Virus genome (UHGV): UHGV-0042151 | Origin: a virus | DNA length: 35,904 bases | Direction: 5' to 3' (one strand) | In this document: one piece after another, positions 1-35,904 of the stretch | Position numbering within the stretch: the first letter of the stretch is position 1 | Layout of the letters: each line of letters begins with the position of its first letter | Position numbers and translations under genes: made by a program | Notes under the pieces: generated by a model | What the model saw: the letters and a program-made list of their open reading frames with translations, nothing else | What the model was told of the DNA's origin: nothing | The model's database searches: none

Positions 1-49
1 ATGTTTGCAGTTTCAAGGCATTTCCTTAAATCTGATGGTGATGCCCTGT

Positions 50-700
50 TCATGCTGCACGCTCCCGCCCCTGGTTGTCTGTTGGTGACAGCGGAGCATT
101 GCTGAATGCATTTGTTAATCTGGCAATATCCAACGCGTATCCAGGGTGTAGTTGCACTGCCGGGTCTTCGCACTGATTACCCCAAACATCGAAACCATGA
201 GACGACTGGCGGGCGAACAGTTCAATGCGAGAAACATCGCCTAACAATTGCACAAGTTTTTCACGAACGATATCTGGTTTTCTTGAATGCTCAAGCCGCG
301 GTGCGGTAAATGACTGAACGATCCCTGCATTAATGCGCGTAGGTAGTTTTCCCTTTACTGCAAACAGGCAATCTTCACTATTGGCGCGAGTCATGTGACC
401 CATACCCATAACCAGTTTATCTGGTTGTCGACTACCACATTTTATCCACGTGAATCCCTTCATGGTCATCAGACGGAATCCCCAGGCCTCAACAACTTTT
501 AGTGCTTCGAGTGGTTGTGTTGGCACCCACCACATGGCCAACAGACAGTTTTCATCGGCCAAATCCCACACAGGAAGGCGGCAGATATCCAGCACACTCA
601 TAACCGGATATTTAAAACCGGCACCGCGATTACCATCTGCGGCTTTGTCCCGGTATACCCAGGGTGGATCTGCATAGATTAGTGTGTATTTCTTAGTCAT
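50..700 (-). CDS. DNA N6-adenine methyltransferase (MT-A70 / phage Dam-like family)
   Basis: ORF 50..712(-); catalytic DPPW motif in 'LIYADPPWVYRD'; likely ATG at 700 (track start at 712 is GTG); stop TGA 50-52. Confidence 0.8.
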   Translation of the reverse strand: MTKKYTLIYADPPWVYRDKAADGNRGAGFKYPVMSVLDICRLPVWDLADENCLLAMWWVPTQPLEALKVVEAWGFRLMTMKGFTWIKCGSRQPDKLVMGMGHMTRANSEDCLFAVKGKLPTRINAGIVQSFTAPRLEHSRKPDIVREKLVQLLGDVSRIELFARQSSHGFDVWGNQCEDPAVQLHPGYALDIARLTNAFSNAPLSPTDNQGRERAA

Positions 701-959
701 AAACCACCCCACAACATCCTATGCCGCTATAGTCGCCACGGCGAAGGCCGTTACCTTTTGTGATACATTGGTCCCTGCGAACCGCGATCCTTGCACGCTC
801 AACATCACCAGAAGCAACATCCATACACTGAAGCCAAAGGTGAGCGGCAATGCGGAACTGCCCTTTTTTCTCTCTTTCAATCGCGCGTTTTTCGATCTCT
901 ATCGCCGCAGGAGTAACGGCGACAATCTTTGACGGACTGCGCATTGAAACCTTGTTCAT
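693..959 (-). CDS. hypothetical protein (88 aa), overlaps MTase start by 8 nt
   Basis: In-frame ATG at 959 within ORF 693..992(-); no clear SD; no recognisable motif. Confidence 0.3.
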   Translation of the reverse strand: MNKVSMRSPSKIVAVTPAAIEIEKRAIEREKKGQFRIAAHLWLQCMDVASGDVERARIAVRRDQCITKGNGLRRGDYSGIGCCGVVYD

Positions 960-1101
960 GTGATATTTTTCAAGTCGGCTTAACTTTCTCACTTAATCCA
1001 ACCCTCTCTGAAAATTAATGCCAGCAGATAAAGCCATGCTGAAACAGAGGCCAGGAATAAGTACCATCCTGACCATTTGCTCCAGTGCCTTAGCAGCACA
1101 C

Positions 1102-1350
1102 TCATGCCGCGTTGCTCACGGGACGATATACACGTTGCTGAACAGGAGGTTTTTTACCCTGGAACTCTGCCGGGCTTGCTGCCTGACGTTCATCAAGCCA
1201 ACGCTCAACTTCATCACGGTTCCATGCGCAGCGTTTATCGGTGATATACCAGCGTTTAGGAAATTCCCCTGCGCGCTCCATACGGTCGATAGTGCTCCAT
1301 GACAGTGGAACCACCGCCAGGAGTTCCTTCTTACCTAATGCACCTTTCAT
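1102..1350 (-). CDS. AlpA-family (prophage CP4-57 regulatory protein-like) HTH transcriptional regulator
   Basis: 82-aa ORF with ATG at 1350; 'LLAVVPLSWSTIDRMERAGEFPKRWYITDKRCAWNRDEVERWL' matches the AlpA/phage-Xis-type HTH pattern. Confidence 0.75.
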   Translation of the reverse strand: MKGALGKKELLAVVPLSWSTIDRMERAGEFPKRWYITDKRCAWNRDEVERWLDERQAASPAEFQGKKPPVQQRVYRPVSNAA

Positions 1351-1399
1351 AAATACCTCTCTTGGTTGCAGTGCGGCGCGCGTGGCGCCGCGGTGGTGG

Positions 1400-2341
1400 T
1401 TACATAGATGTTTCGTTTAATTCTTCCCGACGAACGCTGTAAACGTCGGTGGCTTTTGCCAGCAGTTCGTCATCATCTGAAAGTTTTTGTGCAATGTATT
1501 TGTAAGCCTTATCCAGTTCGGAGACAGTGCTGTAATTCATCGCTGCGCTGGTAAAGGCCATCAGCATTTCTTCTGGATCACGGCTGTCCGATTTACGCGT
1601 TTGCTCATCAGGCTTTTTCGCTGGTTTAGCGTTGATCAGACTGTTCATTCCCGCAGCAGTGGTCGTTTGCGGAGTAATGTCTCGCTCAACGCGCGGTGCC
1701 GTTTCCTGTAATTCGTCTGGGGTGTAGACGCCCATGATTACGTCAGGACAGTGCAGGCGAGACCAGCGTTTTGTCGCAAGGTATGCGAGTTGTTGTTTCG
1801 GATCACTGGCCCAAAGTGTGGAGTTTCTTACCTGTGCTTGAGACAGCATTAACTCAAGCACTCGAGGTTGATCCTCGCCCTTCATGGTTGCCCATACGCG
1901 AACACCGCAGCCTTCTTCGTCTTTTAGAGTCCAGCCTGGTGCGATATATGGATTGCCGTTTTTGGATGTTTTCTCAACAAACTTACCGATCACGCGTTCC
2001 CACGGCCCGAACCACTCGTAGTTGATGCGATCTTTTGTTGGCGACATCGTTGAGATAACTGCGTTTACTAATTGGGCTTCATAACCTAGCGTGCCGTTCA
2101 CAACATGGGTTTTCTGAGCCACGGCAAACGGGTTCATTCCCCACTGCGCAGCCTGCATTGCCACGGCCATGCAATCAGCTGGTTTCCCGGCGAGGTGCGC
2201 CGGTACCGTTACGCGGCTTTGCGCCATTACCTCGGCGAATTTCATCAGTTGGTTCAAGCCGTCTGGGCTGAAAATAGTTGCAGCAGTTCCAGCGATTGCT
2301 GTGTCTACTGGTGCGTTGATGTTTGCGATGTCGTTGCTCAT
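1400..2341 (-). CDS. single-strand annealing protein, Bet/RedBeta-RecT superfamily
   Basis: ATG 2341 overlaps upstream stop (ATGA); 'AAQWGMNPF' and 'ERDITP' resemble lambda Bet segments as recalled; lies downstream of an exonuclease gene. Confidence 0.7.
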   Translation of the reverse strand: MSNDIANINAPVDTAIAGTAATIFSPDGLNQLMKFAEVMAQSRVTVPAHLAGKPADCMAVAMQAAQWGMNPFAVAQKTHVVNGTLGYEAQLVNAVISTMSPTKDRINYEWFGPWERVIGKFVEKTSKNGNPYIAPGWTLKDEEGCGVRVWATMKGEDQPRVLELMLSQAQVRNSTLWASDPKQQLAYLATKRWSRLHCPDVIMGVYTPDELQETAPRVERDITPQTTTAAGMNSLINAKPAKKPDEQTRKSDSRDPEEMLMAFTSAAMNYSTVSELDKAYKYIAQKLSDDDELLAKATDVYSVRREELNETSM

Positions 2342-3159
2342 ATGTACATATCCTGTTTGCGTGCCCACTCAGGGCGTTTAATGATTTCCACACCGCCCCA
2401 TTCATCATTGATGCGGCATTCGTGATAGGTATTCAGATCCCGGCGGAACAGAGCGTGCCCGGCATCGACATCCTGCGCATCCAGCTCGAACACGCGTACC
2501 GGATACCGACCACAATCAATGCTTTCGCTCACGGCAAGAAAGAAAAAACCATGCGGCTGACCAGTAACCCTCATTGCGCCTTCGCGGTACATTGCGTCCT
2601 GCACGTGGTAGCGGAATTCCTCGATGTGGCGTGCAAAACGGTCCATATCTGCAACCTTTTTCACGTCGACGATCACGTTGTGCTCGTTCAGCCATTTGTC
2701 TGGACGAATTCGGCACAACTCCCCCGTCTCTTCATCGTTCCAGTACATTGATGCTTCGCAGTAACCAGGTGCTTCCAGCATCCAGCGTGCCGCCGGGTGA
2801 GCCATTGCGCTATCACGCATCAGCTCCAGTTTCCGCCACTGCTCGGCATCAAGTACCGTAATCCCCATATCCGCCACATCACGAAGAAATTCCTCTTCGT
2901 CAGCTTTACCTTGTTTCGTCCGACGATCGAATTTCGGTGAAACAATGAAGCGTTTGTCGAACTCTCCAGGCTCCAGAAGCAGACAGTGCAATGCGGTTCC
3001 CATATCCAGTGCAGACTTTTTCTCTTCGTCTTCTGGTGCTGCCTGAACCCATTTAAGAAGCGCCGGATTCTTGGCAACCATGTCCAGTTGCGACTTACTC
3101 ACGCCGTCACCGGCGTGGTAGTCTTCGTTGCTGATGTCGAAATAAATTCCCGGTTTCAT
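2338..3159 (-). CDS. putative PD-(D/E)XK-family exonuclease (RecE/YqaJ-like partner of the annealing protein)
   Basis: 273-aa ORF; 'VIVDVKKVAD' D-x-K type motif; ATGA start/stop overlaps with both neighbours (3156-3159 and 2338-2341). Confidence 0.6.
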   Translation of the reverse strand: MKPGIYFDISNEDYHAGDGVSKSQLDMVAKNPALLKWVQAAPEDEEKKSALDMGTALHCLLLEPGEFDKRFIVSPKFDRRTKQGKADEEEFLRDVADMGITVLDAEQWRKLELMRDSAMAHPAARWMLEAPGYCEASMYWNDEETGELCRIRPDKWLNEHNVIVDVKKVADMDRFARHIEEFRYHVQDAMYREGAMRVTGQPHGFFFLAVSESIDCGRYPVRVFELDAQDVDAGHALFRRDLNTYHECRINDEWGGVEIIKRPEWARKQDMYI

Positions 3160-3455
3160 GCCGCGTCCCTCTGCCCATCAAGCTGATCAGCCAGATCCCA
3201 GCGGGCGATAATTGCCATTGCCTCGCGCCGGTAGGCATCCATTAGTTCTTCGAACTCAGGGCTGTCTTTAGCGGCCTCCAGTACTTCCTGGCGAACGCCT
3301 TTAACTGTTACAACGTCGAAAGTTGATGCCAGTTGATGAAGCCGGATACTCTCAATCAGTTCAACTTGTCGGTCATATAGCTGTTCTGACAGACGGTAGT
3401 CCTTGTCGAATGCCAGCATGATTTTTTGAAGATTTTTCTGCTGATTAACGTTCAT
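3156..3455 (-). CDS. hypothetical early protein (99 aa)
   Basis: ATG 3455 preceded by GGAGGG SD with 6-nt spacing; stop overlaps exonuclease start. Confidence 0.5.
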   Translation of the reverse strand: MNVNQQKNLQKIMLAFDKDYRLSEQLYDRQVELIESIRLHQLASTFDVVTVKGVRQEVLEAAKDSPEFEELMDAYRREAMAIIARWDLADQLDGQRDAA

Positions 3456-3457
3456 TA

Positions 3458-3610
3458 TCAGCCCTCCCATATCTCGTTATCGTTGGCCACATCGCGAGCT
3501 TCTTTGCTGACGAAAGCCCACTTAATGCCTTCCTGTAAGGTGCGGAACTTCCAGCTCATGAATCCGCATGCAGTAACGCAGTACCAACCGTTGATGATTT
3601 TCCACTGCAT
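3458..3610 (-). CDS. small hypothetical protein (50 aa), first gene of early-left operon
   Basis: Hand-translated 'MQWKIINGWYCVTACGFMSWKFRTLQEGIKWAFVSKEARDVANDNEIWEG'; GAGGT SD 9 nt upstream of ATG 3610; not in the >=60-aa ORF track. Confidence 0.35.
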   Translation of the reverse strand: MQWKIINGWYCVTACGFMSWKFRTLQEGIKWAFVSKEARDVANDNEIWEG

Positions 3611-3629
3611 AACTTGTTACCTCGGTCTG

Positions 3630-3644
3630 TTACCGTTGAGGTAA
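3630..3644. promoter_or_regulatory. palindromic site TTACC-N5-GGTAA (proximal operator of early-left promoter)
   Basis: TTACCGTTGAGGTAA; lies between -10-like element and ATG 3610. Confidence 0.5.
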
Positions 3645-3672
3645 TAATTATGCGTATATGGTTTGATGTCAA
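3644..3672 (-). promoter_or_regulatory. putative sigma70 promoter of early-left operon
   Basis: Minus-strand -35 TTGACA (3672..3667), 17-bp spacer, -10 AATTAT (3649..3644); flanked by two palindromic sites. Confidence 0.45.
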
Positions 3673-3691
3673 TAGATATGAGTTAAAAAAA

Positions 3692-3706
3692 TTACCCGTT
3701 AGGTAA
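3692..3706. promoter_or_regulatory. palindromic site TTACC-N5-GGTAA (distal operator of early-left promoter)
   Basis: TTACCCGTTAGGTAA; 20 bp upstream of the -35; centre 62 bp from site 3630..3644. Confidence 0.5.
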
Positions 3707-3786
3707 TCGAATAGGCAATAAAAAAGCCCCCCCAAAGCGGCGGTTCTTCTTTAAAAAAAAATTTTTTTTTTTTTTTTTTTTTTTTT

Positions 3787-3883
3787 NNNNNNNNNNNNNN
3801 NNNNNNNNNNNNNNNNNNNNNNNNNNNNNNNNNNNNNNNNNNNNNNNNNNNNNNNNNNNNNNNNNNNNNNNNNNNNNNNNNNN
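3787..3883. other. unresolved sequence (97 N) preceded by A9-T25 homopolymer tract
   Basis: Run of N at 3787-3883; track ORFs spanning it are artefacts (X residues). Confidence 0.95.
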
Positions 3884-3896
3884 GAAAAATATGGTT

Positions 3897-4481
3897 TTAT
3901 TGTTTGTTTTTTTCGTTATGGTTGATGACAAATTCAATGTAACTTTCGATCTTTGCTTTCTCGGTTTCGGGTAACAATGCGTAGCGCGAGCGATCATAGT
4001 TGATGGTCGCAGGGTCGTGCGGGTGAATCAGTAATTCATAGCCGTGACGCCCGAATGCGGATGCAACATTCTCCAGGGTGGAAATGGAAACGCTGACCTC
4101 ATTGTTTAACAGGCGGCTGATTGTCACCTGGGCTACGCCGGATGCGCGGTGAAGTTTTCCCTGTGTTGAAAGGTCGCGGCTTTCGCTCATCCAGCGTTCC
4201 AGGTTGTGAGCCGCCAGCTGGCCAATGTCGCTTGGGCCGACAGGCTGAAAACCTTCCTGAGAAAGCGAGCGATCGATATCAAGCCAGTTACGGGGTTTAT
4301 TGGCGGCAGCTTCAATTTTTCGTGCAACCTGGTCGCCGATAACCTTCTTGCCAAGAGCCCAGCGGTTTACCAGATTTGCCTGAGTTCCAAGTTTTTCAGC
4401 CATCCGCGTCTGAACACCATTGAATTCACGGTCGATCAAGTCGTTGAGATTTTGCCTGCGGACGTCCTGGATACTTTTCAT
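3897..4481 (-). CDS. phage repressor-like protein with two tandem XRE/CI-type HTH domains, no S24 peptidase domain
   Basis: 194 aa; HTH-like segments 'MAEKLGTQANLVNRWALGKK' and 'ASGVAQVTISRLLNNEVSVSISTLENVA'; divergent from Cro-like gene; no Ala-Gly/Ser-Lys autocleavage module seen. Confidence 0.65.
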   Translation of the reverse strand: MKSIQDVRRQNLNDLIDREFNGVQTRMAEKLGTQANLVNRWALGKKVIGDQVARKIEAAANKPRNWLDIDRSLSQEGFQPVGPSDIGQLAAHNLERWMSESRDLSTQGKLHRASGVAQVTISRLLNNEVSVSISTLENVASAFGRHGYELLIHPHDPATINYDRSRYALLPETEKAKIESYIEFVINHNEKNKQ

Positions 4482-4536
4482 TTTCTGGAAAATCGCCTCA
4501 TATATGAATCAGTAGATGATTCAATTTAAAGCAATA

Positions 4537-4551
4537 TTACCCAACAGGTAA
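4537..4551. promoter_or_regulatory. palindromic site TTACC-N5-GGTAA in repressor/cro intergenic region
   Basis: TTACCCAACAGGTAA; additional half-sites GGTAA (4563-4567) and TTACC (4586-4590) nearby. Confidence 0.5.
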
Positions 4552-4635
4552 ATGCACCCCACAGGTAACTATCCTTGATTTTTGTTACCTTATGGGTGAA
4601 TATTTATTATCTGAAATAAATATCAGGCAATAGCT

Positions 4636-4866
4636 ATGAGCGATAACGGACATTTCGATTTCAAAAAGCACTGGCTTGCACTTACTCCGGATGAGCGTGA
4701 AGCCTTCGCACAGGAAGCCGGAACGACGAGTCACTATATCCAGACTCACTTAACAGGTAAGCGCAAAATGCCAGGTAAGGTATTGATGAATGGGCTTTTT
4801 AAAGCCTGTAAAACAAGACAATGGCTGCGCTCAAAAGCAGAATTGGCATACTTCTTCTACTCATGA
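4636..4866 (+). CDS. Cro-like small HTH DNA-binding protein
   Basis: 76 aa, divergent to repressor; 'LTPDEREAFAQEAGTTSHYIQ' HTH-like; ends 24 nt before N-run. Confidence 0.5.
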   Translation: MSDNGHFDFKKHWLALTPDEREAFAQEAGTTSHYIQTHLTGKRKMPGKVLMNGLFKACKTRQWLRSKAELAYFFYS

Positions 4867-4889
4867 TATCCAGCCACAACCCTCTGTAN

Positions 4890-5024
4890 NNNNNNNNNNN
4901 NNNNNNNNNNNNNNNNNNNNNNNNNNNNNNNNNNNNNNNNNNNNNNNNNNNNNNNNNNNNNNNNNNNNNNNNNNNNNNNNNNNNNNNNNNNNNNNNNNNN
5001 NNNNNNNNNNNNNNNNNNNNNNNN
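4890..5024. other. unresolved sequence (135 N)
   Basis: Run of N at 4890-5024. Confidence 0.95.
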
Positions 5025-5046
5025 GGCGGTCTTTTCATATCTATTC

Positions 5047-5061
5047 GTACCTCAAAGGTAA
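5047..5061. promoter_or_regulatory. palindromic site, imperfect (GTACC-N5-GGTAA)
   Basis: GTACCTCAAAGGTAA, 9/10 half-site match; 80 nt upstream of ATG 5142. Confidence 0.35.
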
Positions 5062-5141
5062 TAAAAAACCAAATCTGGTTGATCTTTTTTTTGTGTCAGC
5101 ACAAAATGACCGTAATCCCAATACTAATAACAGGGCTTACC

Positions 5142-5342
5142 ATGGAAATCATTACACGTATTGATGCCGCAAAGCGCGGACTTAAACGCTACTACACCGG
5201 AAAAACATGTAAGCACGGACATGACAGTGAACGCTGGGTTTACAACGGACACTGTGTTGAGTGCACCATGGAATCAAACCGTCGTATCAGGGCAGAGATT
5301 AAGCAGATCATGATTAATTCCTCCCCACAACATTCAAGCTGA
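5142..5342 (+). CDS. small Cys/His-rich zinc-finger-like protein (putative regulator)
   Basis: 66 aa 'CKHGH...CVEC'; alternative in-frame ATG at 5106; upstream region partly lost in N-run. Confidence 0.45.
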   Translation: MEIITRIDAAKRGLKRYYTGKTCKHGHDSERWVYNGHCVECTMESNRRIRAEIKQIMINSSPQHSS

Positions 5343-5357
5343 TAGCGGAGATTAATC

Positions 5358-6155
5358 ATGAGCAGACATGCAACAGATTGGGCCTGGGAGACAGATCCAG
5401 GTAGCTCATCATTAAAGCTCATACTGCTCTCGATGGCTGACAGAGCCGATGAATATAACCTCTGCTACCCCAGCATAGAACGCCTCGTTAAAGACACTTG
5501 CCTGAATAAAAAAACCGTGCAGGCCGGGCTTATATCGCTCATGAAAATGGGGCTTATTTCAGATACCGGAGAGAGAAAGGGAGCGACAAAAAGAGTGCGG
5601 GTTTTCTCTCTTAATATAACCAAAAACGGGAACATTAAAGGCAACCGGGAGGGGGGCAATGAACCCGAAAACGGGAATATTCCCAAAAACGGGATGTTGA
5701 ATGATCCCAAAAACGGGATGTTGAATGATCCCAAAAACGGGATCCAGAACCAGTCATATAACCAGTCATTTAACCAAGAGAGGGAGAGCAGGACAAAAAG
5801 CGGGGATTCTGTGCCTCATGACCCCGGAGCAAACAACGCCGTGATGAATAACTTTGTTCCTCCTGGTGGGCCAGGGCAATTAGGCAAATTTGTCATGCAT
5901 GAACAATGGCAGCCATCAGATGACTTTCTTCGGAAAAGCTCATTGCAGGGGATCTACCTGGACAGTCTGCCAACGGCACAGGAACTTGCAGAGTTCAGAA
6001 TTTACTGGATGGCTGAGGGTAAGGCATACCATCAGGCACAGTGGGAGCAGAAGCTGGCAAGGCGGCTGCAGATTAGCAGACAGAAGCAATCAACATTACC
6101 TGATAACAACGTTCCGCACTGGAACAGCCCTGAAGCATGGGAGGATTTCTTGTGA
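5358..6155 (+). CDS. replication initiator (lambda O-like) with internal iteron array
   Basis: GGAG SD then ATG 5358; N-terminal winged-helix-like region; four iterons embedded mid-gene, as in lambda O. Confidence 0.6.
   Translation: MSRHATDWAWETDPGSSSLKLILLSMADRADEYNLCYPSIERLVKDTCLNKKTVQAGLISLMKMGLISDTGERKGATKRVRVFSLNITKNGNIKGNREGGNEPENGNIPKNGMLNDPKNGMLNDPKNGIQNQSYNQSFNQERESRTKSGDSVPHDPGANNAVMNNFVPPGGPGQLGKFVMHEQWQPSDDFLRKSSLQGIYLDSLPTAQELAEFRIYWMAEGKAYHQAQWEQKLARRLQISRQKQSTLPDNNVPHWNSPEAWEDFL
5664..5742. repeat. iteron array (candidate origin of replication)
   Basis: CCC(G/A)AAAACGGGA at 5664, 5682, 5706, 5730 (spacing 18/24/24), followed by AT-rich 'ACCAGTCAT' x2. Confidence 0.6.
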
Positions 6156-6937
6156 ACAACGTTTTTACCGCGATACAAAACCGTGACGGAGAAGCCCTTT
6201 CTCGCATGTCAGGTTATGAGCATCAGTACGTCAACAATGACAATGTGGTGAACATGTCAGCAGAGAGGCTTGTTGATGCCCTTTTTAAACAGCTGAAACA
6301 ACTGTTTCCGGCGGCAGTGGTAACCAACCTGAAGACGCCAGAGCAGGAAGTTGCTGCAAAACAGCAGTGGATTGCTGCGTTTGCCGAAGGGGGGATCCGA
6401 ACCCGTGAACAGGTTTCTGCTGGTATGCGCCACGCCCGCGCCAGTGAATCTCCGTTCTGGCCGTCTCCAGGGCAATTTATCAAGTGGTGCAAAGACAGCA
6501 AGATGGTTCTTGGCGTCACCATTGACGATGTGATGGCGGAGTTTCACCGGTACAGCAAGGAAAAAAGTTTATATCCTGGTGGTCCCGAAAGATTCCCGTG
6601 GCGACATCCGGTTATGTACTGGGTCGTATGTGATACCCGCCGTGCAATGTATCAGCGCCAGCTTAGCGAGATTGAGGTTGAGAAACACGCACGCAGGCTG
6701 CTCGATGATTGGGCGAAAAAGGTGGCTTCCGGACAGCAGATACCCGATCCGGTGATCAGCATACAGGCAAAGCCAGAGCCCATGAGTACGCCTCCGGACA
6801 CAGGGAGAGACGTTTACCATCCACCAGGGCGAAGTTTCGGGTGCATGCCTAACGCCGCCACCCTTGGGGGAATAACACCGGCGCAGTGGCTGATGGAGGA
6901 ATACAGGCGGGGAAAGGCGGCAGGATTTATCAAGTAA
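6152..6937 (+). CDS. replication protein P-like (helicase loader)
   Basis: 'EQVSAGMRHARASESPFWPSPGQFIKWCKD' resembles the lambda P motif '...PFLPSPGQFVAWC' as recalled; GTG 6152 with GGGAGGA SD overlaps O stop (in-frame ATG 6137 is an alternative). Confidence 0.65.
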   Translation: MNNVFTAIQNRDGEALSRMSGYEHQYVNNDNVVNMSAERLVDALFKQLKQLFPAAVVTNLKTPEQEVAAKQQWIAAFAEGGIRTREQVSAGMRHARASESPFWPSPGQFIKWCKDSKMVLGVTIDDVMAEFHRYSKEKSLYPGGPERFPWRHPVMYWVVCDTRRAMYQRQLSEIEVEKHARRLLDDWAKKVASGQQIPDPVISIQAKPEPMSTPPDTGRDVYHPPGRSFGCMPNAATLGGITPAQWLMEEYRRGKAAGFIK

Positions 6938-6974
6938 TACCAGCGCGATAGCGCATTTTTTTACGCCTCGACAA

Positions 6975-6989
6975 TTACCTGTTAGGTAA
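6975..6989. promoter_or_regulatory. palindromic site TTACC-N5-GGTAA (distal operator)
   Basis: TTACCTGTTAGGTAA; 20 bp upstream of -35 at 7009. Confidence 0.5.
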
Positions 6990-7008
6990 TAAAATATTCT
7001 AAAATCTA

Positions 7009-7037
7009 TTGATTTCGTGTCTTATGTGGTTTTTAAT
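7009..7037 (+). promoter_or_regulatory. putative sigma70 promoter inside the early-right region
   Basis: -35 TTGATT (7009-7014), 17-bp spacer, -10 TTTAAT (7032-7037). Confidence 0.45.
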
Positions 7038-7051
7038 TACCTCAGAGGTAA
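7037..7051. promoter_or_regulatory. palindromic site TTACC-N5-GGTAA (proximal operator, overlaps RBS)
   Basis: TTACCTCAGAGGTAA ends 3 nt before ATG 7055; centre 62 bp from site 6975..6989. Confidence 0.5.
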
Positions 7052-7054
7052 ATC

Positions 7055-7399
7055 ATGAGAAAACAGATACAGGCTCTTGGTCGACTCAAAACAGGTCAGA
7101 TGAACAAAACAGAATCTGCGTATTGCCAGCACCTTGAGCTGCGTAAACGTGCAGGAGAAATCGTCTGGTATCGATTTGAGGGTATCAAGCTGCGGTTAGC
7201 TGACAACACGTTCTATACGCCCGATTTTGCTGTGATGCTCGCCACCGGCGAGATGGAACTGCACGAAGTGAAAGGTTTCTGGACCGACGACGCCAGGGTG
7301 AAAACCAAAGTCGCCGCAGATCAGTATCCGTTCCGAATCATCGGGGTAACGGTTAAACCAAAGAAAGCAGGTGGTGGCTGGATCATCGAAGAGTTCTGA
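7055..7399 (+). CDS. putative PD-(D/E)XK nuclease (DUF1064-like small phage nuclease)
   Basis: 114 aa; 'YTPDF...ELHEVKG' fits a D...E-x-K nuclease core. Confidence 0.5.
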   Translation: MRKQIQALGRLKTGQMNKTESAYCQHLELRKRAGEIVWYRFEGIKLRLADNTFYTPDFAVMLATGEMELHEVKGFWTDDARVKTKVAADQYPFRIIGVTVKPKKAGGGWIIEEF

Positions 7400-7460
7400 A
7401 TCGACGATCTTTTTAGTTATCAATGTTATCAATAAGTTATGTGGATAAGCGAGGGTAAAG

Positions 7461-8024
7461 ATGGAAAGTAATATCAAATGGTTAGTTGCCGCCGGGCATG
7501 AGATGGCTTCTGAACTGAAAGCAGAATGTGGTGCCGTTGATATGCGCAGTGTGGCAAAGCTGATCAGCGATTTGGCAACGCAACTGGAAGTGCAACTGGT
7601 GCGTGCTAATGCGCTGGCCGAAGACCAGCAGAAAGCGATTGAGTCAATTAAGCAGGCTGATGCAGCTGTTAAGTTGGCACACGAGAAGTTTTCGGCGCTG
7701 GCAGCGGAGAATGCGGGGCTAAAGTCTGGCGCTATGGACGAAATCAAGGTTATCAACCGTGGAGGGCAGGCATATTGCGTAAAAGATGGAGTGCAAGTTA
7801 ATCCCATGTATGCAAGAGGGTGGAATGACTATCGCGCAAAGTCTCTGCAATCAGACACCCCAGCTACCGATGCTTTTCTGGCTGAAATTGAACGCAAAGC
7901 AATCCGCAAGTTCATTAACAGCATTGAACACATCCTGCGTGACAAGCTGTCTCCGTATGACACCGAAGAGATGCTTGAGGCTATGCGTATTTTTCTGGAA
8001 GAACAGAGTGGTGAGCAAAAATGA
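7461..8024 (+). CDS. hypothetical protein (187 aa)
   Basis: GAGGG SD then ATG 7461; coiled-coil-like Ala/Glu-rich middle. Confidence 0.5.
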   Translation: MESNIKWLVAAGHEMASELKAECGAVDMRSVAKLISDLATQLEVQLVRANALAEDQQKAIESIKQADAAVKLAHEKFSALAAENAGLKSGAMDEIKVINRGGQAYCVKDGVQVNPMYARGWNDYRAKSLQSDTPATDAFLAEIERKAIRKFINSIEHILRDKLSPYDTEEMLEAMRIFLEEQSGEQK

Positions 8025-8338
8025 CAATCACAAAACAACGGGTAGAAGAAATCATATCCCGCATTGAAATGTATGGACATGGTGCAGGATATACCGCTGA
8101 CGAGGTTTATGACCTAGCTGTACTGGCGCTGAATTTATCAAATATCGCAAACCTGAAGCGATACGAGCTTGATATGGGTGGTTGTGACTCGTGCGGTCAG
8201 GATTGTGGCGCTGACATGACTGAAGATTCTGATGGCAATTATGTCCTGTTTGATGACGTGGTTAAGTTGTTTGAGTTTGATACAACCACTCAGAAGTTAG
8301 AAGGCCCAGCAAAGGAGGCAACCAGTGAGCAAGATTGA
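8021..8338 (+). CDS. hypothetical protein (105 aa)
   Basis: ATGA overlap with upstream gene. Confidence 0.45.
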   Translation: MTITKQRVEEIISRIEMYGHGAGYTADEVYDLAVLALNLSNIANLKRYELDMGGCDSCGQDCGADMTEDSDGNYVLFDDVVKLFEFDTTTQKLEGPAKEATSEQD

Positions 8339-8900
8339 CTATCAGGCACTGCGTGAAAAGGCAGAGAAAGCAACGTGTGGTGTGTGGTCGCTCGAATATG
8401 GAGAGGGACGATTTGATGGTGATGATGCACTAATTCATCGCGAGGTTGCTGGATATATTCCTATTTGCAGAATTGAAGGAGCGCATCCTGAAAGCGGTTT
8501 CGATGAAGATTTCCAAACTGAACAGCAGGCCAATGCTGAATTCATCGCCGCAGCCAATCCGGCTACTGTGCTGGCGCTTCTGGATGAACGGGAAAGAAAC
8601 CAGCAATACATCAAATCACGCGACCAGGAGAACGAGGATATTGCGCTAACGGTAGGGAAGCTGCGCGTTGAGCTGGAAGCCGCAGAGAAGCGCATAGCAG
8701 AACTGGAAGCGCGGGAAGTTCAATTACCGACTCGCTACGACCTTCGATATGGACATCCGATAAATGCAGATGAGCGACATGTCATGATACCTAAAGAAAA
8801 TGGCAGTTGGCTTTACCTGATTGACCTAGAACACGCATTACGCGTCGCTGACATTCGCATCAAAGGAGACGCAGGAGAACAAAACGATGAAAAACCGTAA
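8325..8900 (+). CDS. Ea22/ead-like protein
   Basis: GTG start with AAAGGAGG SD; 'AANPATVLALLDE' and coiled-coil region resemble ead/Ea22-like early proteins as recalled. Confidence 0.55.
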   Translation: MSKIDYQALREKAEKATCGVWSLEYGEGRFDGDDALIHREVAGYIPICRIEGAHPESGFDEDFQTEQQANAEFIAAANPATVLALLDERERNQQYIKSRDQENEDIALTVGKLRVELEAAEKRIAELEAREVQLPTRYDLRYGHPINADERHVMIPKENGSWLYLIDLEHALRVADIRIKGDAGEQNDEKP

Positions 8901-9249
8901 AGCAAAATTACTTCTTTTATCGCGTTCGACGGGGTACGAGAGGCTACCAATCAGCAATCACAAACGGGCGGTGATCGGCATGTTTGGTAGGGTGGTATTC
9001 GCATTTAACTATAAACCCACCGCGTCGCGGAACAGACGAGAGAAGGGGGACGCAGTGCGATGAAAAACCGTAAGGAAAAAATTCTGTTAGCTCGCAGAAA
9101 CGGTGTTGGGGTCTGGCGATGGTTGAGGATTAGTAACAGACGAGTGAGGTTGACGGGGTGTTGCGGGGTGATGGGGCACAGTTGTTGCAAAAAGCCCAGC
9201 GCGGCGCAAAACCGCTGGAAAAACCACCTGCGCGCTAAAGGAGACTGAT

Positions 9250-9459
9250 ATGGCTATTGCCGCAAGTTACACCATGCATCTCTACTGTGATTGTCGCCAG
9301 TGTACAAATGGTAAATATCAAACGCCAGACTTCGGTGAGTATATCGGTACGTCATGGGCTGGCTGTGCAAAAGAGGCGCGCAAGGACGGCTGGCGAATAA
9401 GCAAAGACAAAACACGTGCTTTTGCGCCAGGGCATAAAGTTTTAAGGATTAACAAATGA
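9250..9459 (+). CDS. small Cys-rich hypothetical protein (69 aa)
   Basis: AAAGGAGA SD then ATG 9250; 'CDCRQC'. Confidence 0.4.
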   Translation: MAIAASYTMHLYCDCRQCTNGKYQTPDFGEYIGTSWAGCAKEARKDGWRISKDKTRAFAPGHKVLRINK

Positions 9460-9968
9460 CCACTATTACCAGAGAACAGGCACAGAAAATTATTGAAGCA
9501 GCCGATGAGGTTATTAGTGCGCTGGCCGGAACTAATGAGGATGTTAACCCTGATAGCGATAACATGCTACGTCTGTGGGATGACCTGAATGACCGTCACG
9601 CGCCCCCTGAAGTTGTGCGTGAGCTGGCACGTATTGTGCTGGCATCGCTGGAAGCAGAACCGATGGCATGGCGATATCGCTACGTGAAAAAAGGCATTAC
9701 GGACTCACAGGGGGAGCCGTGGGTTGGTGACTGGAAATATGTACCGACAAAAGAGGATTGCAACGACAGACCGAACTATGAAATTCAGGCGTTATTCACT
9801 GCCCCGCCTGTGCCACTGACACCAGAAGGATTGATTAAAGCAGTGCGCTTCTATGAACAGGTTAAGCGTGAGAATCCGCCAGTCGAAACCGGAGCATGGA
9901 AAGACGCTGTTGACTGGGTGCTCAAAGAGGCTTGCCAGGCTGTAAACATTGGTACCAAAGGAGAGTGA
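9456..9968 (+). CDS. hypothetical protein, 'MTTIT' paralog 1
   Basis: Shares N-terminal domain with 10164 and 10579 genes ('ARIVLASLEAEP', C-terminal 'TKGE'). Confidence 0.55.
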   Translation: MTTITREQAQKIIEAADEVISALAGTNEDVNPDSDNMLRLWDDLNDRHAPPEVVRELARIVLASLEAEPMAWRYRYVKKGITDSQGEPWVGDWKYVPTKEDCNDRPNYEIQALFTAPPVPLTPEGLIKAVRFYEQVKRENPPVETGAWKDAVDWVLKEACQAVNIGTKGE

Positions 9969-9969
9969 G

Positions 9970-10161
9970 ATGAACGGACAAATATCAATTGTTCGACCGG
10001 GAGCATGTGACGATAGCGAGATACGAATGATTATTCGTCTGGCGATGGGGAAAACAATAACCGCTCTCATTACTCCAGAAAATCTCGCATTAGCATTAAC
10101 CGGAAAGTCAGACCTACCAGTAGAGCTAAAGCTGCGAAATGTTGAGATTAAGGTGAAATAG
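9970..10161 (+). CDS. small hypothetical protein (63 aa)
   Basis: AAGGAG SD 7 nt before ATG 9970 (track start 9949 is an alternative codon). Confidence 0.4.
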   Translation: MNGQISIVRPGACDDSEIRMIIRLAMGKTITALITPENLALALTGKSDLPVELKLRNVEIKVK

Positions 10162-10163
10162 CT

Positions 10164-10577
10164 ATGACCACTATAACCAAAGAGCGACTACTGACAATCA
10201 AGCAGTGGCGCGAAACATACGGACCTGGTAGCAACGTTGTACTGCCAGCAGAAGAAGCGGAAGAACTGGCGCGGATTGCTCTGGCAGCGCTGGAAGTCGA
10301 GCCGATAGGTTTCCGTTGCAGGCGCAATGATAACCTTGGTGATTGGAGTTACGTATATCATCGAGAGCCAGATGATTTTGAGCGCAAACATTTAGTGATA
10401 GAGGGCATTTACGCCGCCCATCCAGCACCGGTAGTGCCTGAAGAAGCAACTCCGGAAAACGTAGAAATGCTCTCTGGCTATGTTTCCACGTACAAATTAA
10501 CCGATAGCGAGCGCGATATTGCTGCCGAAAGATGGAACGCCTGCCGCGCCGCCATGCTTCAGGGTAAAGGAGAGTGA
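10164..10577 (+). CDS. hypothetical protein, 'MTTIT' paralog 2
   Basis: 'MTTITKERLLTIKQ...ARIALAALEVEP...QGKGE'. Confidence 0.55.
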   Translation: MTTITKERLLTIKQWRETYGPGSNVVLPAEEAEELARIALAALEVEPIGFRCRRNDNLGDWSYVYHREPDDFERKHLVIEGIYAAHPAPVVPEEATPENVEMLSGYVSTYKLTDSERDIAAERWNACRAAMLQGKGE

Positions 10578-10578
10578 T

Positions 10579-11142
10579 ATGACCACTATAACCGATAAGA
10601 AACAGTATCCAGGCGAGCAATATCTTAATGAGCTGATCACCAACATAGAGTTTGCTGCAAGGGCACCAGTTGAAGTCGTGAGAGCAATGGCAGCAGAGCT
10701 ACAGAAGCGGCGCGAAGCTGATAGTGCAGAACCTGTAAGTAATCATGAAGAGTTGCCGCTTGATTATCTCCAAGGTCAAAAAGATGGTCTTGAATGGGCT
10801 GCGCAGCTTGCAGAAGCAAATCACCCACAAACTGGCGACTGGCTTTACGATGACCCGCTGGAGCTGGCTAAAGCTATCAGAAAAGGTCCTGACATGCCTG
10901 AATTCGATGGACCAACTCCGGTAACTACGGATGGTTGGATAAGCTGTAGTGATCTAATGCCGGAAGACACCAAAATGTTACTGGCATTTAGTCAAGGTGA
11001 AATCGTGGCAGCATATTGGAACTGGGTTGTAAATCCAATTGATTACAAAAAATATAGAGCTTTCACGTATTTATCAGGAAATATCTTGGATGACGTAACT
11101 CACTGGATGCCGCTACCAGAGCCGCCGCAGGAGGTGAAGTGA
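10579..11142 (+). CDS. 'MTTIT' paralog 3 fused to DUF551-like C-terminal domain
   Basis: AAAGGAGAG SD then ATG 10579; C-terminus '[23 protein letters not shown]...[10 protein letters not shown]' resembles DUF551. Confidence 0.55.
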
Positions 11143-11483
11143 TGGACTATTCACAGTTAAGTGATTTTGAAATTAACAGAATGGTAGGAGACATAATTTT
11201 TAAAGGCCTTTGGGCATGTAAACCGGAAACATCAGGGAATAACACCAACAAATGGTATTACGGAAATACTGATACAACTTTTGAGCCATTAAACCATTTA
11301 CCTGACTACTGCAATGATCCTAGCGCCTCATGGCCGATTATTGAGAAACACAGGATTTCTATCTTAGACCAGTTAACTGAATGGTGTGTTGATGCAAAAG
11401 GCGTAAGACCAATATTTGATACCAGACCTCTCCGCGCCGCCATGATTGTATTTCTCATGATGCAGGAAAATCAGAATGGCTAA
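11142..11483 (+). CDS. hypothetical protein (113 aa)
   Basis: TGATG overlap with upstream stop. Confidence 0.45.
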
Positions 11484-11814
11484 ATCAGCAGCAGAGCGCA
11501 AAGCCGCTCAGAGAGCCAGACAAGCTGCATCTGGTGTGCGTAAGCTGGAAATTGTGCTTGATGCTCAGGAAATTGAAATGCTGGAGCGTAACTGCGCCGC
11601 CCGGCGCCCTGGTCGCGATCCCTATGAAATGGCCGAGTACATCGCGCTGCTGATCCGCCAGGATGATGCACGCGTGCGCGGGCGTATAAAATCGATCAGC
11701 AGAAAACGTTGCGGTAAGTGCGGCGAGAGAGTTCCAGTTAATTCATGCCCGTGTAATGGTGACTCGCAATGCTGGGTGACTAAAGGCTGGCATGAAACGA
11801 AATTAATAGTGTGA
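11476..11814 (+). CDS. small basic protein with C-terminal Cys cluster (candidate regulator, last early gene)
   Basis: AGGAAAA SD then ATG 11476; '[23 protein letters not shown]'; directly followed by intrinsic terminator and terminase genes. Confidence 0.45.
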
Positions 11815-11822
11815 CATGTCAC
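11811..11822. promoter_or_regulatory. 12-bp perfect palindrome GTGACATGTCAC (copy 1 of 3)
   Basis: Overlaps stop codon of 11476..11814 gene; 40 bp upstream of terminator. Confidence 0.35.
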
Positions 11823-11863
11823 GAGTAGATTATGCATGATGAATTTGATGGGTTTTGAATACT

Positions 11864-11889
11864 GCCGCCAACTATGGCGGCTTTATTTT
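11864..11889 (+). terminator. rho-independent terminator at early/late boundary
   Basis: GCCGCC-aactat-GGCGGC hairpin followed by TTTATTTT. Confidence 0.55.
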
Positions 11890-11900
11890 GCATGGTATTA

Positions 11901-11915
11901 TTACCACAACGGTAA
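11901..11915. promoter_or_regulatory. palindromic site TTACC-N5-GGTAA upstream of terminase genes
   Basis: TTACCACAACGGTAA immediately after -10-like TATTAT (11895-11900), 18 nt before ATG 11933. Confidence 0.5.
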
Positions 11916-11932
11916 CAATTACCACGGTGGTT

Positions 11933-12529
11933 ATGATGCCTGCTGAACCTAAAACCTATAAACGCAAATCAACGCAATTTAAGCCGCTCACAGCAATGCA
12001 GGAGGCTTATTGCCAGTCATACATCAAAACGCCTGAAAACCAGACTCAGGCAGCGATTAACGCAGGATTCTCCCCAAATACAGCGGCAGTTAAAGCCAGT
12101 GTCATGATGCGCGATGAACGCATTCAAAAACGGATTGCCGAGTTGATGGAGGAGCGCAACAAACGAATGCGCGTCAGTGCTGATTACGTTCTCATGCGCT
12201 TGGTGGAGATCGACCAGATGGACGTGATCGATATCCTCAACGACGATGGGAGCCTTAAACCAATCCGTGAGTGGCCGAAAATCTGGCGCACTACGCTTAG
12301 TGGCTTTGATCTGTCATCGACCATCATGAACATGAACGAGGATTCGATAGAGACAATCCTCAAAAAAATTAAATGGCCTGACAAGGTGAAGAACCTAGAA
12401 CTGATTGGTAAGCATGTTGATGTCAACGCGTTCAAAGAACGTCTGGATGTTAATGTGAATGTGACAATTGCTGATCGCATAGCAGCAGCCAGGAAGCGAC
12501 TCAAAGAACGTCAGGATGGTAATCAGTGA
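11933..12529 (+). CDS. terminase small subunit
   Basis: 'LTAMQEAYCQSYIKTPENQTQAAINAGFS' matches the conserved terminase-small N-terminal pattern; start set at ATG 11933 (track start 11855 is TTG). Confidence 0.7.
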   Translation: MMPAEPKTYKRKSTQFKPLTAMQEAYCQSYIKTPENQTQAAINAGFSPNTAAVKASVMMRDERIQKRIAELMEERNKRMRVSADYVLMRLVEIDQMDVIDILNDDGSLKPIREWPKIWRTTLSGFDLSSTIMNMNEDSIETILKKIKWPDKVKNLELIGKHVDVNAFKERLDVNVNVTIADRIAAARKRLKERQDGNQ

Positions 12530-14001
12530 CAGATACAGCGTTATCTCCTGAAGAGCAGTTGATCGAGGATATTGCAGGGTTCACTCACGATCCGCTTGGC
12601 TATGCCCTCTATGCGTTCCCGTGGGGGGAAGAGGGGACTGAATTAGCACATGCCACCGGTCCACGTAAGTGGCAGGCTGATGCGTTCCGAGAGATACGTG
12701 ATCACCTGCAGAATCCAGAGACGCGCTATCAGCCGCTTATGCTGGCACGTGCTTCTGGTCATGGTATTGGTAAATCCGCATTCATCTCAATGCTGATCAA
12801 CTGGGGCATGTCCACTTGCGAGGATTGTAAGGTTGTGGTGACCGCCAACACCGACAACCAGCTACGAACGAAGACCTGGCCGGAAATTATCAAGTGGTCG
12901 AACCTTGCCATCACGAAAGACTGGTTTACCTGTACCGCTACCGCGATGTACAGCAATGATCCTGGGCACGACAAGCGGTGGCGAGCTGACGCAATCCCCT
13001 GGTCTGAGCACAACACTGAGGCATTCGCCGGACTACACAACGAGCGCAAACGCATCATCGTGGTATTCGATGAAGCGTCGAACATTGCGGATCTGGTGTG
13101 GGAAGTTGCTGAGGGTGCGCTTACGGACGAAGACACTGAGATTATCTGGGTGGCGTTCGGAAACCCTACACGTAATACCGGGCGTTTTCGCGAATGTTTC
13201 CGCAAATACAAACACCGCTGGAAAACTGCGCAGATTGACAGCCGGACGGTGGAAGGTACTAACAAACAGCAGTTGCAGAAATGGGTTGATGACTACGGGG
13301 AAGACAGCGACTTCGTTAAAATCCGTGTGCGCGGCATATTCCCTGATGCATCTGAATTGCAGTTTATCCCTACCGGTCTTACTGATGAGGCAATGAAACG
13401 GGTGGTAACCGCTGCGCAGGTGGCTCATGCTCCGGTGATAATCGGTGTTGACCCGGCATATTCAGGCGTTGATGACGCGGTGATATACCTGCGGCAGGGG
13501 TTGCATAGTAAGGTGCTATGGACTGGCAACAAGACCACTGACGATCTGATTATGGCGAAGCGTATCGCTGACTTTGAAGACCAGTATCAGGCTGACGCGG
13601 TGTTCATCGACTTCGGTTACGGAACCGGTCTGAAGTCAATCGGTGACGGCTGGGGGCGCACATGGCAACTTGTTCCGTTCGGTGGTGCGTCAACTGACCC
13701 TCAGATGCTCAACAAGCGCGGGGAGATGTTCAACTCATGCAAGACATGGCTGAGGTTGGGCGGGATGCTGGATGACCAGGAAACAGCGGACGATCTGTCG
13801 GCGGCAGAGTACAAAGTTCGCGTGGACGGTAAAATCGTTATCGAACCGAAGGAAGATATCAAAGAACGACTTGGGCGTTCGCCGGGTAAAGGCGATGCGC
13901 TACTGCTGACGTTTGCTTTCCCTGTGTCGAAGCGTCTGCGAATTCCCGGGCAGCAGAACCAGCAAGGCAAGGCCATCACAGATTACGATCCCTATGCTTA
14001 A
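12526..14001 (+). CDS. terminase large subunit
   Basis: 491 aa; Walker-A-like 'ASGHGIGKSAF'; GTG 12526 overlaps TerS stop; position after TerS. Confidence 0.75.
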   Translation: MTDTALSPEEQLIEDIAGFTHDPLGYALYAFPWGEEGTELAHATGPRKWQADAFREIRDHLQNPETRYQPLMLARASGHGIGKSAFISMLINWGMSTCEDCKVVVTANTDNQLRTKTWPEIIKWSNLAITKDWFTCTATAMYSNDPGHDKRWRADAIPWSEHNTEAFAGLHNERKRIIVVFDEASNIADLVWEVAEGALTDEDTEIIWVAFGNPTRNTGRFRECFRKYKHRWKTAQIDSRTVEGTNKQQLQKWVDDYGEDSDFVKIRVRGIFPDASELQFIPTGLTDEAMKRVVTAAQVAHAPVIIGVDPAYSGVDDAVIYLRQGLHSKVLWTGNKTTDDLIMAKRIADFEDQYQADAVFIDFGYGTGLKSIGDGWGRTWQLVPFGGASTDPQMLNKRGEMFNSCKTWLRLGGMLDDQETADDLSAAEYKVRVDGKIVIEPKEDIKERLGRSPGKGDALLLTFAFPVSKRLRIPGQQNQQGKAITDYDPYA

Positions 14002-14051
14002 TCCGCTGGTGGGGATAATGTCGTTGATATCCTCTGATGAGGATAAAACAA

Positions 14052-14079
14052 AGCCAGCTCATCGGCTGGCTGTTTGTGA
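14052..14079. terminator. bidirectional intrinsic terminator
   Basis: AGCCAGC-tcatcg-GCTGGCT hairpin with U-rich flank on + strand; lies between convergent genes. Confidence 0.45.
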
Positions 14080-14087
14080 CATGTCAC
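14076..14087. promoter_or_regulatory. 12-bp perfect palindrome GTGACATGTCAC (copy 2 of 3)
   Basis: Directly abuts terminator hairpin downstream of terminase large subunit. Confidence 0.35.
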
Positions 14088-14091
14088 GGTG

Positions 14092-14511
14092 TTATTTAAT
14101 GGCATTAAATCCAGCGTTGATGGCTTCCGCAATATTGATGGCACTTGTTTTATCGAAGTGCCCATTCTGAATAAGCGCCGCATGCAGGCATTGTAACTTC
14201 ATGTTGTATAAGTGTTCGCTCATGTAATCATTATCACTTTTTGCTTTAGCGTAAACAGCGCGAGAAATATCAAACACATCGCCTTTTTCCATTTCAGAAC
14301 GTTGTGCTGTTATCCAGTCATGGAACGTAACGCTAGTACCATGGTCTTCGCTAAGAGTTAACCCGGCCAGTCCCTCACTCTGAATTACTTCGTAATGCAT
14401 TTCATTATCAGCAAAAACGCCATAAAAAATGCAGTCTTCAGCCTGAACGATACGAGAATATTTTAATGGCCATTCATTTAGATACTTAGCCAACATATCA
14501 ATTGTCTTCAT
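14092..14511 (-). CDS. hypothetical moron protein (139 aa), opposite strand to packaging genes
   Basis: AAGGTGAG SD then ATG 14511; no recognisable domain; embedded between TerL and portal. Confidence 0.5.
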   Translation of the reverse strand: MKTIDMLAKYLNEWPLKYSRIVQAEDCIFYGVFADNEMHYEVIQSEGLAGLTLSEDHGTSVTFHDWITAQRSEMEKGDVFDISRAVYAKAKSDNDYMSEHLYNMKLQCLHAALIQNGHFDKTSAINIAEAINAGFNAIK

Positions 14512-14522
14512 GATCTCACCTT

Positions 14523-14546
14523 AAAAAAATGCCCGGCGAACCGGGC
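14523..14546 (-). terminator. rho-independent terminator (minus strand) downstream of tRNA-Arg
   Basis: GCCCGG-ttcg-CCGGGC followed by U7 on minus strand; U-run abuts the SD of the 14511 gene. Confidence 0.55.
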
Positions 14547-14709
14547 GAACTGGAAGCAATGAGTTATGCCTTCCGTGGCTGTACGGGTTTACAGCATGAA
14601 GTCATCGCAATGGCGTCCTGCTGTAAAAAGGGCGGTGATAGTCCTTCAAGGGAAACTATCACCGCCAAGCACCTGGAGCTTCTGGCATCACGGTCCTTAG
14701 GCGTGATTC

Positions 14710-14786
14710 TGGCGTGGCATGCAGGATTCGAACCTGCGACCAACCGCTTAGAAGGCGGTTGCTCTGTCCAACTGAGCTAATGCCAC
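14710..14786 (-). tRNA. tRNA-Arg (anticodon UCU)
   Basis: Hand-folded cloverleaf: acceptor GTGGCAT/ATGCCAC, D-arm GCTC-AGTTGGACA-GAGC, anticodon arm ACCGC-CTTCTAA-GCGGT, T-arm GCAGG-TTCGAAT-CCTGC, 3' GCCA; similar to but distinct from E. coli argU as recalled. Confidence 0.9.
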
Positions 14787-15108
14787 AACGCTGAGAGCAC
14801 TTAGCCTGTTAAGGCGCCACACTTTGTCGCGGCTCCATAAATGCTCTCATCGTTGTACCCTCGTCTCTTCCGAGGCGTCACACCGAATCGCCGGGATGGT
14901 GAATCCCCGTGCGCGGAATAAAACCGCTCGACTTGCACATTCCGGCTACCTGGTTCGTTTGCCCGAGCAAGGGAGGGTGCCCCTTAAACGTATCCAGACC
15001 GCTATCGGCGCATGTGCCATACGCCGTACTGCTCAAAATAAAAGCTCACTCCACCTGTTCAATTTAACGACAAGCCAGTCAGGTTAGTAACCGGAATGAA
15101 CTCTTTGG

Positions 15109-15123
15109 TTACCTAAAGGGTAA
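15109..15123. promoter_or_regulatory. palindromic site TTACC-N5-GGTAA upstream of portal operon
   Basis: TTACCTAAAGGGTAA, 90 nt upstream of ATG 15214. Confidence 0.45.
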
Positions 15124-15213
15124 TAATTAGCGCGTTAAATGTCAACTTTCTACGATAAATAAATCATATGTGGTTAAATTGGTAATAATTTAATTGCGTA
15201 CGGAGTCATTGAT

Positions 15214-15420
15214 ATGTGCATGGGTAGCTCACCATCAGTGCCTGCAACACCAGAAGTTCAGGCAGCACCACAGGAGCAGGATGCCGCCGTTGTTGATGCC
15301 CGCGACGAAGAAACACGTCGCCGTCGCGCTGCTGCTGGTCGTAGTTCTACGCTGCTTACCGGTTCTCAGGGCGACACATCAACTGCTAATACCAGCGGTA
15401 AAACGCTGCTTGGTCAGTAA
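15214..15420 (+). CDS. small hypothetical protein (68 aa)
   Basis: CGGAGTCATTGATATG RBS context repeated at the portal start (15421-15437). Confidence 0.4.
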   Translation: MCMGSSPSVPATPEVQAAPQEQDAAVVDARDEETRRRRAAAGRSSTLLTGSQGDTSTANTSGKTLLGQ

Positions 15421-15434
15421 CCGGAGTCATTGAA

Positions 15435-17114
15435 ATGGCGGAAACAACTAAAGAGCGATTGAACAAACAGTTCGCACAACTTGAAAGCGAGCGTCAGTCG
15501 TTCGAGCCGCACTGGCGCGAGTTGAGTGATTACATCAACCCGCGTGGTTCCCGCTTTCTGACTTCTGAGGTCAACCGTAACGATCGACGCAATACACGCA
15601 TTATTGATTCGACCGGGACTATGGCGGCGCGCACTCTCGCCAGCGGCATGATGTCAGGCATCACAAGCCCTGCGCGTCCGTGGTTTCGCCTGGCTACGCC
15701 AGATCCTGAAATGATGGATTATGGTCCTGTTAAGTTGTGGCTCGAGGCGGTGCAGAACCGCATGAACGATATGTTCAATAAGTCGAATCTCTACCAGTCT
15801 CTTCCGCAGTTATACGGAAGCCTCGGCACATACAGCACTGGTGCAATGGCGGTGCTGGAGGATGACGAGGACATCATTCGCACAATGCCATTCCCGATAG
15901 GCAGTTACTACCTGGCTAACTCACCTCGTGGCAGTGTGGACACCTGTTTTCGCAAGTTCTCTATGACTGTTCGTCAGCTTGTTCAGGAGTTCGGGCTAAA
16001 TAACGTCAGCGAATCCGTAAAAAGCATGTGGGAAAGCGGCACCTACGAGAAGTGGATTGAAGTGATGCATTCGGTTTACCCGAACATTGACCGCGATACA
16101 TCGAAGCTGGATAGCAAGAACAAGCCATTCAAATCGGTTTATTACGAGTTTGGCGGCGATAACGACAAGTTGTTGCGTGAGTCCGGATTCGATGAGTTTC
16201 CAATTATGGCTCCGCGCTGGGAAGTTAACGGCGAAGATGTTTATGGATCATCATGCCCGGGTATGCTGGCGCTTGGACCTGTTAAGGCATTGCAGCTTCT
16301 CCAGAAGCGCAAGTCGCAGTTGATTGATAAAGCCACCAATCCGCCGATGGTTGCTCCGACTTCCCTCAAGAATCAGCGCGCCTCCCTTCTTCCTGGCGAC
16401 ATCACGTATATCGATCAGATTACTGGTCAGGATGGTTTCAGGCCTGCTTATCTGGTTAACCCCAGTACAGCAGATCTGGTAGCAGACATTCAGGACACTC
16501 GTCAAATCATTAACAGCGCCTACTTTGTCGATCTGTTCATGATGTTGCAGAACATCAATACCCGCTCGATGCCTGTTGAAGCGGTGATCGAAATGAAAGA
16601 AGAAAAACTTCTGATGTTGGGTCCGGTTCTGGAGCGTCTGAACGACGAATGTCTTAATCCTCTCATTGACCGCGCTTTCTCGATGATGGTGCGTAAAAAC
16701 ATGCTGCCGCCACCGCCAGACGTGATGGAAGGTATGCCCCTGAAGGTCGAATACATTTCCGTCATGGCTCAGGCGCAGAAGTCTATCGGCCTGTCCAGTC
16801 TGGCGTCCACGGTTAACTTCATTGGTCAACTTGCGCAAGCGAAACCAGAAGCTCTCGACAAACTCAACGTTGATCAGGCGATCGATGCATTCGCTGATAT
16901 GTCCGGAGTGTCTCCAACCGTCATTGTTCCGCAGGAACAGGTTGAGCAGGCTCGCCAGCAACGAGCACAGCAACAACAGCAGCAACAAATGATGGCGATG
17001 GGGATGGCGGCGGCACAGGGTGCCAAGACGCTAAGCGAAGCTAAAACTTCGGATCCGAGTGTTTTGTCAGCTATGGCGAATGCAGTTAGTGGTCAGGGGG
17101 GGCAATCACAATGA
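15435..17114 (+). CDS. portal (head-to-tail connector) protein
   Basis: 559 aa; size and position ahead of scaffold and capsid, T7-like order. Confidence 0.7.
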   Translation: MAETTKERLNKQFAQLESERQSFEPHWRELSDYINPRGSRFLTSEVNRNDRRNTRIIDSTGTMAARTLASGMMSGITSPARPWFRLATPDPEMMDYGPVKLWLEAVQNRMNDMFNKSNLYQSLPQLYGSLGTYSTGAMAVLEDDEDIIRTMPFPIGSYYLANSPRGSVDTCFRKFSMTVRQLVQEFGLNNVSESVKSMWESGTYEKWIEVMHSVYPNIDRDTSKLDSKNKPFKSVYYEFGGDNDKLLRESGFDEFPIMAPRWEVNGEDVYGSSCPGMLALGPVKALQLLQKRKSQLIDKATNPPMVAPTSLKNQRASLLPGDITYIDQITGQDGFRPAYLVNPSTADLVADIQDTRQIINSAYFVDLFMMLQNINTRSMPVEAVIEMKEEKLLMLGPVLERLNDECLNPLIDRAFSMMVRKNMLPPPPDVMEGMPLKVEYISVMAQAQKSIGLSSLASTVNFIGQLAQAKPEALDKLNVDQAIDAFADMSGVSPTVIVPQEQVEQARQQRAQQQQQQQMMAMGMAAAQGAKTLSEAKTSDPSVLSAMANAVSGQGGQSQ

Positions 17115-17407
17115 CAGATTACGAAGACGATCAACTGAAAGAAGAAAACGCCCGTAAGCAACGTGACATGGCAAAGCGTGAAATTGATGACATTCGCTTT
17201 GTCATGAGCAGTGAACAGGGGCGTCGCGTTGTCTGGTCTGTGCTGGAGAAAGGCCGGGTGTTTTCCGCTATCTCTCCGATGGATGCTATGGCAATGGCAT
17301 TTAATGAGGGGCAACGCAATCTGGCGCTGGAACTGTTTCAGCGCGTTATGGCGCATTGCCCTGAACAGTATTTGAAGATGGCCAAAGAGGCCAGTGAACA
17401 GGAGTGA
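17111..17407 (+). CDS. hypothetical head-assembly-associated protein (98 aa)
   Basis: ATGA overlap with portal stop. Confidence 0.45.
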   Translation: MTDYEDDQLKEENARKQRDMAKREIDDIRFVMSSEQGRRVVWSVLEKGRVFSAISPMDAMAMAFNEGQRNLALELFQRVMAHCPEQYLKMAKEASEQE

Positions 17408-17409
17408 TC

Positions 17410-18105
17410 ATGAATTTATTTGAGCGTTTGCTGTATCGCCGTCTTTGCAATGAGCAGCCAGCCGATGGCGGGGCAGCTCCGGCTGCGTCAGAACCGTCAG
17501 CGCATGCAGGTGATAACCCTGCTCCAGTTGGTGATCCATCACAACAGGAAGGTGATAAGCCACAACCTGTTGCTGATGGCGATAAACCTGCTGATGACAA
17601 AAAGCCTGAAAACGATAAGCAGGGTGAAAAAAAGGACGGCGATAAACCAGAGGGTGCGCCTGAGAAGTACGAGTTTCAGGCTGCCGAAGGCGTAGAGCTG
17701 GATACAGAAGCGTTGAAGGAATTCGAGCCGGTGGCGCGAGAACTTAACCTGACCAACGAGCAAGCGCAAAAGCTGGTTGATGCTTATCCGAAGATTCTGG
17801 CAGGTGTTCAGCAGCGCCAGGCAGAAGCCTGGCAGAAAACAACCGAGCAGTGGGCTGCGGATGTAAAAGCTGACAAAGAAATCGGTGGCGACAAGTTGAT
17901 TTCTAACCTTAGCGCCGCACAGCGTGCGCTTGACCAGTTCGGGACACCTGAGCTCAAAGAATATCTGAACACCACCGGGCTGGGTAATCACCCTGATCTG
18001 GTCAAAACGTTCGTGAAAATCGGAAAGGCGATGTCTGAAGATGGCATGGTCACCGGTGGTAATGAAGGCCAGCGTAGTGCGGCCGAAGTGCTCTATGGCA
18101 AATAA
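17410..18105 (+). CDS. scaffolding protein
   Basis: Acidic, low-complexity, helical 232-aa protein immediately upstream of capsid gene; GGAG SD then ATG 17410. Confidence 0.6.
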   Translation: MNLFERLLYRRLCNEQPADGGAAPAASEPSAHAGDNPAPVGDPSQQEGDKPQPVADGDKPADDKKPENDKQGEKKDGDKPEGAPEKYEFQAAEGVELDTEALKEFEPVARELNLTNEQAQKLVDAYPKILAGVQQRQAEAWQKTTEQWAADVKADKEIGGDKLISNLSAAQRALDQFGTPELKEYLNTTGLGNHPDLVKTFVKIGKAMSEDGMVTGGNEGQRSAAEVLYGK

Positions 18106-18119
18106 GAGAGGAAATGACA

Positions 18120-19106
18120 ATGGCTGTTAAAGGCTTAACTGCGCTAACGCTGGCTGACTGGGGTAAGCGCGTCGATCCAAACGGGAAAGTCGATAAGATT
18201 ATCGAGCTTCTCGGTCAAACTAACCCGATCCTTCAGGATATGCCTTTTGTCGAAGGGAACCTTCCTACCGGACACCGAACCACCATTCGTTCTGGTTTAC
18301 CTTCAGCTACCTGGCGTTTGCTGAACTATGGCGTACAACCAAGCAAATCAACAACGGTGCAGGTCACTGATTCCATTGGCATGCTGGAAACCTATGCTGA
18401 AGTCGATAAGTCTCTGGCTGATCTGAACGGTAATACTGCCGAATTCCGCCTGTCTGAAGACCGAGCATTTATTGAAGCGATGAATCAGGCGATGGCGCAG
18501 ACGCTGTTTTACGGTGATTCCAGCGTTAACCCTCAGCAGTTTATGGGACTGTCCTCCCGCTATTCCAGCCTGTCTGCGGGTAATGCTCAGAACATCATTG
18601 ATGCTGGTGGCACGGGTACAGATAACACTTCAATCTGGTTAGTGGTGTGGGGCGAAAACACCGTGCATGGCATCTTCCCGAAAGGGCAGAAGGCTGGCAT
18701 CCAGATGGAAGATAAAGGCCAGGTGACACTGGAAGATGCTAATGGCGGCAAGTACGAAGGTTATCGTACCCATTATAAGTGGGACAACGGGCTGACATTG
18801 CGTGACTGGCGCTATGTTGTTCGCATTGCAAACATCGATGTCAGCAATCTTGACGCTCCTTCTACTGCTGCGAATATCGCAAAACTGATGATTCGTGCCC
18901 TTCATCGAATCCCAAATCGTGGGATGGGACGTCCTGTTTTCTACATGAACAGAACCATTAACGAAGTGCTTGACCTGCAATCTCTGGAGAAGAGTTCTCT
19001 GGCGATCAGCGTGAAAGAGACAGAAGGCGAATGGTGGACAGAACTTCGTGGTGTGCCGATTCGCGAAACTGACGCACTTCTGGAAACAGAAGCCCGCGTG
19101 GTGTAA
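18120..19106 (+). CDS. major capsid protein
   Basis: 328 aa after scaffold; GAGGAA SD then ATG 18120; strong stem-loop just downstream. Confidence 0.65.
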   Translation: MAVKGLTALTLADWGKRVDPNGKVDKIIELLGQTNPILQDMPFVEGNLPTGHRTTIRSGLPSATWRLLNYGVQPSKSTTVQVTDSIGMLETYAEVDKSLADLNGNTAEFRLSEDRAFIEAMNQAMAQTLFYGDSSVNPQQFMGLSSRYSSLSAGNAQNIIDAGGTGTDNTSIWLVVWGENTVHGIFPKGQKAGIQMEDKGQVTLEDANGGKYEGYRTHYKWDNGLTLRDWRYVVRIANIDVSNLDAPSTAANIAKLMIRALHRIPNRGMGRPVFYMNRTINEVLDLQSLEKSSLAISVKETEGEWWTELRGVPIRETDALLETEARVV

Positions 19107-19123
19107 CGCCTGTTATTAACCTG

Positions 19124-19143
19124 TGGGCCGCAACAGGCCCACT
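19124..19143 (+). other. GC-rich stem-loop after capsid gene (mRNA stabiliser or partial terminator)
   Basis: GTGGGCC-gcaaca-GGCCCAC, 7-bp stem, no U-tract. Confidence 0.4.
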
Positions 19144-19157
19144 AATGGAGAAAGAAG

Positions 19158-19595
19158 ATGATCACCGACAAACTGTTGATGTTCTCCGAAGCTCAGGCGG
19201 TTACGAATACCGCGGCTTCTACTGACGTAATCGATCTCGGTCCAATTGATGGAAACCGTCGCGATATCGGCGTGGGTTATCCGCTTGAGTTTTGGGTGCT
19301 GGTTAACGAAGCCGCCACGGCAAGTGGTGAGGCAACTGTAAACATCCAGTTGCAGACGAGTGAGAATAACAGCTCATGGTCCACTATTTATGATAGTGGC
19401 GCACTGGCAAAGGCCACCCTGACAGCAGGTAAGCGAGTTGTTTCTGCAAAGGTGCCAGCCGGTGTTCAGCGATATCTGCGTGTTAACTACTCCGTCGCAA
19501 CTGGCCCACTAACGGCTGGCAAATTCACTGCGGGTATCAATCTTGATGTTGATGCCAATACGCCGTATCCGATCCGCTCAAAAGTAACTGGTTAA
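19158..19595 (+). CDS. virion structural protein (145 aa)
   Basis: GGAGAAAG SD; position after capsid. Confidence 0.45.
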   Translation: MITDKLLMFSEAQAVTNTAASTDVIDLGPIDGNRRDIGVGYPLEFWVLVNEAATASGEATVNIQLQTSENNSSWSTIYDSGALAKATLTAGKRVVSAKVPAGVQRYLRVNYSVATGPLTAGKFTAGINLDVDANTPYPIRSKVTG

Positions 19596-19605
19596 GGTGA
19601 TATTG

Positions 19606-19941
19606 ATGTCAGGTGAGAAACCAAGATACCGCGTTCTGCGCCTCTCTCATATCCATAACACTCTGTGGCCGGAGGGGGCAGAAATCGAATACGAAGGTGA
19701 GCCTGGTAGCGCACTGGAACCTGTTAACGATGCAGCCAGACAGGCAAAAGCAAAAGTTGCAGGAAAGGTGTCAATGGCAGCAACCAGCACCAAAATCATC
19801 AACGATGTGTCAGATGATGGTGAACTGGATAAGCTCCGTGAAGAGTACGAATTGCTCTTTAACGAGAAGCCACACCATAACGCCAAAGCCGAAACGCTCC
19901 GCGAGAAGATCGCAGATAAGCGTAAAGAACTGGGCGTGTAA
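19606..19941 (+). CDS. hypothetical structural-module protein (111 aa)
   Basis: AAGGTGA SD then ATG 19606. Confidence 0.45.
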   Translation: MSGEKPRYRVLRLSHIHNTLWPEGAEIEYEGEPGSALEPVNDAARQAKAKVAGKVSMAATSTKIINDVSDDGELDKLREEYELLFNEKPHHNAKAETLREKIADKRKELGV

Positions 19942-19959
19942 GCCTCGCGAATCAGACAA

Positions 19960-19979
19960 GGGGCTTCGGCTCCTTTATT
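19960..19979 (+). terminator. weak intrinsic terminator or attenuator inside structural operon
   Basis: GGGGC-UUCG-GCUCC hairpin (one G.U pair) followed by TTTATT. Confidence 0.35.
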
Positions 19980-19991
19980 GCAGGAGTGTAT

Positions 19992-20315
19992 ATGGAACTC
20001 GTAAACCTCAAAACCGGCACTGACAGCTACCAGGATGAGAGCGGAGAAACCAGAACTCGCGATGAATACCCGTGGGGGCTGTGCATCACTCTTAATAACG
20101 ACACATTGAATAAGCTGAAGGCACAACCTCAGGGCGTCGGAACAGAAGTGATGATAACTGCAAAGGCTGTTATTCGAGGCCTGTCTGCCAGAGAAACTGA
20201 CGATGGTGTTAATCGCAGCGCCGATCTGCAGATCACTGATATGGCGATCGCTCCTGTTTCCGGGGATGTAGAAAAATCAGCGGCTGAAACTCTGTACGGT
20301 AACGGAGGTGAGTGA
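19992..20315 (+). CDS. hypothetical structural-module protein (107 aa)
   Basis: CAGGAG SD then ATG 19992 (track start 19986 is GTG). Confidence 0.45.
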   Translation: MELVNLKTGTDSYQDESGETRTRDEYPWGLCITLNNDTLNKLKAQPQGVGTEVMITAKAVIRGLSARETDDGVNRSADLQITDMAIAPVSGDVEKSAAETLYGNGGE

Positions 20316-20920
20316 TGGCCTCTGTAGTAGAGATCTGTAATCGTGCGCTGTCCAATATTGGCAATAGCCGCAGCATTAACAGCCTGACGGAAGCCAGCAA
20401 GGAAGCGGGGGAATGTTCGCTGCACTTTGAGGCCTGCCGTGATGCTGTGCTTTCTGATTTTGACTGGAACTTTGCTACCAAACGCGTGGCGCTTGCAGAT
20501 ACGAGCAATCCACCGCCTGACTGGGAATATGCGTACCAGTACCCGTCCGATTGTCTGCGCATTACTGAAATTATGCTTCCTGGTGTACGCAATCCAACAG
20601 CAGCAATGCGCGTTCAGTACGAAGTAGGTGTAGACACCAACGGAACAGGAAAGTTGATCTACACAGACCAGCCTCAGGCATGGCTCAAGTATGTCTCTCG
20701 CGTTACAGATGTGAACATGTTTGATGCCATTTTTATGGAGGCGTTGGCCTGGCGTCTTGCGGCAGCTATTAACATGGCGCTGACTGGGAATGCAGACCTC
20801 GGTACGTTTGCCCTCAATATGTACAATCGCGTGATTCTTAGTGCTGGCTCGCATAGCCAGAATGAATCACAGGAACCACAGCCACCGGTTGACGAGTTTA
20901 CCATTGCGAGGTTGTCCTGA
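20315..20920 (+). CDS. tail tubular protein A-like (by size and synteny)
   Basis: 201 aa directly upstream of the 823-aa protein; T7 gp11/gp12-like arrangement. Confidence 0.45.
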   Translation: MASVVEICNRALSNIGNSRSINSLTEASKEAGECSLHFEACRDAVLSDFDWNFATKRVALADTSNPPPDWEYAYQYPSDCLRITEIMLPGVRNPTAAMRVQYEVGVDTNGTGKLIYTDQPQAWLKYVSRVTDVNMFDAIFMEALAWRLAAAINMALTGNADLGTFALNMYNRVILSAGSHSQNESQEPQPPVDEFTIARLS

Positions 20921-23391
20921 TGGCTATCAGTTGGATCCAGCCCAGCTTTGCCGGTGGTGAGATTGGACCGTCGTTGTACGGTCGTATCGACATGGCGAAG
21001 TACCAGGTGGCTTTGCGCAAGTGCGATAACTTTATCGTGCGGCAGTATGGCGGCGTTGAGAATCGACCTGGTACGCGTTTTGTCGGTGCCGCCAAATACC
21101 CAAATCGGAAATGCCGCCTGATCCCGTTCCAGTTCTCGACGGTTCAGACCTATGCTCTGGAGTTCGGACACCAGTACATGCGCGTTATCAAAGATGGTGC
21201 GTTGGTGCTGAACAGCAGCAATGTTATTTATGAAATTGCCACGCCATATACTGAAGCCGATCTGTTCCGAATTAAATTCACGCAAAGCGCAGACGTGCTT
21301 ACGCTGGTTCATCCGGCATACCCGCCGAAAGAGTTGCGCCGCTATGCGCATGACAACTGGCAACTGGTTGATGTGGTAACGAAGAACGGGCCATTTGAAG
21401 ATATCAATATTGACGAGTCAGTGACGGTTTATGCCAGCGCCAGCACCGGGACAATTACGTTAACGGCAAGCGCCTCTATTTTTGGCGCGGAGCAGGTAGG
21501 CAAATTGTTCTATCTGGAACAGCCTGCAGTGGATTCAGTGCCGGTATGGGAAACCAGTAAGAGTACGTCGATTGGCGATATTCGCCGTGCAGACAGTAAC
21601 TACTATCGCGCCGTTACAGCAGGCAAAACAGGCACTTTGCGCCCTTCGCATACAGAAGGCACATCATGGGATGGCTGGGGCGGATCCGGTGATGATGATA
21701 CTGGCATTGAGTGGGAGTATCTGCACAGTGGTTTTGGCATTGCCCGTATAACTGCTGTAAATGGCACTACTGCAACTGCTGAGGTGATTTCCTATATCCC
21801 TTCGCAGGTCGTTGGCGAGGATAATGCCAGCTATAAATGGGCTAAATATGCCTGGAACAGTGTTAATGGTTATCCTGGCACTGTTGTTTATTATCAACAA
21901 CGTCTTTACTTCGCCGCATCGACTGCGTTCCCTCAGACTATCTGGGCCAGCCGTACTGGGGATTATAAGGATTTTGGCAAAAGCAATCCTACGCAGGATG
22001 ACGACAGAATTATCTACACCTATGCCGGGCGTCAGGTTAATGAGATCCGCCACCTGATTGATGTCGGTTCGCTGGTGGCACTGACTTCCGGAGGTGAGTA
22101 CGTCATCACCGGCGACCAGAACAAAGTGTTAACCCCATCATCATTTGCATTCAGCTCTCAGGGATCAAATGGCTCAAGCAACGTCCCACCAATTGCCGTG
22201 GCGAATATTGCTCTGTTCGTCCAGGAGAAAGGCAGTGTTGTCCGTGATCTGGCCTACTCATTCGATGTTGACGGCTATCAGGGGAGCGACCTGACCATCC
22301 TTGCCAATCATCTTTTTCAGAAGCACAGCATTGTTGACTGGTGCTTCTCTATTGTCCCTTACTCCAGCGCCTTCTGCATTCGTGATGACGGTAAATTACT
22401 GGTGATGACCTATTTGCGTGATCAGCAGGTTTTTGCATGGGCACCACAATCCAGTACCGGAAAATATGAAAGCACATGCAGTATCAGCGAAGGAAATGAA
22501 GATGCGGTGTATTTCGTCGTTAACCGAACCGTTAACGGGCAAACAGTGAGATACATCGAGCGACTGTCCAGCCGTTTATTTACCAGCGATGAAGATGCTT
22601 TCTTTGTTGATTCTGGCCTTAGCTATGATGGAAGAAACACGTCTGACAGAACGATGACCATCACTGGTGGTTCTGGCGAATGGGATTACCGCGCGGAATA
22701 TACAATCAGTGTTTCTGGTGGTGCGTACTTCACCAGTAGTGATGTCGGTGCGCAACTACAGTTCCCTTATACCGGAACTGATCCTGATACTGGCGATGAA
22801 GTGTCAAAAGAATTACGTTGCGACATTATTTCTGTAACCAGCAACACCGCTGTAGTGGTTCGTGCTAACAGGAACGTCCCGCCATCCCTCAGGAATGTGG
22901 CCACCACGAACTGGCAGATGGCGCGCCGGGCATTTGGCGGCTTGTCTCATCTTGAAGGTCAGACCGTAAACATCCTCTCTGATGCGAACGTGGAACCACA
23001 GAAAGTAGTTTCCGGAGGTGCCGTCACGCTGGAATCACCGGGGGCTGTAGTGCACATCGGCCTGCCAATAACTGCTGAATTCGAAACACTGGATATCAAC
23101 ATTAACGGACAGGAAACGCTGCTGGACAAAAAACAGGTGATCCCATCCGTTACTCTGGTTGTGAATGCCAGCCGCGGCATCTGGGCGACTACGCCCGGCG
23201 GTAAATGGTACGAATATCCACAGCGTGAATTCGAGTTCTACGATGATCCTGTTGATGACGCTACCGGAAAAGTAGAAGTGAAACTGGACAGTAACTGGGG
23301 CAAAAACGGACGTGTAAGAATCCGTCAGCTTGACCCGTTGCCGCTGTCTGTTCTTGCCGTTATTCCTCGTCTTACTGTTGGGGGATTCTGA
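20920..23391 (+). CDS. tail tubular protein B-like large structural protein
   Basis: 823 aa; TGATG-coupled to upstream gene; synteny. Confidence 0.55.
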   Translation: MAISWIQPSFAGGEIGPSLYGRIDMAKYQVALRKCDNFIVRQYGGVENRPGTRFVGAAKYPNRKCRLIPFQFSTVQTYALEFGHQYMRVIKDGALVLNSSNVIYEIATPYTEADLFRIKFTQSADVLTLVHPAYPPKELRRYAHDNWQLVDVVTKNGPFEDINIDESVTVYASASTGTITLTASASIFGAEQVGKLFYLEQPAVDSVPVWETSKSTSIGDIRRADSNYYRAVTAGKTGTLRPSHTEGTSWDGWGGSGDDDTGIEWEYLHSGFGIARITAVNGTTATAEVISYIPSQVVGEDNASYKWAKYAWNSVNGYPGTVVYYQQRLYFAASTAFPQTIWASRTGDYKDFGKSNPTQDDDRIIYTYAGRQVNEIRHLIDVGSLVALTSGGEYVITGDQNKVLTPSSFAFSSQGSNGSSNVPPIAVANIALFVQEKGSVVRDLAYSFDVDGYQGSDLTILANHLFQKHSIVDWCFSIVPYSSAFCIRDDGKLLVMTYLRDQQVFAWAPQSSTGKYESTCSISEGNEDAVYFVVNRTVNGQTVRYIERLSSRLFTSDEDAFFVDSGLSYDGRNTSDRTMTITGGSGEWDYRAEYTISVSGGAYFTSSDVGAQLQFPYTGTDPDTGDEVSKELRCDIISVTSNTAVVVRANRNVPPSLRNVATTNWQMARRAFGGLSHLEGQTVNILSDANVEPQKVVSGGAVTLESPGAVVHIGLPITAEFETLDININGQETLLDKKQVIPSVTLVVNASRGIWATTPGGKWYEYPQREFEFYDDPVDDATGKVEVKLDSNWGKNGRVRIRQLDPLPLSVLAVIPRLTVGGF

Positions 23392-23855
23392 TGATCGATG
23401 TTCAAATTATTCCCGCCACCGAAGAGCATCTTCAGATGATTTTGCCGGATGTTCGTCAGGCTGATATTGACGAACTGTATGCGGTATCGCTGATGACTAC
23501 CGAAGATGCGCTGCGTGTTGGTCTTCGCACTGCGACTATGGCCTGGTCAGGATTTGCGAACGGAGAACTGGTAACCATGTTTGGCGTATCTCCGGCGTCA
23601 ATGATCGGTGGCAATGGTACGCCCTGGCTGGTAGGAACCAGCCGTATTGAAAAATATCAGAAGACATTTCTGCGCCACTGCCGCCCTGTATTGCAGCAGA
23701 TGCTGGCAGTTTATCCGCGCCTGGAAAACTACGTCGACGAGCGAAACCATGTTGCCAAAGCATGGCTGCACTGGCTTGGATTCAGGCTTGAAGAAGCCGC
23801 GCCTTATGGTGCTCTTGGTCTTAATTTCCACAGATTTCACATGGAGAGAAAATAA
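23391..23855 (+). CDS. internal virion protein A-like (154 aa)
   Basis: Synteny with T7 gp13 position; ATGA coupling. Confidence 0.45.
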   Translation: MIDVQIIPATEEHLQMILPDVRQADIDELYAVSLMTTEDALRVGLRTATMAWSGFANGELVTMFGVSPASMIGGNGTPWLVGTSRIEKYQKTFLRHCRPVLQQMLAVYPRLENYVDERNHVAKAWLHWLGFRLEEAAPYGALGLNFHRFHMERK

Positions 23856-24400
23856 TGTGCGATCCGGTTATTGCTGGTGGCGCAATGCTCGCCATGAGTG
23901 GCATTCAGGCATACACCCAGTACCAACAGGGAAAGTATGCCTCGAAGGTTGCAGAAGCGAACGCAGATATAGCCACAGCTCAGGCAAATGATGCAATAAA
24001 CAGAGGTAACGCTGAAGCTGAGCAACGGCGCAGAGAGACCCGACAGCGGCTTGGTACACAGGCGGCGACAATGGGGGCTACCGGCGCTGATTTATCTACA
24101 GGTAACGCGCTGGATATATTTGGCGACACTGCCCAGTTTGGCGCTCTTGATTCTCTGACGACGGTGAATAACGCGCAACGCGAGGCTTACGGTTATCAGG
24201 TTCAGGCTGCCAACTATAAAGCAGAAGCCAGTTCAGCCCGTAAACAGGGGAATGTGGGAGCAGCAACAACATTGCTCACTGCGCCTCTGAAGGCATACGG
24301 TGCGTACCAGATGTTTGGTGGGACGTGGAGTCCGTTTACTCAAAGCACCCCTGCGCCAATCGGAGCAGCAGCAGGAACCAGATTACCCGGAGGATTATAA
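23855..24400 (+). CDS. internal virion protein B-like (181 aa)
   Basis: N-terminus 'MCDPVIAGGAMLAMSGIQAYTQYQQG' resembles T7 gp14 N-terminus as recalled. Confidence 0.55.
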   Translation: MCDPVIAGGAMLAMSGIQAYTQYQQGKYASKVAEANADIATAQANDAINRGNAEAEQRRRETRQRLGTQAATMGATGADLSTGNALDIFGDTAQFGALDSLTTVNNAQREAYGYQVQAANYKAEASSARKQGNVGAATTLLTAPLKAYGAYQMFGGTWSPFTQSTPAPIGAAAGTRLPGGL

Positions 24401-26913
24401 TGCCAGTCGTACCAACAGTATCCGGACGTCAGGTTGAGAGCCGTGGAGTTCAGTCAGCAGGCTTGCAGACGTTTTCTCAGCCAGGTATTGGTGATGCTTT
24501 TGTTCGGGCAGGGGCAGAGGCAATTGATGTTTTGGGGCAGGCAAAACAGCGTGCCAATATTGCCTTGGCTCAGGAGGCATCTCTTAACCTCAGTCAGATA
24601 AGCAGTGATTTGCTGAATAATCCTGAAACAGGATTGCTTAACCTGAAAGGGAAAAATGCTATTGGAAAAGGCCATGAGTATACGCAGCAGTTTGATGCTC
24701 AGGTCGAACAATTGGCTATGTCGCTGCCGGATGAACAGGCTCGTAATGCTTTCATGCAGCAGGCGCAGCAGCAGCGCATTCAGTTCACTACGCAGGCCGG
24801 GCGGCACGAGATAGGGCAAATAAATGCCTACGAAGAAGGCCAGTTTCAGGCTACGCTGCTGAACAATGGTAAAAATGCCGCAGCATTGTATGGCGACAAC
24901 GCCGCATACGTATTGGCTAATAAGCAAACTTTCCAGCAAATTGAGGATTACGGCATTGCACATGGCTGGAGTGACGAGCAAATCCAGGCCAAGAAAATCG
25001 AGTTTAAAGAAGCAACAGCAAAAGCAACTGCTCAAAATGCTATTGGAGCAAACTATCTTCAGGTAAGATGGCAAAACGGCGAGTTAAGCGATACTGCTGC
25101 TGGATCTCGCCGTGCTGTAGCAGATAGTGGCTCTTCCGATCGTACCCGCGGTATACGCAACAATAACCCCGGCAATCTTGAATACAGCAAAACTAATCCG
25201 TGGGTTGGGCAGACTGGTGATGATGGTCGCTTTGCCAAATTCGAAACCCCTGAACACGGTATTCGTGCATTAGGGCGGAACCTGATGTCGTATCAGCGGC
25301 AGGGTATTGATACCGTCAGCGAGATAATTAATCGCTGGGCACCGCCTACTGATAAAAATGACACTATGTCGTATATCAAAGCAGTGTGCGAACAACTTGG
25401 CGTTTCTGCTGATGAGCCTCTCGATGCATCAAATCCTGATACCCTGAAGGCGCTTTGTGCAGCCATTATCCATCATGAAAACGGTAGCCAGCCATACAGT
25501 GATCAGCAGTTAACTGCAGGTGTTAGTGCTGCGCTGGGGCTTTCTCAGCTACCGACAAAAAATAAACGTTATACCGGTGTAGCCTGGTTCGATGCTTTAA
25601 GTGAATCAGATCAGGCCAGCGTGTTGCGACAGACTGATGCACTAGCCAGACAACAGCAGGCTGAATATAAAACGATGCTCGACAGCCGGGTTCGCGATGC
25701 GACGGCTGCGTATATGCGTGGCGTTGAATTTCCTAACCCACCTGGTGAGGATGATTTTATTGCAGCTTATGGAGTCAGAGAAGGAAACCTGCGATATACC
25801 GAGTTTAAGAATACGCAGATCGCCGGACAGTATATAGGCTCTTTCCGCAACATGCCGACAAGCAGCATTACAGCATATGTTGAGCAATTACGCCCGGATA
25901 CTGGTGATACAGGGGAGGGGTATGCGGCACGCGCAGCTCTTTATGACAACGTTGTTTCGGCTGCAAATCAGGTGATAAAGCAGCGGCAGTCGGATCCTGT
26001 GCAGTTCTCTCTTGCCTCCGGACAGGCAAAGCCTATCGACATGAGCAATAAGGATAACTTTGGACAGAGCGTTGCCTTGCGTGCCGCTCAGGTCAGTGAC
26101 CTTGCTAAGTCATATGGCACTCCACTGACGTTCTTTTCCAAAGACGAGGCCAATCAGATCGGTGTTTTCTTTCGTGATGCGCCAGTTTCCCAACAGGCAG
26201 CATATCTCGATACCATCAGGCAGAGCACTGGTGGTGGGCAGGTGTATATGTCAGCACTACAGCAGATCAGTGCCAACGCTCCATCTGCTGCCGTTGCCGG
26301 GATACTGATGGATAAGCCTGGTGGTATTTTGGCAGAAAAAAACTGGTTTAATCCTGATGTTTCCGTGTCTCCTGAAACCGCAGCGCAGACAATTCTTGCT
26401 GGTGCGGCGGCTCGTAAAGGTACTGATGACGCGAAAGGTATTCCGATGCCTAAAGATGCTGATCTCCGCATTGAGTTTTCTGACATGGTGAAGGATGCAT
26501 TTGCTGGTGATGCTCAGGGGGCATCAATGGCATACGAGATCGCAAAGGACTATTACGCTGGTGTGATGGCGAAAAAAGGCGTGGTATCAGGCGAAATTGA
26601 CAATGATATCTGGAAACAGGCTGTTAACGTAGCTACAGGTGGCGTGCATGACTATAACGGAATGGGGAATGTTCTTTTGCCGTGGGGAATGTCTGCAGAG
26701 CAATTCGATAAGCAGGTTAATCAGGCTTGGAATGAACAAGTTGTCGGCACAGGGATAAAAACACCGCTTGGTCAGTATGGTTTGCAAAGTTACGGCGATA
26801 GTCAGTACCTGGTGAAACTTGGTACTGGTTATCTGCTAAAAGATGATGGTTCTCCCGTTGTTCTTGATCTGACACAGAAGCGTCAGAGATTCTCCGGAGA
26901 TATTCCGCAATGA
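24400..26913 (+). CDS. internal virion (ejection) protein C-like, 837 aa, possible cell-wall-hydrolase region
   Basis: GGAGG SD then ATG 24400; segment 'GIRNNNPGNLEY...HHENG' looks enzyme-like, unverified. Confidence 0.55.
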   Translation: MPVVPTVSGRQVESRGVQSAGLQTFSQPGIGDAFVRAGAEAIDVLGQAKQRANIALAQEASLNLSQISSDLLNNPETGLLNLKGKNAIGKGHEYTQQFDAQVEQLAMSLPDEQARNAFMQQAQQQRIQFTTQAGRHEIGQINAYEEGQFQATLLNNGKNAAALYGDNAAYVLANKQTFQQIEDYGIAHGWSDEQIQAKKIEFKEATAKATAQNAIGANYLQVRWQNGELSDTAAGSRRAVADSGSSDRTRGIRNNNPGNLEYSKTNPWVGQTGDDGRFAKFETPEHGIRALGRNLMSYQRQGIDTVSEIINRWAPPTDKNDTMSYIKAVCEQLGVSADEPLDASNPDTLKALCAAIIHHENGSQPYSDQQLTAGVSAALGLSQLPTKNKRYTGVAWFDALSESDQASVLRQTDALARQQQAEYKTMLDSRVRDATAAYMRGVEFPNPPGEDDFIAAYGVREGNLRYTEFKNTQIAGQYIGSFRNMPTSSITAYVEQLRPDTGDTGEGYAARAALYDNVVSAANQVIKQRQSDPVQFSLASGQAKPIDMSNKDNFGQSVALRAAQVSDLAKSYGTPLTFFSKDEANQIGVFFRDAPVSQQAAYLDTIRQSTGGGQVYMSALQQISANAPSAAVAGILMDKPGGILAEKNWFNPDVSVSPETAAQTILAGAAARKGTDDAKGIPMPKDADLRIEFSDMVKDAFAGDAQGASMAYEIAKDYYAGVMAKKGVVSGEIDNDIWKQAVNVATGGVHDYNGMGNVLLPWGMSAEQFDKQVNQAWNEQVVGTGIKTPLGQYGLQSYGDSQYLVKLGTGYLLKDDGSPVVLDLTQKRQRFSGDIPQ

Positions 26914-28712
26914 GTTACTTTGGCCTTAATCCAGTAAACCAGAATCAGCAGCTTGACGAAGCAGCATCAAATCCAGCTGGCTTTAACAGCGATGTTGGTT
27001 TTTTCGACAATGCTGTAGGAGCGGCATTGTCTGGTTTGTACTCCGGGCTGGTGGCAAAGCCAGATCAGTTGCTCTGGGCAGGGATGGATAAAATCGTATC
27101 CCCGATTGCTCAGTTTGTTAACGAAAACACCTCGCTCAATGACACTTCAGTTTCATACATTGCCGAGCAGAGAAAACTAGCAGAGCAGCAGGTTAAGCGG
27201 CTGACGCCTGATGCCGCGACAACTGGAACCGCCGGGCAGGTTCTTTATGGGTTGTTCGATATGGGCGGGCAGGCTGTTGTTGGTACAACGCTCGGTGGTC
27301 CGGTCGGAGGTGCTGCGGCGGTAACTTCGCTACAGGGTTTTTCTGAGTTTGAACGGCTGACAGCACAGGGTGTTGATTTCAGGACGGCGCAGGAAGCGGG
27401 ATTAGTGCAGGGCATTACTGCTGGTGCCGGAACGCTGATCCCTATAAGCCTCGGGTTACGTGCTGGTGGTGCGCTGGCGGAAGGTGTGGCGGCTCAGCTT
27501 GCGCGGACGGGTGAAAGTTCAGTGCGACGCGCCGCAGCAACAGCAGTACGTGCAACGCCAGATATTGCCTATGCCGCAGGTACAAATATTGCGTTCGGTA
27601 TGGCACAGCGTGGGCTTACTGCAAAAACGCTTCGTGATGGTGGCTATAGCGAAATGGCTAATCAGTATGATGTGTTGGATCGACAGGCAATTGCTATTGA
27701 TGCTGTTCTTGGAGTGGCGTTTGGTGGTGTCGGCAGATTTATTAACTCTCGCGGCGAGTCTACAAGCGCACCAAATTTTTCACCAGTTGATGTCGATGCT
27801 GCACTGGCGGCGAATGCCGCTCATCATGCTGAAATTGATATTGCTCCCGGTGTGCCGATCAACGTGCTTTCGCGTAATTCGCACATTCAGGCTCTGCGAA
27901 AAGCCATGTCTGATGTTAGCCAGGGGAGACCTGTAGACGTTGCCAGCATTGTTGAGTCTGCATCTTTCAGTGAAATTCCTGGGCGCAAGAGTCTGCTTTC
28001 TCAGGCAGTTAATGAGGCTCTGTCATCTGTAGATGATGGAGTAACGGCGCGCGCTATAGAAAATCGGTTGCTTGAAGAACAGGCCGCGCAGCTTTTGCCG
28101 CGTGGCGATAGACAGGTTTACCAGTCTGAAATCGCTAATAGCCAACGAATTATTGAAAATCTCACTGAACAGCGCGCACAAATTCTTGCAGAAGAGCCAA
28201 CCGGTAGCGGTAAAGCTTTGTCTCGTGCTCGATCAGATAAACAGGCCAGACTTCGCGATATTGATCAACGAATCCGGCAGGCACAAGAACGCCTGGAGTT
28301 TTCCCGTAACGCGTTGGCACCGCACGAGCCTGGCGGTCAGTTTTTTGAAGCTCGAGCAGAACTGGCACGACGACAGCAGGCAGAAAGTGAACTTAATGCT
28401 CAGGCTGTTTCATTCTATAAAACAGCAGAGGTCAGGACGCCAGACGAAGTAGCTCCTTTTGAGCCCGGTAAGATATTGCAACAGACAGAACAAAAAATGA
28501 TGGCAGATCCGGCAGGAGATATTGATCTGCGTATAGCTGAAGACTCGCTGCTTGAATCTCCGGACATGATAATCACCGTGCTGGATGATGATGGTAATCC
28601 ACAATCGCGCAGTGCGCGTGAAGTACTGGATGAAGCGAACAGGGAAAGTGAGCAGGCAATACAGGATTCCAGCCTGTTTGATGTTGCTGTGGCGTGTTTC
28701 TTGAGAGGTTAA
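26910..28712 (+). CDS. internal virion (ejection) protein, 600 aa
   Basis: Translationally coupled; Ala/Gly-rich N-terminus, coiled-coil C-terminus. Confidence 0.5.
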   Translation: MSYFGLNPVNQNQQLDEAASNPAGFNSDVGFFDNAVGAALSGLYSGLVAKPDQLLWAGMDKIVSPIAQFVNENTSLNDTSVSYIAEQRKLAEQQVKRLTPDAATTGTAGQVLYGLFDMGGQAVVGTTLGGPVGGAAAVTSLQGFSEFERLTAQGVDFRTAQEAGLVQGITAGAGTLIPISLGLRAGGALAEGVAAQLARTGESSVRRAAATAVRATPDIAYAAGTNIAFGMAQRGLTAKTLRDGGYSEMANQYDVLDRQAIAIDAVLGVAFGGVGRFINSRGESTSAPNFSPVDVDAALAANAAHHAEIDIAPGVPINVLSRNSHIQALRKAMSDVSQGRPVDVASIVESASFSEIPGRKSLLSQAVNEALSSVDDGVTARAIENRLLEEQAAQLLPRGDRQVYQSEIANSQRIIENLTEQRAQILAEEPTGSGKALSRARSDKQARLRDIDQRIRQAQERLEFSRNALAPHEPGGQFFEARAELARRQQAESELNAQAVSFYKTAEVRTPDEVAPFEPGKILQQTEQKMMADPAGDIDLRIAEDSLLESPDMIITVLDDDGNPQSRSAREVLDEANRESEQAIQDSSLFDVAVACFLRG

Positions 28713-28717
28713 ATTAA

Positions 28718-31192
28718 ATGAGACAGGAATGTATACAAGCGGTCCAGCAGGCGGCGCAGCGCACGTTAACGGCGCGAGAAATACAGAACATTGAAGACCG
28801 CATTTATCGAAATATGCGCTCCATTGCTCGTGATGACCCGATGTCGTGGCGACAACTTTCCGAATCAGAACGGTTGTATCGTGCAGCACAATTGGCATCT
28901 GAAGAATTACAGCGAGAAGCGGCATTAAAGAAACGTCGTGTGGCCCTCACTATAGCCGCACGTCAGAGATTGGATAAATTTATCAATAGCTATCAAGGGG
29001 CTGATGGGAAACTTGGCGCTCTTAACCGTACTATTGCTTTTAATGCAGACGGTAAATCGAATTTCCTCTCTGTTGAATCCAGAACAAAAGCCACCCGTGA
29101 TTATGCATTGAGTCAATTGCAGGAGGCATTCGAAGCAGTTGATCCTCGCTTTTTTGGTCTGTTTGAAGATGAAGCGGGCGTACGTGACCTGGTATATGAA
29201 ATGCGGGGGCAAAATACTGGCAATGCTAAAGCAAGAAAAGGTGCTAAGGCGTGGAGAGAAGTTACAGAGCTGCTGCGCCGCCGGTTTAATGATGCTGGTG
29301 GGGACATTGGCTATCTCGAAAACTGGGGGATCCCTCAACATCATTCTATGGAAAAGGTTGGGGCGGTATCAAAGGATAAGTGGGTTAGCGATGTTATAGG
29401 TAAGCTGGATCGCAAATATTATACCCGAGCCGATGGACAACTGATGAACGATGCCGAGTTGTCTGAATTTCTTGGAGAGGCTTATAACACGATCGCTACT
29501 GGTGGGCTGAATAAGCTTACTGATACCGGAATGCGAATTTCCGGCGCACGTGCTAACCGTGGTAATGCATCACGACAGATACATTTCAAAGATGCAGATT
29601 CCTATCTGCAATATCAGCAACTTTATGGCGATCGCTCTCTATGGGAAATCATGGTCGGTCACCTGGAAGGTATCAGTAAAGATATTGCGCTGGTGGAAAC
29701 ATATGGCCCAAACCCCGATCATGTTTTCCGCTCCCTTCTTGATCAGGTTAAGGCAGAAACGGCAACAGCTAACCCGAGTAAAACCGGTAGCGTCGAGCGT
29801 CTGGCGAACAAAACAGAGAACTTGTACAACTTTATTTCCGGAAAAACACAGCCTGTAGCGAATCCGCACATCGCGCGATGGTCTGACAATATCCGCAACT
29901 GGCTGGTTGCCAGCAGACTCGGATCCGCGTTGCTGTCATCGTTCTCTGATCTTGGAACCATGTATCTGTCTGCGAAGGTTACCAACCTTCCAATGAACCA
30001 GTTATTTCGCAACCAGCTTGAAGCTATGGACCCAACGAACCGTACAGAACTTGCGCGGGCGCGCCGCGCTGGCCTGGCGATGGAATCTCTACTTGGCAGC
30101 GTTAACCGCTGGGCGATGGATAATATGGGGCCGTCTGTGTCTCGTTGGGCGGCAACGGCGGTAATGCGTGCCAGTGGGCTTACAGCATGGTCAGATGCGC
30201 ACAAGCGCGCCTATGGCGTAACCATGATGGGAAGCCTGGGAGAAGTAGTGTCACGGACACCAGACCTTCGTAGCCTCGATGACTCTGATTTTCGTATCCT
30301 GAAAAGCAAAGGGATTACTGACACAGACTGGAGCGTATGGAAGCTGGCGCAACAGGAGGACTGGGGGAACGGTAATAATACGATGCTGACACCGGAAAGC
30401 ATTATGCGTATCCCTGATTCAGCAGTTAAACATCTTGGTGAGCCTGAACGCGTGAAATTTGAGGCAATGCGTAAACTGCTCGGTGCCGTAACTGAAGAAG
30501 TTGATATGGCTGTTATTACACCGGGCGCACGTGAACAGATGTTCGTAGGGTCTGGTCTTCAGCGTGGAACATGGAAAGGTGAATTAACGAGAAGTGTTTT
30601 CCTGTTTAAATCGTTCCCTATCTCGGTAGTTATGCGTCACTGGCATAGAGCTATGGGGATGCCGTCTGCTGGTGGGCGTGCGGCATATATAGCAACGTTT
30701 TTAGCAAGCACAACCATGCTTGGTGCTCTTTCCATGCAGATTACTGATCTTATTAATGGGAGAAATCCAAAAGAAATGACCGGTGACAACATGGTTAAAT
30801 TCTGGATAAATGCATTTTTAAAAGGTGGTGGGGCAGGGTTGTATGGTGATTTTCTTTTCTCTGACCACACCAGGTACGGGAGCGGCGCACTAGCGTCGAT
30901 GCTTGGCCCGGTAGCTGGTCTGGTTGATGACGTAGTGAAGATTGCTCAGGGCATACCGTTAAATGCTGTGGAAGGGAAGAATGAGCAGACTGGTGGTGAT
31001 CTGGTTAAGCTTGGGAAAGGTTTGATGCCTGGTGCGAATCTCTGGTACTTGAAGGCGGCTCTCGATCACATGATCTTTAATCAGATGCAGGAGTATTTTT
31101 CACCAGGCTATTTGCGTAAAATGGAGCAACGTTCGAAGAAAGAGTTTAACCAGACATACTGGTGGCGACCTCAGGATGTCACTCCGCAATAA
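28718..31192 (+). CDS. internal virion (ejection) protein D-like, 824 aa
   Basis: Last large gene before accessory island; synteny with T7 gp16 region. Confidence 0.5.
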   Translation: MRQECIQAVQQAAQRTLTAREIQNIEDRIYRNMRSIARDDPMSWRQLSESERLYRAAQLASEELQREAALKKRRVALTIAARQRLDKFINSYQGADGKLGALNRTIAFNADGKSNFLSVESRTKATRDYALSQLQEAFEAVDPRFFGLFEDEAGVRDLVYEMRGQNTGNAKARKGAKAWREVTELLRRRFNDAGGDIGYLENWGIPQHHSMEKVGAVSKDKWVSDVIGKLDRKYYTRADGQLMNDAELSEFLGEAYNTIATGGLNKLTDTGMRISGARANRGNASRQIHFKDADSYLQYQQLYGDRSLWEIMVGHLEGISKDIALVETYGPNPDHVFRSLLDQVKAETATANPSKTGSVERLANKTENLYNFISGKTQPVANPHIARWSDNIRNWLVASRLGSALLSSFSDLGTMYLSAKVTNLPMNQLFRNQLEAMDPTNRTELARARRAGLAMESLLGSVNRWAMDNMGPSVSRWAATAVMRASGLTAWSDAHKRAYGVTMMGSLGEVVSRTPDLRSLDDSDFRILKSKGITDTDWSVWKLAQQEDWGNGNNTMLTPESIMRIPDSAVKHLGEPERVKFEAMRKLLGAVTEEVDMAVITPGAREQMFVGSGLQRGTWKGELTRSVFLFKSFPISVVMRHWHRAMGMPSAGGRAAYIATFLASTTMLGALSMQITDLINGRNPKEMTGDNMVKFWINAFLKGGGAGLYGDFLFSDHTRYGSGALASMLGPVAGLVDDVVKIAQGIPLNAVEGKNEQTGGDLVKLGKGLMPGANLWYLKAALDHMIFNQMQEYFSPGYLRKMEQRSKKEFNQTYWWRPQDVTPQ

Positions 31193-31201
31193 GGAACAAC
31201 A

Positions 31202-31615
31202 ATGAAGGAATTATTGCTGTTATCGGTATTTTTGATATCCGCTTGCTCGACATCCTATGATGTTTATGACGGTGTTGATAAGGCATATTGCGACAAAGTT
31301 AAAATGGATTTTTCTCTTGCCAAGACGGCGAAGGATAGTTGTATTGATCACTACGTCAAGACTTATACCAAGCCAGCCTCATCGGCATCTGATATTGCTG
31401 AAGGTGCTGTGTTTGAGTGTAACAAGGTGATATCCATCGCAGCGAGTTCTTCATACGATGCTGCTGTATGTGCAATGGCTGAAAGAAACGGCATGTCAGT
31501 GCAAAAAATTAATAGCATGATAAGCAGTAATGACGAAGCCAAAATAAGAACTGATATCAGCTCGGTGAAAAAAGATGCCATGAACAGAGTTGTAAAATAT
31601 CAGTCATCTTTATAA
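31202..31615 (+). CDS. lipoprotein (137 aa), candidate superinfection-exclusion or moron product
   Basis: Signal peptide plus lipobox 'LISAC' then Cys; own terminator. Confidence 0.55.
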   Translation: MKELLLLSVFLISACSTSYDVYDGVDKAYCDKVKMDFSLAKTAKDSCIDHYVKTYTKPASSASDIAEGAVFECNKVISIAASSSYDAAVCAMAERNGMSVQKINSMISSNDEAKIRTDISSVKKDAMNRVVKYQSSL

Positions 31616-31618
31616 GTC

Positions 31619-31630
31619 GTGACATGTCAC
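31619..31630. promoter_or_regulatory. 12-bp perfect palindrome GTGACATGTCAC (copy 3 of 3)
   Basis: Immediately 5' of terminator hairpin. Confidence 0.35.
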
Positions 31631-31631
31631 A

Positions 31632-31655
31632 GGCCGCTTTCGCGGCCTTGTTTTT
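31632..31655 (+). terminator. rho-independent terminator
   Basis: GGCCGC-tttc-GCGGCC followed by TTGTTTTT. Confidence 0.6.
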
Positions 31656-31815
31656 AACGAATGCCACCGCCACCCGGGCGGGAATCCGCAGAACGCCCAC
31701 CGCAGCGGGAGCCGTCAGCAGCAGTGTCGCTGTCGTGCTGACAACGACCGGCAAAGGCCTGAGTTGAAGCTACCAGAGACAACAAAACGAACAGTGCAGC
31801 AAATGCTTTTTTCAT
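31654..31815 (-). CDS. small secreted peptide (53 aa precursor)
   Basis: 'MKKAFAALFVLLSLVASTQAFA' signal peptide then 31-aa Gly/Arg-rich tail with 2 Cys; upstream TTGACG-17-ATAGAT promoter-like. Confidence 0.4.
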   Translation of the reverse strand: MKKAFAALFVLLSLVASTQAFAGRCQHDSDTAADGSRCGGRSADSRPGGGGIR

Positions 31816-31886
31816 TGTGAAATTTCCATCTATAAGCCACCTCAATGTGGCGTCAATGAGTGTAGCACTGACTTTTGTTTCGCCCA

Positions 31887-31909
31887 CAAAAAAGCCCGCA
31901 GCGCGGGCT
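31887..31909 (-). terminator. rho-independent terminator (minus strand)
   Basis: AGCCCGC-gcu-GCGGGCU then U6 on minus strand, starting at the stop codon of the 31908 gene. Confidence 0.5.
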
Positions 31910-32348
31910 ATTCTTCTTCATCATTAAAAAGCGGATTGTTGTTTCCATCTGATGAAAGGAAAGGTATGTGTTCTCTTGAAAATCCAACAATGACAATTTC
32001 ATTATCATTTTTTGCATAATGAATGCATTCATTAGAATGCCTTCCGCCAGGGTTGAAATTTAAGTTAATGGTATAATTCTTAAATGTGTTTGGATACCAT
32101 GTTGGCCCACAATGATAATGCCAATAATTCTCTTGCTCATAATTGTCTGAGCCGGGAATTTTATCATGGTTATCATCAACCCACGAGGGCTTGTTTTTTC
32201 CAACAAGCGCCCTTCCATTGGCAACATCCTCTAAAAAACTTTGTATGATTTTTATTTCATCATCAGTAAGGAAAGGTCCGTCTACAGCGAAAGGGGTGTT
32301 GCTTTCCCCATGTAGAAAACTATTAGATATTCTAATGTTAAACTTCAA
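31908..32348 (-). CDS. hypothetical AT-rich protein (146 aa), second gene of two-gene operon
   Basis: TTG start 32348 with AGGAG SD 6 nt upstream (the track's ATG 32489 start has no SD and overlaps the small ORF); no recognisable domain. Confidence 0.4.
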   Translation of the reverse strand: MKFNIRISNSFLHGESNTPFAVDGPFLTDDEIKIIQSFLEDVANGRALVGKNKPSWVDDNHDKIPGSDNYEQENYWHYHCGPTWYPNTFKNYTINLNFNPGGRHSNECIHYAKNDNEIVIVGFSREHIPFLSSDGNNNPLFNDEEE

Positions 32349-32368
32349 GGAAAACTCCTGATGTGCTT

Positions 32369-32536
32369 CTATTTGGAGCGAAATGCCGCCTTGAAGTCGC
32401 TGAAAGATGTTCCTGTCTGGTAAACCATATCCTTGTCGCGCTCTTTGCTTGCGCGGCCAAGCATAACTTTTCCAATGACATCCCAGCATTGCTTGGCTTG
32501 TTCATTGTGCTGAGTACGATTTTTCAACGCTGTCAT
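32369..32536 (-). CDS. small hypothetical protein (55 aa), first gene of two-gene operon
   Basis: AGGAGG SD 6 nt before ATG 32536; 'MTALKNRTQHNEQAKQCWDVIGKVMLGRASKERDKDMVYQTGTSFSDFKAAFRSK'. Confidence 0.45.
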   Translation of the reverse strand: MTALKNRTQHNEQAKQCWDVIGKVMLGRASKERDKDMVYQTGTSFSDFKAAFRSK

Positions 32537-32548
32537 ATCGCGCCTCCT

Positions 32549-32563
32549 TTACCTTTAAGGTAA
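32549..32563. promoter_or_regulatory. palindromic site TTACC-N5-GGTAA at promoter of two-gene operon
   Basis: Minus-strand TTGCAG-17-TACTAT promoter-like element abuts the site; site abuts SD. Confidence 0.5.
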
Positions 32564-32611
32564 TAGTACGCTATTCACCCACAGTCTGCAATCTGTACAG
32601 AATTATTTAAA

Positions 32612-32627
32612 GGCACATCCCTGTGCC
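32612..32627 (-). terminator. possible terminator after Bro-N gene
   Basis: GGCACA-GGGA-TGTGCC hairpin with A/U-rich 3' flank on minus strand. Confidence 0.3.
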
Positions 32628-32635
32628 GCCGCCCG

Positions 32636-33322
32636 TCAGAAGAACCCAGCCTTGTCGTTGATGTACTCCGCGTGGGTCTGGATATCACGCAGGCATTTGC
32701 TCACACCAACAATGTAGCAGAACATGGTGGTCAGCTCCGCCGCCGCGCCCGATACGTCGTGCCCGTCTTCCTGTAACTGGTTCAGCAGATTCATCAGCAG
32801 TGAGTTCTCCGTCAGGCCGAGAACACCAGACGGAGAATGAATCAGGCTGCGGTAGCCGGGCTTCAGTGGGGCACTGTAGGTTTTGTTCTCTATCTTCATT
32901 GCCTGCATCACTGCTGATGCTGTGGCGTTGGCTACCTGGTCGGCAACTATCTTTATGCGTTCTTCCTGCGGGAGCGAGTTTTTAATGTAACTTCCGGTGC
33001 GGCGGATCTGAGGAAGAACCTCACCTGTAACCCATTTACGAAAGCGGTAGGGGATAGTGCCTGGTGTCACTGCGTCGCGGCAGCGGAGGATCAGTGTGTA
33101 GAGGCCTGACTCGTTGATAATATTGGTTTCACCTTGACGGCCTAAGTTAAATTTAGCCCTTTCATCATCATCAAGAGATTTTATTGACATAGTGGGGTTT
33201 GTCAGTTGAAGAGCTTTAATAACGTCTTTGGCAACAAACCAAGGATTTCCATCAATAACAATGGCTCGAATGGTGGCTTCTGATTCAAAATGAAAAACAG
33301 ATGGGGTTACGTTAGCAGTCAT
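32636..33322 (-). CDS. Bro-N domain antirepressor-like protein
   Basis: N-terminus 'IRAIVIDGNPWFVAKDVIKALQL...GLYTLILR' fits Bro-N; C-terminal domain homologous to the 34473..34730 product; AGGTGA SD then ATG 33322. Confidence 0.65.
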   Translation of the reverse strand: MTANVTPSVFHFESEATIRAIVIDGNPWFVAKDVIKALQLTNPTMSIKSLDDDERAKFNLGRQGETNIINESGLYTLILRCRDAVTPGTIPYRFRKWVTGEVLPQIRRTGSYIKNSLPQEERIKIVADQVANATASAVMQAMKIENKTYSAPLKPGYRSLIHSPSGVLGLTENSLLMNLLNQLQEDGHDVSGAAAELTTMFCYIVGVSKCLRDIQTHAEYINDKAGFF

Positions 33323-33481
33323 AGTGATCACCTTTTAGTATGGTTAATCACCACCTGAGGTGCAAATCTCGTTGGTGGTGAGACGTACAGGGTTTGCACT
33401 ACCGGCTAAAAGGACCCGGCGCACCTTTCGGTGCCCCTGCACGTCCCACCATAATTCTGGCATGACTGTGCTATACGCATA

Positions 33482-33503
33482 AAAAAACCACGTCTGGCGT
33501 GGT
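33482..33503 (-). terminator. intrinsic terminator inside Bro-N upstream region (possible sRNA or attenuator 3' end)
   Basis: Minus strand ACCACG-CCAGA-CGTGGT followed by U7. Confidence 0.4.
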
Positions 33504-33593
33504 ATGCGCCTTTTAGTAATCCGGGGTGCAAATCCCGGCACTGGATTTTGCCAGTGCCCGATTACTATGGCACAAGAGGAGTGCGATGTAAAT

Positions 33594-33608
33594 TTACCGA
33601 AAAGGTAA
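33594..33608. promoter_or_regulatory. palindromic site TTACC-N5-GGTAA
   Basis: TTACCGAAAAGGTAA; about 90 bp upstream (minus sense) of the 33482 terminator. Confidence 0.45.
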
Positions 33609-33686
33609 TGATAAGCGCGAAAAAACATTAAAATCAACCGTATTTGGTTGATTGCGTTTAACGCTTGATCACCTGAAAGCAAGATA

Positions 33687-33701
33687 TTACCTTTAAGGTA
33701 A
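33687..33701. promoter_or_regulatory. palindromic site TTACC-N5-GGTAA upstream of 33722 gene
   Basis: TTACCTTTAAGGTAA, 20 nt before ATG 33722, just 5' of GAGGA SD. Confidence 0.5.
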
Positions 33702-33721
33702 TGTTATTGTGAGGAAAAGCA

Positions 33722-34450
33722 ATGGAAGTTTTCTGGATAGTTGTTGGTGTGGTTGCGGTGATTATTTACGTTATCAACCAGAACAAGACTAAGATCTCTG
33801 ATCGTACGGTCGTTAATCAGAACAAAACGATAAAGACCGAAGATGGGGAGATAACGATTAATCGTACACAGGTGATAGAGCACACATCTACTCAGTTTCA
33901 AAAAACTGGAGGTAACGCGCCTGATATTTCCGTACCTCCTGCTTATGATAGTGCGGTAATCCAGACATATTATAAACAGCAGGAGTTAGCAAAAGAGAGG
34001 CAACTGATTCAGCCAAAGCCGTTTACAGCTGAGCTTCCACCTGGAGTGTCAACGCGTCCGGCATATCATGGAAGATTCCCTGGTGATGACATATCGTCTC
34101 AGTCATTTAAAAAAGCACCTCAGGCAGTATCAGAGCCAGCAAGAATATCTTCTGTATCGCCGCCAAAAGAAGAATCAGCTAACAGAGTTTCAAGCGGTAG
34201 CAAGCAGTGCTTGCGATGCAGAATAAACCTTCCATATGAAAAATTCAGGAAATCGTCAAAAAATCCGGATGGATTGACTAAGTGGTGTGCAAGGTGTCTC
34301 GATGGCCCAAAGAATACACGTCATATGAAGTGGTGCCCAATTTGTAATGTCCGCAGAAAACGAACCAGCTTTTACCCTAATAATCAAAATGCGGACGGCT
34401 TAATGGCATGGTGCAAAACGTGCTGGGACGAGCACAAAGCGAAACGATAG
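33722..34450 (+). CDS. membrane-anchored protein with duplicated C-terminal zinc-ribbon (CxxC...WCxxC) modules
   Basis: N-terminal TM helix 'FWIVVGVVAVIIYVI'; 'CLRCRIN...WCARCLD' and 'WCPICNV...WCKTCWD'. Confidence 0.5.
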   Translation: MEVFWIVVGVVAVIIYVINQNKTKISDRTVVNQNKTIKTEDGEITINRTQVIEHTSTQFQKTGGNAPDISVPPAYDSAVIQTYYKQQELAKERQLIQPKPFTAELPPGVSTRPAYHGRFPGDDISSQSFKKAPQAVSEPARISSVSPPKEESANRVSSGSKQCLRCRINLPYEKFRKSSKNPDGLTKWCARCLDGPKNTRHMKWCPICNVRRKRTSFYPNNQNADGLMAWCKTCWDEHKAKR

Positions 34451-34474
34451 GCCGCTCTTGCGGCCTTTAAATTT
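34450..34474. terminator. bidirectional intrinsic terminator between convergent genes
   Basis: GGCCGC-tctt-GCGGCC followed by TTTAAATTT. Confidence 0.5.
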
Positions 34475-34730
34475 ACCGGGTTTGTTTTCGTAATTGTTCG
34501 GCACAATAGTCGAGATGTGTTTGCAGATCCTGCATAGACATCTGTGAGCTGGTGACGTAGTTAATCAGTGCAGTCAGTTCGGCAAGTGGGCCATCGACAT
34601 TAAATCCATCCTTATCGAGATCCCGGAGTAATTTCATCAAGTGCGATCCCTCCACCAGTGACCTGACGCCTCCCGGCGTGTGAATCCTTTCGGTAAATCC
34701 GTCTTCCAGTGGATAGTGATACTGCTGCAT
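34473..34730 (-). CDS. small antirepressor-like protein (85 aa), SOS-regulated
   Basis: GGAGAA SD then ATG 34730; homologous to C-terminal domain of Bro-N protein ('SLVEGSHLMKLLRDLDKDGFNVDGPLAELT' vs 'GLTENSLLMNLLNQLQEDGHDVSGAAAELT'); LexA box 22 nt upstream. Confidence 0.55.
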   Translation of the reverse strand: MQQYHYPLEDGFTERIHTPGGVRSLVEGSHLMKLLRDLDKDGFNVDGPLAELTALINYVTSSQMSMQDLQTHLDYCAEQLRKQTR

Positions 34731-34751
34731 CTTATCTTCTCCATGCAATAA

Positions 34752-34767
34752 CTGTATATTTATACAG
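34752..34767. promoter_or_regulatory. LexA (SOS) box
   Basis: CTGTATATTTATACAG = CTGT-N8-ACAG with AT-rich core; extended AACTGTATATTTATACAGTA matches 18/20 of the consensus TACTGTATATATATACAGTA. Confidence 0.6.
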
Positions 34768-34806
34768 TAGCAAATAATTTGTTTGCTATCCAGCACGTTT
34801 TGCAAA

Positions 34807-34821
34807 TTACCTGAAAGGTAA
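34807..34821. promoter_or_regulatory. palindromic site TTACC-N5-GGTAA between antirepressor and tailspike genes
   Basis: TTACCTGAAAGGTAA. Confidence 0.45.
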
Positions 34822-34925
34822 TATCTATTCGTATTCACAGTCTTTCTATCCATATATGGTTTTTCAGGTAATAGAATAACCAGATATGCGGCGCAACGGG
34901 TGCTGCGACTATCTGGAGATTTAAC

Positions 34926-35904
34926 ATGACGGTCTCAACCGAAGTTGACCACAACGAATACACCGGTAACGGCGTTACGACATCATTTCCGTATACCTTC
35001 CGTATTTTCAAAAAAACCGACCTGGTTGTTCAGGTGTCTGACCTGAACGGGAACGTAACAGAATTGGTTCTGGATACCGGTTATAAGGTAACTGGAGCGG
35101 GCACTTATAGTGGCGGTGAAGTGGTTCTCCCGTCGCCGCTTGCTGCTGGCTGGCGAATTACGATAGAGCGTGTGCTTGATGTGGTGCAGGAGACTGATCT
35201 TCGCAATCAGGGAAAATTTTTCCCCGAAGTTCATGAAGATGCATTTGACTACCTGACGATGCTGATCCAGCGATGTTTTGGGTGGTTCAGACGTGCATTG
35301 ATGAAACCATCTTTGCTTGCAAAATATTACGATGCAAAGCAAAACAAAATTTCTAACCTTGCAGATCCATCATTTGAGCAGGACGCTGTAAATAATCGCT
35401 CAATGCGTAATTATGTCGATGCTGCAATCGCCGGGGTTGTTGGTGGTTTTGGTTGGTTTATACCGTCAGGAAGCGGGGCAAGACAACGAACATTTCAAAG
35501 CAAAATGAGGGATATAATTTCTCCTTGTGATTACGAAGATAATATTTTTATGATTAAGGAGTTGATATCCAAAGGCAAAAATGCCGCTGTTTTTAACTCA
35601 TATTATACTTTTGTTATTACTGTTGGCGAATGGGGTGATTACCCTACACTCAAAGATGCAATCATTGCAGCCCAGTCAATGAGACCTATGTGGGATGGTG
35701 GTAATGCTTTCTGCGAAATAAGAATTAAGACCGGGCATATTATCAACTATCAAATTGAATTCAGTTCAGGTGTTGATTTGTCTTGGATTAAAATAACATC
35801 AGAAGACTCAGTGGTTTTCTCTGACACTCGTTTGTTTACTAAAATCGTTAGAACGTATTACGAATACAAGTATTTATTTTACATTTGCGATGCAGCAAAA
35901 AGTC
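34926..35904 (+). CDS. tailspike / tail fibre protein, 3'-truncated at window edge
   Basis: Open frame from ATG 34926 to end of window; N-terminus 'EYTGNGVTTSFPYTFRIFKKTDLVVQV' resembles the conserved particle-binding domain of podovirus tail fibres (T7 gp17-like pattern) as recalled; absent from ORF track because no stop is reached. Confidence 0.7.
   Translation, partial: MTVSTEVDHNEYTGNGVTTSFPYTFRIFKKTDLVVQVSDLNGNVTELVLDTGYKVTGAGTYSGGEVVLPSPLAAGWRITIERVLDVVQETDLRNQGKFFPEVHEDAFDYLTMLIQRCFGWFRRALMKPSLLAKYYDAKQNKISNLADPSFEQDAVNNRSMRNYVDAAIAGVVGGFGWFIPSGSGARQRTFQSKMRDIISPCDYEDNIFMIKELISKGKNAAVFNSYYTFVITVGEWGDYPTLKDAIIAAQSMRPMWDGGNAFCEIRIKTGHIINYQIEFSSGVDLSWIKITSEDSVVFSDTRLFTKIVRTYYEYKYLFYICDAAKS

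Follow-up and report, generated by a model that had tools for sequence, protein, structure and literature searches.

Background

The tails of P22, T7 and epsilon15 are all distantly homologous according to Hardies et al. (PMC4819975), who in 2016 described the T7-type tail and ejection module of the epsilon15-like phages and also placed BPP-1 in the epsilon15 structural group (PMC4819975). Salmonella phage epsilon15 is the type member of its group and has been studied by cryo-EM and cryo-ET. It has a T7-like core stack (Swanson et al. 2022), and both the core stack and a transient trans-envelope tube have been reported (Hardies et al. PMC4819975; Swanson et al. 2022). T7-like portal, adaptor, nozzle and fibre assemblies have been solved for LME-1 and Carin-1. 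In T7 itself, the products of genes 8–17 measure 536, 307, 345, 196, 794, 138, 196, 747, 1318 and 553 aa, in this order.

Identity and occurrence of the phage

We analysed a window of 35,904 nucleotides from UHGV virus genome UHGV-0042151, whose region from position 15,435 onwards had been predicted to mirror T7 genes 8–17. A comparison with 50,697 phage records gave 96–97% DNA identity to HEMP4, phiv142-3 and phiV10 (Uetakevirus), covering 84–92% of the region. The annotation of phiV10 is collinear with it, and so is a prophage in the chromosome of E. coli MS 198-1, with adaptor and nozzle genes that are an exact match (100% DNA identity). From the terminase to an 824-aa protein, phiV10, HEMP4, phiv142-3, PAS61, ZX5 and the MS 198-1 prophage carry the same genes in the same order; the structural module of these relatives shows 96–97% nucleotide identity and the tailspike body past the N-terminal domain is variable. 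The adaptor–nozzle DNA occurs in 536 of 5426 complete E. coli genomes, and 548 of its 551 occurrences are sites on the bacterial chromosome. Very probably, the region is the operon of late (virion) genes of a temperate podovirus (Uetakevirus) of the phiV10/epsilon15 type, most likely a chromosomal prophage of E. coli. This phage type is a common, previously described temperate short-tailed E. coli phage.

Epsilon15 keeps this order of genes from gp4 to gp20 and also has the gp7-type capsid protein, the gp10 staple, the gp11/gp12 tail proteins, gp13/gp14 and the same type of tailspike N-terminus. It is much more distant than membership of the same genus would imply, since only 27% of the region aligns in DNA, at 74% identity. 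The closest solved virion is that of Cobetia marina phage Carin-1 (PDB 8CJZ, 8CK0, 8CK1), with matches to the capsid protein (E=5.6e-88) and to tailspike domain D1 (E=3e-32). Carin-1 is a marine phage of another host, the identity in the Foldseek alignments is 33% for the adaptor and 44% for the nozzle, and the depolymerase body of its spike differs. Bordetella phage BPP-1 (PDB 3J4U) also infects a different host, and here the comparison covers head proteins and genes: its capsid and cementing proteins match, and Bbp19-like and Bbp16-like genes are present in our region.

Gene layout and early region

All ORFs proposed from portal to tailspike are present on the plus strand, in the order and with the sizes claimed. 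A few small genes had been passed over, one between portal and scaffold and three between capsid and adaptor, as had a 3.7-kb block ahead of the tailspike. The terminase genes precede the portal as predicted, with the small subunit at 11855–12529 (plus strand; Pfam Terminase_2, E=1.4e-29), equal in length and position to phiV10p01, and the large subunit at 12526–14001 (plus strand; PHROG 2 'terminase large subunit', E=1.3e-52), the counterpart of phiV10p02. The large subunit gene thus lies upstream of the portal, unlike in T7. The repressor, antirepressor and recombination modules could also be found: the left arm encodes RecT, a PD-(D/E)XK exonuclease, an HTH repressor, and DnaT-like and lambda P-like replication genes, and a Bro-N antirepressor lies between the internal-protein genes and the tailspike. 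There is no phage RNA polymerase in the genome. Because of this absence, and because the genome is lambdoid and temperate, the phage is not a member of the Autographiviridae. As the window includes neither the integrase nor the lysis genes, the temperate status is read from the relatives and from the prophage copy.

Head genes

The portal (559 aa, 15435–17114, plus strand) belongs to the T7 gp8 family: it matches Pfam PF12236 with E=4.9e-187, T7 gp8 matches the same family with E=2.8e-113, and the two proteins reciprocally match PHROGs 332 and 449. It also matches the Carin-1 portal (8ck0_A, E=6e-179). The next gene (17111–17407, plus strand) encodes a small Bbp19-like protein (Pfam PF25181 Phage_Bbp19, E=2.9e-17) that has no T7 counterpart.

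Between portal and capsid, a 233-aa protein (17404–18105, plus strand) with a charged, Pro/Asp/Lys-rich N-terminus is probably the scaffold. It matches PHROG 458, labelled 'protease', and some records call the gene product 'protease', but the Pfam search gave neither a peptidase match nor a match to the T7 capsid-assembly family (gp9, PF05396). The major capsid protein (330 aa, 18114–19106, plus strand) is of the epsilon15 gp7/BPP-1 type (Pfam PF20911 GP7, E=1.8e-148) and is closer to that of BPP-1 (3j4u_A, E=7e-128) than to epsilon15 gp7 (3j40_A, E=7.5e-84). It does not match the T7 family PF21703 in the Pfam search. With those of T7, scaffold and capsid share no more than their position and general class of fold, and their families differ.

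Three small plus-strand genes follow. The first (19158–19595) encodes a capsid cement or decoration protein of the Bbp16 family (Pfam PF21190, E=3.6e-49) that matches the BPP-1 'cementing protein' (3j4u_H, E=2.8e-29) and the Carin-1 'Capsid Decoration Protein' (8cjz_B, E=2e-23). Next comes a conserved small protein (19597–19941; PHROG 590, E=3.9e-61; no Pfam match) and then an epsilon15 gp10-like capsid staple protein (19986–20315; Pfam PF21628 Gp10-like, E=1.2e-51), whose prophage copy is named 'capsid staple protein' in RefSeq.

Tail and internal virion proteins

The tail adaptor (20315–20920, plus strand) has 201 aa, or 202 aa if started at an upstream GTG. By sequence it matches the Carin-1 connector (8ck1_E, E=8e-26). 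Its AF2 model (pLDDT 79) superimposes on 8ck1_E with a Foldseek TM of 0.83 and on T7 gp11 (7box_M) with E=4.7e-6 and TM 0.57–0.61. Pfam PF17212 (T7 gp11) was not matched, and a comparison of the family profile with T7 gp11 was also negative. Judged by its predicted structure, the adaptor has the fold of T7 gp11 (tubular protein A).

The nozzle (823 aa, 20920–23391, plus strand), of T7 gp12/tubular protein B fold, matches the Carin-1 'Tail Nozzle' (8ck1_A, E=5.5e-217). Pfam PF25675 (T7 gp12) was not matched in the Pfam search, but hhalign aligned the family profile with T7 gp12 (E=4.2e-6, probability 87%, residues 321–439 versus 350–466). The AF2 model (pLDDT 88) gave a Foldseek TM of 0.90 to the Carin-1 nozzle, and E=1e-23 to 4e-20 with TM 0.49–0.55 to T7 gp12 entries.

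Downstream lie five plus-strand genes for internal proteins. The 154-aa internal virion protein A (23391–23855) is T7 gp13-like: it matches PHROG 308 (E=9.2e-63), as does T7 gp13 (E=1.1e-42), while Pfam PF11090 (gp13) scored 13.6 bits, below the cut-off of 25. The similarity of the 181-aa ejection protein B (23855–24400) to T7 gp14, which had been suspected from its N-terminus, was borne out. Both N-termini start with MC and are hydrophobic, and residues 1–160 match Pfam PF24072 (T7_gp14) with 31.2 bits, above the curated cut-off of 27 (T7 gp14 itself scores 160 bits). RefSeq names the protein 'virion core protein, T7 gp14 family'.

At the T7 gp15 position, an 837-aa protein (24400–26913; PHROG 992 'head protein') carries a muralytic domain at about residues 245–400 (PHROG 7182 'tail injection transglycosylase', E=5.5e-23). 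It matches Gp29 (9vvp_L, E=8.9e-39) and an endolysin (7q47_A, E=2e-17), and BLASTP detected nothing significant between it and either T7 gp15 or the gp16 SLT region. The 600-aa product of the next gene (26910–28712; PHROG 1145, function unknown) is, from its position, a probable internal virion protein. It has no Pfam match and no significant BLASTP match to T7 gp15, and a T7 counterpart is not identifiable. The 824-aa virion structural protein (28718–31192; PHROG 684 'virion structural protein') corresponds to epsilon15 gp17 (27.5% identity, tblastn E=5e-98), a protein classed as IVP-D by Hardies et al. (PMC4819975). It is a candidate for the equivalent of the C-terminal portion of T7 gp16 (IVP-D). 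An hhalign comparison of the family profile with gp16 gave only E=0.005 and a probability of 7%, around an FKSF motif, and the profile found nothing in the PDB. Position, PHROG labels and the literature point to ejection proteins for these three large products, which match gp15/gp16 by position and size only.

The internal-protein genes are separated from the tailspike by a 3.7-kb block (31202–34925) of three minus-strand ORFs, two plus-strand ORFs and two small RNAs. It begins directly after the last internal-protein gene with a 137-aa lipoprotein-like accessory gene (31202–31615, plus strand; PHROG 8691, function unknown), whose N-terminus MKELLLLSVFLISAC reads as a lipobox; phiV10 carries a different small gene at this spot. 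The block further contains a 193-aa ORF, a 242-aa zinc-ribbon ORF and the Bro-N antirepressor (32636–33331, minus strand; Pfam Bro-N, E=5.6e-20). Just upstream of the antirepressor sit a C4 antisense RNA (33371–33456, minus strand; Rfam RF01695, 77.8 bits) and an isrK-like RNA (33481–33557, minus strand; Rfam RF01394, 67.4 bits), both above the gathering score. The corresponding block of phiV10 holds a 46-aa membrane protein and a shorter antirepressor.

The last gene (34926–35904, plus strand) encodes a tailspike that continues past the end of the window and so has at least 326 aa. Its tail-attachment domain spans residues 1 to about 166 and is of the type found at the N-terminus of T7 gp17, in agreement with the original prediction of a gp17-like N-terminus: PHROGs 1640, 8460, 2710 and 27277 are common to this domain and to T7 gp17 residues 1 to about 150. 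Pfam PF03906 scored 13.7 bits, below the cut-off of 25.2. Residues 1–207 match Carin-1 Dpo31 (PDB 28lx_A/8ck1, E=3e-32).

Relationship to T7 and alternative origins

The ORF positions do mirror T7 genes 8–17, from portal, scaffold, capsid, adaptor and nozzle to the internal proteins and the gene in the fibre position. Three large internal proteins of 837, 600 and 824 aa stand against two of 747 and 1318 aa in T7. Six proteins are linked to T7, through profiles and folds only: the portal, adaptor, nozzle, 154-aa (gp13) and 181-aa (gp14) proteins and the tailspike (fibre) N-terminus. Their genes stand in T7 order by inheritance and not by chance, and the order is kept in the related phages examined. 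In contrast to T7, there are four extra small head genes, the muralytic domain is in the first of three large proteins rather than at the N-terminus of the last, an accessory block with ORFs on both strands and a minus-strand antirepressor stands between the internal-protein genes and the next structural gene, there is a tailspike in place of the fibre, and the phage is temperate and without a phage RNA polymerase. No sheath or tail tube of the kind expected in a myovirus or siphovirus was found; the sole tape-measure PHROG match is confined to the muralytic domain in the 837-aa protein.

A T7-like order next to a lambdoid early region (RecT, lambda P and DnaT genes), with patchy early-region coverage of 54–75% against relatives, could also mean that a lambdoid temperate phage recently captured the structural cassette of a lytic T7-like phage (Autographiviridae). 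We consider this extremely unlikely. Pairwise BLASTP of the structural proteins against each T7 counterpart gave nothing significant, so that any common origin must be ancient. The capsid and scaffold families are not those of T7, the nozzle family has a very large radiation of its own (18,311 cluster representatives at 50% identity), and the same module with the extra head genes occurs in phages of Burkholderia, Vibrio, Pelagibacter, Liberibacter and Pseudomonas. Among the 50,697 phage records, no Autographiviridae phage is more than 30% identical across the whole module. The description as a temperate podovirus stands, and the mosaic is not a new one: the T7-like gene order seen here has already been published, and the architecture is standard for the phiV10/epsilon15 group.

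It is hardly credible that the tail is of P22 type (gp4 adaptor, gp10 hub, gp26 needle, gp7/gp20/gp16 ejection proteins) instead. Like P22, the phage is an enterobacterial podovirus that is temperate and has an antirepressor and an O-antigen-type tailspike, epsilon15 groups with P22 in the gp14 and gp16 trees of Swanson et al. 2022, and P22 gp10 is a significant Foldseek match of the nozzle model (E=9e-8). However, this match is partial (TM 0.31 on query length), whereas T7 gp12 matches over its full length with E~1e-23; the adaptor model prefers T7 gp11 (E=4.7e-6) to P22 gp4 (E=0.76), the portal is in the T7 gp8 Pfam family, and no needle gene is evident. Given the distant homology of the P22, T7 and epsilon15 tails, a P22-type tail would differ in degree, not in kind. 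A functionless relic in a defective prophage is very unlikely as well. Nearly all occurrences are chromosomal, and the MS 198-1 copy has two early-region genes flagged as partial pseudogenes and an IS200 adjoining the lysis genes, but from the portal through the 824-aa protein there are 15 intact and closely spaced ORFs, 96–97% identical to the isolates phiV10, HEMP4, PAS61 and ZX5, which infect E. coli according to records or papers.

Proposed assembly and DNA ejection

The homology of the parts, the near-identity with described phages and the location in a prophage are shown by the data above. For the late operon of a phiV10/epsilon15-like phage, we infer stoichiometries, core location and ejection steps from work on T7, Carin-1, LME-1 and epsilon15. 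A P1 PacB-like terminase would package the DNA through the T7 gp8-family portal into a scaffold-guided head built from the BPP-1/epsilon15-type HK97-like capsid protein and strengthened by the Bbp16-type cement and gp10-type staple proteins. The short tail on the portal probably consists of a dodecameric gp11-fold adaptor and a hexameric gp12-fold nozzle, on which, judging from solved homologues, six trimeric tailspikes would dock by their gp17-type N-terminal domain. The 154-, 181-, 837-, 600- and 824-aa proteins would be packaged as an internal core. During infection, the tailspike would bind, and probably cleave, O-antigen, and the core proteins would then leave through the nozzle. The 837-aa protein may use its muralytic domain to cut the peptidoglycan, and the gp14-like and larger proteins would form a trans-envelope DNA channel, as in T7.

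Genome organization and relatives

According to the ORF listing, the window represents a nearly complete phage genome. An early region with leftward and rightward genes on both strands (1 to ~11800) is followed by a tightly packed block on the plus strand (11855–31615), an accessory block of mixed strands (31908–34853) and an ORF that starts at 34926 on the plus strand and whose translation is still open at the window end. The early region products include an MT-A70 methylase, RecT, a PD-(D/E)XK exonuclease, an HTH repressor-like protein, DnaT-like and lambda P-like proteins, Ead/Ea22 and DUF551, a lambdoid gene set of the temperate type. All ORFs named in the original prediction were present in their stated size and order, and the ORF order confirmed that the terminase genes (11855–14001) precede the portal gene. 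The predicted gene list omitted four small genes, as well as the 3.7 kb accessory block between the 824 aa gene and the tailspike. One of the small genes, Bbp19-like, is located between portal and scaffold; the other three lie between capsid and adaptor and encode a Bbp16-type cement protein, a 114 aa protein of unknown role and an epsilon15 gp10-type staple protein.

A megablast query of the virion block (15435–35904) against 50,697 phage records retrieved Escherichia phage HEMP4 (97.4% identity, 92% coverage of the query), phiv142-3 (96.6%, 89% coverage) and phiV10 (96.1%, 84% coverage). The left arm of the genome is 54–75% covered at 96–97% identity by its relatives. Both phiV10 and phiv142-3 are classified as Uetakevirus, and the RefSeq map of phiV10 is gene-for-gene collinear with the window from the terminase to the 824 aa protein. 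By sequence identity and collinearity, the element can be assigned to Uetakevirus, that is, to the phiV10/epsilon15-like temperate podoviruses.

Of 5426 complete E. coli genomes, 536 carry the DNA encoding adaptor and nozzle (20312–23391) at an identity of at least 95%, nearly always on the chromosome; the copy of E. coli MS 198-1 matches it at 100%. The prophage of this strain runs collinear with the window, shifted by a constant 311 bases, and continues beyond the window end with a 729 aa tailspike, holins, a GH19 endolysin and a spanin before host genes are reached. The window thus most likely covers part of an MS 198-1-like prophage. Integrase and lysis genes fall outside the window; phiV10 has an integrase. 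The repressor-like HTH gene (3897–4481), the antirepressor and the chromosomal copies together identify a temperate life cycle, and a dead prophage remnant was considered as an explanation and rejected.

Two early-region genes of the MS 198-1 prophage are marked as partial pseudogenes, so that this particular copy may be partly decayed. An IS200C transposase (39420–39878 of that locus, outside the window) separates its lysis genes from the host gene yfgI. A tRNA-Arg gene (anticodon TCT) was located by ARAGORN and Rfam on the minus strand of the window (14710–14786), between the terminase and portal genes. For the MS 198-1 prophage, RefSeq likewise gives the minus strand; the GenBank record of phiv142-3 has the gene in the opposite orientation relative to the same neighbours, probably through a mistake in strand assignment.

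Portal and tail proteins

The original prediction had described the late genes as a T7-like morphogenesis module, to be checked by BLASTP against the T7 proteins. This check came up empty: pairwise comparisons with the T7 portal, capsid, adaptor, nozzle, gp13, gp14, gp15, gp16 and gp17 gave nothing significant. A relationship to T7, if there is any, must therefore be ancient; a scenario in which a T7 cassette was captured recently was considered and rejected.

More sensitive comparisons linked several of the proteins to T7. The 559 aa portal (15435–17114, plus strand) and T7 gp8 both match Pfam PF12236 (E = 4.9e-187 and 2.8e-113, respectively) and show reciprocal PHROG 332/449 matches, which places the portal in the gp8 family. 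For the 201 aa adaptor (20315–20920, plus strand), there was no match to Pfam PF17212, and a profile built from 22 homologues did not match T7 gp11 in hhalign, the alignment being too shallow (Neff 2.2). An AlphaFold2 model of this protein (pLDDT 79) retrieved with Foldseek, in this order, the connector of the Cobetia marina phage Carin-1 (TM 0.83), the LME-1 adaptor and T7 gp11, the latter match spanning the full length (7box_M, E = 4.7e-6, TM 0.57–0.61). The adaptor is thus predicted to have the fold of gp11 (tubular protein A), the link being one of fold comparison only.

The 823 aa nozzle (20920–23391, plus strand) lacks a match to Pfam PF25675. A profile of 26 sequences that are 36–51% identical to it matched T7 gp12 in hhalign (E = 4.2e-6, probability 87%), with residues 321–439 aligned to 350–466. 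This match region falls within the central domain of T7 gp12 (354–556) that was reported to be conserved by Hardies et al. (PMC4819975). The AlphaFold2 model of the nozzle (pLDDT 88) superimposed on the Carin-1 nozzle (TM 0.90) and matched several T7 gp12 entries in Foldseek (E = 1e-23 to 4e-20, TM 0.49–0.55). P22 gp10 also matched the model, much more weakly than T7 gp12; a P22-type tail was considered and rejected. Profile and model both point to the gp12 (tubular protein B) fold for this protein.

Among the 120 matches listed, all nozzle homologues were at least 82% identical, and the loci retrieved with the nozzle alignment were all 78–100% identical. Clustered at 50% identity, the nozzle family is very large: 18,311 representatives reach E <= 1e-3 and 9,155 reach E <= 1e-30. 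Many members are 900–1500 aa long and carry insertions or extensions N-terminal to the conserved C-terminal 520 residues.

The tailspike ORF (34926–35904, plus strand) is cut by the window end. Its N-terminus scores below threshold with Pfam PF03906 (13.7 bits, cut-off 25.2). PHROGs 1640, 8460, 2710 and 27277 are matched by the N-termini of both the tailspike and T7 gp17, and residues 1–166 match domain D1 of the Carin-1 protein Dpo31, the part that is attached to the virion base (PMC13317679). Residues 1–166 of the tailspike therefore probably form a gp17-type N-terminal attachment domain.

A siphovirus or myovirus tail had been named as the finding that would speak against the T7-like reading, and genes for tape measure, tube or sheath are absent. 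From this absence, the modelled adaptor and nozzle folds and the morphology reported for ZX5, we infer a short-tailed (podovirus) virion.

Head proteins

The 330 aa capsid protein (18114–19106, plus strand) belongs to Pfam family GP7, a family other than that of the T7 capsid. Among solved structures, the capsid protein of BPP-1 is nearest to it (E = 7e-128), followed by that of Carin-1 and epsilon15 gp7.

A 233 aa protein (17404–18105, plus strand) matches neither the T7 scaffold domain nor a peptidase in Pfam. Several records, and also PHROG 458, label it "protease" or "putative endoprotease". Since a Pfam peptidase domain is missing, this label looks unsupported and may be a propagated mis-annotation. 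The position of the gene and the charged, Pro/Asp/Lys-rich N-terminus of the product fit a scaffolding protein, and it is from the position that we infer this function.

Capsid and 824 aa protein show mosaicism within the genus. The capsid (18114–19106) is closer to that of BPP-1 than to epsilon15 gp7 (E = 7.5e-84), and the 824 aa protein (28718–31192) is 27.5% identical to epsilon15 gp17 versus 91–92% to its counterparts in the Salmonella phages SPN9TCW, SPC32N and 66FD.

Internal proteins

Five genes on the plus strand follow the nozzle. The 154 aa protein (23391–23855) and T7 gp13 both match PHROG 308 (E = 9e-63 and 1e-42) and are linked in this way; with the Pfam gp13 model, the protein stays below the cut-off. 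The 181 aa protein (23855–24400) matches Pfam PF24072 (T7_gp14) over residues 1–160 with 31.2 bits (cut-off 27), and RefSeq calls it "virion core protein, T7 gp14 family". Like T7 gp14, it starts with MC and a hydrophobic stretch, in line with the guess of a gp14-like N-terminus. These matches indicate that a member of the gp14 family is present.

A gp15 homologue was not detected by sequence comparison among the large proteins: the best BLASTP E-values against gp15 were 0.066 for the 837 aa protein (24400–26913) and 2.2 for the 600 aa protein (26910–28712), and neither shares a Pfam or PHROG family with gp15. Hardies et al. (PMC4819975) likewise could not confirm a homologue of the internal virion protein IVP-C in the epsilon15 group. 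The 837 aa protein has a muralytic domain at residues ~245–400 that does not match Pfam SLT. In T7, the SLT domain is found at the N-terminus of gp16, whereas the 824 aa protein (28718–31192) lacks an SLT domain. A profile of 11 homologues that are 22–46% identical to the 824 aa protein, from Pseudomonas, Burkholderia, Ralstonia, Vibrio, Pelagibacter, Liberibacter, Escherichia and epsilon15 phages, reached no more than E = 0.005 at a probability of 7% against T7 gp16, around a common FKSF motif; against all PDB sequences it found nothing. Hardies et al. (PMC4819975) identified epsilon15 gp17 as IVP-D, with significance reached only via chained intermediate families.

The T7-like morphogenesis module held up, by profile or fold, for portal, adaptor, nozzle, gp13 and gp14, and probably for the tailspike N-terminus; it did not for the capsid family, the scaffold domain and gp15.

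The accessory block

Between the 824 aa gene and the tailspike, an accessory block has been inserted in the window; phiV10 differs in having a smaller block at the same place. In epsilon15, a small gene comes after the 824 aa homologue, then a terminator and a gene on the minus strand. Among ten distant relatives taken from a tblastn of annotated phages, seven have a tail fibre or tail protein gene immediately after the 824 aa homologue, as in T7, and two have an unnamed gene there. In three distant relatives, the gene directly 5' of the 824 aa homologue is annotated as muralytic (endolysin, lytic transglycosylase, possible endolysin).

Directly after the last internal-protein gene, a 137 aa lipoprotein-like ORF (31202–31615, plus strand) carries the lipoprotein-type signal MKELLLLSVFLISAC and matches PHROG 8691. 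The gene may serve in superinfection exclusion or be a moron; at this spot, phiV10 encodes a different membrane protein of 46 aa. A Bro-N antirepressor gene (32636–33331, minus strand) has a C4 antisense RNA and an isrK-like RNA directly upstream (33371–33557, minus strand; Rfam RF01695, 77.8 bits, and RF01394, 67.4 bits), the isrK-like RNA being of the Hfq-binding type. This set is embedded in the late region, with the ejection-protein genes on one side and the tailspike on the other. Its arrangement is reminiscent of ImmI, the c4-icd-ant immunity region of phages P1 and P7. A further ORF of 242 aa (33722–34450, plus strand) combines a hydrophobic segment at the N-terminus with two CxxC zinc-ribbon repeats at the C-terminus, with endonuclease VII, Lar-like and HNH PHROG matches (E down to 4e-12) and a weak Pfam Stc1 match.

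A T7-type apparatus outside the Autographiviridae

Outside the structural module, no ORF exceeds 330 aa except that of the 491 aa terminase large subunit. Since none there is long enough, the element does not encode a phage RNA polymerase. Its genes lie on both strands, terminase comes ahead of portal unlike in T7, and the early genes are lambdoid. Lacking a single-subunit RNA polymerase and with early genes of this kind, the element falls outside the Autographiviridae, the true T7-like phages, yet it has a T7-type tail and ejection apparatus. There are also differences within the apparatus: T7 has two large internal proteins (747 and 1318 aa), the element three (837, 600 and 824 aa), and the SLT domain at the N-terminus of T7 gp16 contrasts with a muralytic domain in the 837 aa protein.

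Homology and gene content suggest how the virion might work. The gp8-type portal would be the route by which the terminase loads DNA into an HK97-like head with cement and staple proteins. Adaptor and nozzle would form the short tail, to which six tailspike trimers could dock via their N-terminal domains, and the head interior would carry the gp13-like, the gp14-like and the three large proteins. After O-antigen binding, the internal proteins would be ejected to digest peptidoglycan and to provide a trans-envelope conduit. In this model, which draws on the parts found here, the solved Carin-1 and LME-1 homologues and work on T7 and epsilon15, stoichiometry, core location and ejection steps are deduced by analogy.

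A bolder proposal, which we consider improbable, is a four-component ejectosome organised unlike that of T7. It would consist of the gp14-like and the 837, 600 and 824 aa proteins, the cell-wall-cutting domain would have moved to the protein in the gp15 position, and the 600 aa protein would be an extra channel component without counterpart in any solved ejectosome. Separately, and with equally little likelihood, the accessory block might couple immunity control to late-gene transcription.

The reading as a temperate podovirus-type mosaic with T7-like morphogenesis genes was right overall, and this architecture is already known, the element being a near-identical copy of described phages. Hardies et al. 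2016 (PMC4819975) described the T7-type module of tubular proteins A and B and internal virion proteins in the epsilon15 group. Epsilon15 homologues of gp14, gp15 and gp16 were listed by Swanson et al. 2022 (PMC8954989), who also noted the T7-like core stack of this phage, and the LME-1 paper (PMC12407071) terms Carin-1 a T7-like virus on structural grounds. Most of the genes are still called "hypothetical protein" in public records. The main value of the analysis lies in annotation and little of it in discovery; names that the evidence bears out are adaptor, nozzle, gp13-like internal protein, gp14-like internal protein and muralytic ejection protein. With about 10% of complete E. coli genomes carrying one, such prophages offer a convenient, genetically tractable temperate system for T7-type genome ejection.

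Follow-up and report, generated by a model that had tools for sequence, protein, structure and literature searches.

Two unrelated accessory cassettes for predicted envelope proteins abut at the end of the ejection-protein operon of an epsilon15-like Escherichia coli prophage

Introduction

What role do two small, convergent genes with export signals play at the point where the virion genes of a temperate phage give way to its accessory genes? We addressed this question for positions 31,202 to 31,815 of a window of 35,904 nucleotides (the whole stretch of DNA that was analyzed), which phage identity and gene order comparison assign to an epsilon15/phiV10-like (Uetakevirus) prophage of E. coli. 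A preliminary description, made from the letters alone, had framed the two genes as a convergent pair and had suggested Cor/Llp-type exclusion for one of them, a lipoprotein; the other, a secreted peptide, was said to have no obvious analogue. Cor (phi80/N15/HK022) and Llp (T5) are outer-membrane lipoproteins that inactivate the FhuA receptor, and Llp acts during lytic growth. Ltp (Streptococcus phage TP-J34), a lipoprotein of ~140 aa with helical domains, and gp15 (HK97) are moron-encoded envelope proteins that block DNA entry. A moron, in the Hendrix/Juhala definition, is an additional gene that lies between conserved genes and brings along a promoter and a terminator of its own.

Results

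Genes with export signals follow the ejection-protein genes

Both open reading frames of the preliminary description were recovered (Table 1), and its placement of the genes at the entry of an accessory island was confirmed, as the virion operon ends there and the accessory/antirepressor region begins. A genome that is identical to the window over 31150..31900 has a "virion core protein, T7 gp14 family" among its upstream genes. The ejection proteins of the phage measure 862, 600, and 824 aa. The lipoprotein gene starts 9 nt past the end of the gene for the 824-aa protein. Its ribosome-binding site, AAGGAA (31191-31196), begins within the TAA stop codon (31190-31192) of that gene. A promoter search upstream of the lipoprotein gene detected none, and judging from this arrangement the gene looks co-transcribed with the virion-protein operon. 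Its GC content is 39.4% versus 50.5% for the late operon. The lipobox (described earlier as LISAC) and a terminator belonging to the lipoprotein gene were likewise found, the former as I-S-A-C with Cys15 and the latter as a hairpin with a T run. This T run extends into the stop codon of the peptide gene that converges on it, and the same hairpin (31631-31648), read on the minus strand, lies at the 3' end of the peptide mRNA and lacks a U run there.

Table 1. Features at the junction between the late operon and the accessory region (positions in the window)
Feature	Position	Strand	Evidence or detail
Last large virion core/ejection-protein gene, 824 aa	28718..31192	+	phrog_684 "virion structural protein", E=0
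Lipoprotein precursor gene, 137 aa	31202..31615	+	ORF; phrog_8691, E 1.6e-91, labelled function unknown
Lipoprotein signal peptide	31202-31243	+	MKELLLLSVFLISAC/S, Ser at +2
Codon of lipid-modified Cys15 (predicted)	31244-31246	+	Lipobox I-S-A-C
Perfect 12-bp palindrome GTGACATGTCAC, right-hand junction of variable slot	31619..31630	.	Read from sequence
Intrinsic terminator of late operon and lipoprotein gene	31631..31655	+	Stem 31631-31648 AGGCCGCTTTCGCGGCCT, then TGTTTTT
Small exported peptide gene, 53 aa	31654..31815	-	ORF; phrog_14503, E 2.3e-40
Peptide signal peptide, residues 1-22 ending A-F-A	31815-31750	-	Predicted cut after residues 20-22 A-F-A
Mature 31-aa peptide GRCQHDSDTAADGSRCGGRSADSRPGGGGIR	31749-31657	-	Cys25, Cys38
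Hairpin GCCAC-ATTGAG-GTGGC, predicted start of peptide mRNA leader, then ribosome-binding region	31836..31851	-	Fold of -8.4 kcal/mol
Candidate -10 with extended TG, TGcTACACT	31859..31867	-	TAnnnT box conserved across diverse copies
Intrinsic terminator closing antirepressor-operon transcript	31893..31909	-	AGCCCGCGCTGCGGGCT, then TTTTTG

The lipoprotein is conserved as a protein and predicted to reach the outer membrane

The N-terminus of the 137-aa precursor (MKELLLLSVFL-ISAC, with an invariant Cys15) is that of a signal peptidase II substrate. The lipobox and four further cysteines (Cys30, Cys47, Cys73, and Cys90) of the helical mature domain of ~122 aa are invariant in a homologue alignment that extends down to 26% identity, over which range the lipobox-like residues read LSGC, IVGC, ISAC, or LFGC. 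All homologues have Ser or Thr at position +2, which predicts outer-membrane sorting; according to the Lol rule in Enterobacteriaceae, the lack of Asp at +2 specifies this destination. The AlphaFold2 model (pLDDT 85) is all-helical with six helices. From these features, the protein would leave the cytoplasm through Sec, receive its lipid at Cys15, and then be processed by signal peptidase II. On account of its Ser at +2, the Lol system would deliver it to the outer membrane, on the inner face. There it would fold as a helical domain in which two disulfides, probably Cys30-Cys90 and Cys47-Cys73 as suggested by the equal 17-residue spacings, staple two antiparallel helices. Comparison with the Citrobacter copy yielded a pS of 0.37 and a pN of 0.025 (pN/pS ~0.07); the lipoprotein is under strong purifying selection as a protein.

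Scans against Pfam, NCBIfam, and PADLOC gave nothing significant for the lipoprotein, and a weak match to Linker_histone (E 0.0011) was rejected because it fails the curated cut-off. The only PHROG matches were phrog_8691 and phrog_3392, both labelled unknown function, and no specific match to the fold was obtained in BFVD or the PDB. The profile of the lipoprotein family, run exhaustively against 1.84 billion representatives, gave just 7 matches, and tblastn against 50,697 GenBank phage records returned none; the family was seen only in prophages and metagenomes.

The lipoprotein gene occupies a slot that holds envelope proteins

The lipoprotein gene is one of several alternative occupants of its position. 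Among 37 IMG/VR Uetakevirus contigs, the slot holds this lipoprotein (11 contigs), a 98-aa multi-TM protein (18), a different 126-aa lipoprotein (5), or a phiV10p21-like two-TM protein (3), the last truncated to ~33 aa in the example that we read. Every occupant in this set is a membrane or envelope protein. The flanking ejection proteins are 96-99% identical while the cassette is swapped, and in phage phiv142-3 the palindrome GTGACATGTCAC lies directly 3' of a different cassette. In Uetakevirus-like prophages of E. coli, Citrobacter/Enterobacter, and Cedecea (55% identity), the family member is the gene immediately downstream of those for the ejection proteins; in a metagenomic phage, one extra gene of 191 aa separates the ~26%-identical homologue from them. 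The carriers are temperate phages of several enteric genera, and the family does not track the tailspike type. A homologue in Providencia (28% identity, pairwise E 3e-13) resides in AlpA/DUF3987/YfjJ-type islands, where its neighbors are type I RM and PDC-S11, or type III RM, or UvrD/GajB-like and DruE-like genes; this association with defense islands comprises three loci in one genus. Only the neighbors of the Providencia homologue match defense models of PADLOC-DB, whose models gave no match for that homologue itself, the lipoprotein, or the peptide.

The most likely function of the lipoprotein, in our estimation, would be to interfere at the envelope with infection by other phages or the same phage, through exclusion at adsorption or DNA entry. 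Such envelope-level exclusion is plausible by analogy, because the slot always holds envelope proteins and the Providencia homologue adjoins varying defense systems. To this extent the earlier Cor/Llp comparison stands as a reasonable analogy; membership in that group does not, as Pfam, PHROG, PADLOC, and fold comparisons provided no tie to any exclusion protein. The promoter search that came up empty leaves expression in the lysogen, which classical lysogen exclusion requires, without support, and together with the apparent co-transcription with the virion operon it suggests that the lipoprotein may act in lytic growth. The preliminary description took a lack of expression in the lysogen as a ground for refutation, which is too strict for this protein.

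The envelope-only slot fits equally well with lysogenic conversion or with a role in the phage's own envelope transit. As a lysogenic-conversion or host-fitness factor, the lipoprotein would confer serum or stress resistance, of which lambda Bor is an example, rather than act against phages. This reading suits a predicted outer-membrane lipoprotein moron of deviant GC content and the occurrence of the family in temperate phages of several enteric genera independently of tailspike type. However, the absence of a detected promoter of its own and the tight coupling to the late operon speak against a steady level of expression in the lysogen, the distant homologue sits among defense systems and not virulence genes, and the searches gave no match to Bor or to other named families; we hold a host-fitness role to be unlikely. 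Alternatively, the protein may serve the phage's own lytic cycle by protecting progeny from cell debris or by modulating ejection or lysis. Its gene is the last of the virion/ejection operon, with which it is apparently co-transcribed, and retention of this position down to ~26% identity suggests long co-evolution with the phage type. Yet unrelated membrane proteins freely replace the lipoprotein in this slot beside ejection proteins that remain 96-99% identical, which implies that the lipoprotein is dispensable for the core cycle, and a homologue exists outside phages, in the Providencia islands. A function confined to the phage's own cycle is therefore doubtful, and we retain envelope-level exclusion as the preferred reading for the lipoprotein.

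The peptide belongs to a very large family and carries the pattern of a cleaved signal peptide

The preliminary statement that the peptide lacks an obvious analogue did not survive: it is a full-length member of the very large family phrog_14503 (NCBI "transmembrane anchored protein"), with 100% identical copies in phages TL-2011b, phiv142-3, HEMP4, and EC.W1-9. PHROGs files the family under "moron." At least 935 clusters were found, none with a Pfam domain, and the family extends across Proteobacteria, Cyanobacteria, and others; relatives were located in genomes of 57 species that range from Enterobacterales to Rhizobiales, cyanobacteria, Bacteriovorax, and Polyangiaceae. Enteric copies of the gene lie in prophages. 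The non-enteric contexts are mostly ordinary or mixed chromosomal regions and do not point to an anti-phage role. Pfam counts on 150 neighbors identified no conserved neighbor, and all-against-all BLAST of every ORF in the 57 loci identified no conserved partner. Scans of the peptide against Pfam, NCBIfam, and PADLOC gave nothing significant, the family profile had no match among PDB sequences, and literature searches on the family by name, on the motifs of the peptide, and on lipoproteins in Uetakevirus retrieved nothing relevant. With PHROG included alongside Pfam, NCBIfam, and PADLOC, no homology ties either gene product to any function.

The precursor itself conformed to its earlier description as a 53-aa protein with a Gly/Arg-rich mature part of 31 aa and two cysteines: an AxA/G site precedes a mature sequence with 8 Gly, 5 Arg, and 2 Cys. 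The N-terminal MKK, the hydrophobic stretch AFAALFVLLSLVA, and STQAFA before the Gly match, by sequence, a Sec/signal peptidase I precursor, and AlphaFold2 models the precursor as a helix over residues 2-22 followed by a short loop with a beta-bridge. In an alignment of the cleavage site, Ala occupies position -1 in 54 of 58 sequences, A/S/V/T occupy -3 in all 58, and Gly occupies +1 in 52. The NCBI name, which is used widely, implies instead that the small protein is uncleaved and anchored in the membrane by its N-terminal helix. The hydrophobic character of residues 2-22 would suit an anchor, and a few homologues possess a lipobox in place of the site and would be membrane-tethered. Nevertheless, the near-perfect agreement with the -3/-1 rule, together with a hydrophobic part that diverges freely beside a nearly invariant 25-aa core, as for a cleaved signal peptide, makes an uncleaved anchor improbable; the pattern indicates a cleaved signal peptide. 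The peptide would be exported by Sec and cut after Ala22 by signal peptidase I. Once oxidized, it would form a loop of 14 residues closed by a disulfide and followed by a Gly/Arg-rich tail, a periplasmic mini-protein of ~3 kDa.

Codon analysis of the core in the annotated frame gave a pN/pS of 0.29 (pS 0.79, pN 0.23) with the third codon position most variable. The remaining frames scored higher, four of the five at 1.6-2.3 and the fifth, an antisense frame, at 0.39. Both TCN and AGY codons serve for the same Ser positions, and synonymous change approaches saturation with the amino acids preserved. The peptide is under purifying selection as a protein. One could suppose that an ORF this short and GC-rich (57%), with hairpins adjoining it, is not a gene and owes its conservation to an RNA element or terminator region; this supposition is refuted by the codon analysis, in which even the antisense value remains above that of the annotated frame, and Rfam offered no match, which leaves it a vanishingly small probability.

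The family core of ~25 residues is C-x4-D-[RT]-A-[AS]-D-G-S-R-C-G-x-R-x4-R-P-G-G. Because the window copy reads D-S-D-T-A-A-D-G-S-R-C, flanked by the second Cys, and the family-wide D-[RT]-A-[AS]-D-G-S-R-C reproduces the D...DGxxC spacing of the Excalibur motif, we considered a small calcium- or metal-binding loop of the Excalibur or EF-hand D-x-D-x-D-G-x-x-C type. Ten diverse mature peptides, however, gave no Excalibur or other Pfam match at E up to 10, loop positions 3 and 12 are an invariant Ala and an invariant Arg, and only two Asp are conserved family-wide, so a metal-binding loop appears quite improbable. Membership in Excalibur proper (DxDxDGxxCE) was rejected, with an invariant Ala at the third-Asp site, Gly in place of Glu, and no Pfam match. 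The peptide would most likely act alone on a widely conserved envelope component, since no partner gene accompanies the family and its conservation spans phyla of double-membraned bacteria.

The peptide gene forms a moron-like unit

The peptide unit of ~315 bp comprises a terminator, a promoter-like element, a 5' hairpin, the ORF, and a hairpin. The putative terminator at 31893..31909 isolates the peptide gene as its own unit. The promoter-like element of the preliminary description is present only as a consensus-level match: TTGACG-N16-TATAGA (31856..31829, minus strand) scores 9/12 but is not conserved in relatives. The better candidate is the TGcTACACT box, which has a weak -35 (TGGGCG, 31886-31881, minus strand) 16 nt upstream; in our alignment of relatives, neither the first T nor the A of the TAnnnT box varies, and the last T hardly does. 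The leader hairpin was scored on a MAFFT alignment, not fitted to the structure, that comprised 39 distinct upstream regions. All four inner pairs show compensatory changes on both sides, 88.5% of cells are paired, and the scores exceeded 500 of 500 shuffles and all slid controls. Rfam covariance models run over 31100-32000 with E up to 5 gave no relevant match.

Phage TL-2011b, which differs elsewhere and has an unrelated gene upstream, matches the block 31617-31931 at 95.6% identity. The upstream 193-aa ORF was considered as a counterpart of the YafO-like toxin annotated in TL-2011b and rejected, the two proteins being unrelated. The unit is absent from phiV10, SPN1S, and PAS61 and present in phiv142-3 and the unrelated TL-2011b and EC.W1-9. 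With terminators on both sides and a conserved -10-like box as candidate promoter, it has the attributes of a phage moron. The lipoprotein cassette displays presence/absence and deviant GC content, but no promoter of its own was detected.

The two genes are distributed independently

Of 5426 complete E. coli genomes, 22 contain the lipoprotein gene, 498 the peptide unit, and 15 both. Strain UMNK88 carries both genes; the match in ETEC H10407 covers 44% of the query and probably represents the peptide unit alone. The peptide is absent at all nine lipoprotein loci of Citrobacter/Enterobacter-type prophages and Cedecea, and three phages (phiv142-3, TL-2011b, and EC.W1-9) have the peptide without the lipoprotein. 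The two genes are unlinked, independent cassettes, and their earlier framing as a convergent pair is misleading. A functional pair, whether a receptor-blocking complex or a toxin/immunity pair, might be expected from two adjacent, convergent genes that have one terminator hairpin in common and two predicted envelope-bound products. The distribution largely refutes that idea, both in these counts and in the reach of the peptide family into phyla without the lipoprotein, and we judge it very improbable.

Discussion

We assign a probability of about 0.5 to our main reading as a whole, in which two unrelated accessory cassettes for exported envelope proteins abut at the end of the ejection-protein operon, the lipoprotein having the proposed exclusion role and the peptide acting alone. 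Both genes are ordinary in kind, being phage accessory envelope genes.

Like Cor and Llp, the protein is a small, predicted outer-membrane lipoprotein that a phage encodes within or next to its virion genes, and a role at the envelope, either against incoming phage or in protecting progeny, is plausible for it. It differs in having no sequence or fold relationship to them, in its larger size (137 aa), and in its all-helical structure with two probable disulfides; furthermore, the phage that encodes it is an O-antigen-specific podovirus, in contrast to the FhuA-dependent siphoviruses that carry Cor and Llp. The resemblance to Ltp and gp15 is that of an accessory envelope protein of a temperate phage, and for a block of that type the products of the adjoining ejection-protein genes would be a natural target. 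Unlike Ltp and gp15, the lipoprotein has no Pfam family match, no specific PDB match, and no detected promoter of its own. The peptide unit is similar to lambdoid morons in that it is bounded by terminators, has a promoter-like element, is present or absent in similar phages, and is common to unrelated phages. In contrast to those morons, its product family is not phage-specific and occurs in Alphaproteobacteria, cyanobacteria, and others in non-phage contexts.

A bolder proposal, distinctly unlikely to hold in full, is that the disulfide-looped core of ~25 residues is a hitherto overlooked, autonomous periplasmic effector module of double-membraned bacteria that binds a universally conserved envelope component (e.g., a peptidoglycan enzyme or transport machine) and was captured by temperate phages as a plug-in moron to alter envelope physiology or block rivals, and that the lipoprotein represents a new entry-blocking exclusion family common to epsilon15-like phages and defense islands.

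If these interpretations hold, the slot after the ejection-protein genes of epsilon15/phiV10-like phages, in which four unrelated membrane/lipoprotein cassettes alternate, would be a place to seek envelope exclusion factors. A nearly invariant mini-protein of ~3 kDa is carried in prophages of approximately one in 11 (~9%) complete E. coli genomes and also has counterparts in rhizobia and cyanobacteria; identification of its target might expose a vulnerable site or a regulator that is conserved in the Gram-negative envelope.

The border of the structural operon

The region around the lipoprotein and peptide genes was 89 to 99% identical to Uetakevirus phages phiV10, phiv142-3, HEMP4, PAS61, and SPN1S, and in the records of these phages the gene ending at 31192 is the third and last of the large genes for virion core/ejection proteins. 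One E. coli genome was 100% identical to the window across 31150-31900; its PGAP annotation lists both genes as "hypothetical protein" and, upstream of them, a portal gene, a capsid gene, a "virion core protein, T7 gp14 family" gene, and three genes for large hypothetical proteins. Because structural genes lie upstream, and the minus strand downstream carries a 193-aa ORF, a Bro-N antirepressor-like gene, and C4 antisense RNA and isrK matches, the two genes lie on the border between the structural operon and an accessory/immunity-type region, as the preliminary description had placed them.

The C4 (77.8 bits) and isrK (67.4 bits) matches exceeded the Rfam gathering scores and lie just upstream of the antirepressor-like gene, an arrangement that suggests P1/P7 immI-like antisense control of the antirepressor operon in this Uetakevirus. 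The 193-aa ORF (GC 38.7%) matched phrog_5954 and no Pfam family, and PGAP calls its equivalent in a relative as a 146-aa version plus a 55-aa ORF. Its identity with the YafO-family toxin at the equivalent TL-2011b position was rejected, the two being unrelated (BLASTP E 1.4); from its GC content it looks like another cargo gene. A 242-aa protein of the accessory region matched phrog_6762, with weak C-terminal matches to endonuclease VII, HNH endonuclease, and Lar-like restriction-alleviation families; the gene may be cargo with an anti-restriction or nuclease role. Between its terminase and portal genes, the prophage also encodes a tRNA-Arg (anticodon TCT).

Features at and around the two convergent genes (L-numbers denote loci compared with the window)
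Feature	Position	Strand	Remark
tRNA-Arg gene	14710-14786	-	
824-aa ejection-protein gene	28718-31192	+	
Lipoprotein gene	31202-31615	+	137-aa precursor
Palindrome	31619-31630		12 bp, perfect
Hairpin with T run	31631-31648		3' of lipoprotein gene
Peptide gene	31654-31815	-	53-aa precursor
Conserved hairpin	31836-31851	-	predicted 5' end of peptide mRNA; homologous positions in L004-L016, L161-L265
TAnnnT box	31867-31859	-	TGcTACACT
Second terminator	31909-31893	-	splits peptide gene from upstream 193-aa ORF
193-aa ORF	31908-32489	-	
Bro-N antirepressor-like gene	32636-33331	-	
C4 antisense RNA match	33371-33456	-	
isrK match	33481-33557	-	
242-aa protein gene	33722-34450	+	

A small lipoprotein family in a swap slot

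The 137-aa product begins with MKELLLLSVFLISAC followed by S, giving the lipobox I-S-A-C with Ser at +2, and both this lipobox and the terminator noted in the preliminary description are present. The ORF is a genuine coding gene (pS 0.37 and pN 0.025 versus the Citrobacter copy). It starts 9 nt past the 824-aa gene, the stop codon of which is overlapped by AAGGAA; since no promoter-like site was detected 5' of it, the gene appears to close the late operon as its final cistron. Steady expression in the lysogen is made less likely by this apparent lack of a promoter of its own, and refutation by absent lysogen expression, as initially proposed, is therefore too narrow.

A word-indexed search of 5.8 billion proteins returned 17 relatives, all enteric (E. 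coli, Enterobacter, Citrobacter, and Cedecea), and an exhaustive profile search over 1.84 billion representatives turned up no more than a further four distant members and one fragment, which makes for a very small family. It corresponds to phrog_8691, annotated without function; neither Pfam, NCBIfam, nor PADLOC gave a match, and GenBank phage records yielded no copy. The gene directly follows the last ejection-protein gene in Citrobacter/Enterobacter-type prophages (95% identity) and a Cedecea prophage (55% identity), and in a metagenomic epsilon15-like phage the lipoprotein (∼26% identity) comes after one extra 191-aa gene past the ejection-protein genes.

Although the family keeps its place beside these genes, the slot itself is a swap site. 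We compared the stretch from the ejection-protein stop codon to the terminator in 37 IMG/VR Uetakevirus contigs, all with an identical peptide gene. The window lipoprotein occupied it in 11/37, a 98-aa multi-TM protein (phrog_3075; locus L074 and similar) in 18, a different 126-aa lipoprotein (phrog_3716) with small hydrophobic ORFs in five (L076 and four similar contigs), and a phiV10p21-like two-TM protein in three, being truncated to ∼33 aa in the example read; the intact 46-aa two-TM form (phrog_7892; L002, L070, and L071) is the one carried by phiV10, SPN1S, and PAS61. The flanks are 96 to 99% identical despite the cassette exchange, and cassette GC is 39% versus 50% for the operon. All occupants are envelope proteins, none with an annotated function, and together these alternatives form a hypervariable envelope-protein slot of Uetakeviruses. 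The palindrome GTGACATGTCAC is situated exactly at the right-hand junction of the slot and is kept in phiv142-3, where another cassette adjoins it; its candidate roles are recombination junction, second hairpin, or binding site.

A Providencia/Morganellaceae homologue (28% identity, pairwise E 3e-13) retains the lipobox and four Cys and is found in AlpA/DUF3987/YfjJ-type integrative islands. At the three Providencia chromosomal loci (L154, L155, and L156) the adjacent defence cargo differs: type I RM plus PDC-S11, type III RM, and a UvrD/GajB-like plus DruE-like pair. Of the functions considered, envelope-level interference with phage infection has the best support, drawn from the export signals, the outer-membrane sorting rule, a slot that holds envelope proteins only, adjacency to the ejection machinery, and this defence-island relative; such interference would act in a manner analogous to that of Cor, Llp, Ltp, and HK97 gp15. 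The Cor/Llp-type assignment first proposed thus stands as analogy and not as membership, because every homology test failed. Less likely candidates are a host-fitness function and, slightly behind it, action in the envelope transit of the phage itself or in progeny protection.

Independence of the two genes

The convergent genes had been presented as a pair, a view that their distribution contradicts. Among 5426 complete E. coli genomes, 22 carry the lipoprotein gene, 498 the peptide unit (up to three copies), and 15 both. The peptide was absent at all nine Citrobacter/Enterobacter-type and Cedecea lipoprotein loci examined, and phiv142-3, TL-2011b, and EC.W1-9 have it without the lipoprotein. 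The genes are independent, and their convergence is a by-product of two cassettes on opposite sides of one terminator.

A widespread peptide family

The minus-strand product is MKKAFAALFVLLSLVASTQAFA followed, after the predicted cut, by GRCQHDSDTAADGSRCGGRSADSRPGGGGIR; the 31-residue mature part would contain 8 Gly, 5 Arg, and 2 Cys, in agreement with the preliminary description. Across 25 core codons in 35 copies from different genera, the reading frame gave pS 0.79, pN 0.23, and pN/pS 0.29, compared with 1.6 to 2.3 in four other frames and 0.39 in one antisense frame. Variation is mostly at third positions, and Ser codons alternate between TCN and AGY; by this pattern the ORF is a genuine coding gene.

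The suggestion that the peptide has no obvious analogue was not borne out as regards relatives. Along its whole length it matched phrog_14503 ("membrane associated protein", moron category); phages TL-2011b, phiv142-3, HEMP4, and EC.W1-9 carry identical copies and Klebsiella phages copies at 82 to 86%, and the NCBI name of the family is "transmembrane anchored protein". When one genome was scanned per species, 57 species had relatives: Enterobacterales, many Rhizobiales and other Alphaproteobacteria, Nostocales and other cyanobacteria, Rhodoferax, Vibrio, Bacteriovorax, and Polyangiaceae. At least 935 clusters were recovered by profile search, and no Pfam domain was present in any of them. Ten mature peptides gave no Pfam match at E up to 10, no relative was found among PDB sequences, and a literature search found no paper on the family.

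The N-terminal 22 residues vary freely, yet position -3 is small in 58/58 and position -1 is Ala in 54/58. The core, C-x4-D-[RT]-A-[AS]-D-G-S-R-C-G-x-R-x4-R-P-G-G, is almost invariant and nearly always ends the protein; in a few homologues a lipobox replaces the signal peptide or the core is the C-terminus of a larger protein. AlphaFold2 predicted a signal helix and, after it, a short loop containing a beta-bridge (pLDDT 75). The double membrane of all host taxa suggests that the peptide acts in the periplasm; there is a small chance that it is an autonomous periplasmic effector of a new type.

Enteric copies are in prophages of several types, beside ejection-protein, Rz spanin, tail-fibre, or antirepressor genes; the neighbours of non-enteric copies are mixed and mostly unrelated genes, with some resolvases, integrases, and restriction genes among them. 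An all-against-all comparison of every ORF at 57 loci revealed no conserved neighbour. The block 31617-31931 (hairpin, ORF, leader, promoter region, and upstream terminator) is 95.6% identical in TL-2011b, where the gene upstream is unrelated to that of the window, and has the anatomy of a moron.

For the promoter-like element reported for the peptide gene, the better candidate is a TAnnnT box (TACAAT or TACACT), which is common to the upstream regions of 85 distinct copies. The TTGACG-N16-TATAGA match nearer the start codon occurs solely in the E. coli variant and would give a transcript with hardly any leader. In the 85 copies a hairpin begins 6 to 7 nt after the box, followed by a CUACACA-like stretch and the ribosome-binding site. 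All four inner pairs change on both sides (e.g., CG to UA, AU to GC) across 39 distinct sequences in an unfitted alignment; paired cells make up 88.5%, and covariation scored above 500/500 shuffles and all slid controls, although the sequences are related and independent events are fewer than cell counts suggest. The hairpin matched no Rfam family. A hairpin at the extreme 5' end of an mRNA is a known means of transcript stabilization, and by analogy this one may stabilize the peptide mRNA or regulate it.

The original observation was thus confirmed and its interpretation partly supported: both genes are of an ordinary kind, phage accessory genes that encode envelope proteins, and each belongs to an uncharacterized family. 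Of these, the peptide family stands out more, since a complete absence of annotation coincides with breadth and a near-invariant core.

Follow-up and report, generated by a model that had tools for sequence, protein, structure and literature searches.

The window analysed here, the whole 35,904-nucleotide viral sequence UHGV-0042151, is an E. coli prophage related to phiV10 and epsilon15 that carries two minus-strand genes, ORF-A and ORF-B, between a promoter-like site with a perfect palindrome and a strong terminator (Table 1). The question raised by this locus is what kind of cargo the two genes represent and whether the signals around them belong to it. A first-pass annotation, made from the letters alone, had read the cassette as a toxin–antitoxin or defence moron. 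We put at about 60% the probability that this bicistronic unit is a type II toxin–antitoxin-like module of the RelE superfamily (BECR fold), belonging to a family that has not been described before.

Reading frames of the cassette

Every feature that the first-pass annotation had listed for this two-gene unit was located at the position given for it (Table 1). The two genes are separated by a gap of 20 nt and differ in composition, with a GC content of 35.6% for ORF-B (30.6% at third codon positions) and 47% for ORF-A, compared with 49.7% for the adjoining ant gene and 49% for the window, which matches the earlier description of a small gene followed by a larger, AT-rich one. Exactly these two frames are called as CDSs by NCBI PGAP in a 100% identical E. 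coli chromosome, and each has an end-to-end match to a PHROG (phage protein family). Compared with their orthologues in Serratia and Erwinia, both diverge most at the third codon position (0.30/0.19/0.62 for the three positions of ORF-B and 0.26/0.22/0.67 for those of ORF-A). Both frames are real genes.

The ORF-B start codon in Enterobacterales is a weak TTG or GTG. The TTG proposed in the window, with its AGGAG Shine–Dalgarno sequence, is supported by an in-frame stop 12 nt 5' of the start in the Serratia (TTG) and Erwinia (GTG) orthologues, by an MKF/MKI N-terminus that is conserved among ORF-B relatives and by a confident strand at residues 4–7 of the structure model. The same upstream stops, together with the divergence pattern, favour the 146-residue frame over the possibility, raised with the first-pass annotation, that only a long ATG-initiated ORF of 193 residues (32489..31908) is translated; its 47-residue extension overlaps ORF-A in another frame. 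The 193-residue form has been called by some depositors.

A further candidate product is 'orf10' of phage phiv142-3, a 52-residue ORF annotated in GenBank entry MN187550. Its frame is not conserved, and the only stretch that recurs, IIGxIxV, does so because it corresponds to the NYWHYHCG codons of ORF-B read out of frame. With the third-position-biased divergence, the confident fold and the PGAP and PHROG calls all favouring the 146-residue frame, the orf10 peptide was rejected as a real product. We give hardly any weight to the view that the functional product is orf10 or the 193-residue ORF and not ORF-A plus ORF-B, the GenBank annotation, the depositors' calls and the reported complementation of orf10 notwithstanding.

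The published knock-out takes on a different meaning, as the Δorf10 deletion removes codons ∼44–97, the core of ORF-B, and its effects on serum resistance and capsule are therefore to be attributed to ORF-B and ORF-A. The mutant grows normally in LB, whereas kps transcripts are ∼2-fold down, serum survival is ∼60% and blood and heart loads are 7–8% (PMC7724020). Complementation by orf10 was reported, but the extent of the complementing fragment is not stated in that study (PMC7724020).

Table 1. Features of the cassette and its surroundings (window coordinates)
Feature	Position	Strand	Description
-35-like hexamer TTGCAG	32586..32591	-	3/6 consensus positions; conserved in phiv142-3 and TL-2011b
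-10-like hexamer TACTAT	32563..32568	-	17-nt spacer from TTGCAG; its final T also opens the palindrome
Palindrome copy TTACC-N5-GGTAA, TTACCTTAAAGGTAA	32549..32563		probable operator of a phage regulator
Shine–Dalgarno AGGAGG of ORF-A	32543..32548	-	6 nt 5' of the ATG
ORF-A	32369..32536	-	55 aa; ATG 32536, stop 32369; partner, candidate antitoxin; WP_000125783; phrog_8607
Shine–Dalgarno AGGAG of ORF-B	32355..32359	-	6 nt 5' of TTG 32348
ORF-B	31908..32348	-	146 aa; TTG 32348, stop 31908; predicted RelE/ParE (BECR) fold, candidate toxin; WP_000671198; phrog_5954
'orf10' of phage phiv142-3 (QGF19616.1)	32060..32218	-	52 aa; out-of-frame ORF nested in ORF-B; interval deleted in the published knock-out
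Intrinsic terminator, hairpin AGCCCGCGCTGCGGGCT + TTTTTT	31887..31909	-	7-bp GC-rich stem, 3-nt loop, T-run; begins inside the TAG stop of ORF-B
Hairpin GGCACA-GGGA-TGTGCC	32612..32627	-	3' of the ant stop codon; weak terminator or insertion boundary relative to phiV10

The slot downstream of ant and its signals

The cassette is an insertion relative to phiV10, from which window positions 31677..32624 are missing and to which homology resumes at 32625. In TL-2011b exactly the same position holds a YafO-family cassette (59 and 181 aa) that uses the same promoter, palindrome and terminator; the terminator is common to the cassettes of TL-2011b and EC.W1-9, the latter with another cargo in the slot. 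Sister phages have the promoter, palindrome and terminator around unrelated cassettes. These signals belong to the slot, and the first-pass annotation, which had counted the promoter and terminator as the cassette's own, needs correction on this point. Comparison of these genomes shows that Uetakevirus prophages have, downstream of ant, a slot whose cargo can be exchanged while its promoter, operator and terminator stay fixed. The cassette resembles phage morons in the sense of Hendrix and Juhala: close relatives either have or lack it between flanks that are conserved, its GC content is atypical and it lies between a promoter-like site and a terminator, but here these two signals also serve other cargos. 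A terminator scan located the hairpin 3' of ORF-B at 31909..31893 and did not call the hairpin that follows ant.

The promoter-like site TTGCAG-17-TACTAT lies where it had been proposed, but it matches only seven of 12 consensus positions, was missed by a promoter scan and taken alone is not above chance. It gains credit from three further promoter-like sites of the phage, at 3630 (−), 7037 (+) and 33594 (−, upstream of ant), in which the −10 hexamer likewise ends on the first T of the palindrome. The palindrome TTACC-N5-GGTAA occurs 14 times in the window (0.46 copies expected) and also 14 times in phiV10, although phiV10 lacks the cassette; copies flank the gene at 3897..4481 that encodes the 194-residue HTH repressor. 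It is absent upstream of the Erwinia chromosomal copy and of most non-phage loci of the module. The site is therefore phage-wide, it precedes unrelated cassettes as well, and the proposal that it is an operator specific to this cassette, through which the module would regulate itself, was discarded. The overlap of an operator copy with the −10/+1 region speaks for a phage regulator in control and against the constitutive lysogenic expression of a classic moron, and with the phage's own operator in the promoter it is doubtful that the cassette is expressed in the repressed prophage. In published RNA data orf10 is low in LB and rises 17-fold in serum, ant rises 2.5-fold, and orf9, which corresponds to ORF-A, is absent from the list of up-regulated genes.

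Predicted fold of ORF-B and its linked partner

The AlphaFold2 model of ORF-B (pLDDT 92.3, pTM 0.86) shows a RelE-like α/β fold, with N-terminal helices packed on an antiparallel sheet. In a Foldseek search of the PDB, a check suggested with the first-pass annotation, RelE/ParE-type toxins ranked at the top with target-normalised TM-scores of 0.5–0.6, without reaching significance, and the modelled similarity to known toxins is only moderate; a Foldseek search of BFVD, which covers viral proteins, gave no significant match. Among 95 sequences that are 22–54% identical to ORF-B, His77, His79 and His127 are invariant and Gly50, Asn52, Lys53, Tyr78 and Tyr111 are at least 90% conserved. The conserved residues lie on or just after predicted strands (52–54, 75–79, 108–114 and 117–124). 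The active sites of YafQ and HigB likewise place conserved His, Lys and Tyr residues on sheet strands.

At the sequence level neither protein falls into a recognisable family, as the first-pass annotation had held. ORF-A and ORF-B have no match in Pfam or NCBIfam, and none of the described toxin families in these collections was matched by 28 + 95 relatives of ORF-B. PADLOC-DB v2 defence-system models gave no match for ORF-A, ORF-B or their neighbours, and profile searches of PDB sequences with ORF-B and with the ORF-A domain returned chance matches only. A profile search gathered 118 representatives of the ORF-B family (clusters at 50% identity). PMC11980606 lists 13 Pfam families of BECR toxins, and ORF-B resembles none of them in sequence.

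In nearly all loci examined, whether in prophages, chromosomes or ∼3-kb cryptic plasmids, the gene immediately 5' of the ORF-B relative encodes a domain of ∼50 residues of the ORF-A type, with spacings from a gap of ∼30 nt down to overlap. The pair was found adjacent, co-oriented and tightly spaced in ∼25 loci from at least ten genera as well as plasmids (Serratia, Pectobacterium, Erwinia, Klebsiella, Proteus, Pasteurellaceae, Neisseriaceae and plasmid loci), and the partner co-occurs and co-diverges with ORF-B in prophages, chromosomes and tiny plasmids. The exceptions are divergent loci in Aeromonas and Enterobacter adelaidei, where the small upstream gene is doubtful or different. No DNA-binding domain was detected in ORF-A, nor does it appear to have an autoregulatory operator of its own, two features that many but not all type II systems show. 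The partners in Pasteurellaceae and Neisseriaceae are 159–211 residues long and begin with a hydrophobic, signal-like segment, which is unusual for an antitoxin, while ORF-A of E. coli has no signal sequence.

The module is horizontally mobile. It occupies the Uetakevirus slot, a lambdoid nin region and, in the Erwinia chromosome, a site between accA and an IF-2B-family (mtnA-like) gene, and it is present in 37 plasmid records. The 15 plasmids listed are all 2.7–4.6 kb in size and the three inspected have two or three annotated genes; many ∼3-kb cryptic plasmids of Enterobacterales, Aeromonas and Vibrio carry the module as their main cargo. The cassette was detected in 72 of 5,426 complete E. 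coli genomes. In loci of Canicola and Neisseria a frameshift disrupts ORF-B and leaves the partner gene intact, and an E. coli variant of ORF-B has a frameshift after Tyr111.

Among characterized systems, the cassette is most readily compared with RelE, YoeB, YafQ and HigB, ribosome-dependent mRNA interferases of the RelE/ParE superfamily (BECR fold) that act as toxins of type II systems, with which it shares a mobile distribution on plasmids, prophages and chromosomes and the layout of a small bicistronic module, antitoxin first as in relBE, yefM–yoeB and dinJ–yafQ; for ORF-B the activity is a prediction. It departs from them in the size of ORF-B (146 residues instead of ∼85–100), which carries additional elements at its N terminus and an inserted segment at about residues 80–107, and in ORF-A, a new domain of ∼50 residues without an RHH, HTH or Phd-type DNA-binding domain. 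YafN–YafO (PF13957, YafO_toxin) has the same antitoxin-then-toxin order and is represented in the same slot by gp45–gp44 of TL-2011b. The YafO invariants H60-x-H62, Y88 and H109 parallel H77-x-H79, Y111 and H127 of ORF-B, and hhalign aligns WHYH of ORF-B over AHIH of YafO, but with E values of 0.09–0.015 and probabilities below 3%, which are not significant; none of the local, low-MAC and global settings, whether the profile included gp44 or not, brought the comparison to significance. PF13957 picked up the positive controls, E. coli YafO at 132 bits and TL-2011b gp44 at 26.3 bits, but nothing in the ORF-B family, BLASTP of ORF-B against gp44 gave E = 1.5 and that of ORF-A against gp45 no alignment. 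The AlphaFold2 model of E. coli YafO (pLDDT 46) is too poor for fold comparison. With the BLASTP and hhalign results non-significant, homology to YafO, at which the parallel motifs and the TL-2011b slot-mate had hinted, was set aside and kept as a lead only. The third comparison is with PaaR2–PaaA2–ParE2, in which a small antitoxin that lacks a DNA-binding domain (PaaA2, 63 residues) also stands beside a RelE/ParE-fold protein in a prophage and control is apparently exerted by a separate DNA-binding protein, here probably a phage regulator acting at TTACC-N5-GGTAA. PaaA2 is unrelated in sequence to ORF-A, the conserved His/Lys pattern is missing from ParE toxins, whose target is gyrase, and the cassette has no dedicated third regulator gene.

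A proposed toxin–antitoxin-like module and its alternatives

In the mechanism that we favour, ORF-B would be a RelE/ParE-superfamily protein, most likely an endoribonuclease that cuts mRNA and so arrests translation. Its active face would be formed by His77, His79 and His127, with Lys53, Asn52, Tyr78 and Tyr111 as helpers. ORF-A would act as a minimal neutralizer of 55 residues that binds ORF-B and has no recognisable DNA-binding domain, and the strong ribosome-binding site and ATG of ORF-A, set against the weak TTG of ORF-B, would keep the antitoxin in excess. Transcription, from the slot promoter with its −10/+1 region under an operator copy, is apparently not autoregulated by the antitoxin, so that a phage regulator, probably the HTH prophage repressor, would gate the module. 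Its presence as the main cargo of ∼3-kb plasmids and in the accessory slots of several prophages suggests a role as accessory cargo of the addiction or abortive-infection type.

This reading is supported by the fold model, the invariant histidines, the linked partner, the mobility, the decay pattern, the YafO-type slot-mate and the weak start codon of ORF-B, and also by the viability of the Δorf10 mutant, since deletion of a toxin gene is tolerated. Against it stand the lack of a sequence-level link to any toxin family, a palindrome that is not specific to the cassette, a partner without a detectable DNA-binding domain and the long, signal-bearing partners of other bacteria. The 17-fold rise of orf10 in serum, with orf9 unlisted, also speaks against it, and the serum-resistance and kps phenotype of Δorf10 does not follow simply from a toxin–antitoxin model. 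Of the original moron interpretation, the toxin–antitoxin-like character gains from the predicted RelE/ParE fold and the linked partner, and the insertion relative to phiV10, the atypical composition and the order of a small gene before a large one agree with it.

The operator copy over the −10/+1 region, the same layout upstream of ant and the palindromes flanking the repressor gene are also what might be seen if ORF-B were a lytic-phase RNase or ribosome-binding factor for host shut-off or timing, with ORF-A as its inhibitor or chaperone, switched on only when the repressor leaves the operator and constituting no addiction or defence module of the lysogen. The rise of orf10 RNA along with many prophage genes in serum fits this, as does the role of the repressor as key lysis–lysogeny determinant in this phage group (PMC9782041). 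We nevertheless consider it quite unlikely, because the same module resides on ∼3-kb plasmids and at chromosomal sites with neither phage nor palindrome, phiV10 and other sister phages do without it and the orf10 knock-out has a phenotype in the lysogen. That phenotype, with lower kps transcripts, serum survival and blood and heart loads upon what amounts to deletion of ORF-B (PMC7724020), speaks for another explanation, as does the moderate fold similarity to toxins: ORF-B might be a non-toxic regulator or RNA-binding factor of RelE-like fold that acts on host genes such as those of the capsule, with ORF-A as cofactor, and the cassette a lysogenic-conversion or virulence moron. Such a role is distinctly unlikely in our judgement. 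The invariant His/His/His together with the Lys in 95 distant relatives suggests catalysis over mere binding, a strictly linked small partner, carriage on tiny plasmids and toxin-gene decay are typical of toxin–antitoxin modules, and the fragment used for complementation is of unstated extent.

Next to the cassette the window has genes for a signal-peptide protein and a lipoprotein. These neighbours and the hydrophobic signal- or anchor-like segments of the Pasteurellaceae and Neisseriaceae partners could point to an exported or envelope-associated toxin–immunity-like pair in place of a cytoplasmic system. We regard this as very improbable, as ORF-B and the E. coli ORF-A carry no signal sequence, secretion or delivery domains were not found and the partner-first order and RelE-like fold fit cytoplasmic type II systems.

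The toxin–antitoxin-like reading can be carried further, into a scheme that we offer tentatively and think unlikely as a whole. The pair would found both a new family of BECR-fold toxins and a new antitoxin domain devoid of DNA binding. In phages of the phiV10/epsilon15 type the phage-wide TTACC-N5-GGTAA operator would tie its expression directly to the prophage repressor, and this repressor-gated module would stay off in a stable lysogen, come on upon induction or when a naive cell is infected, and serve in host shut-off, exclusion or abortive infection. The exchangeable slot that separates ant from the terminator would then be a docking site dedicated to such cargos and controlled by the operator (this module and those of the YafO and DUF2335 types).

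The analysis re-reads a virulence-associated gene in phiv142-3, a prophage of the poultry pathogen APEC, and exposes, alongside the exchangeable slot, a genome-wide network of TTACC-N5-GGTAA operators in the phage. If the toxin–antitoxin-like reading is true, a fairly widespread and so far unannotated family would be added to the RelE/ParE (BECR) toxins, together with a new partner domain.

Cassette layout and coding sequences

The window represents an E. coli prophage of the phiV10/epsilon15-like (Uetakevirus) type. A 1.1-kb stretch around the cassette, which consists of ORF-A (55 aa, the candidate antitoxin) and ORF-B (146 aa, the candidate toxin), matches several E. coli chromosomes at 100% identity and phage phiv142-3 at 99.5%. 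Of 5,426 complete E. coli genomes, 72 contain the full segment and 535 the flanks alone. The PGAP annotation of NZ_CP033635 has precisely the two proposed coding sequences, WP_000125783 (55 aa) and WP_000671198 (146 aa), both labelled hypothetical, downstream of a Bro-N protein gene (ant) and upstream of a gene for a 53-aa protein. A Bro-N protein of this kind is an anti-repressor in a sister phage (PMC9782041).

The arrangement read in the first-pass annotation, running from promoter elements and palindrome through two Shine–Dalgarno-preceded genes to a terminator at the stop codon, was borne out in every element, as was the AT-richness of the larger gene. The GC content of ORF-B is 35.6% (GC3 30.6%); ORF-A has 47%, ant 49.7% and the window as a whole 49%. 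The promoter matches 7 of 12 consensus positions and is absent from the promoter scan output.

Features of the window around and beyond the cassette
Feature	Position	Strand	Remarks
-35-like TTGCAG	32591-32586	-	read from sequence; 17-nt spacer to TACTAT
-10-like TACTAT	32568-32563	-	read from sequence
Perfect palindrome TTACCTTAAAGGTAA	32563-32549		read on minus strand
ORF-A	32536 to 32369	-	AGGAGG, 6 nt, then ATG
ORF-B	32348 to 31908	-	TTG start; 20-nt gap after ORF-A holds AGGAG, 6 nt before TTG
Terminator	31893..31909	-	GC-rich hairpin and T-run, starting within ORF-B stop codon; picked up by scan
phiv142-3 Orf10 (52 aa)	32060..32218	-	out-of-frame, nested in ORF-B
53-aa accessory protein gene	31654..31818	-	adjoins cassette; signal peptide; phrog_14503 'membrane associated protein'; promoter-like TTGACG...TATAGA in front
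137-aa probable lipoprotein gene	31202..31615	+	near cassette; lipobox LISAC; phrog_8691
TTACC-N5-GGTAA, 15 bp each	3630, 3692, 4537, 4585, 5047, 6975, 7037, 11901, 11919, 15109, 32549, 33594, 33687, 34807

ORF-A and ORF-B each match one PHROG of unknown function end to end. Purifying selection acts on both frames, whose differences from the Serratia and Erwinia orthologues are concentrated at third codon positions. The ORF-B orthologues start with TTG in Serratia and GTG in Erwinia, with an in-frame stop 12 nt upstream in both, a Klebsiella aerogenes relative also starts with TTG, and the N-terminus (MKF/MKI) is conserved and forms part of a confidently modelled strand. The long ATG-initiated alternative (193 aa), which had been named as the rival form, was therefore rejected as an artefact of the open upstream frame; judged from these orthologues, the TTG proposed originally is the right start.

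The genes for the 53-aa protein and the 137-aa lipoprotein are candidate exclusion or conversion genes. The lipoprotein has a faint T4 Spackle-like match (E = 0.8), and phiV10 encodes a 46-aa protein with two TM segments at its position.

The cargo slot and the phage-wide palindrome

Homology between the sister phage TL-2011b and the window extends to 31931 and resumes at 32548, and the swap is therefore limited essentially to the two coding sequences. The TL-2011b cargo (L002 3294-3993) consists of a 59-aa gene and a 181-aa YafO-family toxin (26.3 bits; the PF13957 cutoff is 25 bits), accompanied by the same -35/-10 elements, a TTACC-N5-GGTAA site and the same terminator. In EC.W1-9 the cargo (L031 2781-3582) encodes a 108-aa protein and a 167-aa DUF2335 membrane protein; the promoter region differs, and the TTACC-N5-GGTAA site and the same terminator are present. 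In phiV10 the slot is empty, window 31677..32624 being absent altogether. The TL-2011b and EC.W1-9 cargos, too, have the small gene before the larger one. The slot acts as a site of exchangeable cargo in which the terminator is fixed and the upstream region carries an operator. The first-pass annotation had given the cassette its own operator-bearing promoter and terminator, a claim that did not hold: TL-2011b has them around its YafO-family cargo and the palindrome is phage-wide. From these comparisons, promoter, palindrome and terminator belong to the slot and not to the cassette.

The stems of the terminator are identical in the window and TL-2011b (L002 ~3290..3310), and the 3-nt loop is reverse-complemented (GCT versus AGC). 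TL-2011b also carries a second, inverted copy of the ant 3' end (L002 2732-2988, matching window 32613-32869 with 97% identity over 257 nt) inside its other Ant gene, gp42. Inverted repeats thus flank its cargo block, and inversion or exchange could take place through them.

The window has 14 copies of TTACC-N5-GGTAA at no more than one mismatch (11 exact), against 0.46 expected; phiV10, without ORF-A and ORF-B, has 14 copies at equivalent places (0.62 expected). The extended form is ATTACC-N5-GGTAAT. Copies are often paired, bracketing promoter-like sites, and lie on both sides of the gene for a 194-aa HTH repressor (3897..4481; HTH_3). The 14 sites probably serve as operators for a global phage regulator, and the protein that binds them would be the prophage repressor. 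This repressor is identical in phiV10, phiv142-3 and ZX5 and shuts down lytic genes, its operators not being defined in that work (PMC9782041). Runs of N mask the sequence at 3787-3883 (97 bases, beside the repressor gene) and 4889-5024 (136 bases, early region), and the operator-like site at 5047 lies ~20 nt past the second run.

At four sites, 3630(-), 7037(+), 32549(-) and 33594(-), the first base of the palindrome is also the final T of a -10-like hexamer; the site at 33594 is the promoter-like site upstream of ant, which the scan did report. By analogy with this layout, the weak cassette promoter is probably genuine and occluded when the palindrome is occupied. A single copy, the only one in 8.5 kb, precedes the cassette version of a Klebsiella lambdoid prophage (L006-L008), and copies also precede the Serratia and Pectobacterium versions, which suggests that part of the 5' region, palindrome included, may travel with the cargo. 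No copy of the palindrome was found at the Erwinia, Pasteurellaceae, Proteus or K. aerogenes loci.

Predicted fold, partner domain and distribution

No Pfam, NCBIfam or PADLOC model matches ORF-B or its 28 close and 95 distant relatives, and ORF-A has no Pfam or NCBIfam match and no PDB relative, in keeping with the initial impression that neither product belongs to a recognized family. A word-indexed search gave 34 clusters for ORF-B and a profile search of 1.84 billion proteins gave 118 representatives at 50% identity, indicating a real and fairly broad family. Among 95 diverse members, His77, His79 and His127 are invariant, and conservation is at least 90% at Phe11, Gly50, Asn52, Lys53, Tyr78, Tyr111 and Phe130. 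GKNKPSW, YWHYHCG, IHY and SxxHxPF are the motifs of the family.

An AlphaFold2 model of ORF-B from a 28-sequence alignment is confident, with a pLDDT of 92.3 and a pTM of 0.86. In the Foldseek comparison recommended in the first-pass annotation, RelE/ParE-type toxins ranked top (target-normalized TM 0.5-0.6), with E-values that were not significant, and nothing was found in BFVD. From the model we conclude that ORF-B is predicted to adopt a RelE/ParE-type (BECR) fold, enlarged by additional N-terminal elements and by an insertion at about residues 80-107. Its conserved Lys, His and Tyr residues fall within the predicted sheet strands (52-54, 75-79, 108-114 and 117-124) or immediately follow them. 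The catalytic residues of RelE, YafQ, HigB and YoeB are located on the sheet, and the conserved residues of ORF-B may correspond to these positions. Distant relatives P0098 and P0121 are longer, with a zinc-ribbon-like N-terminal CxxC...CxC extension, and P0130, P0136, P0139 and P0153 have a C-terminal extension of ~100 aa, a domain of no assigned kind; such proteins may represent fusions or multidomain forms of the module.

Kinship with YafO is attractive, as a YafO-family cassette is the slot-mate in TL-2011b and has the same gene order, and as the invariants H-x-H, Y and H follow one another alike in YafO and ORF-B. It was not statistically supported by BLASTP (E = 1.5) or by hhalign (E = 0.09-0.015, probability <3% in every mode). 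The best hhalign alignment does place the ORF-B WHYH over the YafO AHIH. The YafO structure model was too poor for fold comparison.

A direct search with ORF-A returned close homologues only. At almost every locus inspected, however, a homologous domain of ~50 aa is encoded immediately upstream of the ORF-B relative: as proteins of 56-64 aa in Serratia, Pectobacterium, Erwinia and K. aerogenes (where the gene is missing from the deposited annotation) and of 60-62 aa in Proteus and small plasmids; as the C-terminus of a 102-aa protein in the Klebsiella lambdoid prophage; and, in Pasteurellaceae and Neisseriaceae, as the C-terminal part of proteins of 159-211 aa whose N-terminal segment is hydrophobic. 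The partners in these two families (L013-L028; genes ending at ~2995-3001) have a signal- or anchor-like N-terminus and a helical middle without a Pfam match. The exceptions are an Aeromonas partner (71 aa), which aligns only partly, and an Enterobacter adelaidei partner (66 aa), which looks different. The partner gene is always first, with spacing from ~30 nt to overlap. The two genes thus co-occur and co-diverge.

The module lies directly downstream of a Bro-N gene in the Serratia and Pectobacterium prophages, as in the E. coli Uetakevirus slot. In the Klebsiella lambdoid prophage it occupies the nin region as three genes (95, 102 and 161 aa; L006-L008 3391-4486) behind a terminator and a single ATTACCATTAAGGTAAT site. 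In Erwinia the two genes form an islet flanked by accA and an IF-2B-family (mtnA-like) gene, and in Proteus the module lies beside a DnaD-like replication gene. It occurs in 37 plasmid records, of which the 15 listed are all 2.7-4.6 kb; in three inspected, it accounts for one of the mere 2-3 genes annotated. The 9.8-kb record of Vibrio phage 10N.261.55.B9_PE002 (PQ189326.1) encodes an ORF-B relative at 1456-1887 (42% identity), and its size suggests a satellite-like element with accessory cargo. ORF-B is frameshifted with its partner intact in Canicola (L017 2986-3426) and a Neisseria MAG (L028 1596-2102), and the copies disrupted in this way include P0006. In one E. coli variant a frameshift follows Tyr111. 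The usual signature of type II TA modules is mobility, presence on minimal plasmids and decay of the toxin gene with the partner kept.

The published orf10 and the nature of the module

In the GenBank entry of phiv142-3 (MN187550) ORF-B is unannotated and Orf10 is placed in another frame within it. In chicken serum, orf10 RNA rose 2^4.12-fold and ant 2^1.31-fold, orf9 (ORF-A) being unlisted (Li et al., 2020, PMC7724020). The delta-orf10 mutant grew normally in LB, grew and survived less well in serum, had kps transcripts ~2-fold lower, and colonized chicken blood and heart at 7-8% of the wild-type level; the extent of the complementing fragment is not stated (PMC7724020). The 60-nt arms used to make it by recombination correspond exactly to window 32219-32278 and 32000-32059; the published mutant is therefore an ORF-B deletion and lacks codons ~44-97, with them the GKNK and WHYH motifs. 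Apart from the NYWHYHCG codons, which give IIGIIIV when read out of frame, the orf10 frame shows no conservation. ORF-B is the gene to which the published phenotype should be ascribed. A tolerated deletion of a toxin gene is consistent with that phenotype, although a TA model does not obviously explain it.

A toxin–antitoxin or defence moron is the best-supported interpretation of the cassette. On the basis of predicted fold and genomic context, we put the probability that ORF-B is a toxin neutralized by ORF-A at roughly 0.6. The module is best classed as a new family of a known kind, the RelE/ParE-superfamily type II TA systems (overview in PMC11980606), notable for a new minimal partner domain and a weak non-ATG toxin start. 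In Uetakevirus phages it lies behind a slot promoter under putative phage-operator control, and the orf10 published as virulence-associated (PMC7724020) lies out of frame inside its candidate toxin gene.

Follow-up and report, generated by a model that had tools for sequence, protein, structure and literature searches.

The region described here lies in a 35,904-nucleotide virus genome sequence (UHGV-0042151, the whole of which is called the window) and contains the antirepressor genes of a Uetakevirus-type E. coli prophage that resembles epsilon15 and phiV10. It probably employs one Rep-targeting module in two differently regulated antirepressors, which form an SOS arm and an RNA-gated immunity/anti-immunity arm. 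The protein-coding features on which this reading rests are:

34473-34730, minus strand: short ant gene, 85 amino acids, AntC domain alone, ortholog of SPC32H Ant
32636-33322, minus strand: long ant gene, 228 amino acids, Bro-N domain, helical linker and AntC domain
33011-33271, minus strand: Bro-N domain of long Ant (Pfam PF02498), residues 18-104
32639-32884, minus strand: AntC domain of long Ant, residues 147-228, by homology to Ant
3897-4481, minus strand: Rep, repressor of the prophage, on which both antirepressors presumably act (phmmer)

AntC is the name given here to the module of about 80 residues that both antirepressors share. A first-pass annotation, made from the sequence alone, had noted about 70 shared residues and had named a non-significant alignment as the outcome that would speak against them. 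This outcome did not come true: by BLASTP, residues 147-224 of the long protein align without gaps with residues 2-79 of the short one, with 31 of 78 positions identical (40%), 58% positives and an E value of 1e-19. Fifteen residues are invariant across the short and long AntC subfamilies, and a tblastn search of the whole window revealed no copies of either domain beyond these two. The AntC family has no entry in Pfam or NCBIfam; the shared domain and its shuffling appear to be undescribed, while each part is already known.

The short protein closely resembles the antirepressor of phage SPC32H, where LexA-controlled Ant reportedly takes Rep off its operators and thereby leads to induction. 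Both proteins are of equal length and 88% identical, and residues 2-84 match residues 3-85 of PDB entry 5D50_E over the full length (phmmer, E 4.1e-47). As 5D50, which together with 5D4Z represents the SPC32H Ant-Rep system in the PDB, is Ant crystallised with its repressor Rep, the match bears out the earlier suggestion of a stand-alone module for repressor binding. RefSeq labels the short protein a hypothetical protein. Similarly, the window Rep matches 5D50_A, the SPC32H Rep, over its full length (phmmer, E 1.7e-41), with 41% identity overall. SPC32H-type Rep and short Ant occur together in 35-37 phage records, and a tailspike gene adjoins the short ant gene in the window as it does in SPC32H. 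The promoter region of short ant contains one further element:

34752-34767, no strand assigned: LexA (SOS) box, CTGTATATTTATACAG

The pattern CTGT-N8-ACAG occurs at three sites in the window, and only at 34752-34767 is the spacer composed entirely of A/T. Read as a 20-mer, TACTGTATAAATATACAGTT, the box has 2 of 20 mismatches to the consensus TACTGTATATATATACAGTA; it ends 21 nt ahead of the short ant ATG, and its position is kept in 11 related loci, among them SPC32H. A relaxed scan upstream of the long ant gene, in the window and 10 related loci, found no LexA-like site. Thus, the only good box in the window precedes short ant, as had been claimed at first pass. By analogy with SPC32H, short ant would be under LexA/SOS control: DNA damage would lead to LexA cleavage, synthesis of short Ant, inactivation of Rep and induction, with AntC forming a tetramer that takes Rep off the operators.

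The long protein indeed adds a Bro-N domain, as proposed earlier, PF02498 matching residues 18-104 with 72.2 bits against a cutoff of 25.6. Translation from the ATG yields 228 amino acids, and from an upstream GTG 231. Its C-domain is related to 5D50_E (phmmer, E 1.1e-13), and phrog_450 matches residues 145-226 (E 4e-36). In an AF2 monomer model built with 25 homologs the Bro-N domain is confident, while pLDDT values of only 36-64 are reached over residues 114-228, the linker and C-domain; with the C-domain modelled at such low confidence, Foldseek returned no PDB match at E <= 0.001, 5D50 included. Full-length homologs of long ant at >=67% identity form more than 120 clusters across Enterobacteriaceae. 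The many hits of 95 residues that seemed to represent a stand-alone long-type protein start at an internal methionine of the linker (MPAILEAMK...); they probably reflect fragments or gene calls cut short, and were therefore not counted as a separate architecture. The gene is frameshifted in phiV10 and hence dispensable, and many phages that are otherwise intact and retain short ant either lack it or carry a frameshifted copy.

A long-type protein has been overexpressed in the case of phage ZX5 (vB_EcoP_ZX5), whose ORF4 is an ortholog of long Ant with a Bro-N domain and a C-domain 100% identical to that of the window, and whose Rep is 99.5% identical; the Bro-N part, in contrast, is only 66% identical. 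When ORF4 was overexpressed by itself from a plasmid during infection, the lysogen titre fell from 1e9 to 1e6 and rep mRNA decreased by 75% (Li et al. 2022, PMC9782041). Neither the short Ant nor LexA, SPC32H or the RNAs described below are mentioned by these authors (no text matches for LexA and SPC32H).

The distribution of the long-type C-domain also points to Rep. In all phages with an E. coli-type Rep this domain is 98-100% identical, regardless of whether it is fused to Bro-N (divergent, 54-66% identical), AntA or P22_AR_N. Its identity to the window copy falls to 79% in Tyrion, 71% in Salmonella prophage L015 and 55% in Klebsiella, and in the lineages in which the C-domain has diverged Rep has diverged too (the L015 Rep, located beyond the 10-kb flank, was left out of this comparison), a co-variation that is confounded with host lineage. 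It is also only approximate, since short Ant is 88% identical between E. coli and Salmonella while the C-terminal domain of Rep is only 37% identical. Prophage L015 combines a long Ant with a short Ant identical to that of SPC32H. Every genome of the phage collection in which the long-type C-domain was found encodes a member of this Rep family and short Ant as well. The fusions were found by exhaustive profile search; a word-indexed search with short Ant retrieved close stand-alone relatives only. At least part of the antirepressor locus is present in 594 of 5426 complete E. coli genomes (about 11%). On the basis of these comparisons, the C-domain of long Ant most likely acts on Rep despite its identity of only 40% to short Ant, and the phage's own Rep would be the most likely target of both proteins.

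A palindrome, TTACC-N5-GGTAA (here OP), occurs 14 times in the window against 0.46 expected, and its position together with secondary descriptions makes it a candidate operator of Rep. The sites in question, and a reading frame located among them, are:

4537 and 4585, palindromic: OP sites in the rep-cro intergenic region
34807-34821, palindromic: OP 54 bp upstream of the LexA box, with short ant on one side and the divergent tailspike gene on the other
33722-34450, plus strand: 242-aa ORF inserted between both ant genes, phrog_6762, unknown function
33687-33701, palindromic: OP preceding the 242-aa ORF (21 nt to its ATG); the OP at P_isrK follows 93 bp downstream
33594-33608, palindromic: OP abutting the -35 hexamer of P_isrK, at about -51 to -37
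32549-32563, palindromic: OP downstream of long ant, overlapping TACTAT, which is the -10 element of the small operon that follows (a 55-aa and a YafO-like ORF)

The same palindrome lies in the rep-cro region of SPC32H; in SPC32H, Kp4865-1 and Tyrion, the stretch between rep and cro contains one or two exact copies clustered with degenerate ones. TTACC-N5-GGTAA does not differ between the lineages of E. coli, Enterobacter, Klebsiella and Salmonella, and co-variation of its half-sites with the DNA-binding domain of Rep is uninformative for this reason. In all loci, 53-54 bp separate OP from the LexA box. The OP at 33594-33608 is a candidate Rep operator of the cassette that carries long ant. 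It starts 51 nt before the isrK +1 position in the window, in 7 of 9 fetched phage loci and in Salmonella prophage L015 (TL-2011b being left out of this locus-coordinate count); in phiV10 it starts 48 nt before +1 and abuts no TTTACA hexamer. Because the site is centred at about -44, Rep could either repress or activate P_isrK. The 242-aa ORF is outside the antirepressor system: ZX5, Tyrion and the Klebsiella phages have compact loci without it, with about 30 nt between the short ant stop codon and the OP of P_isrK, and its TL-2011b counterpart is listed as a misc_feature.

The first-pass annotation had also pointed to a separate structured region upstream of the long gene. This region contains an isrK-type RNA and a C4 antisense RNA, both scoring above the Rfam gathering thresholds, in the following arrangement:

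33564-33592, minus strand: P_isrK, predicted sigma-70 promoter, TTTACA, 17-nt spacer and TG-n-CATAGT (promoter scan)
33481-33557, minus strand: isrK-type RNA with intrinsic terminator (Rfam RF01394, 67.4 bits against 50)
33526-33532, minus strand: decoy site a1 in isrK, UUUGCAC
33509-33516, minus strand: decoy site b1 in isrK, CUAAAAGG
33371-33456, minus strand: C4 antisense RNA (Rfam RF01695, 77.8 bits against 45, model positions 1-87)
33406-33413, minus strand: C4 segment b', loop of hairpin 2, CCUUUUAG
33393-33399, minus strand: C4 segment a', single strand after hairpin 2, GUGCAAA
33323-33370, minus strand: long ant leader with the C4 targets a2 (33360-33366) and b2 (33331-33338)

The -10 element of P_isrK, a promoter kept in all compared loci, ends 7 nt ahead of the first Rfam isrK base, and the terminator consists of a hairpin and a U-run. 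C4 is perfectly complementary to the isrK sites and to the long ant leader over 7 nt (a) and 8 nt (b), and b2 overlaps the Shine-Dalgarno sequence AAGGUG of long ant (33329-33334); in 9 of 10 loci, b2 ends 8 nt ahead of the AUG. All 10 loci that have long ant carry isrK and C4 immediately before it, and in most loci these RNAs are all that separates the tandem long and short ant genes. RefSeq leaves both RNAs unannotated. Within each locus, a', a1 and a2 (7 nt) and b', b1 and b2 (8-9 nt) allow perfect pairing, which fails between specificity classes: across 11 related loci, C4, isrK and leader co-vary three ways, four a-types and four b-types giving seven combinations, each a specificity class. 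Four C4 classes occur among E. coli phages whose Rep proteins are 98-99.5% identical; ZX5, for example, differs from the window in its C4 a-type. The window, ZX5 (or TL-2011b), EC.W1-9 and phiv142-3 have this Rep in common and belong to different C4 classes.

Covariation thus establishes the pairing of C4, and the regulatory effect proposed for it would be that of P1 and Gifsy-1. In the cassette, which runs in the order OP, P_isrK, isrK (a1/b1 and terminator), C4, a2/b2 leader and ant, C4 would pair with a2 and b2 and cover the Shine-Dalgarno sequence, so that translation of long Ant would be blocked as long as a matching C4 is present, while isrK, offering the same two sites, could titrate C4. 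Long Ant would then serve as an anti-immunity function once repression has been lifted or upon superinfection, and the C4 type would confer, independently of Rep, a second specificity of immunity. The two separate control inputs, LexA on the one side and isrK/C4 on the other, fit the earlier idea that both proteins act at different stages.

Each part of this arrangement has a counterpart in known systems. SPC32H shares the LexA box of short ant, but has a single antirepressor and neither isrK nor C4, whereas the window has both a second antirepressor and the cassette. The immI region of P1 and P7 is reportedly an operon of c4 antisense RNA, icd and ant. There, C4 is processed from the ant transcript, and a few co-varying bases set its specificity. 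The placement of a1/b1 upstream and a2/b2 downstream of C4, with b2 over a ribosome-binding site, recurs in the window, and the operator of the main repressor at the promoter has its counterpart in the candidate OP at P_isrK. Unlike immI, the window has no conserved icd-like ORF coupled to ant, and b2 covers the Shine-Dalgarno sequence of ant itself; the antirepressor C-domain differs and is matched to another repressor, and the phage is a podovirus with a second, LexA-controlled antirepressor. An ORF annotated in ZX5 as an ash family protein was considered as an equivalent of icd or of orf45 of Gifsy-1, but rejected on account of its overlap with C4 and its frameshift in the window.

In Gifsy-1, IsrK activates translation of the downstream antirepressor, which induces the prophage (Hershko-Shalev et al. 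2016, PMC4825925). The isrK-orf45(STnc1160)-anrP locus resembles the window in that isrK and then C4 precede an antirepressor-like gene, and the Gifsy-1 isrK region also matches the Rfam family 'c4-a1b1'. However, orf45 has no conserved equivalent in window-type loci, and AnrP, whose N-domain is of the ORF6N type and whose C-domain is unrelated, gave no significant BLASTP match to the long or short protein. A general rule by which a LexA-controlled stand-alone antirepressor and an isrK/C4-controlled fused one share their C-domain fails in Gifsy-1, where the AnrP C-domain is without a paralog. Finally, gp42 of TL-2011b, encoded in an immI region of the P22 type (arc, sar RNA, ant; gp41/gp42), carries a C-terminal AntC 98% identical to the long C-domain of the window, but its N-domain is P22_AR_N and its control is exerted by Arc and sar RNA; the window lacks an arc/sar/ant cassette of this type.

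Several other explanations have to be weighed against a common Rep-targeting module. The AntC domain of long Ant might serve only for oligomerisation, with the activity residing in the Bro-N, AntA or P22_AR_N module and directed at DNA or at a target other than Rep. SPC32H Ant is tetrameric according to a secondary description, the low-confidence AF2 monomer of the C-domain is what might be expected of an obligate oligomer, and the N-modules are classical antirepressor or DNA-binding-like domains, the top, non-significant Foldseek matches of the long Ant N-domain being the SKI-DHD and Mbp1 DNA-binding folds. Oligomerisation alone, however, would not need a C-domain that stays 98-100% identical per Rep type through swaps of the N-domain, nor one confined to genomes with this Rep family, and in SPC32H the stand-alone domain suffices as an antirepressor (5D50); we regard this explanation as unlikely. 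The idea voiced at first pass that the two proteins target different repressors, short Ant the resident Rep and long Ant that of a co-resident prophage or heteroimmune Uetakevirus, appears improbable. The two C-domains are only 40% identical, those of the long type vary between host genera, and in Salmonella, trans-acting antirepressors are reported to cross-induce prophages (Lemire 2011). Yet in the E. coli lineage the long C-domain is invariant together with Rep, in the phage collection the long type never occurs without this Rep family and diverges with the Rep lineage, and ZX5 ORF4, with its identical C-domain, lowers lysogeny of its own phage; nothing we found pointed to cross-talk between prophages.

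As 15 positions are invariant in both paralogs, mixed tetramers of short and long Ant are conceivable, and C4-gated long Ant might enhance or poison SOS-induced Ant instead of acting alone. The ortholog of short Ant is described in a secondary source as a tetramer, and the tandem arrangement, interrupted in most loci only by the two RNAs, would suit joint assembly. On the other side, many intact phages keep short ant when long ant is absent or frameshifted, and ZX5 ORF4, when plasmid-borne and expressed by itself during infection, works, which leaves little likelihood for this possibility. An accidental similarity, or a functionless decayed duplicate, finds its sole argument in the frameshifted phiV10 copy and has virtually no probability left: considering the E value, the intact full-length gene in the window, the number of full-length homolog clusters and the strong conservation of the C-domain, it may be taken as already refuted by alignment statistics and conservation. 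The reading we prefer thus remains one Rep-targeting module under two kinds of control. A far-reaching extension of it, which we consider rather doubtful, would make AntC a portable Rep-specific 'warhead' on at least five N-modules and in up to three circuits per genome (LexA, C4/isrK and Arc/sar), with paralogs co-assembling as mixed tetramers and the RNA-gated long form tuning or vetoing the SOS-triggered short form.

If both genes use one Rep-targeting domain, these prophages would be inducible not only through DNA damage but also along a second route, either RNA-gated or triggered by superinfection, and an RNA-encoded layer of immunity would be predicted to decide which related phages break each other's lysogeny. 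Should mixed tetramers form, two induction signals would be integrated at the protein level on one repressor. AntC would moreover define a domain family whose stand-alone member has a crystal structure with its target, which makes the fused forms (Bro-N, AntA, Rha, ORF6N and P22_AR_N) directly testable. The AntC fusions would also offer a way into the long-standing question of the half through which Bro-N/KilA-type antirepressors contact the repressor.

Both open reading frames that the first-pass annotation had described as antirepressor-type genes, of 228 aa (the long protein) and 85 aa (short Ant), are present in the window, where they lie among the following features.

3897-4481, minus strand: prophage repressor Rep
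31908-32536, minus strand: two-gene unit in which a 55-aa ORF overlaps a 193-aa ORF
32636-33322, minus strand: long antirepressor gene (long ant)
33371-33456, minus strand: C4 antisense RNA (Rfam, complete, above the gathering score)
33481-33557, minus strand: isrK RNA (Rfam, above the gathering score)
33722-34450, plus strand: 242-aa ORF
34473-34730, minus strand: short ant
34752-34767: LexA box

Pairwise alignment confirmed the proposed similarity of the two proteins (BLASTP, 31/78 residues identical, ungapped, E 1e-19), residues 147-224 of the long protein aligning with residues 2-79 of short Ant; no third copy of this shared domain, here AntC, was found in the whole window. As suggested previously, the long protein carries a Bro-N domain (Pfam, residues 18-104), and the reading of the short protein as a repressor-binding module is borne out by its match to the 'Anti-repressor protein' chain of PDB 5D50 (E 4e-47, 88% identity). 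The 5D50 entry contains Rep and Ant of Salmonella phage SPC32H in complex; according to PMC9638917, this antirepressor is a tetramer that binds two Rep dimers and disrupts the DNA-binding Rep tetramer. The Rep homolog of the window is full length (E 2e-41 versus 5D50 chain A), and across the phage collection Rep occurs in 37 records and short Ant in 35, the genomes being essentially the same. The SPC32H ant gene shares with short ant both the LexA box and the position adjoining the tailspike, and its product is cited among LexA-controlled, Tum-like antirepressors. The short gene belongs to an already known kind of gene; RefSeq and PHROGs (phrog_450) label its product as of unknown function. 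Public gene calls for both ant genes (P0003, P0210) often have wrong start codons: a 126-aa call for short Ant (34473-34853; cluster of 833 members) spans the LexA box and an operator-like palindrome, and a 279-aa call for the long protein (32636-33475) runs through the C4 RNA gene.

The two genes differ in their upstream regions. The LexA box, previously assigned to the short gene only, is indeed the sole CTGT-N8-ACAG with an A/T-only spacer; it deviates from the LexA consensus at 2/20 positions and ends 21 nt 5' of the short gene ATG, and no LexA-like site was found upstream of the long gene in the window or in 10 related loci. The separate structured region noted upstream of the long gene corresponds to C4 and isrK, which directly precede this gene in 9/9 other phage loci fetched and in one Salmonella prophage; SPC32H lacks both the isrK/C4 pair and the long gene. 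A promoter scan predicted a sigma-70-like promoter, P_isrK (TTTACA, 17 nt, TG-n-CATAGT), ending 7 nt upstream of the isrK start. Within C4, the exposed segment b' (CCUUUUAG, hairpin 2 loop) is perfectly complementary to site b1 in isrK and to site b2 in the long ant leader, the latter overlapping the Shine-Dalgarno sequence AAGGUG and ending 8 nt 5' of the AUG. Likewise, the exposed segment a' (GUGCAAA, single-stranded, 3' of hairpin 2) is perfectly complementary to a1 in the isrK hairpin 2 loop and to the leader site a2. The three partners of each set co-vary across 11 loci, which display four a-types (UUUGCAC, UUGGCGU, UUGGUCU, UUGAGAC) and four b-types (CUAAAAGG, CUACAAAGG, CUAAACGG/CUAAGCGG, CUAAGUGG) in seven combinations, and the C4 of one class has no match in the leader of another. 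The seventh combination comes from a Salmonella prophage locus that joins the a-site of the window to a b-site of the CUACAAAGG type.

The c4 RNA of P1/P7 (Citron and Schuster, 1990) reportedly follows the logic seen in the C4 sites of the window. The Rfam family 'c4-a1b1' overlaps isrK in Gifsy-1, where translation of AnrP, an antirepressor-like protein encoded downstream, is switched on by IsrK in trans, and AnrP induces the prophage (PMC4825925). Whereas P1 and Gifsy-1 possess small coupled ORFs (icd and orf45, respectively), window-type loci have no conserved counterpart. An 'ash family protein' CDS of phage ZX5 (L004, 2382-2495), considered as a coupled ORF, overlaps C4 and is probably not a real gene, since the window does not preserve its reading frame.

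A further layer of control is suggested by the palindrome TTACC-N5-GGTAA (OP), which occurs 14 times in the window versus 0.46 expected (3630, 3692, 4537, 4585, 5047, 6975, 7037, 11901, 11919, 15109, 32549, 33594, 33687 and 34807). In SPC32H, Kp4865-1 and Tyrion, clusters of one or two exact and additional degenerate copies occupy the interval separating rep from its divergent cro-like neighbour, with more copies downstream of rep. From these clusters we infer that OP is the putative Rep operator; Rep is reported to bind palindromic sites (PMC9638917). P_isrK has an OP directly adjoining its -35 hexamer and beginning 51 nt before the isrK +1 in nearly all loci (48 nt in phiV10). All loci have a second OP 53-54 bp upstream of the LexA box; thus, both antirepressor cassettes appear to be tied to Rep as well. 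At its position of about -44 relative to P_isrK, bound Rep may either repress or activate this promoter, both being compatible with the sequence. Neighbouring accessory genes have further OPs in front of them. OP precedes nearly all operons, among them those of the structural genes (11901/11919, 15109) and every accessory cassette, a distribution that looks like a genome-wide Rep regulon and not a classical O_L/O_R pair.

In most relatives, a single strand carries OP, LexA box, short ant, OP, P_isrK, isrK, C4 and long ant in this order, with about 30 nt between the short gene stop and the next OP. It might be speculated that SOS-induced transcripts reading into isrK would there supply extra decoy sites for C4. 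In the window and TL-2011b, the 242-aa ORF with its own OP separates the two ant genes as an insertion and uncouples them. This ORF (phrog_6762, function label unknown) has its OP 21 nt 5' of the ATG, a hydrophobic N-terminal segment and a Cys-rich C-terminus resembling endonuclease VII or Lar-like zinc motifs. In the neighbouring two-gene unit, an OP overlaps the predicted -10 (TACTAT); Pfam gave no match for either ORF, and the TL-2011b counterpart of the 193-aa ORF is annotated as a YafO-family toxin.

A profile of both AntC subfamilies retrieved only 62 matches from 1.84 billion representative proteins, and the domain is not represented by any model in Pfam or NCBIfam. AntC stands alone (81-96 aa) or at the C-terminus behind Bro-N, AntA, Phage_pRha, ORF6N or P22_AR_N, the last form being TL-2011b gp42. 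In phages with a Rep 98-99.5% identical to that of the window, the segment spanning long-protein residues 149-228 retains 98-100% identity, even behind Bro-N domains sharing just 54-66% identity with that of the window (TL-2011b gp46, ZX5, EC.W1-9) or behind AntA (phiv142-3) and P22_AR_N (gp42). Divergence of this C-domain accompanies that of Rep in Tyrion and Klebsiella.

Identity to the window of the Rep C-terminal domain and the long C-domain
Tyrion (Enterobacter): Rep 72%, long C-domain 79%
Klebsiella: Rep 43%, long C-domain 55%
Salmonella prophage locus: long C-domain 71% (for comparison, Rep of Salmonella phage SPC32H: 37%)

These comparisons indicate that N-terminal modules are exchanged by recombination while the C-terminal module stays with its immunity group, as expected if the C-domain recognises Rep. 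In the phage collection, the full-length long type occurs solely in genomes also carrying the Rep family and short Ant. Direct functional support comes from ZX5 ORF4, whose C-domain is identical to that of the window: its overexpression cut the titre of lysogens by a factor of a thousand and the level of rep mRNA by 75% (PMC9782041; short Ant, LexA and the RNAs go unmentioned there). The idea that the two proteins target different repressors is therefore not supported, and that of different signals or stages is. In TL-2011b (L001, 733-1917 and 904-971), gp42, with a C-domain 98% identical to that of the window long protein, makes three antirepressors with one common C-domain; together with the Arc-like repressor and the sar RNA that precede it, gp42 forms a P22-type immI cassette.

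A comparison of the E. coli lineage with that of Salmonella gives 88% identity for short Ant, and 53% (N-domain) and 37% (C-domain, SPC32H) for Rep, which indicates that co-variation with Rep is loose and, at so few lineages, not separable from host phylogeny. Short Ant is far better conserved than the Rep domain it reportedly binds. The AF2 monomer of the long protein is confident only for Bro-N, the linker and C-domain being poorly predicted, and Foldseek with this model returned no significant PDB match. The long gene is frameshifted within the C-domain in phiV10 (L003, 4071-4750) and missing from several relatives, and is thus accessory. O157 typing phages 9 and 10 share this frameshift (annotated as 194-aa and 30-aa ORFs), and these well-studied phages are probably without a functional long Ant.

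The window corresponds to an epsilon15/phiV10-type prophage (genus Uetakevirus). Over positions 32300-35000 it shares 94.7% identity with Escherichia phage TL-2011b, 92% with phiV10 and 100% with the E. coli MS 198-1 chromosome; 594 of 5426 complete E. coli genomes match this region partially and 105/5426 over at least 80%. A tRNA-Arg (anticodon TCT; 14710-14786, minus strand) resides within the prophage between the terminase and portal regions. The Salmonella prophage locus referred to above (Salmonella enterica GCA_040124545.1, 9331-10687) encodes a short Ant identical to that of SPC32H together with a full isrK-C4-Bro-N-AntC cassette, indicating that the long arm extends beyond the E. coli lineage.

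SPC32H Ant, Bro-N antirepressors, C4/isrK and LexA control are already known components. Seemingly undescribed are the paralogy of the two ant genes, both constructed around a single Rep-matched domain, the shuffling of AntC between at least five N-terminal modules, and the RNA-coded second layer of specificity in Uetakevirus-type prophages.

Follow-up and report, generated by a model that had tools for sequence, protein, structure and literature searches.

The window analysed here, a stretch of 35,904 nucleotides from the virus genome UHGV-0042151, was assigned by sequence comparison to an E. coli prophage of the phiV10/TL-2011b/ZX5 type (Uetakevirus). It contains a structured interval flanked by a leftward gene with a Bro-N domain and a rightward 242-aa ORF (33722..34450). 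The Bro-N ORF extends over 32636..33331, with the ATG at 33322 as its likely start according to the PGAP annotation of an identical genome. Its product matched Pfam Bro-N at 5.6e-20 and PHROG 130 'anti-repressor Ant' at 1e-55, and is 82% identical to ORF4 of phage ZX5, overexpression of which lowered lysogeny and reduced prophage titres ~1000-fold (PMC9782041). E. coli MS 198-1 matches a 431-bp region of it at 100% identity, PGAP left the interval from the Bro-N gene to the following CDS blank in the identical E. coli genome, and 531 of 5,426 complete E. coli genomes carry sequence resembling the region. A preliminary description, made from the letters and a list of open reading frames, had taken the interval for structured non-coding sequence and offered two readings, either a short regulatory RNA of roughly 100 nt transcribed leftward or an attenuated leader of the antirepressor mRNA.

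Scanning the whole window against Rfam at the curated gathering thresholds returned three matches, namely tRNA-Arg elsewhere in the prophage, isrK and C4, and no other family reached its gathering threshold anywhere in the window. The isrK and C4 matches stand in tandem on the minus strand, just upstream of the Bro-N/Ant antirepressor gene (Table 1). The C4 match is full-length (model positions 1-87) and scored 77.8 bits against a gathering threshold of 45 (E 9e-14), while the isrK match covers model positions 1-77 with 67.4 bits against a threshold of 50 (E 1.7e-12). With a permissive scan, a full-length match to RF03163 (c4-a1b1, "a1, b1 targets of C4 antisense RNA") was also obtained at 33570..33518 with 38.0 bits (E 4e-8), which is below the gathering threshold of 46.7 for that family; the overlapping isrK model covers the element better. 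ARAGORN found no tRNA or tmRNA at the locus.

Table 1 Features of the isrK/C4/ant locus, in order of position in the window. Site names a', b', a1, b1, a2 and b2 follow the P1 record.
Feature	Position	Strand	Remarks
Antirepressor gene, Bro-N domain, 228 aa	32636..33322	-	Regulated target; Pfam, PHROG
b2, CUAAAAGG	33338..33331	-	ant leader; overlaps Shine-Dalgarno AAGGUGA (33334..33328)
a2, UUUGCAC	33360..33366	-	ant leader; loop of small hairpin GAG-AUUUGCAC-CUC
C4 antisense RNA	33371..33456	-	RF01695, 77.8 bits
a', GUGCAAA	33393..33399	-	Single-stranded, between C4 hairpin 2 and closing stem
b', CCUUUUAG	33406..33413	-	Loop of C4 hairpin 2
C4 hairpin 1	~33419-33438	-	GGCGCACC-tttc-GGTGCCCC
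IsrK-family RNA ('a1b1' equivalent of c4 system)	33481..33557	-	RF01394, 67.4 bits
Intrinsic terminator	stem 33503..33487, U7 33487..33481	-	After linker; 3' end of isrK match
b1, CUAAAAGG	33509..33516	-	IsrK linker, unpaired in centroid fold; complement of C4 b'
a1, UUUGCAC	33526..33532	-	Loop of IsrK hairpin 2; complement of C4 a'
IsrK hairpin 2 (CCGGG/CCCGG)	33537..33522	-	
IsrK hairpin 1 (CACTGG/CCAGTG)	33557..33538	-	
Sigma-70-like promoter (predicted)	33564..33592	-	-35 TTTACA 33592..33587, 17-nt spacer, TG, -10 CATAGT 33569..33564
Palindrome, 15 bp, TTACCGAAAAGGTAA	33594..33608		Directly upstream of -35 hexamer, -37 to -51 from predicted start

Both RNA segments fold better than expected by chance. 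On the minus strand, the 86-nt C4 segment reached -49.0 kcal/mol (z -5.9, with none of 200 shuffles as good) and adopted a 17-bp closing stem around two hairpins, whereas the plus strand of the same segment reached only -36.8 kcal/mol, so that the minus strand folds 12 kcal/mol better. The 77-nt IsrK segment folded at -25.4 kcal/mol (z -2.3, a value equalled by 1 of 200 shuffles). For the whole 258-nt minus-strand leader a z of -5.0 was obtained against shuffles, and in its minimum free energy structure the IsrK and C4 folds stay separate. These values bear out the preliminary description of the interval as structured, and the elements that it had picked out are all present, no more than a few bases from where it had placed them: the CACTGG/CCAGTG hairpin is IsrK hairpin 1, the CCGGG/CCCGG hairpin is IsrK hairpin 2, the -tttc- hairpin near 33417-33438 is C4 hairpin 1, the minus-strand hairpin with a U7 tract is the intrinsic terminator, and a palindrome does lie at 33594. 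What it had missed was the C4 RNA as such, including the 17-bp closing stem and the second hairpin, and the complementarity of loops and targets at the ant ribosome-binding site.

On the plus strand, too, the region folds better than its shuffles (z -3.4 and -3.7), as is expected for any strongly paired DNA. This is the one observation that would favour an antisense RNA of the P22 sar kind, encoded on the plus strand across the ant ribosome-binding site, which the preliminary description had named as a precedent. Like the module found here, sar, a small RNA, restricts the synthesis of antirepressor through pairing close to the ant ribosome-binding site; it is, however, a cis-antisense RNA, made from the opposite strand and fully complementary, whereas the regulator here is encoded on the same strand, co-transcribed with its target, and makes two short loop/target contacts. 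The promoter scan gave no plus-strand promoter-like site in 33300-33600, no sar-like Rfam match or any further family at threshold was found, the minus-strand C4 fold is the better one by the margin given above, and the Rfam matches, the terminator and the U-tract are all on the minus strand. We therefore give a sar-like RNA almost no chance, and the P22 precedent falls away.

The minus-strand element upstream of C4 is organised like an isrK locus: it comprises three hairpins, the third being an intrinsic terminator, and on the same strand a C4-like RNA comes next and then an antirepressor-like gene. The start predicted by the promoter scan, ~33557, coincides exactly with the 5' end of the isrK match, and the -10 hexamer, 7 nt upstream of IsrK hairpin 1, occupies the same place as the -10 (TATAGT) of the P1 promoter P1c4 (P51b). 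No LexA box of the form CTGT-N8-ACAG was seen by eye near the promoter. By homology with the 77-nt P1 c4 RNA, the mature C4 RNA is predicted to comprise 33450..33374, likewise 77 nt. In P1 the primary transcript is processed to the 77-nt c4 RNA, with RNase P acting at the 5' end. Of the two readings offered earlier, the leftward direction and the terminator end of the short RNA thus stand as predictions, with a length of 77 nt in place of the ~100 nt suggested, and transcripts reading through the terminator would form the leader of the antirepressor mRNA. The two alternatives would then be two faces of one system, and both were in effect correct.

Searching the flanks of C4 for complements of its unpaired segments revealed exact complements to both a' (7 nt) and b' (8 nt), once upstream and once downstream of the C4 RNA. 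In minus-strand sense the 8-mer CUAAAAGG occurs twice in the 35.9 kb, as b1 and as b2 only. The position of a1 agrees with that of the annotated a1 in P1. When RNAduplex energies of a' and b' with their real targets were compared with those for shuffled targets, only the interaction of a' with IsrK was significant (17/1000), and the other three of the four short interactions were not. Because contacts of this length are too short for energy to judge, we turned to co-variation across loci, comparing cognate with non-cognate pairs.

Loci obtained through the Bro-N protein were at least 80% identical and too similar to inform, and since they lacked diversity a degenerate C4 pattern, which fixes hairpin 2 and the GGG/CCC pairs, was used for a scan that yielded 120 viral-contig loci. 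Pooling them with the loci already obtained left 90 distinct C4 cores, in which a' and b' are very diverse. Among 86 loci, a complement of at least 7 nt to b' was present downstream (b2) in 85% of cognate against 4.9% of non-cognate comparisons, and upstream (b1) in 64% against 6%; for a' the corresponding figures were 94% against 12% downstream (a2) and 87% against 13% upstream (a1). The spacing of these sites from the C4 core is constant, with a1 ~95 nt and b1 ~79 nt upstream, a2 ~23 nt and b2 ~53 nt downstream, and a T-run lies ~50 nt upstream of the core in most loci. The next ORF has its start codon ~7-12 nt past b2 in 72 loci. Different a' sequences (ACGCCAA, GUUCCAA), again with matching a1 and a2, occur in relatives whose Ant protein is the same or nearly identical.

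The same collection was used for analysing base-pair covariation. Over 77 sequences, 96.1% of C4 cells were paired, with 331 cells showing double-sided changes against 89 in the shuffled control, and the covariation score was 0.539, compared with 0.161 after shuffling and no more than 0.123 with slid partners; C4 helix 3 was set by the search pattern and is hence uninformative for covariation. IsrK hairpins 1 and 2 were paired in 90.5% of cells over 63 sequences, with a score of 0.467 against 0.161 shuffled. The terminator stem was left out of this count because the MAFFT alignment of the IsrK region loses register there. Covariance analysis across related phages, which the preliminary description had proposed as a check, came out in favour of both RNAs.

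Family membership, covarying structures, complementarities that vary together and the identity of the target gene, all read from sequence comparison, indicate that the region is very probably an antisense-RNA immunity module of the P1 immI type that controls the prophage antirepressor.

An open frame does cross the locus. The 112-aa ORF 33344..33682(-) begins with TTG, and the preliminary description had seen no RBS and an implausible composition. The ORF has no Pfam match, and its closest relatives do not preserve it: at 84-87% identity they already have other stop-free frames, and loci with an identical Ant protein have the frame broken by a 1-nt indel within the C4 loop. Substitutions across the interval track base-pair covariation rather than codon structure. 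A protein-coding reading of this ORF was rejected on the grounds of its missing Pfam match and unkept frame.

In related phages the Pfam family Phage_ASH matches the translation of the RNA locus, where the frame is open in many cases. A different frame across C4 from that of the 112-aa ORF gives a weak Phage_ASH match (16.5 bits, E 0.012), and the ZX5 record carries a 37-aa 'ash family protein' annotated over the same place. In the window, however, the Ash frame is closed, with 23 stop-free codons. Given the loss of frame, the indel and the base-pair-type substitutions described above, we regard it as exceedingly improbable that the region encodes a protein, be it the 112-aa ORF or a member of the Ash family.

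In the Ash frame a small ORF starts at the C4 5' end, where an AUGG is conserved among related loci. From this AUG the window has an ORF of 17 codons that stops inside C4, ~77 nt before the ant start. In other loci it is anywhere between 14 and 180 codons long, or longer still, and may continue into the gene that follows. The short ORF here and its varying length elsewhere argue against a conserved peptide and against translational coupling of the orf45 type in this phage.

Among the closest known systems is the immI region of phages P1 and P7, for which we relied on the GenBank annotation of P1 and on secondary citations. The P1 record gives the order C1 operator Oc4, P2c4, P1c4, a1, b1, the 77-nt c4 RNA, a2, b2 and icd-ant, and names a2 and b2 as the sites for C4 repression of icd/ant translation. 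In the P1 sequence, a' is formed by the 3' single-stranded segment of C4 and b' by the hairpin-2 loop; a1 lies in the loop of the second upstream hairpin, and b2 adjoins the icd Shine-Dalgarno. Promoter, a1, b1, terminator-like hairpin, C4, a2, b2 and ribosome-binding site follow one another in the same order in the window. Shared as well are the C4 fold with a long closing stem and two hairpins, the placing of b' in a loop and of a' in the 3' single strand, complementarities of 7-8 nt, b2 at the ribosome-binding site, an antirepressor gene downstream, a predicted mature RNA of 77 nt and the distance from the -10 to hairpin 1. The isrK model also picks up the a1b1 region of P1 with 35 bits, terminator-like hairpin included, from which we conclude that IsrK and the P1 a1b1 element are homologous.

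The two systems differ in several respects. P1 is a plasmid prophage, whereas the window belongs to an integrated prophage of the podovirus type (Uetakevirus); the antirepressor is a Bro-N protein here and Ant1/2 in P1; and the sequences of a' and b' differ, and with them the specificity. The region between C4 and ant, with ~50 nt from C4 to the ant ATG, contains no icd-like ORF, so that b2 lies directly on the ant Shine-Dalgarno. Such an ORF is a trait of P1/P7 rather than of the RNA family; the APSE phages of Hamiltonella are also without it. APSE phages share annotated C4 and isrK RNAs upstream of a Bro-N gene (records; PMC7313666), and their DNA is ~74% identical over the RNA region of the window, with a different host and phage lineage; their records use a' for the loop and b' for the 3' segment, and so invert the P1 usage.

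In Salmonella prophage Gifsy-1, isrK (34316..34240), a C4 match (34214..34131, 69 bits) and the antirepressor-like gene STM2616 (34076..33513) stand in the same tandem order, and the "orf45/STnc1160" region of Hershko-Shalev et al. (PMC4825925) is therefore a C4 homologue. A stable processed RNA, STnc1160, was reported downstream of IsrK there (PMC4825925). Both loci have a 77-nt IsrK with three hairpins and a terminator, read-through that yields the ant leader, and complements to the downstream RNA within IsrK. Upstream of the Gifsy-1 isrK lies an AntQ cascade, and nothing comparable adjoins the locus in the window. Experiments in Gifsy-1 showed that IsrK activates the translation of its own read-through mRNA in trans; Hfq binding and trans-activation by IsrK are reported for Gifsy-1 only (PMC4825925), and for the prophage studied here Hfq dependence, like the promoter, the terminator efficiency and the processing sites, is a prediction.

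The Gifsy-1 authors explained activation by a conformational switch and a translated upstream orf45, and not by C4 titration (PMC4825925). Carried over to the window, their model would have a silent read-through leader opened by the short IsrK, with translation of an orf45 or 'Ash' frame coupled to ant, and the C4-like region would be mRNA with a leader peptide rather than a trans-acting antisense RNA. That it is the experimental model of an isrK-type locus speaks for it, as do the conserved AUGG and the frame that is open in many relatives and matches Phage_ASH. In Gifsy-1, however, an ORF of 45 codons over the C4-like region is reportedly translated and coupled to anrP, whereas the ORF in the window ends after 17 codons and so far short of ant that coupling is implausible, and its length fluctuates widely across loci as described above. 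The minimum free energy structure of the leader keeps the IsrK and C4 folds apart, and activation of this kind alone leaves the co-variation of a' and b' with a2 and b2 at the ribosome-binding site unexplained. We thus consider it quite improbable that the locus works in this way only.

Satellite P4, compared here through the literature, offers another arrangement in which an antisense RNA, CI, is processed from the leader of its own operon and finds sites upstream (seqA) and downstream (seqC). The profiles of C4 and isrK detect relatives of P4 CI and seqA (PMC10111431, a 2023 paper; also discussed in PMC4825925). On this model the C4-like RNA would pair with an upstream, seqA-like site in the IsrK region and with a downstream, seqC-like site, mainly bringing about premature termination of transcription; in agreement with it, a1 and b1 stand just before an intrinsic terminator and are about as conserved as a2 and b2. 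What P4 terminates prematurely is transcription of its replication operon, with no occlusion of an antirepressor ribosome-binding site, whereas b2 here sits consistently on the Shine-Dalgarno with the start codon 7-12 nt downstream, the signature of translational repression in P1. Termination as the main outcome therefore seems unlikely to us, bearing in mind that P4-type termination and occlusion of the ribosome-binding site are not mutually exclusive. The right precedents for the locus are P1/P7 c4 (immI), the Gifsy-1 isrK locus and P4 CI/seqA.

The palindrome beside the promoter belongs to a dispersed set. The motif TTACC-N5-GGTAA has 11 exact sites in the window against 0.03 expected, some of them paired 62 bp apart, and one lies between a 194-aa helix-turn-helix (HTH) ORF (3897..4481, minus strand) and the rightward genes that follow. 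This HTH ORF is identical at 194 of 195 positions to p40 of phiV10, a protein with two HTH motifs that is annotated as similar to a putative repressor of epsilon15 and was taken as the repressor in the ZX5 study (PMC9782041). Phage phiV10 shares the motif, with 8 sites at homologous places; by its annotation 7 are intergenic, and one of the eight lies upstream of phiV10's own isrK/C4/Bro-N region. The palindrome is, on this distribution, a candidate binding site for the prophage repressor. The dispersed sites resemble the C1 operators of P1, which are scattered as well and of which one, Oc4, lies at the c4 promoter, with the difference that the candidate operator here is a symmetric 15-bp palindrome and the P1 C1 operator an asymmetric 17-bp sequence. 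A site centred near -44 could activate the isrK/c4 promoter rather than repress it.

In the scheme that we infer, from transcription and RNA processing to the direction of control, the decoy and the operator, the leftward promoter would fire at ~33557 and most transcripts would stop at the intrinsic terminator, releasing a 77-nt IsrK-family RNA in which a1 and b1 are unpaired. Transcripts that read through would comprise C4, predicted to be excised as the 77-nt RNA, and then the ant leader. Pairing of C4 a' and b' with a2 and b2 in the leader would block translation of Bro-N/Ant, because b2 covers the Shine-Dalgarno, and the prophage repressor would therefore stay active. As in P1, transcription probably also aborts, although with no icd-like ORF present the P1 coupling of translation to Rho-dependent termination may not apply. 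The IsrK-type RNA, with its a1 and b1, is most likely a competitor that titrates C4 and so turns ant on, as IsrK does in Gifsy-1, and such decoy activation would be consistent with the trans-activation by Gifsy-1 IsrK of its own read-through mRNA. The palindrome beside the -35 probably ties the promoter to the prophage repressor. That the IsrK-type RNA is, in general, a terminator-released decoy titrating C4, and that the phiV10-like switch is at the same time wired to dispersed 15-bp repressor sites as in P1, is a joint proposal that we put forward tentatively, as possible but on balance doubtful.

The system as such is already known, since curated Rfam families match it and experimental work on it has been done in P1 and Gifsy-1, and the window is an un-annotated instance that reveals no new kind of mechanism. 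The analysis does supply a concrete annotation for ~230 bp left blank by RefSeq in an identical genome, and removes a spurious 112-aa ORF. Caution is also advised with small "ash family" ORFs called at this place, which may be read from a structured-RNA gene. For the biology of phiV10/ZX5-type prophages, the module explains how the antirepressor probably stays silent, and this silencing bears on spontaneous induction, which was left unexplained by the ZX5 study (PMC9782041). If the decoy reading is true, P1 a1b1, P4 seqA and Gifsy-1 IsrK would be forms of one 'antisense plus anti-antisense' switch. A difference in specificity of the a' type has been reported as the basis of P1/P7 heteroimmunity, and, if the proposal is true, the a and b specificities could be exchanged independently between otherwise near-identical prophages and would amount to a combinatorial heteroimmunity code.

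The palindrome (a)TTACC-N5-GGTAA(t) occurred in 11 exact copies in the window, where shuffled sequences gave an expectation of 0.03, and some of the copies were paired at a spacing of 62 bp. In the related phage phiV10 we found eight such sites at positions homologous to those of the window, seven of the eight being intergenic, and its repressor with two HTH domains was 99.5% identical to that of the window. The set looks like a dispersed operator network, a candidate target for the repressor, resembling the dispersed operators of the P1 repressor C1.

Several other elements were also observed. The 242-aa ORF (PHROG 6762), which diverges from the isrK promoter, has a seemingly hydrophobic N-terminus and a C-terminal half with repeated Cys-pair motifs and weak matches to the Stc1, endonuclease VII and Lar-like families. 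Homology of the 85-aa ORF to the Ant/Bro-N protein is limited to the C-terminal domain of the latter (PHROG 450, 9e-48; PHROG 15539), and the ORF may be a stand-alone fragment or an antirepressor modulator. An 8-bp hairpin (AATCAACC-N6-GGTTGATT), which on the minus strand runs into a T-rich tail, lies between the two palindromes upstream of the isrK promoter and may shield that promoter against leftward read-through. The window also carries a phage-borne tRNA-Arg (anticodon TCT), and Gifsy-1 likewise has a tRNA-Arg near its isrK locus.

Coordinates of the features in the window and in related sequences
Feature	Sequence	Coordinates (strand)	Remark
Palindrome, exact, 15 bp each	window	3630, 3692, 4537, 6975, 7037, 11901, 15109, 32549, 33594, 33687, 34807	33687: 20 nt upstream of the ATG of the 242-aa ORF; 34807: the 85-aa ORF's own upstream copy
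Palindrome, one mismatch, three more sites	window	4585, 5047, 11919	
85-aa ORF	window	34473-34730(-)	
242-aa ORF	window	33722-34450(+)	
8-bp hairpin	window	33632-33653	
tRNA-Arg	window	14710-14786(-)	
Region listed for Phage_ASH	window	33371-33557	
Region listed for Phage_ASH	L204	1216-1329(-)	
C4 a'/b' compared	window	33393-33413	
C4 a'/b' as named in the APSE record	APSE-7 (L001, LR794147)	1589-1612	

Conceptual translation of the isrK-terminator-C4 region of related loci gave matches of 54-66 bits to PF10554 'Phage_ASH' (profile positions 1-96; gathering threshold, 26 bits), the observation covering the isrK-C4 regions of L089, L130, L179 and L110 together with the two regions in the table. 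In the window the Ash frame is closed, and the sole match, sub-threshold at 16.5 bits, fell in the 3' portion of the track ORF of 112 aa. A 37-aa 'ash family protein' annotated in the record of phage ZX5 spans C4, a2 and b2. In Gifsy-1, orf45 starts at the AUG conserved at the C4 5' end. Either the Phage_ASH family largely represents read-through of a gene for a structured RNA, or the locus has a dual use.

In the APSE GenBank records a' denotes the hairpin-2 loop of C4 and b' its 3' single-stranded segment, the opposite of P1 nomenclature. Complete isrK-C4-target modules stood in tandem in two related contigs, three of them 656 bp apart in L130 and two in L105, with a'/b' specificity differing between modules. 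Behind each module comes a Rha-like ORF, near-identical from one module to the next and ~120 aa long (187 aa once). These arrays may be stacked immunity cassettes.

Comparison of the window with L002, L004, L091 and L151 showed that, among prophages whose Ant proteins are identical or nearly so, a' varied (GUGCAAA, ACGCCAA or GUUCCAA) and b' varied slightly, while a1/a2 and b1/b2 tracked each prophage's own changes. This matched variation indicates that the specificity determinants are exchanged independently of the gene they regulate.

What the first reader, a model, noticed from the sequence alone, without database searches (positions are those of the whole stretch)
33722..34450. Membrane-anchored protein with a duplicated zinc-ribbon module, under palindrome control
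The 242-aa product has one N-terminal transmembrane helix, a Ser/Pro-rich linker and two repeats of a C-x2-C...W-C-x2-C motif. It is convergent with the LexA-controlled antirepressor and 20 nt downstream of a palindromic site. I know of no characterised phage protein with this architecture. It could be a membrane-tethered nucleic-acid-binding or exclusion factor.
Basis: seen in the sequence. Interest (0 to 1): 0.5.

Follow-up and report, generated by a model that had tools for sequence, protein, structure and literature searches.

The report
Membrane-anchored zinc-ribbon protein tied to prophage immunity
This is a real but uncharacterised prophage gene for an inner-membrane-anchored protein with two zinc-ribbon modules; its relatives always sit with, or under the control of, the phage's immunity repressor, which makes it a good untested candidate for a factor that keeps out other phages.

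Summary
ORF 33722-34450 (+) encodes 242 aa: an N-terminal transmembrane helix, a conserved segment next to the membrane, a fast-evolving Ser/Pro-rich linker, and two Cys4 zinc ribbons (net charge +14). Both ends are under strong purifying selection.

The window is an epsilon15/phiV10-like E. coli prophage. The gene lies in a self-contained cassette (about 33620-34472) that phiV10 lacks.

The upstream palindrome is one of 11 exact TTACC-N5-GGTAA sites in the window (under 0.5 expected). Two of them lie between the repressor and cro-like genes. In 8 of 9 clades the site holds the gene's -10-like hexamer, and it changes to TTAACC-N5-GGTTAA in Providencia phages.

New here: in four lambdoid prophage lineages, full-length homologs (27-33% identity) start 17-20 bp after the CI repressor gene, which is the lambda rexAB position.

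The zinc ribbons resemble the Stc1-like modules of viral HNH/beta-beta-alpha-Me nucleases but lack a catalytic histidine. No family of known function matches.

Best guess (about 0.4): a membrane-tethered, nucleic-acid-binding exclusion or abortive-infection factor, analogous to RexAB, AbiP and PdpSau. Function, and whether the repressor turns it off or merely limits it, are untested.

The parts
33620..34472 (+). Self-contained accessory cassette (moron): hairpin, promoter/operator, RBS, ORF and terminator. The left edge is approximate.
   Evidence: Alignment with phiV10 and TL-2011b. phiV10 lacks this block and joins the backbone directly, whereas TL-2011b has it. 129 of 5426 complete E. coli genomes carry at least 80% of 33560-34520, and 523 match some part of it.
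33632..33653 (.). 8-bp-stem hairpin AATCAACC-N6-GGTTGATT at the left edge of the cassette. It may insulate or terminate transcription.
   Evidence: Terminator-like scan. It is conserved in the E. coli-clade loci. Its function was not tested.
33665..33670 (+). -35-like hexamer TTGATC.
   Evidence: It lies 17 nt upstream of TACCTT. The same TTGnnn-16..18-TACCTT/TAACCT layout is found in 8 of 9 clades. This is an inference, because the generic sigma-70 scan did not call it.
33686..33702 (.). Operator palindrome ATTACCTTTAAGGTAAT, a copy of the phage's dispersed immunity operator. It contains the -10-like TACCTT at 33688-33693.
   Evidence: enrichment: 11 exact sites against under 0.5 expected. 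(the same motif lies between the HTH_3 repressor and the cro-like gene). (position conserved, sequence co-varies in the Providencia clade).
33711..33715 (+). Ribosome-binding site GAGGA, 7 nt before the ATG.
   Evidence: Read directly from the sequence. Most homologous loci have a purine-rich stretch at the same place.
33722..34450 (+). Coding sequence, 242 aa, a member of PHROG 6762.
   Evidence: PHROG 6762 match over the full length, E 6.6e-148. 33 homologs in Enterobacterales. Purifying selection.
33728..33784 (+). Transmembrane helix (aa 3-21), predicted N-terminus out and C-terminus in. V7 and G9 are invariant; E2, F4 and W5 are nearly invariant.
   Evidence: Topology is inferred from the positive-inside rule (K22, K24 and R28 follow the helix), from the need for reduced Cys4 sites, and from cytoplasmic relatives of the C-terminal domain.
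33785..33886 (+). Conserved segment next to the membrane (aa 22-55, NQNKTK..TIKTEDGEI.I.RTQV), predicted as a beta-hairpin.
   Evidence: Conservation. Cross-genus dN is 0.15-0.22 with synonymous sites saturated. AlphaFold strands at 29-39 and 42-52, but with low confidence, pLDDT about 50. The motif persists in distant relatives.
33887..34195 (+). Variable, disordered linker rich in Ser, Pro, Gln and Ala (aa 56-158).
   Evidence: dN is 0.8-0.9 between genera and omega is 0.7 against TL-2011b. Its length varies by about 60 residues among homologs. pLDDT is about 40-60.
34196..34309 (+). Zinc ribbon 1 (aa 159-196): C163-x2-C166...W188-C189-x2-C192.
   Evidence: AlphaFold pLDDT above 90. Net charge +6.
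34310..34447 (+). Zinc ribbon 2 (aa 197-242): C205-x2-C208, the basic strand RRKRTSFY, W230-C231-x2-C234, then a C-terminal helix.
   Evidence: Net charge +8.
34449..34466 (.). GC-rich hairpin AGGCCGC-TCTT-GCGGCCT. It is the terminator of the ORF and probably also of the convergent small gene.
   Evidence: Terminator scan. It lies inside the cassette that phiV10 lacks.
33594..33608 (.). Neighbouring operator at the minus-strand promoter of the C4 RNA and Bro-N antirepressor operon (context).
   Evidence: C4 RNA at 33371-33456 (77.8 bits against a threshold of 45) and isrK at 33481-33557 (67.4 against 50). The site is conserved in phiV10.
34473..34730 (-). Convergent small gene (85 aa, epsilon15 gp19/phiV10 gp24-like, similar to the C-terminal part of Ant). 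It has a LexA box at 34752-34767 and an operator at 34807-34821 upstream (context).

Best explanation
Shown. The ORF is a real, selectively maintained gene. It encodes a single-pass inner-membrane protein made of five parts: a 2-residue external N-terminus, one conserved transmembrane helix, a conserved cytoplasmic segment next to the membrane, a long disordered tether, and a compact, highly basic C-terminal domain of two Cys4 zinc ribbons. The zinc ribbons are of the Stc1-like type found beside viral HNH/beta-beta-alpha-Me nucleases, without nuclease catalytic residues. The gene belongs to an uncharacterised family of prophages of Gammaproteobacteria whose genetics are tied to the immunity repressor.

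- In lambdoid prophages it is the second gene of the cI operon, starting 17-20 bp after cI.
- In epsilon15/phiV10-like prophages such as this one it is a stand-alone cassette between the ejection-protein genes and the tailspike. The -10 region of its promoter lies inside a copy of the phage's own immunity operator.

Inferred mechanism. The protein acts at the cytoplasmic face of the inner membrane as a tethered nucleic-acid-binding exclusion or abortive-infection-type factor. The zinc-ribbon tandem, held on a flexible tether, would capture DNA or RNA (or a nucleoprotein) of an incoming or competing phage. The conserved transmembrane and membrane-proximal module would then either block entry or replication at the membrane, or oligomerise and compromise the membrane. 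This would be a one-polypeptide analogue of lambda RexA (DNA binder) plus RexB (membrane protein), and of AbiP and PdpSau.

Open point. The operator geometry in this window suggests that the repressor limits or shuts off the promoter, with a burst on derepression. Whether there is useful expression in the lysogen is not known.
For: Real gene.
- Cross-genus dN is 0.1-0.2 in the transmembrane, membrane-proximal and zinc domains, while synonymous sites are saturated.
- Against TL-2011b, omega is 0.11-0.13 at the ends and 0.7 in the linker.
- There are 33 homologs with all 8 Cys invariant.

Architecture.
-. The zinc tandem has pLDDT 88.6 when modelled alone.

Cytoplasmic, nucleic-acid-associated zinc module.
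- PHROG hits to modules of 'endonuclease VII', 'HNH endonuclease', 'DNA primase' and Lar-like families.
- 44 BFVD matches at E<=1e-3, several of them named HNH endonuclease, beta-beta-alpha-Me endonuclease, Endo VII or Stc1 domain.
- The same tandem sits at the C-terminus of a Mokosh MkoC-like helicase, and repeats occur in a PbeA-like helicase.
- Net charge is +14 over 82 residues, with a conserved RRKR strand.

Link to immunity.
- Operator enrichment and the same motif in the repressor/cro intergenic region.
- A conserved promoter/operator layout and co-variation in Providencia phages.
- cI-ORF pairs with 17-20 bp gaps in L091 (also phage phiARM81mr), L098, L099 and L101. These CI proteins are only 23-38% identical to one another. 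In the two loci checked (L091 and L099) a terminator hairpin follows the ORF, and L091 then has a PL-like promoter.
- Another lineage places the gene in the island between cI and the early-left operon, next to an AAA_15/21 ATPase and a methylase.

Accessory nature and position.
- phiV10 and many relatives lack the gene.
- It sits where P22 keeps sieA and immI (PMC10883804).

Precedents.
- AbiP and PdpSau are membrane-anchored, basic, nucleic-acid-binding abortive-infection proteins (PMC10127798).

More than an anchor.
- The transmembrane helix itself is conserved (V7 and G9 invariant; E2, F4 and W5 nearly so), which suggests specific contacts within the membrane.
Against: - No experiment and no homology to any protein of known function. 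PADLOC, NCBIfam and Pfam give nothing above threshold.
- Nucleic-acid binding is inferred from charge and from the domains the module accompanies elsewhere. Stc1-type tandem zinc fingers can also mediate protein-protein contacts.
- In this window the operator overlaps the -10 and start region. On standard geometry this means repression by the prophage repressor, which fits poorly with protection of a lysogen. This contrasts with co-transcription with cI in the lambdoid relatives.
- The arguments from position (rexAB, sieA) are guilt by association. Such hotspots also hold genes with other roles.
- Identity of the homologs does not track the identity of the ejection proteins. This argues against a SieA-like, ejection-protein-specific block, though not against exclusion in general.
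- The structure of the membrane-proximal segment is predicted only at low confidence.
Confidence: 0.4

Rival explanations
1. Modulator of the lysis-lysogeny switch. The protein acts on the immunity circuit itself rather than on other phages. For example, it could hold a regulator (CI, an antirepressor, LexA/RecA or a host factor) at the membrane, or bias the switch as lambda RexA does independently of RexB.
For: - The cI-ORF pair is conserved through deep divergence.
- In this window the gene lies between two antirepressor-type genes and carries the immunity operator.
- RexA, at the same position in lambda, biases the switch towards lytic growth (PMC11077077 and bioRxiv 10.1101/2021.04.19.439022).
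- Stc1-type tandem zinc fingers are protein-interaction modules in the founding member (my own knowledge of S. pombe Stc1).
Against: - The gene is dispensable. phiV10, ZX5 and most relatives have the same repressor and antirepressor set without it.
- No interaction evidence exists.
- The zinc domain is far more conserved than the repressors it would have to recognise (CI 23-38% identical).
Confidence: 0.2
2. Early lytic helper. The gene is derepressed on infection or induction, and the protein tethers phage (or host) DNA to the inner membrane to organise replication or packaging, or to disable the host nucleoid, as phi29 p16.7 does for phi29 DNA.
For: - The operator overlaps the -10 and start region of the promoter, as at the other early transcription units of this phage.
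- The protein combines a membrane anchor with a basic putative DNA-binding domain.
- p16.7 is a precedent (PMC4974454).
Against: - In four lambdoid lineages the gene is co-transcribed with cI, an operon that is shut off in lytic growth.
- The gene is absent from many close relatives that grow lytically.
Confidence: 0.15
3. Membrane-anchored protein adaptor or counter-defence factor. The zinc tandem binds a host or rival protein (for example a nuclease or helicase) rather than nucleic acid, and removes it to the membrane.
For: - Weak similarity to Lar-like restriction-alleviation proteins (phrog_5558, E 5e-08) and to Pfam Stc1.
Against: - These structural matches are generic small zinc-knuckle similarities with low Z.
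- The best-scoring matches by profile and by fold that carry a name are mostly nucleases.
- The extreme positive charge fits nucleic acid better.
Confidence: 0.15
4. Not a functional gene: a chance ORF or a decaying remnant.
For: TL-2011b annotates the region only as a misc_feature.
Against: - The TL-2011b ORF is intact.
- There are full-length homologs from E. coli to Aeromonas with invariant Cys and strong purifying selection.
- RBS, promoter/operator and terminator are all in place.
Confidence: 0.02

Closest known systems
Lambda RexA/RexB exclusion system
   Same: Lambdoid homologs occupy the same slot: directly after cI on the same strand. In the two loci whose downstream sequence was checked (L091, L099) a terminator hairpin comes before the early-left genes. 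Functionally, Rex pairs a non-specific DNA-binding sensor with a membrane protein (PMC11077077), which are the two properties combined in this one polypeptide.
   Different: There is no sequence similarity, and PADLOC gives no hit. This is one gene rather than two, with one transmembrane helix rather than RexB's multi-pass protein and zinc ribbons rather than the RexA fold. In this window the gene is not next to the repressor but in the tailspike-proximal region, with its own operator-bearing promoter.
AbiP (Lactococcus) and PdpSau (S. aureus prophages)
   Same: Both have an N-terminal transmembrane anchor and a positively charged cytoplasmic domain that binds, or is predicted to bind, nucleic acid. 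Both are accessory genes of a prophage or mobile element, and both cause abortive infection (PMC10127798).
   Different: Their cytoplasmic domain is OB-fold-like, not a zinc-ribbon tandem. There is no sequence relationship. They lack the conserved membrane-proximal motif and the long disordered tether. An abortive-infection activity of the present family is untested.
P22 SieA (and the P22 immI region)
   Same: [quoted passage not shown] Homologs in epsilon15-like prophages lie in the same place (PMC10883804).
   Different: SieA has three predicted transmembrane segments and no zinc domain, and it is not homologous. SieA is specific for particular ejection proteins, whereas identity of the ORF242 homologs does not follow that of the ejection proteins.
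phi29 p16.7
   Same: An N-terminal membrane anchor plus a C-terminal DNA-binding part, and an early phage gene (PMC4974454).
   Different: Different fold, different host and different phage type. p16.7 serves protein-primed replication. The present family is accessory and linked to cI.
Stc1-like zinc ribbons of viral HNH/beta-beta-alpha-Me endonucleases (Pfam PF12898; Hpy99I and PacI folds)
   Same: The same C-x2-C...(D-G)...C-x2-C module with strands followed by a short helix. Profile and fold matches. Multi-repeat relatives pass the Pfam Stc1 threshold.
   Different: This protein scores 21.2 bits against a threshold of 24.8. There is no conserved His/Asn catalytic set: the position after the conserved Asp is Gly, and the residue after the last CxxC is Leu or Trp. 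So it is not a nuclease. A membrane anchor with this module has not been described.

Membership tests
PHROG 6762 (unknown function) | Full-length match to the family profile | tested here: met
   E 6.6e-148, residues 1-242 against profile positions 1-242 of 242. The family carries no functional annotation.
Pfam PF12898 Stc1 domain | Whole-protein score at or above the gathering threshold of 24.8 bits | tested here: not met
   21.2 bits, E 4.4e-4. 25 of 30 family members give weak hits, the best at E 1.2e-4. Distant multi-repeat relatives do pass, for example P0036 at 60.9 bits.
HNH / endonuclease VII (beta-beta-alpha-Me nucleases) | Beta-beta-alpha fold stabilised by Cys4 zinc | tested here: inconclusive
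HNH / endonuclease VII (beta-beta-alpha-Me nucleases) | Catalytic His (general base) and a metal-binding Asn/His | tested here: not met
   No invariant His or Asn lies inside either repeat. The invariant residues are Cys, Trp, Asp-Gly, Lys and Arg. The only nearly invariant His (H201) lies in the segment between the two repeats.
Lambda RexAB-type exclusion system | Sequence homology to RexA or RexB | tested here: not met
   No PADLOC hit at E<=1 apart from a meaningless TniQ match at 0.13. No PHROG match to Rex families.
Lambda RexAB-type exclusion system | Encoded directly downstream of cI and co-transcribed with it | tested here: inconclusive
   Met for lambdoid homologs in L091 (phiARM81mr), L098, L099 and L101, with gaps of 17-20 bp. 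Not met for the copy in this window, which is about 29 kb from the repressor gene with its own promoter.
Lambda RexAB-type exclusion system | Excludes other phages from lysogens | not testable with these tools
   Needs plating, membrane-potential and DNA-entry assays.
AbiP/PdpSau-like membrane-anchored abortive-infection proteins | N-terminal transmembrane anchor with a basic cytoplasmic domain | tested here: met
   Helix at 3-21, then K22, K24 and R28. The C-terminal 82 residues have net charge +14.
AbiP/PdpSau-like membrane-anchored abortive-infection proteins | OB-fold-like nucleic-acid-binding domain, nucleic-acid binding and an abortive-infection phenotype | tested here: not met
   The domain here is a zinc-ribbon tandem, not an OB fold. 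Binding and phenotype cannot be tested here.
P22 SieA | Multi-pass (three transmembrane segments) inner-membrane protein homologous to SieA | tested here: not met
   One hydrophobic segment only. No PHROG or Pfam match to SieA. Only the genomic position is similar.
Zinc-binding anti-sigma factors (ZAS) | N-terminal cytoplasmic H-x3-C-x2-C zinc motif followed by a transmembrane segment | tested here: not met
   The order is reversed here (transmembrane segment first, zinc sites last) and the sites are C-x2-C...C-x2-C. The definition of the ZAS motif is from my own knowledge.
Moron (autonomous accessory transcription unit in a prophage) | Absent from close relatives between otherwise adjacent genes, with its own promoter and terminator | tested here: met
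   phiV10 lacks the block. A promoter/operator layout and a terminator hairpin are present. Orientation and position differ between clades. Transcription itself was not measured.

The most novel reading that the evidence does not exclude
The family could be a membrane-tethered regulator of the immunity switch. The zinc-ribbon domain would be kept inactive at the membrane on a protease-accessible tether and released, or re-targeted, under particular cell states. It would then act on DNA or on the repressor and antirepressor circuit. This would couple prophage induction or maintenance to membrane or physiological signals, and it would explain both the ancient cI-ORF pairing and the immunity operator on the stand-alone copies.
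Probability: 0.08. Interest if true: 0.85.

Novelty: new variant of a known kind. Interest (0 to 1): 0.55.

Why it matters
Genes placed just after cI or beside the tailspike are where temperate phages keep functions that decide which other phages may infect a lysogen. This family is widespread, from E. coli, Salmonella, Serratia and Providencia to Aeromonas, and it is present in about 2% of complete E. coli genomes. It is annotated everywhere as hypothetical and is missed by current defence-system catalogues.

If it is an exclusion or abortive-infection factor, it would add a compact single-gene design to the known defences: a membrane anchor, a tether and zinc-ribbon sensors. It would also give a first function to the Stc1-like zinc-ribbon module, which recurs in viral nucleases and in defence-type helicases.

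If instead it acts on the switch, it would be a new accessory layer of lysogeny control. Either answer can be reached with simple genetics.

Tried and rejected
- Pfam, NCBIfam and PADLOC scans of the protein gave nothing above threshold.
- A sequence search of the zinc domain against PDB chains gave only a chance RING match at E 0.98.
- Foldseek of the full-length model against PDB gave nothing at E<=0.001. The afdb50 library was not available.
- The generic sigma-70 scan found no plus-strand promoter upstream of the ORF. The promoter proposed here rests on a layout conserved across clades, not on a consensus score.
- The genome-contig scan returned only two loci.
- Literature searches found no paper on this family: epsilon15/phiV10 operators, Stc1 in phages, Uetakevirus exclusion. 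The ZX5 paper confirms repressor and antirepressor roles in a relative that lacks the gene.
- Considered and rejected: cleavable signal peptide with a periplasmic Cys-rich domain. The N-terminal region is acidic (ME-), there is no AxA cleavage site, the flank after the helix is positive, and cytoplasmic relatives of the domain exist.
- Considered and rejected: active HNH nuclease. The catalytic residues are absent.
- Considered and rejected: partner relationship between the 86-aa gene upstream in L094/L095 and the window's small 85-aa gene. BLAST finds no similarity, and the 86-aa product is a hydrophobic membrane protein.
- Considered and rejected: LexA control of the ORF itself. The only good LexA box belongs to the convergent small gene.
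Full report
**What is there**

The window is an epsilon15/phiV10-like prophage of E. coli. The 961-base stretch around the gene (33560-34520) is 100% identical to E. coli MS 198-1, and the gene region (33300-34900) is 94% identical to phage TL-2011b. ORF 33722..34450 (+) encodes 242 aa. It has a GAGGA ribosome-binding site 7 nt upstream and a GC-rich terminator hairpin at 34449-34466.

- One hydrophobic segment at the N-terminus: Kyte-Doolittle windows above 1.6 occur only at residues 1-21, and AlphaFold predicts a helix at 3-21 with pLDDT about 90.
- A linker (61-160) with 14 Ser and 13 Pro, predicted disordered.
- Two C-x2-C...W-C-x2-C repeats, with Cys at 163/166/189/192 and 205/208/231/234.

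One feature was not noted before. Residues 22-55, next to the membrane, are as conserved as the zinc domain.

**It is a real gene**

A search found 33 homologs in E. coli, Superficieibacter, Enterobacter, Citrobacter, Salmonella, Serratia, Providencia, Buttiauxella and Pectobacterium. In the 30-sequence alignment, all eight Cys, W188, W230, D183-G184 and D225 are invariant.

Between genera, synonymous sites are saturated. Non-synonymous divergence is only 0.1-0.2 in the transmembrane, membrane-proximal and zinc parts, but 0.8-0.9 in the linker. Against TL-2011b, omega is 0.11-0.13 at the ends and 0.7 in the linker. TL-2011b carries an intact copy, although its record marks it only as a misc_feature.

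**It is an accessory cassette**

phiV10 and many relatives match the flanks but lack the gene. The three-way alignment shows a block of about 850 bp (about 33620-34472) inserted between the promoter region of the C4-RNA/antirepressor operon and the stop codon of the small convergent gene. The block carries a hairpin, a promoter region, the palindrome, the RBS, the ORF and the terminator.

Of 5426 complete E. coli genomes, 129 carry at least 80% of the region, and 523 match some part of it.

In other genera the homolog lies in the same variable region, between the last large ejection-type gene and the small gene, antirepressor and tailspike. There its orientation relative to those neighbours is the opposite of that in E. 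coli, so the cassette has moved as a unit.

**The neighbours**

To the left, on the minus strand and divergent from the ORF, Rfam finds a C4 antisense RNA (33371-33456, 77.8 bits against 45), an isrK-like RNA (33481-33557) and the C4 target sites. A Bro-N antirepressor follows at 32636..33331. This is a P1-type immI arrangement.

To the right, convergent, is a small gene similar to the C-terminal part of Ant. A perfect LexA box (34752-34767) lies inside the mechanical 126-aa ORF. The real gene is therefore probably the 85-aa form (34473..34730) annotated in phiV10.

**The palindrome is the phage's immunity operator**

TTACC-N5-GGTAA occurs 11 times exactly in the window (14 times with up to one mismatch), against 0.46 expected. 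None of 100 shuffles comes close.

The sites lie at transcription-unit starts:
- two in the intergenic region between the HTH_3 repressor gene (3897..4481, minus strand) and a small cro-like ORF;
- two before the leftward early genes;
- others before the replication-distal genes and near the packaging and structural genes;
- one each before the YafO-like gene, the C4/ant operon, this ORF and the LexA-controlled small gene.

This scattered layout resembles P1's C1 operators (my own knowledge).

Upstream of the ORF, 8 of 9 diverged clades share one layout: TTGnnn, then 16-18 nt, then TACCTT or TAACCT. The -10-like hexamer lies inside the left half of the palindrome, 26-37 nt before the ATG.

In the Providencia clade the palindrome is TTAACC-N5-GGTTAA. 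Those phages carry further copies of that variant and none of the TTACC type. The site has therefore changed together with the phage's operator type. This is good evidence that the phage's own regulator acts on this promoter.

Two steps are inferences. That the binding protein is the HTH_3 repressor follows from position. That binding represses follows from geometry. The sign is uncertain because an operator over a promoter can also belong to a lysogenic promoter (lambda OR3 at PRM; my own knowledge).

**The zinc-ribbon domain**

Modelled alone, the domain folds confidently (pLDDT 88.6), each repeat forming strands followed by a helix. The evidence on its relatives is as follows.
- Sequence profiles: the single module matches modules of phage 'endonuclease VII', 'HNH endonuclease', 'DNA primase' and Lar-like PHROGs. 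It matches Pfam Stc1 just below threshold (21.2 against 24.8 bits; 25 of 30 members hit weakly).
- No nuclease activity expected: no His/Asn catalytic set is conserved.
- Wider distribution: a profile search of 1.84 billion cluster representatives finds 3185 proteins with the module. Many have 4-10 repeats. One is a Mokosh MkoC-like helicase ending in the same tandem, and one is a PbeA-like helicase with repeats. A stand-alone 85-aa tandem also exists.

These soluble relatives, the +14 charge, the positive residues after the helix and the need for reduced Cys4 sites all place the domain in the cytoplasm. The N-terminus would be outside.

**The key contextual result**

The same profile search recovers many 180-240-aa proteins with the full architecture: helix, the N-x-N-K/R-T...T-I-x-T-x-D-G motif, a linker and the tandem.

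Five of these were traced to their contigs. In four lineages the gene starts 17-20 bp after the stop codon of an S24-type CI repressor, on the same strand and divergent from cro. The four are Aeromonas (including the isolated phage phiARM81mr, gene p22) and loci L098, L099 and L101. In L091 and L099 a terminator hairpin follows the gene, and L091 then has a PL-like promoter before the early-left genes, which include an exonuclease and RecT. L098 and L101 show no such hairpin directly after the gene.

These homologs are 27-33% identical to ORF242 over the full length (E 1e-22 to 1e-37). Their CI proteins are only 23-38% identical to each other, so the pair is old. In the fifth lineage the gene sits in the island between cI and the early-left operon, together with an AAA_15/21 ATPase and a DNA methylase.

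This is the position of rexAB in lambda. The family therefore has two habitats, and both are tied to the immunity repressor: inside its operon, or under its operator.

**How it most likely works**

Shown: architecture, selection, accessory status, and the link to immunity.

Inferred: the basic zinc tandem binds nucleic acid, and the protein works at the inner face of the membrane. Its role would be exclusion or abortive infection, by analogy with three precedents.
- RexA (a non-specific DNA binder) acting with RexB (a membrane protein) (PMC11077077).
- AbiP and PdpSau (an N-terminal anchor plus a basic nucleic-acid-binding domain; PMC10127798).
- SieA, an inner-membrane protein encoded at the equivalent place in P22 (PMC10883804).

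The conservation of the transmembrane helix (V7 and G9 invariant; E2, F4 and W5 nearly so) and of the membrane-proximal motif suggests specific contacts or oligomerisation, not mere anchoring.

Identity of the homologs does not follow that of the ejection proteins. A SieA-like, ejection-protein-specific block is therefore less likely than a generic target such as nucleic acid or a host component.

I put this explanation at about 0.4. Its main weakness is the operator over the -10 region in this window, which suggests repression in the lysogen.

**Rivals**

- A modulator of the lysis-lysogeny switch (0.2). This fits the old cI pairing and RexA's second role. Against it, the gene is dispensable in relatives with the same circuit.
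- An early lytic DNA anchor like phi29 p16.7 (0.15; PMC4974454). This fits the operator geometry but not co-transcription with cI.
- A protein adaptor or counter-defence factor (0.15). This fits the Stc1 and Lar-like similarity, but the best-scoring matches that carry a name are mostly nucleases.
- A spurious ORF (0.02). This is contradicted by conservation.

**Novelty and score**

No member of the family has been studied. Every database name is 'hypothetical protein', and PHROG 6762 has no function assigned.

The general design has precedents, so I rate it a new variant of a known kind rather than categorically new. Interest is 0.55. The family is widespread, linked to cI, missed by defence catalogues and easy to test, but the function is not yet shown.

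Noticed in passing
window 3630, 3692, 4537, 6975, 7037, 11901, 15109, 32549, 33594, 33687, 34807 (exact); 4585, 5047, 11919 (one mismatch): The palindrome (A/T)TTACC-N5-GGTAA(T) is dispersed over the whole prophage at the starts of transcription units. This is a P1-like scattered-operator layout for an epsilon15/phiV10-like phage. The sites often come in pairs 18-62 bp apart. I found no description of it in the papers searched.
   Followed up: partly
window 33371-33570 (- strand) and 32636-33331 (-): A P1/P7-type immI module: C4 antisense RNA (77.8 bits), an isrK-like RNA and the a1/b1 target sites lie upstream of a Bro-N antirepressor. The minus-strand promoter (TTGATT-18-TATCAT) abuts the operator at 33594-33608. 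phiV10 has TTGCAA-17-TATATT followed by an operator at the same place.
   Followed up: partly
window 34473-34853 (-): The mechanical 126-aa ORF contains the LexA box (34752-34767) and an operator (34807-34821). The true gene is probably the 85-aa form starting at 34730. Its product is about 40% identical to the C-terminal third of the Bro-N Ant. It may therefore be a minimal antirepressor under dual control by LexA and the repressor.
   Followed up: partly
window 31908-32489 (-) with operator at 32549-32563: Another accessory gene (PHROG 5954; its TL-2011b counterpart is annotated as a YafO-family toxin) is preceded by an operator identical in its 15-bp core to the one before ORF242 (TTACCTTTAAGGTAA).
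   Followed up: no
L065-L071, about 55-70 nt upstream of the homolog's ATG: The Superficieibacter, Enterobacter, Citrobacter and Salmonella clades carry an extra palindrome, TGTGAC(A/G)TGTCAC, just upstream of the -35-like hexamer. It may be a second regulator site. The E. coli cassette lacks it.
   Followed up: no
P0107 (1237 aa) and P0035 (2046 aa), from the profile search: A Mokosh MkoC-like SF1 helicase ends in the same zinc-ribbon tandem. A PbeA-like ResIII/DEAD helicase with HEAT repeats and winged-helix domains carries about 10 such modules. The module appears to be a recurrent accessory of defence-type helicases.
   Followed up: partly
L094 and L095, 6738-6998: In one lambdoid lineage the homolog is preceded, with a 2-bp gap, by an 86-aa hydrophobic protein with a signal-peptide-like N-terminus. 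This may be a two-gene operon. The 86-aa protein is unrelated to the window's 85-aa gene.
   Followed up: partly
window 3740-3884 and 4890-5025: Runs of N (masked or unresolved sequence), the first preceded by long A and T homopolymer tracts, interrupt the immunity region. ORF calls there (for example 3692..3997 and 4790..5164) are unreliable.
   Followed up: no
L001 (TL-2011b) 4048-5136: The RefSeq record of TL-2011b marks the region as a misc_feature ('similar to hypothetical protein'), although it contains an intact 242-aa ORF with 12 non-synonymous nucleotide differences from the window copy.
   Followed up: yes
L103 (Yersinia phage YeP5) 1900-2634: The isolated Yersinia phages YeP4, YeP5 and YeP6 encode a 244-aa hypothetical protein. 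Its C-terminal part matches the zinc tandem of the Aeromonas family member P0197 (35.8% identity over 62% of that protein). It is convergent with a large gene, as in the epsilon15-like layout.
   Followed up: no
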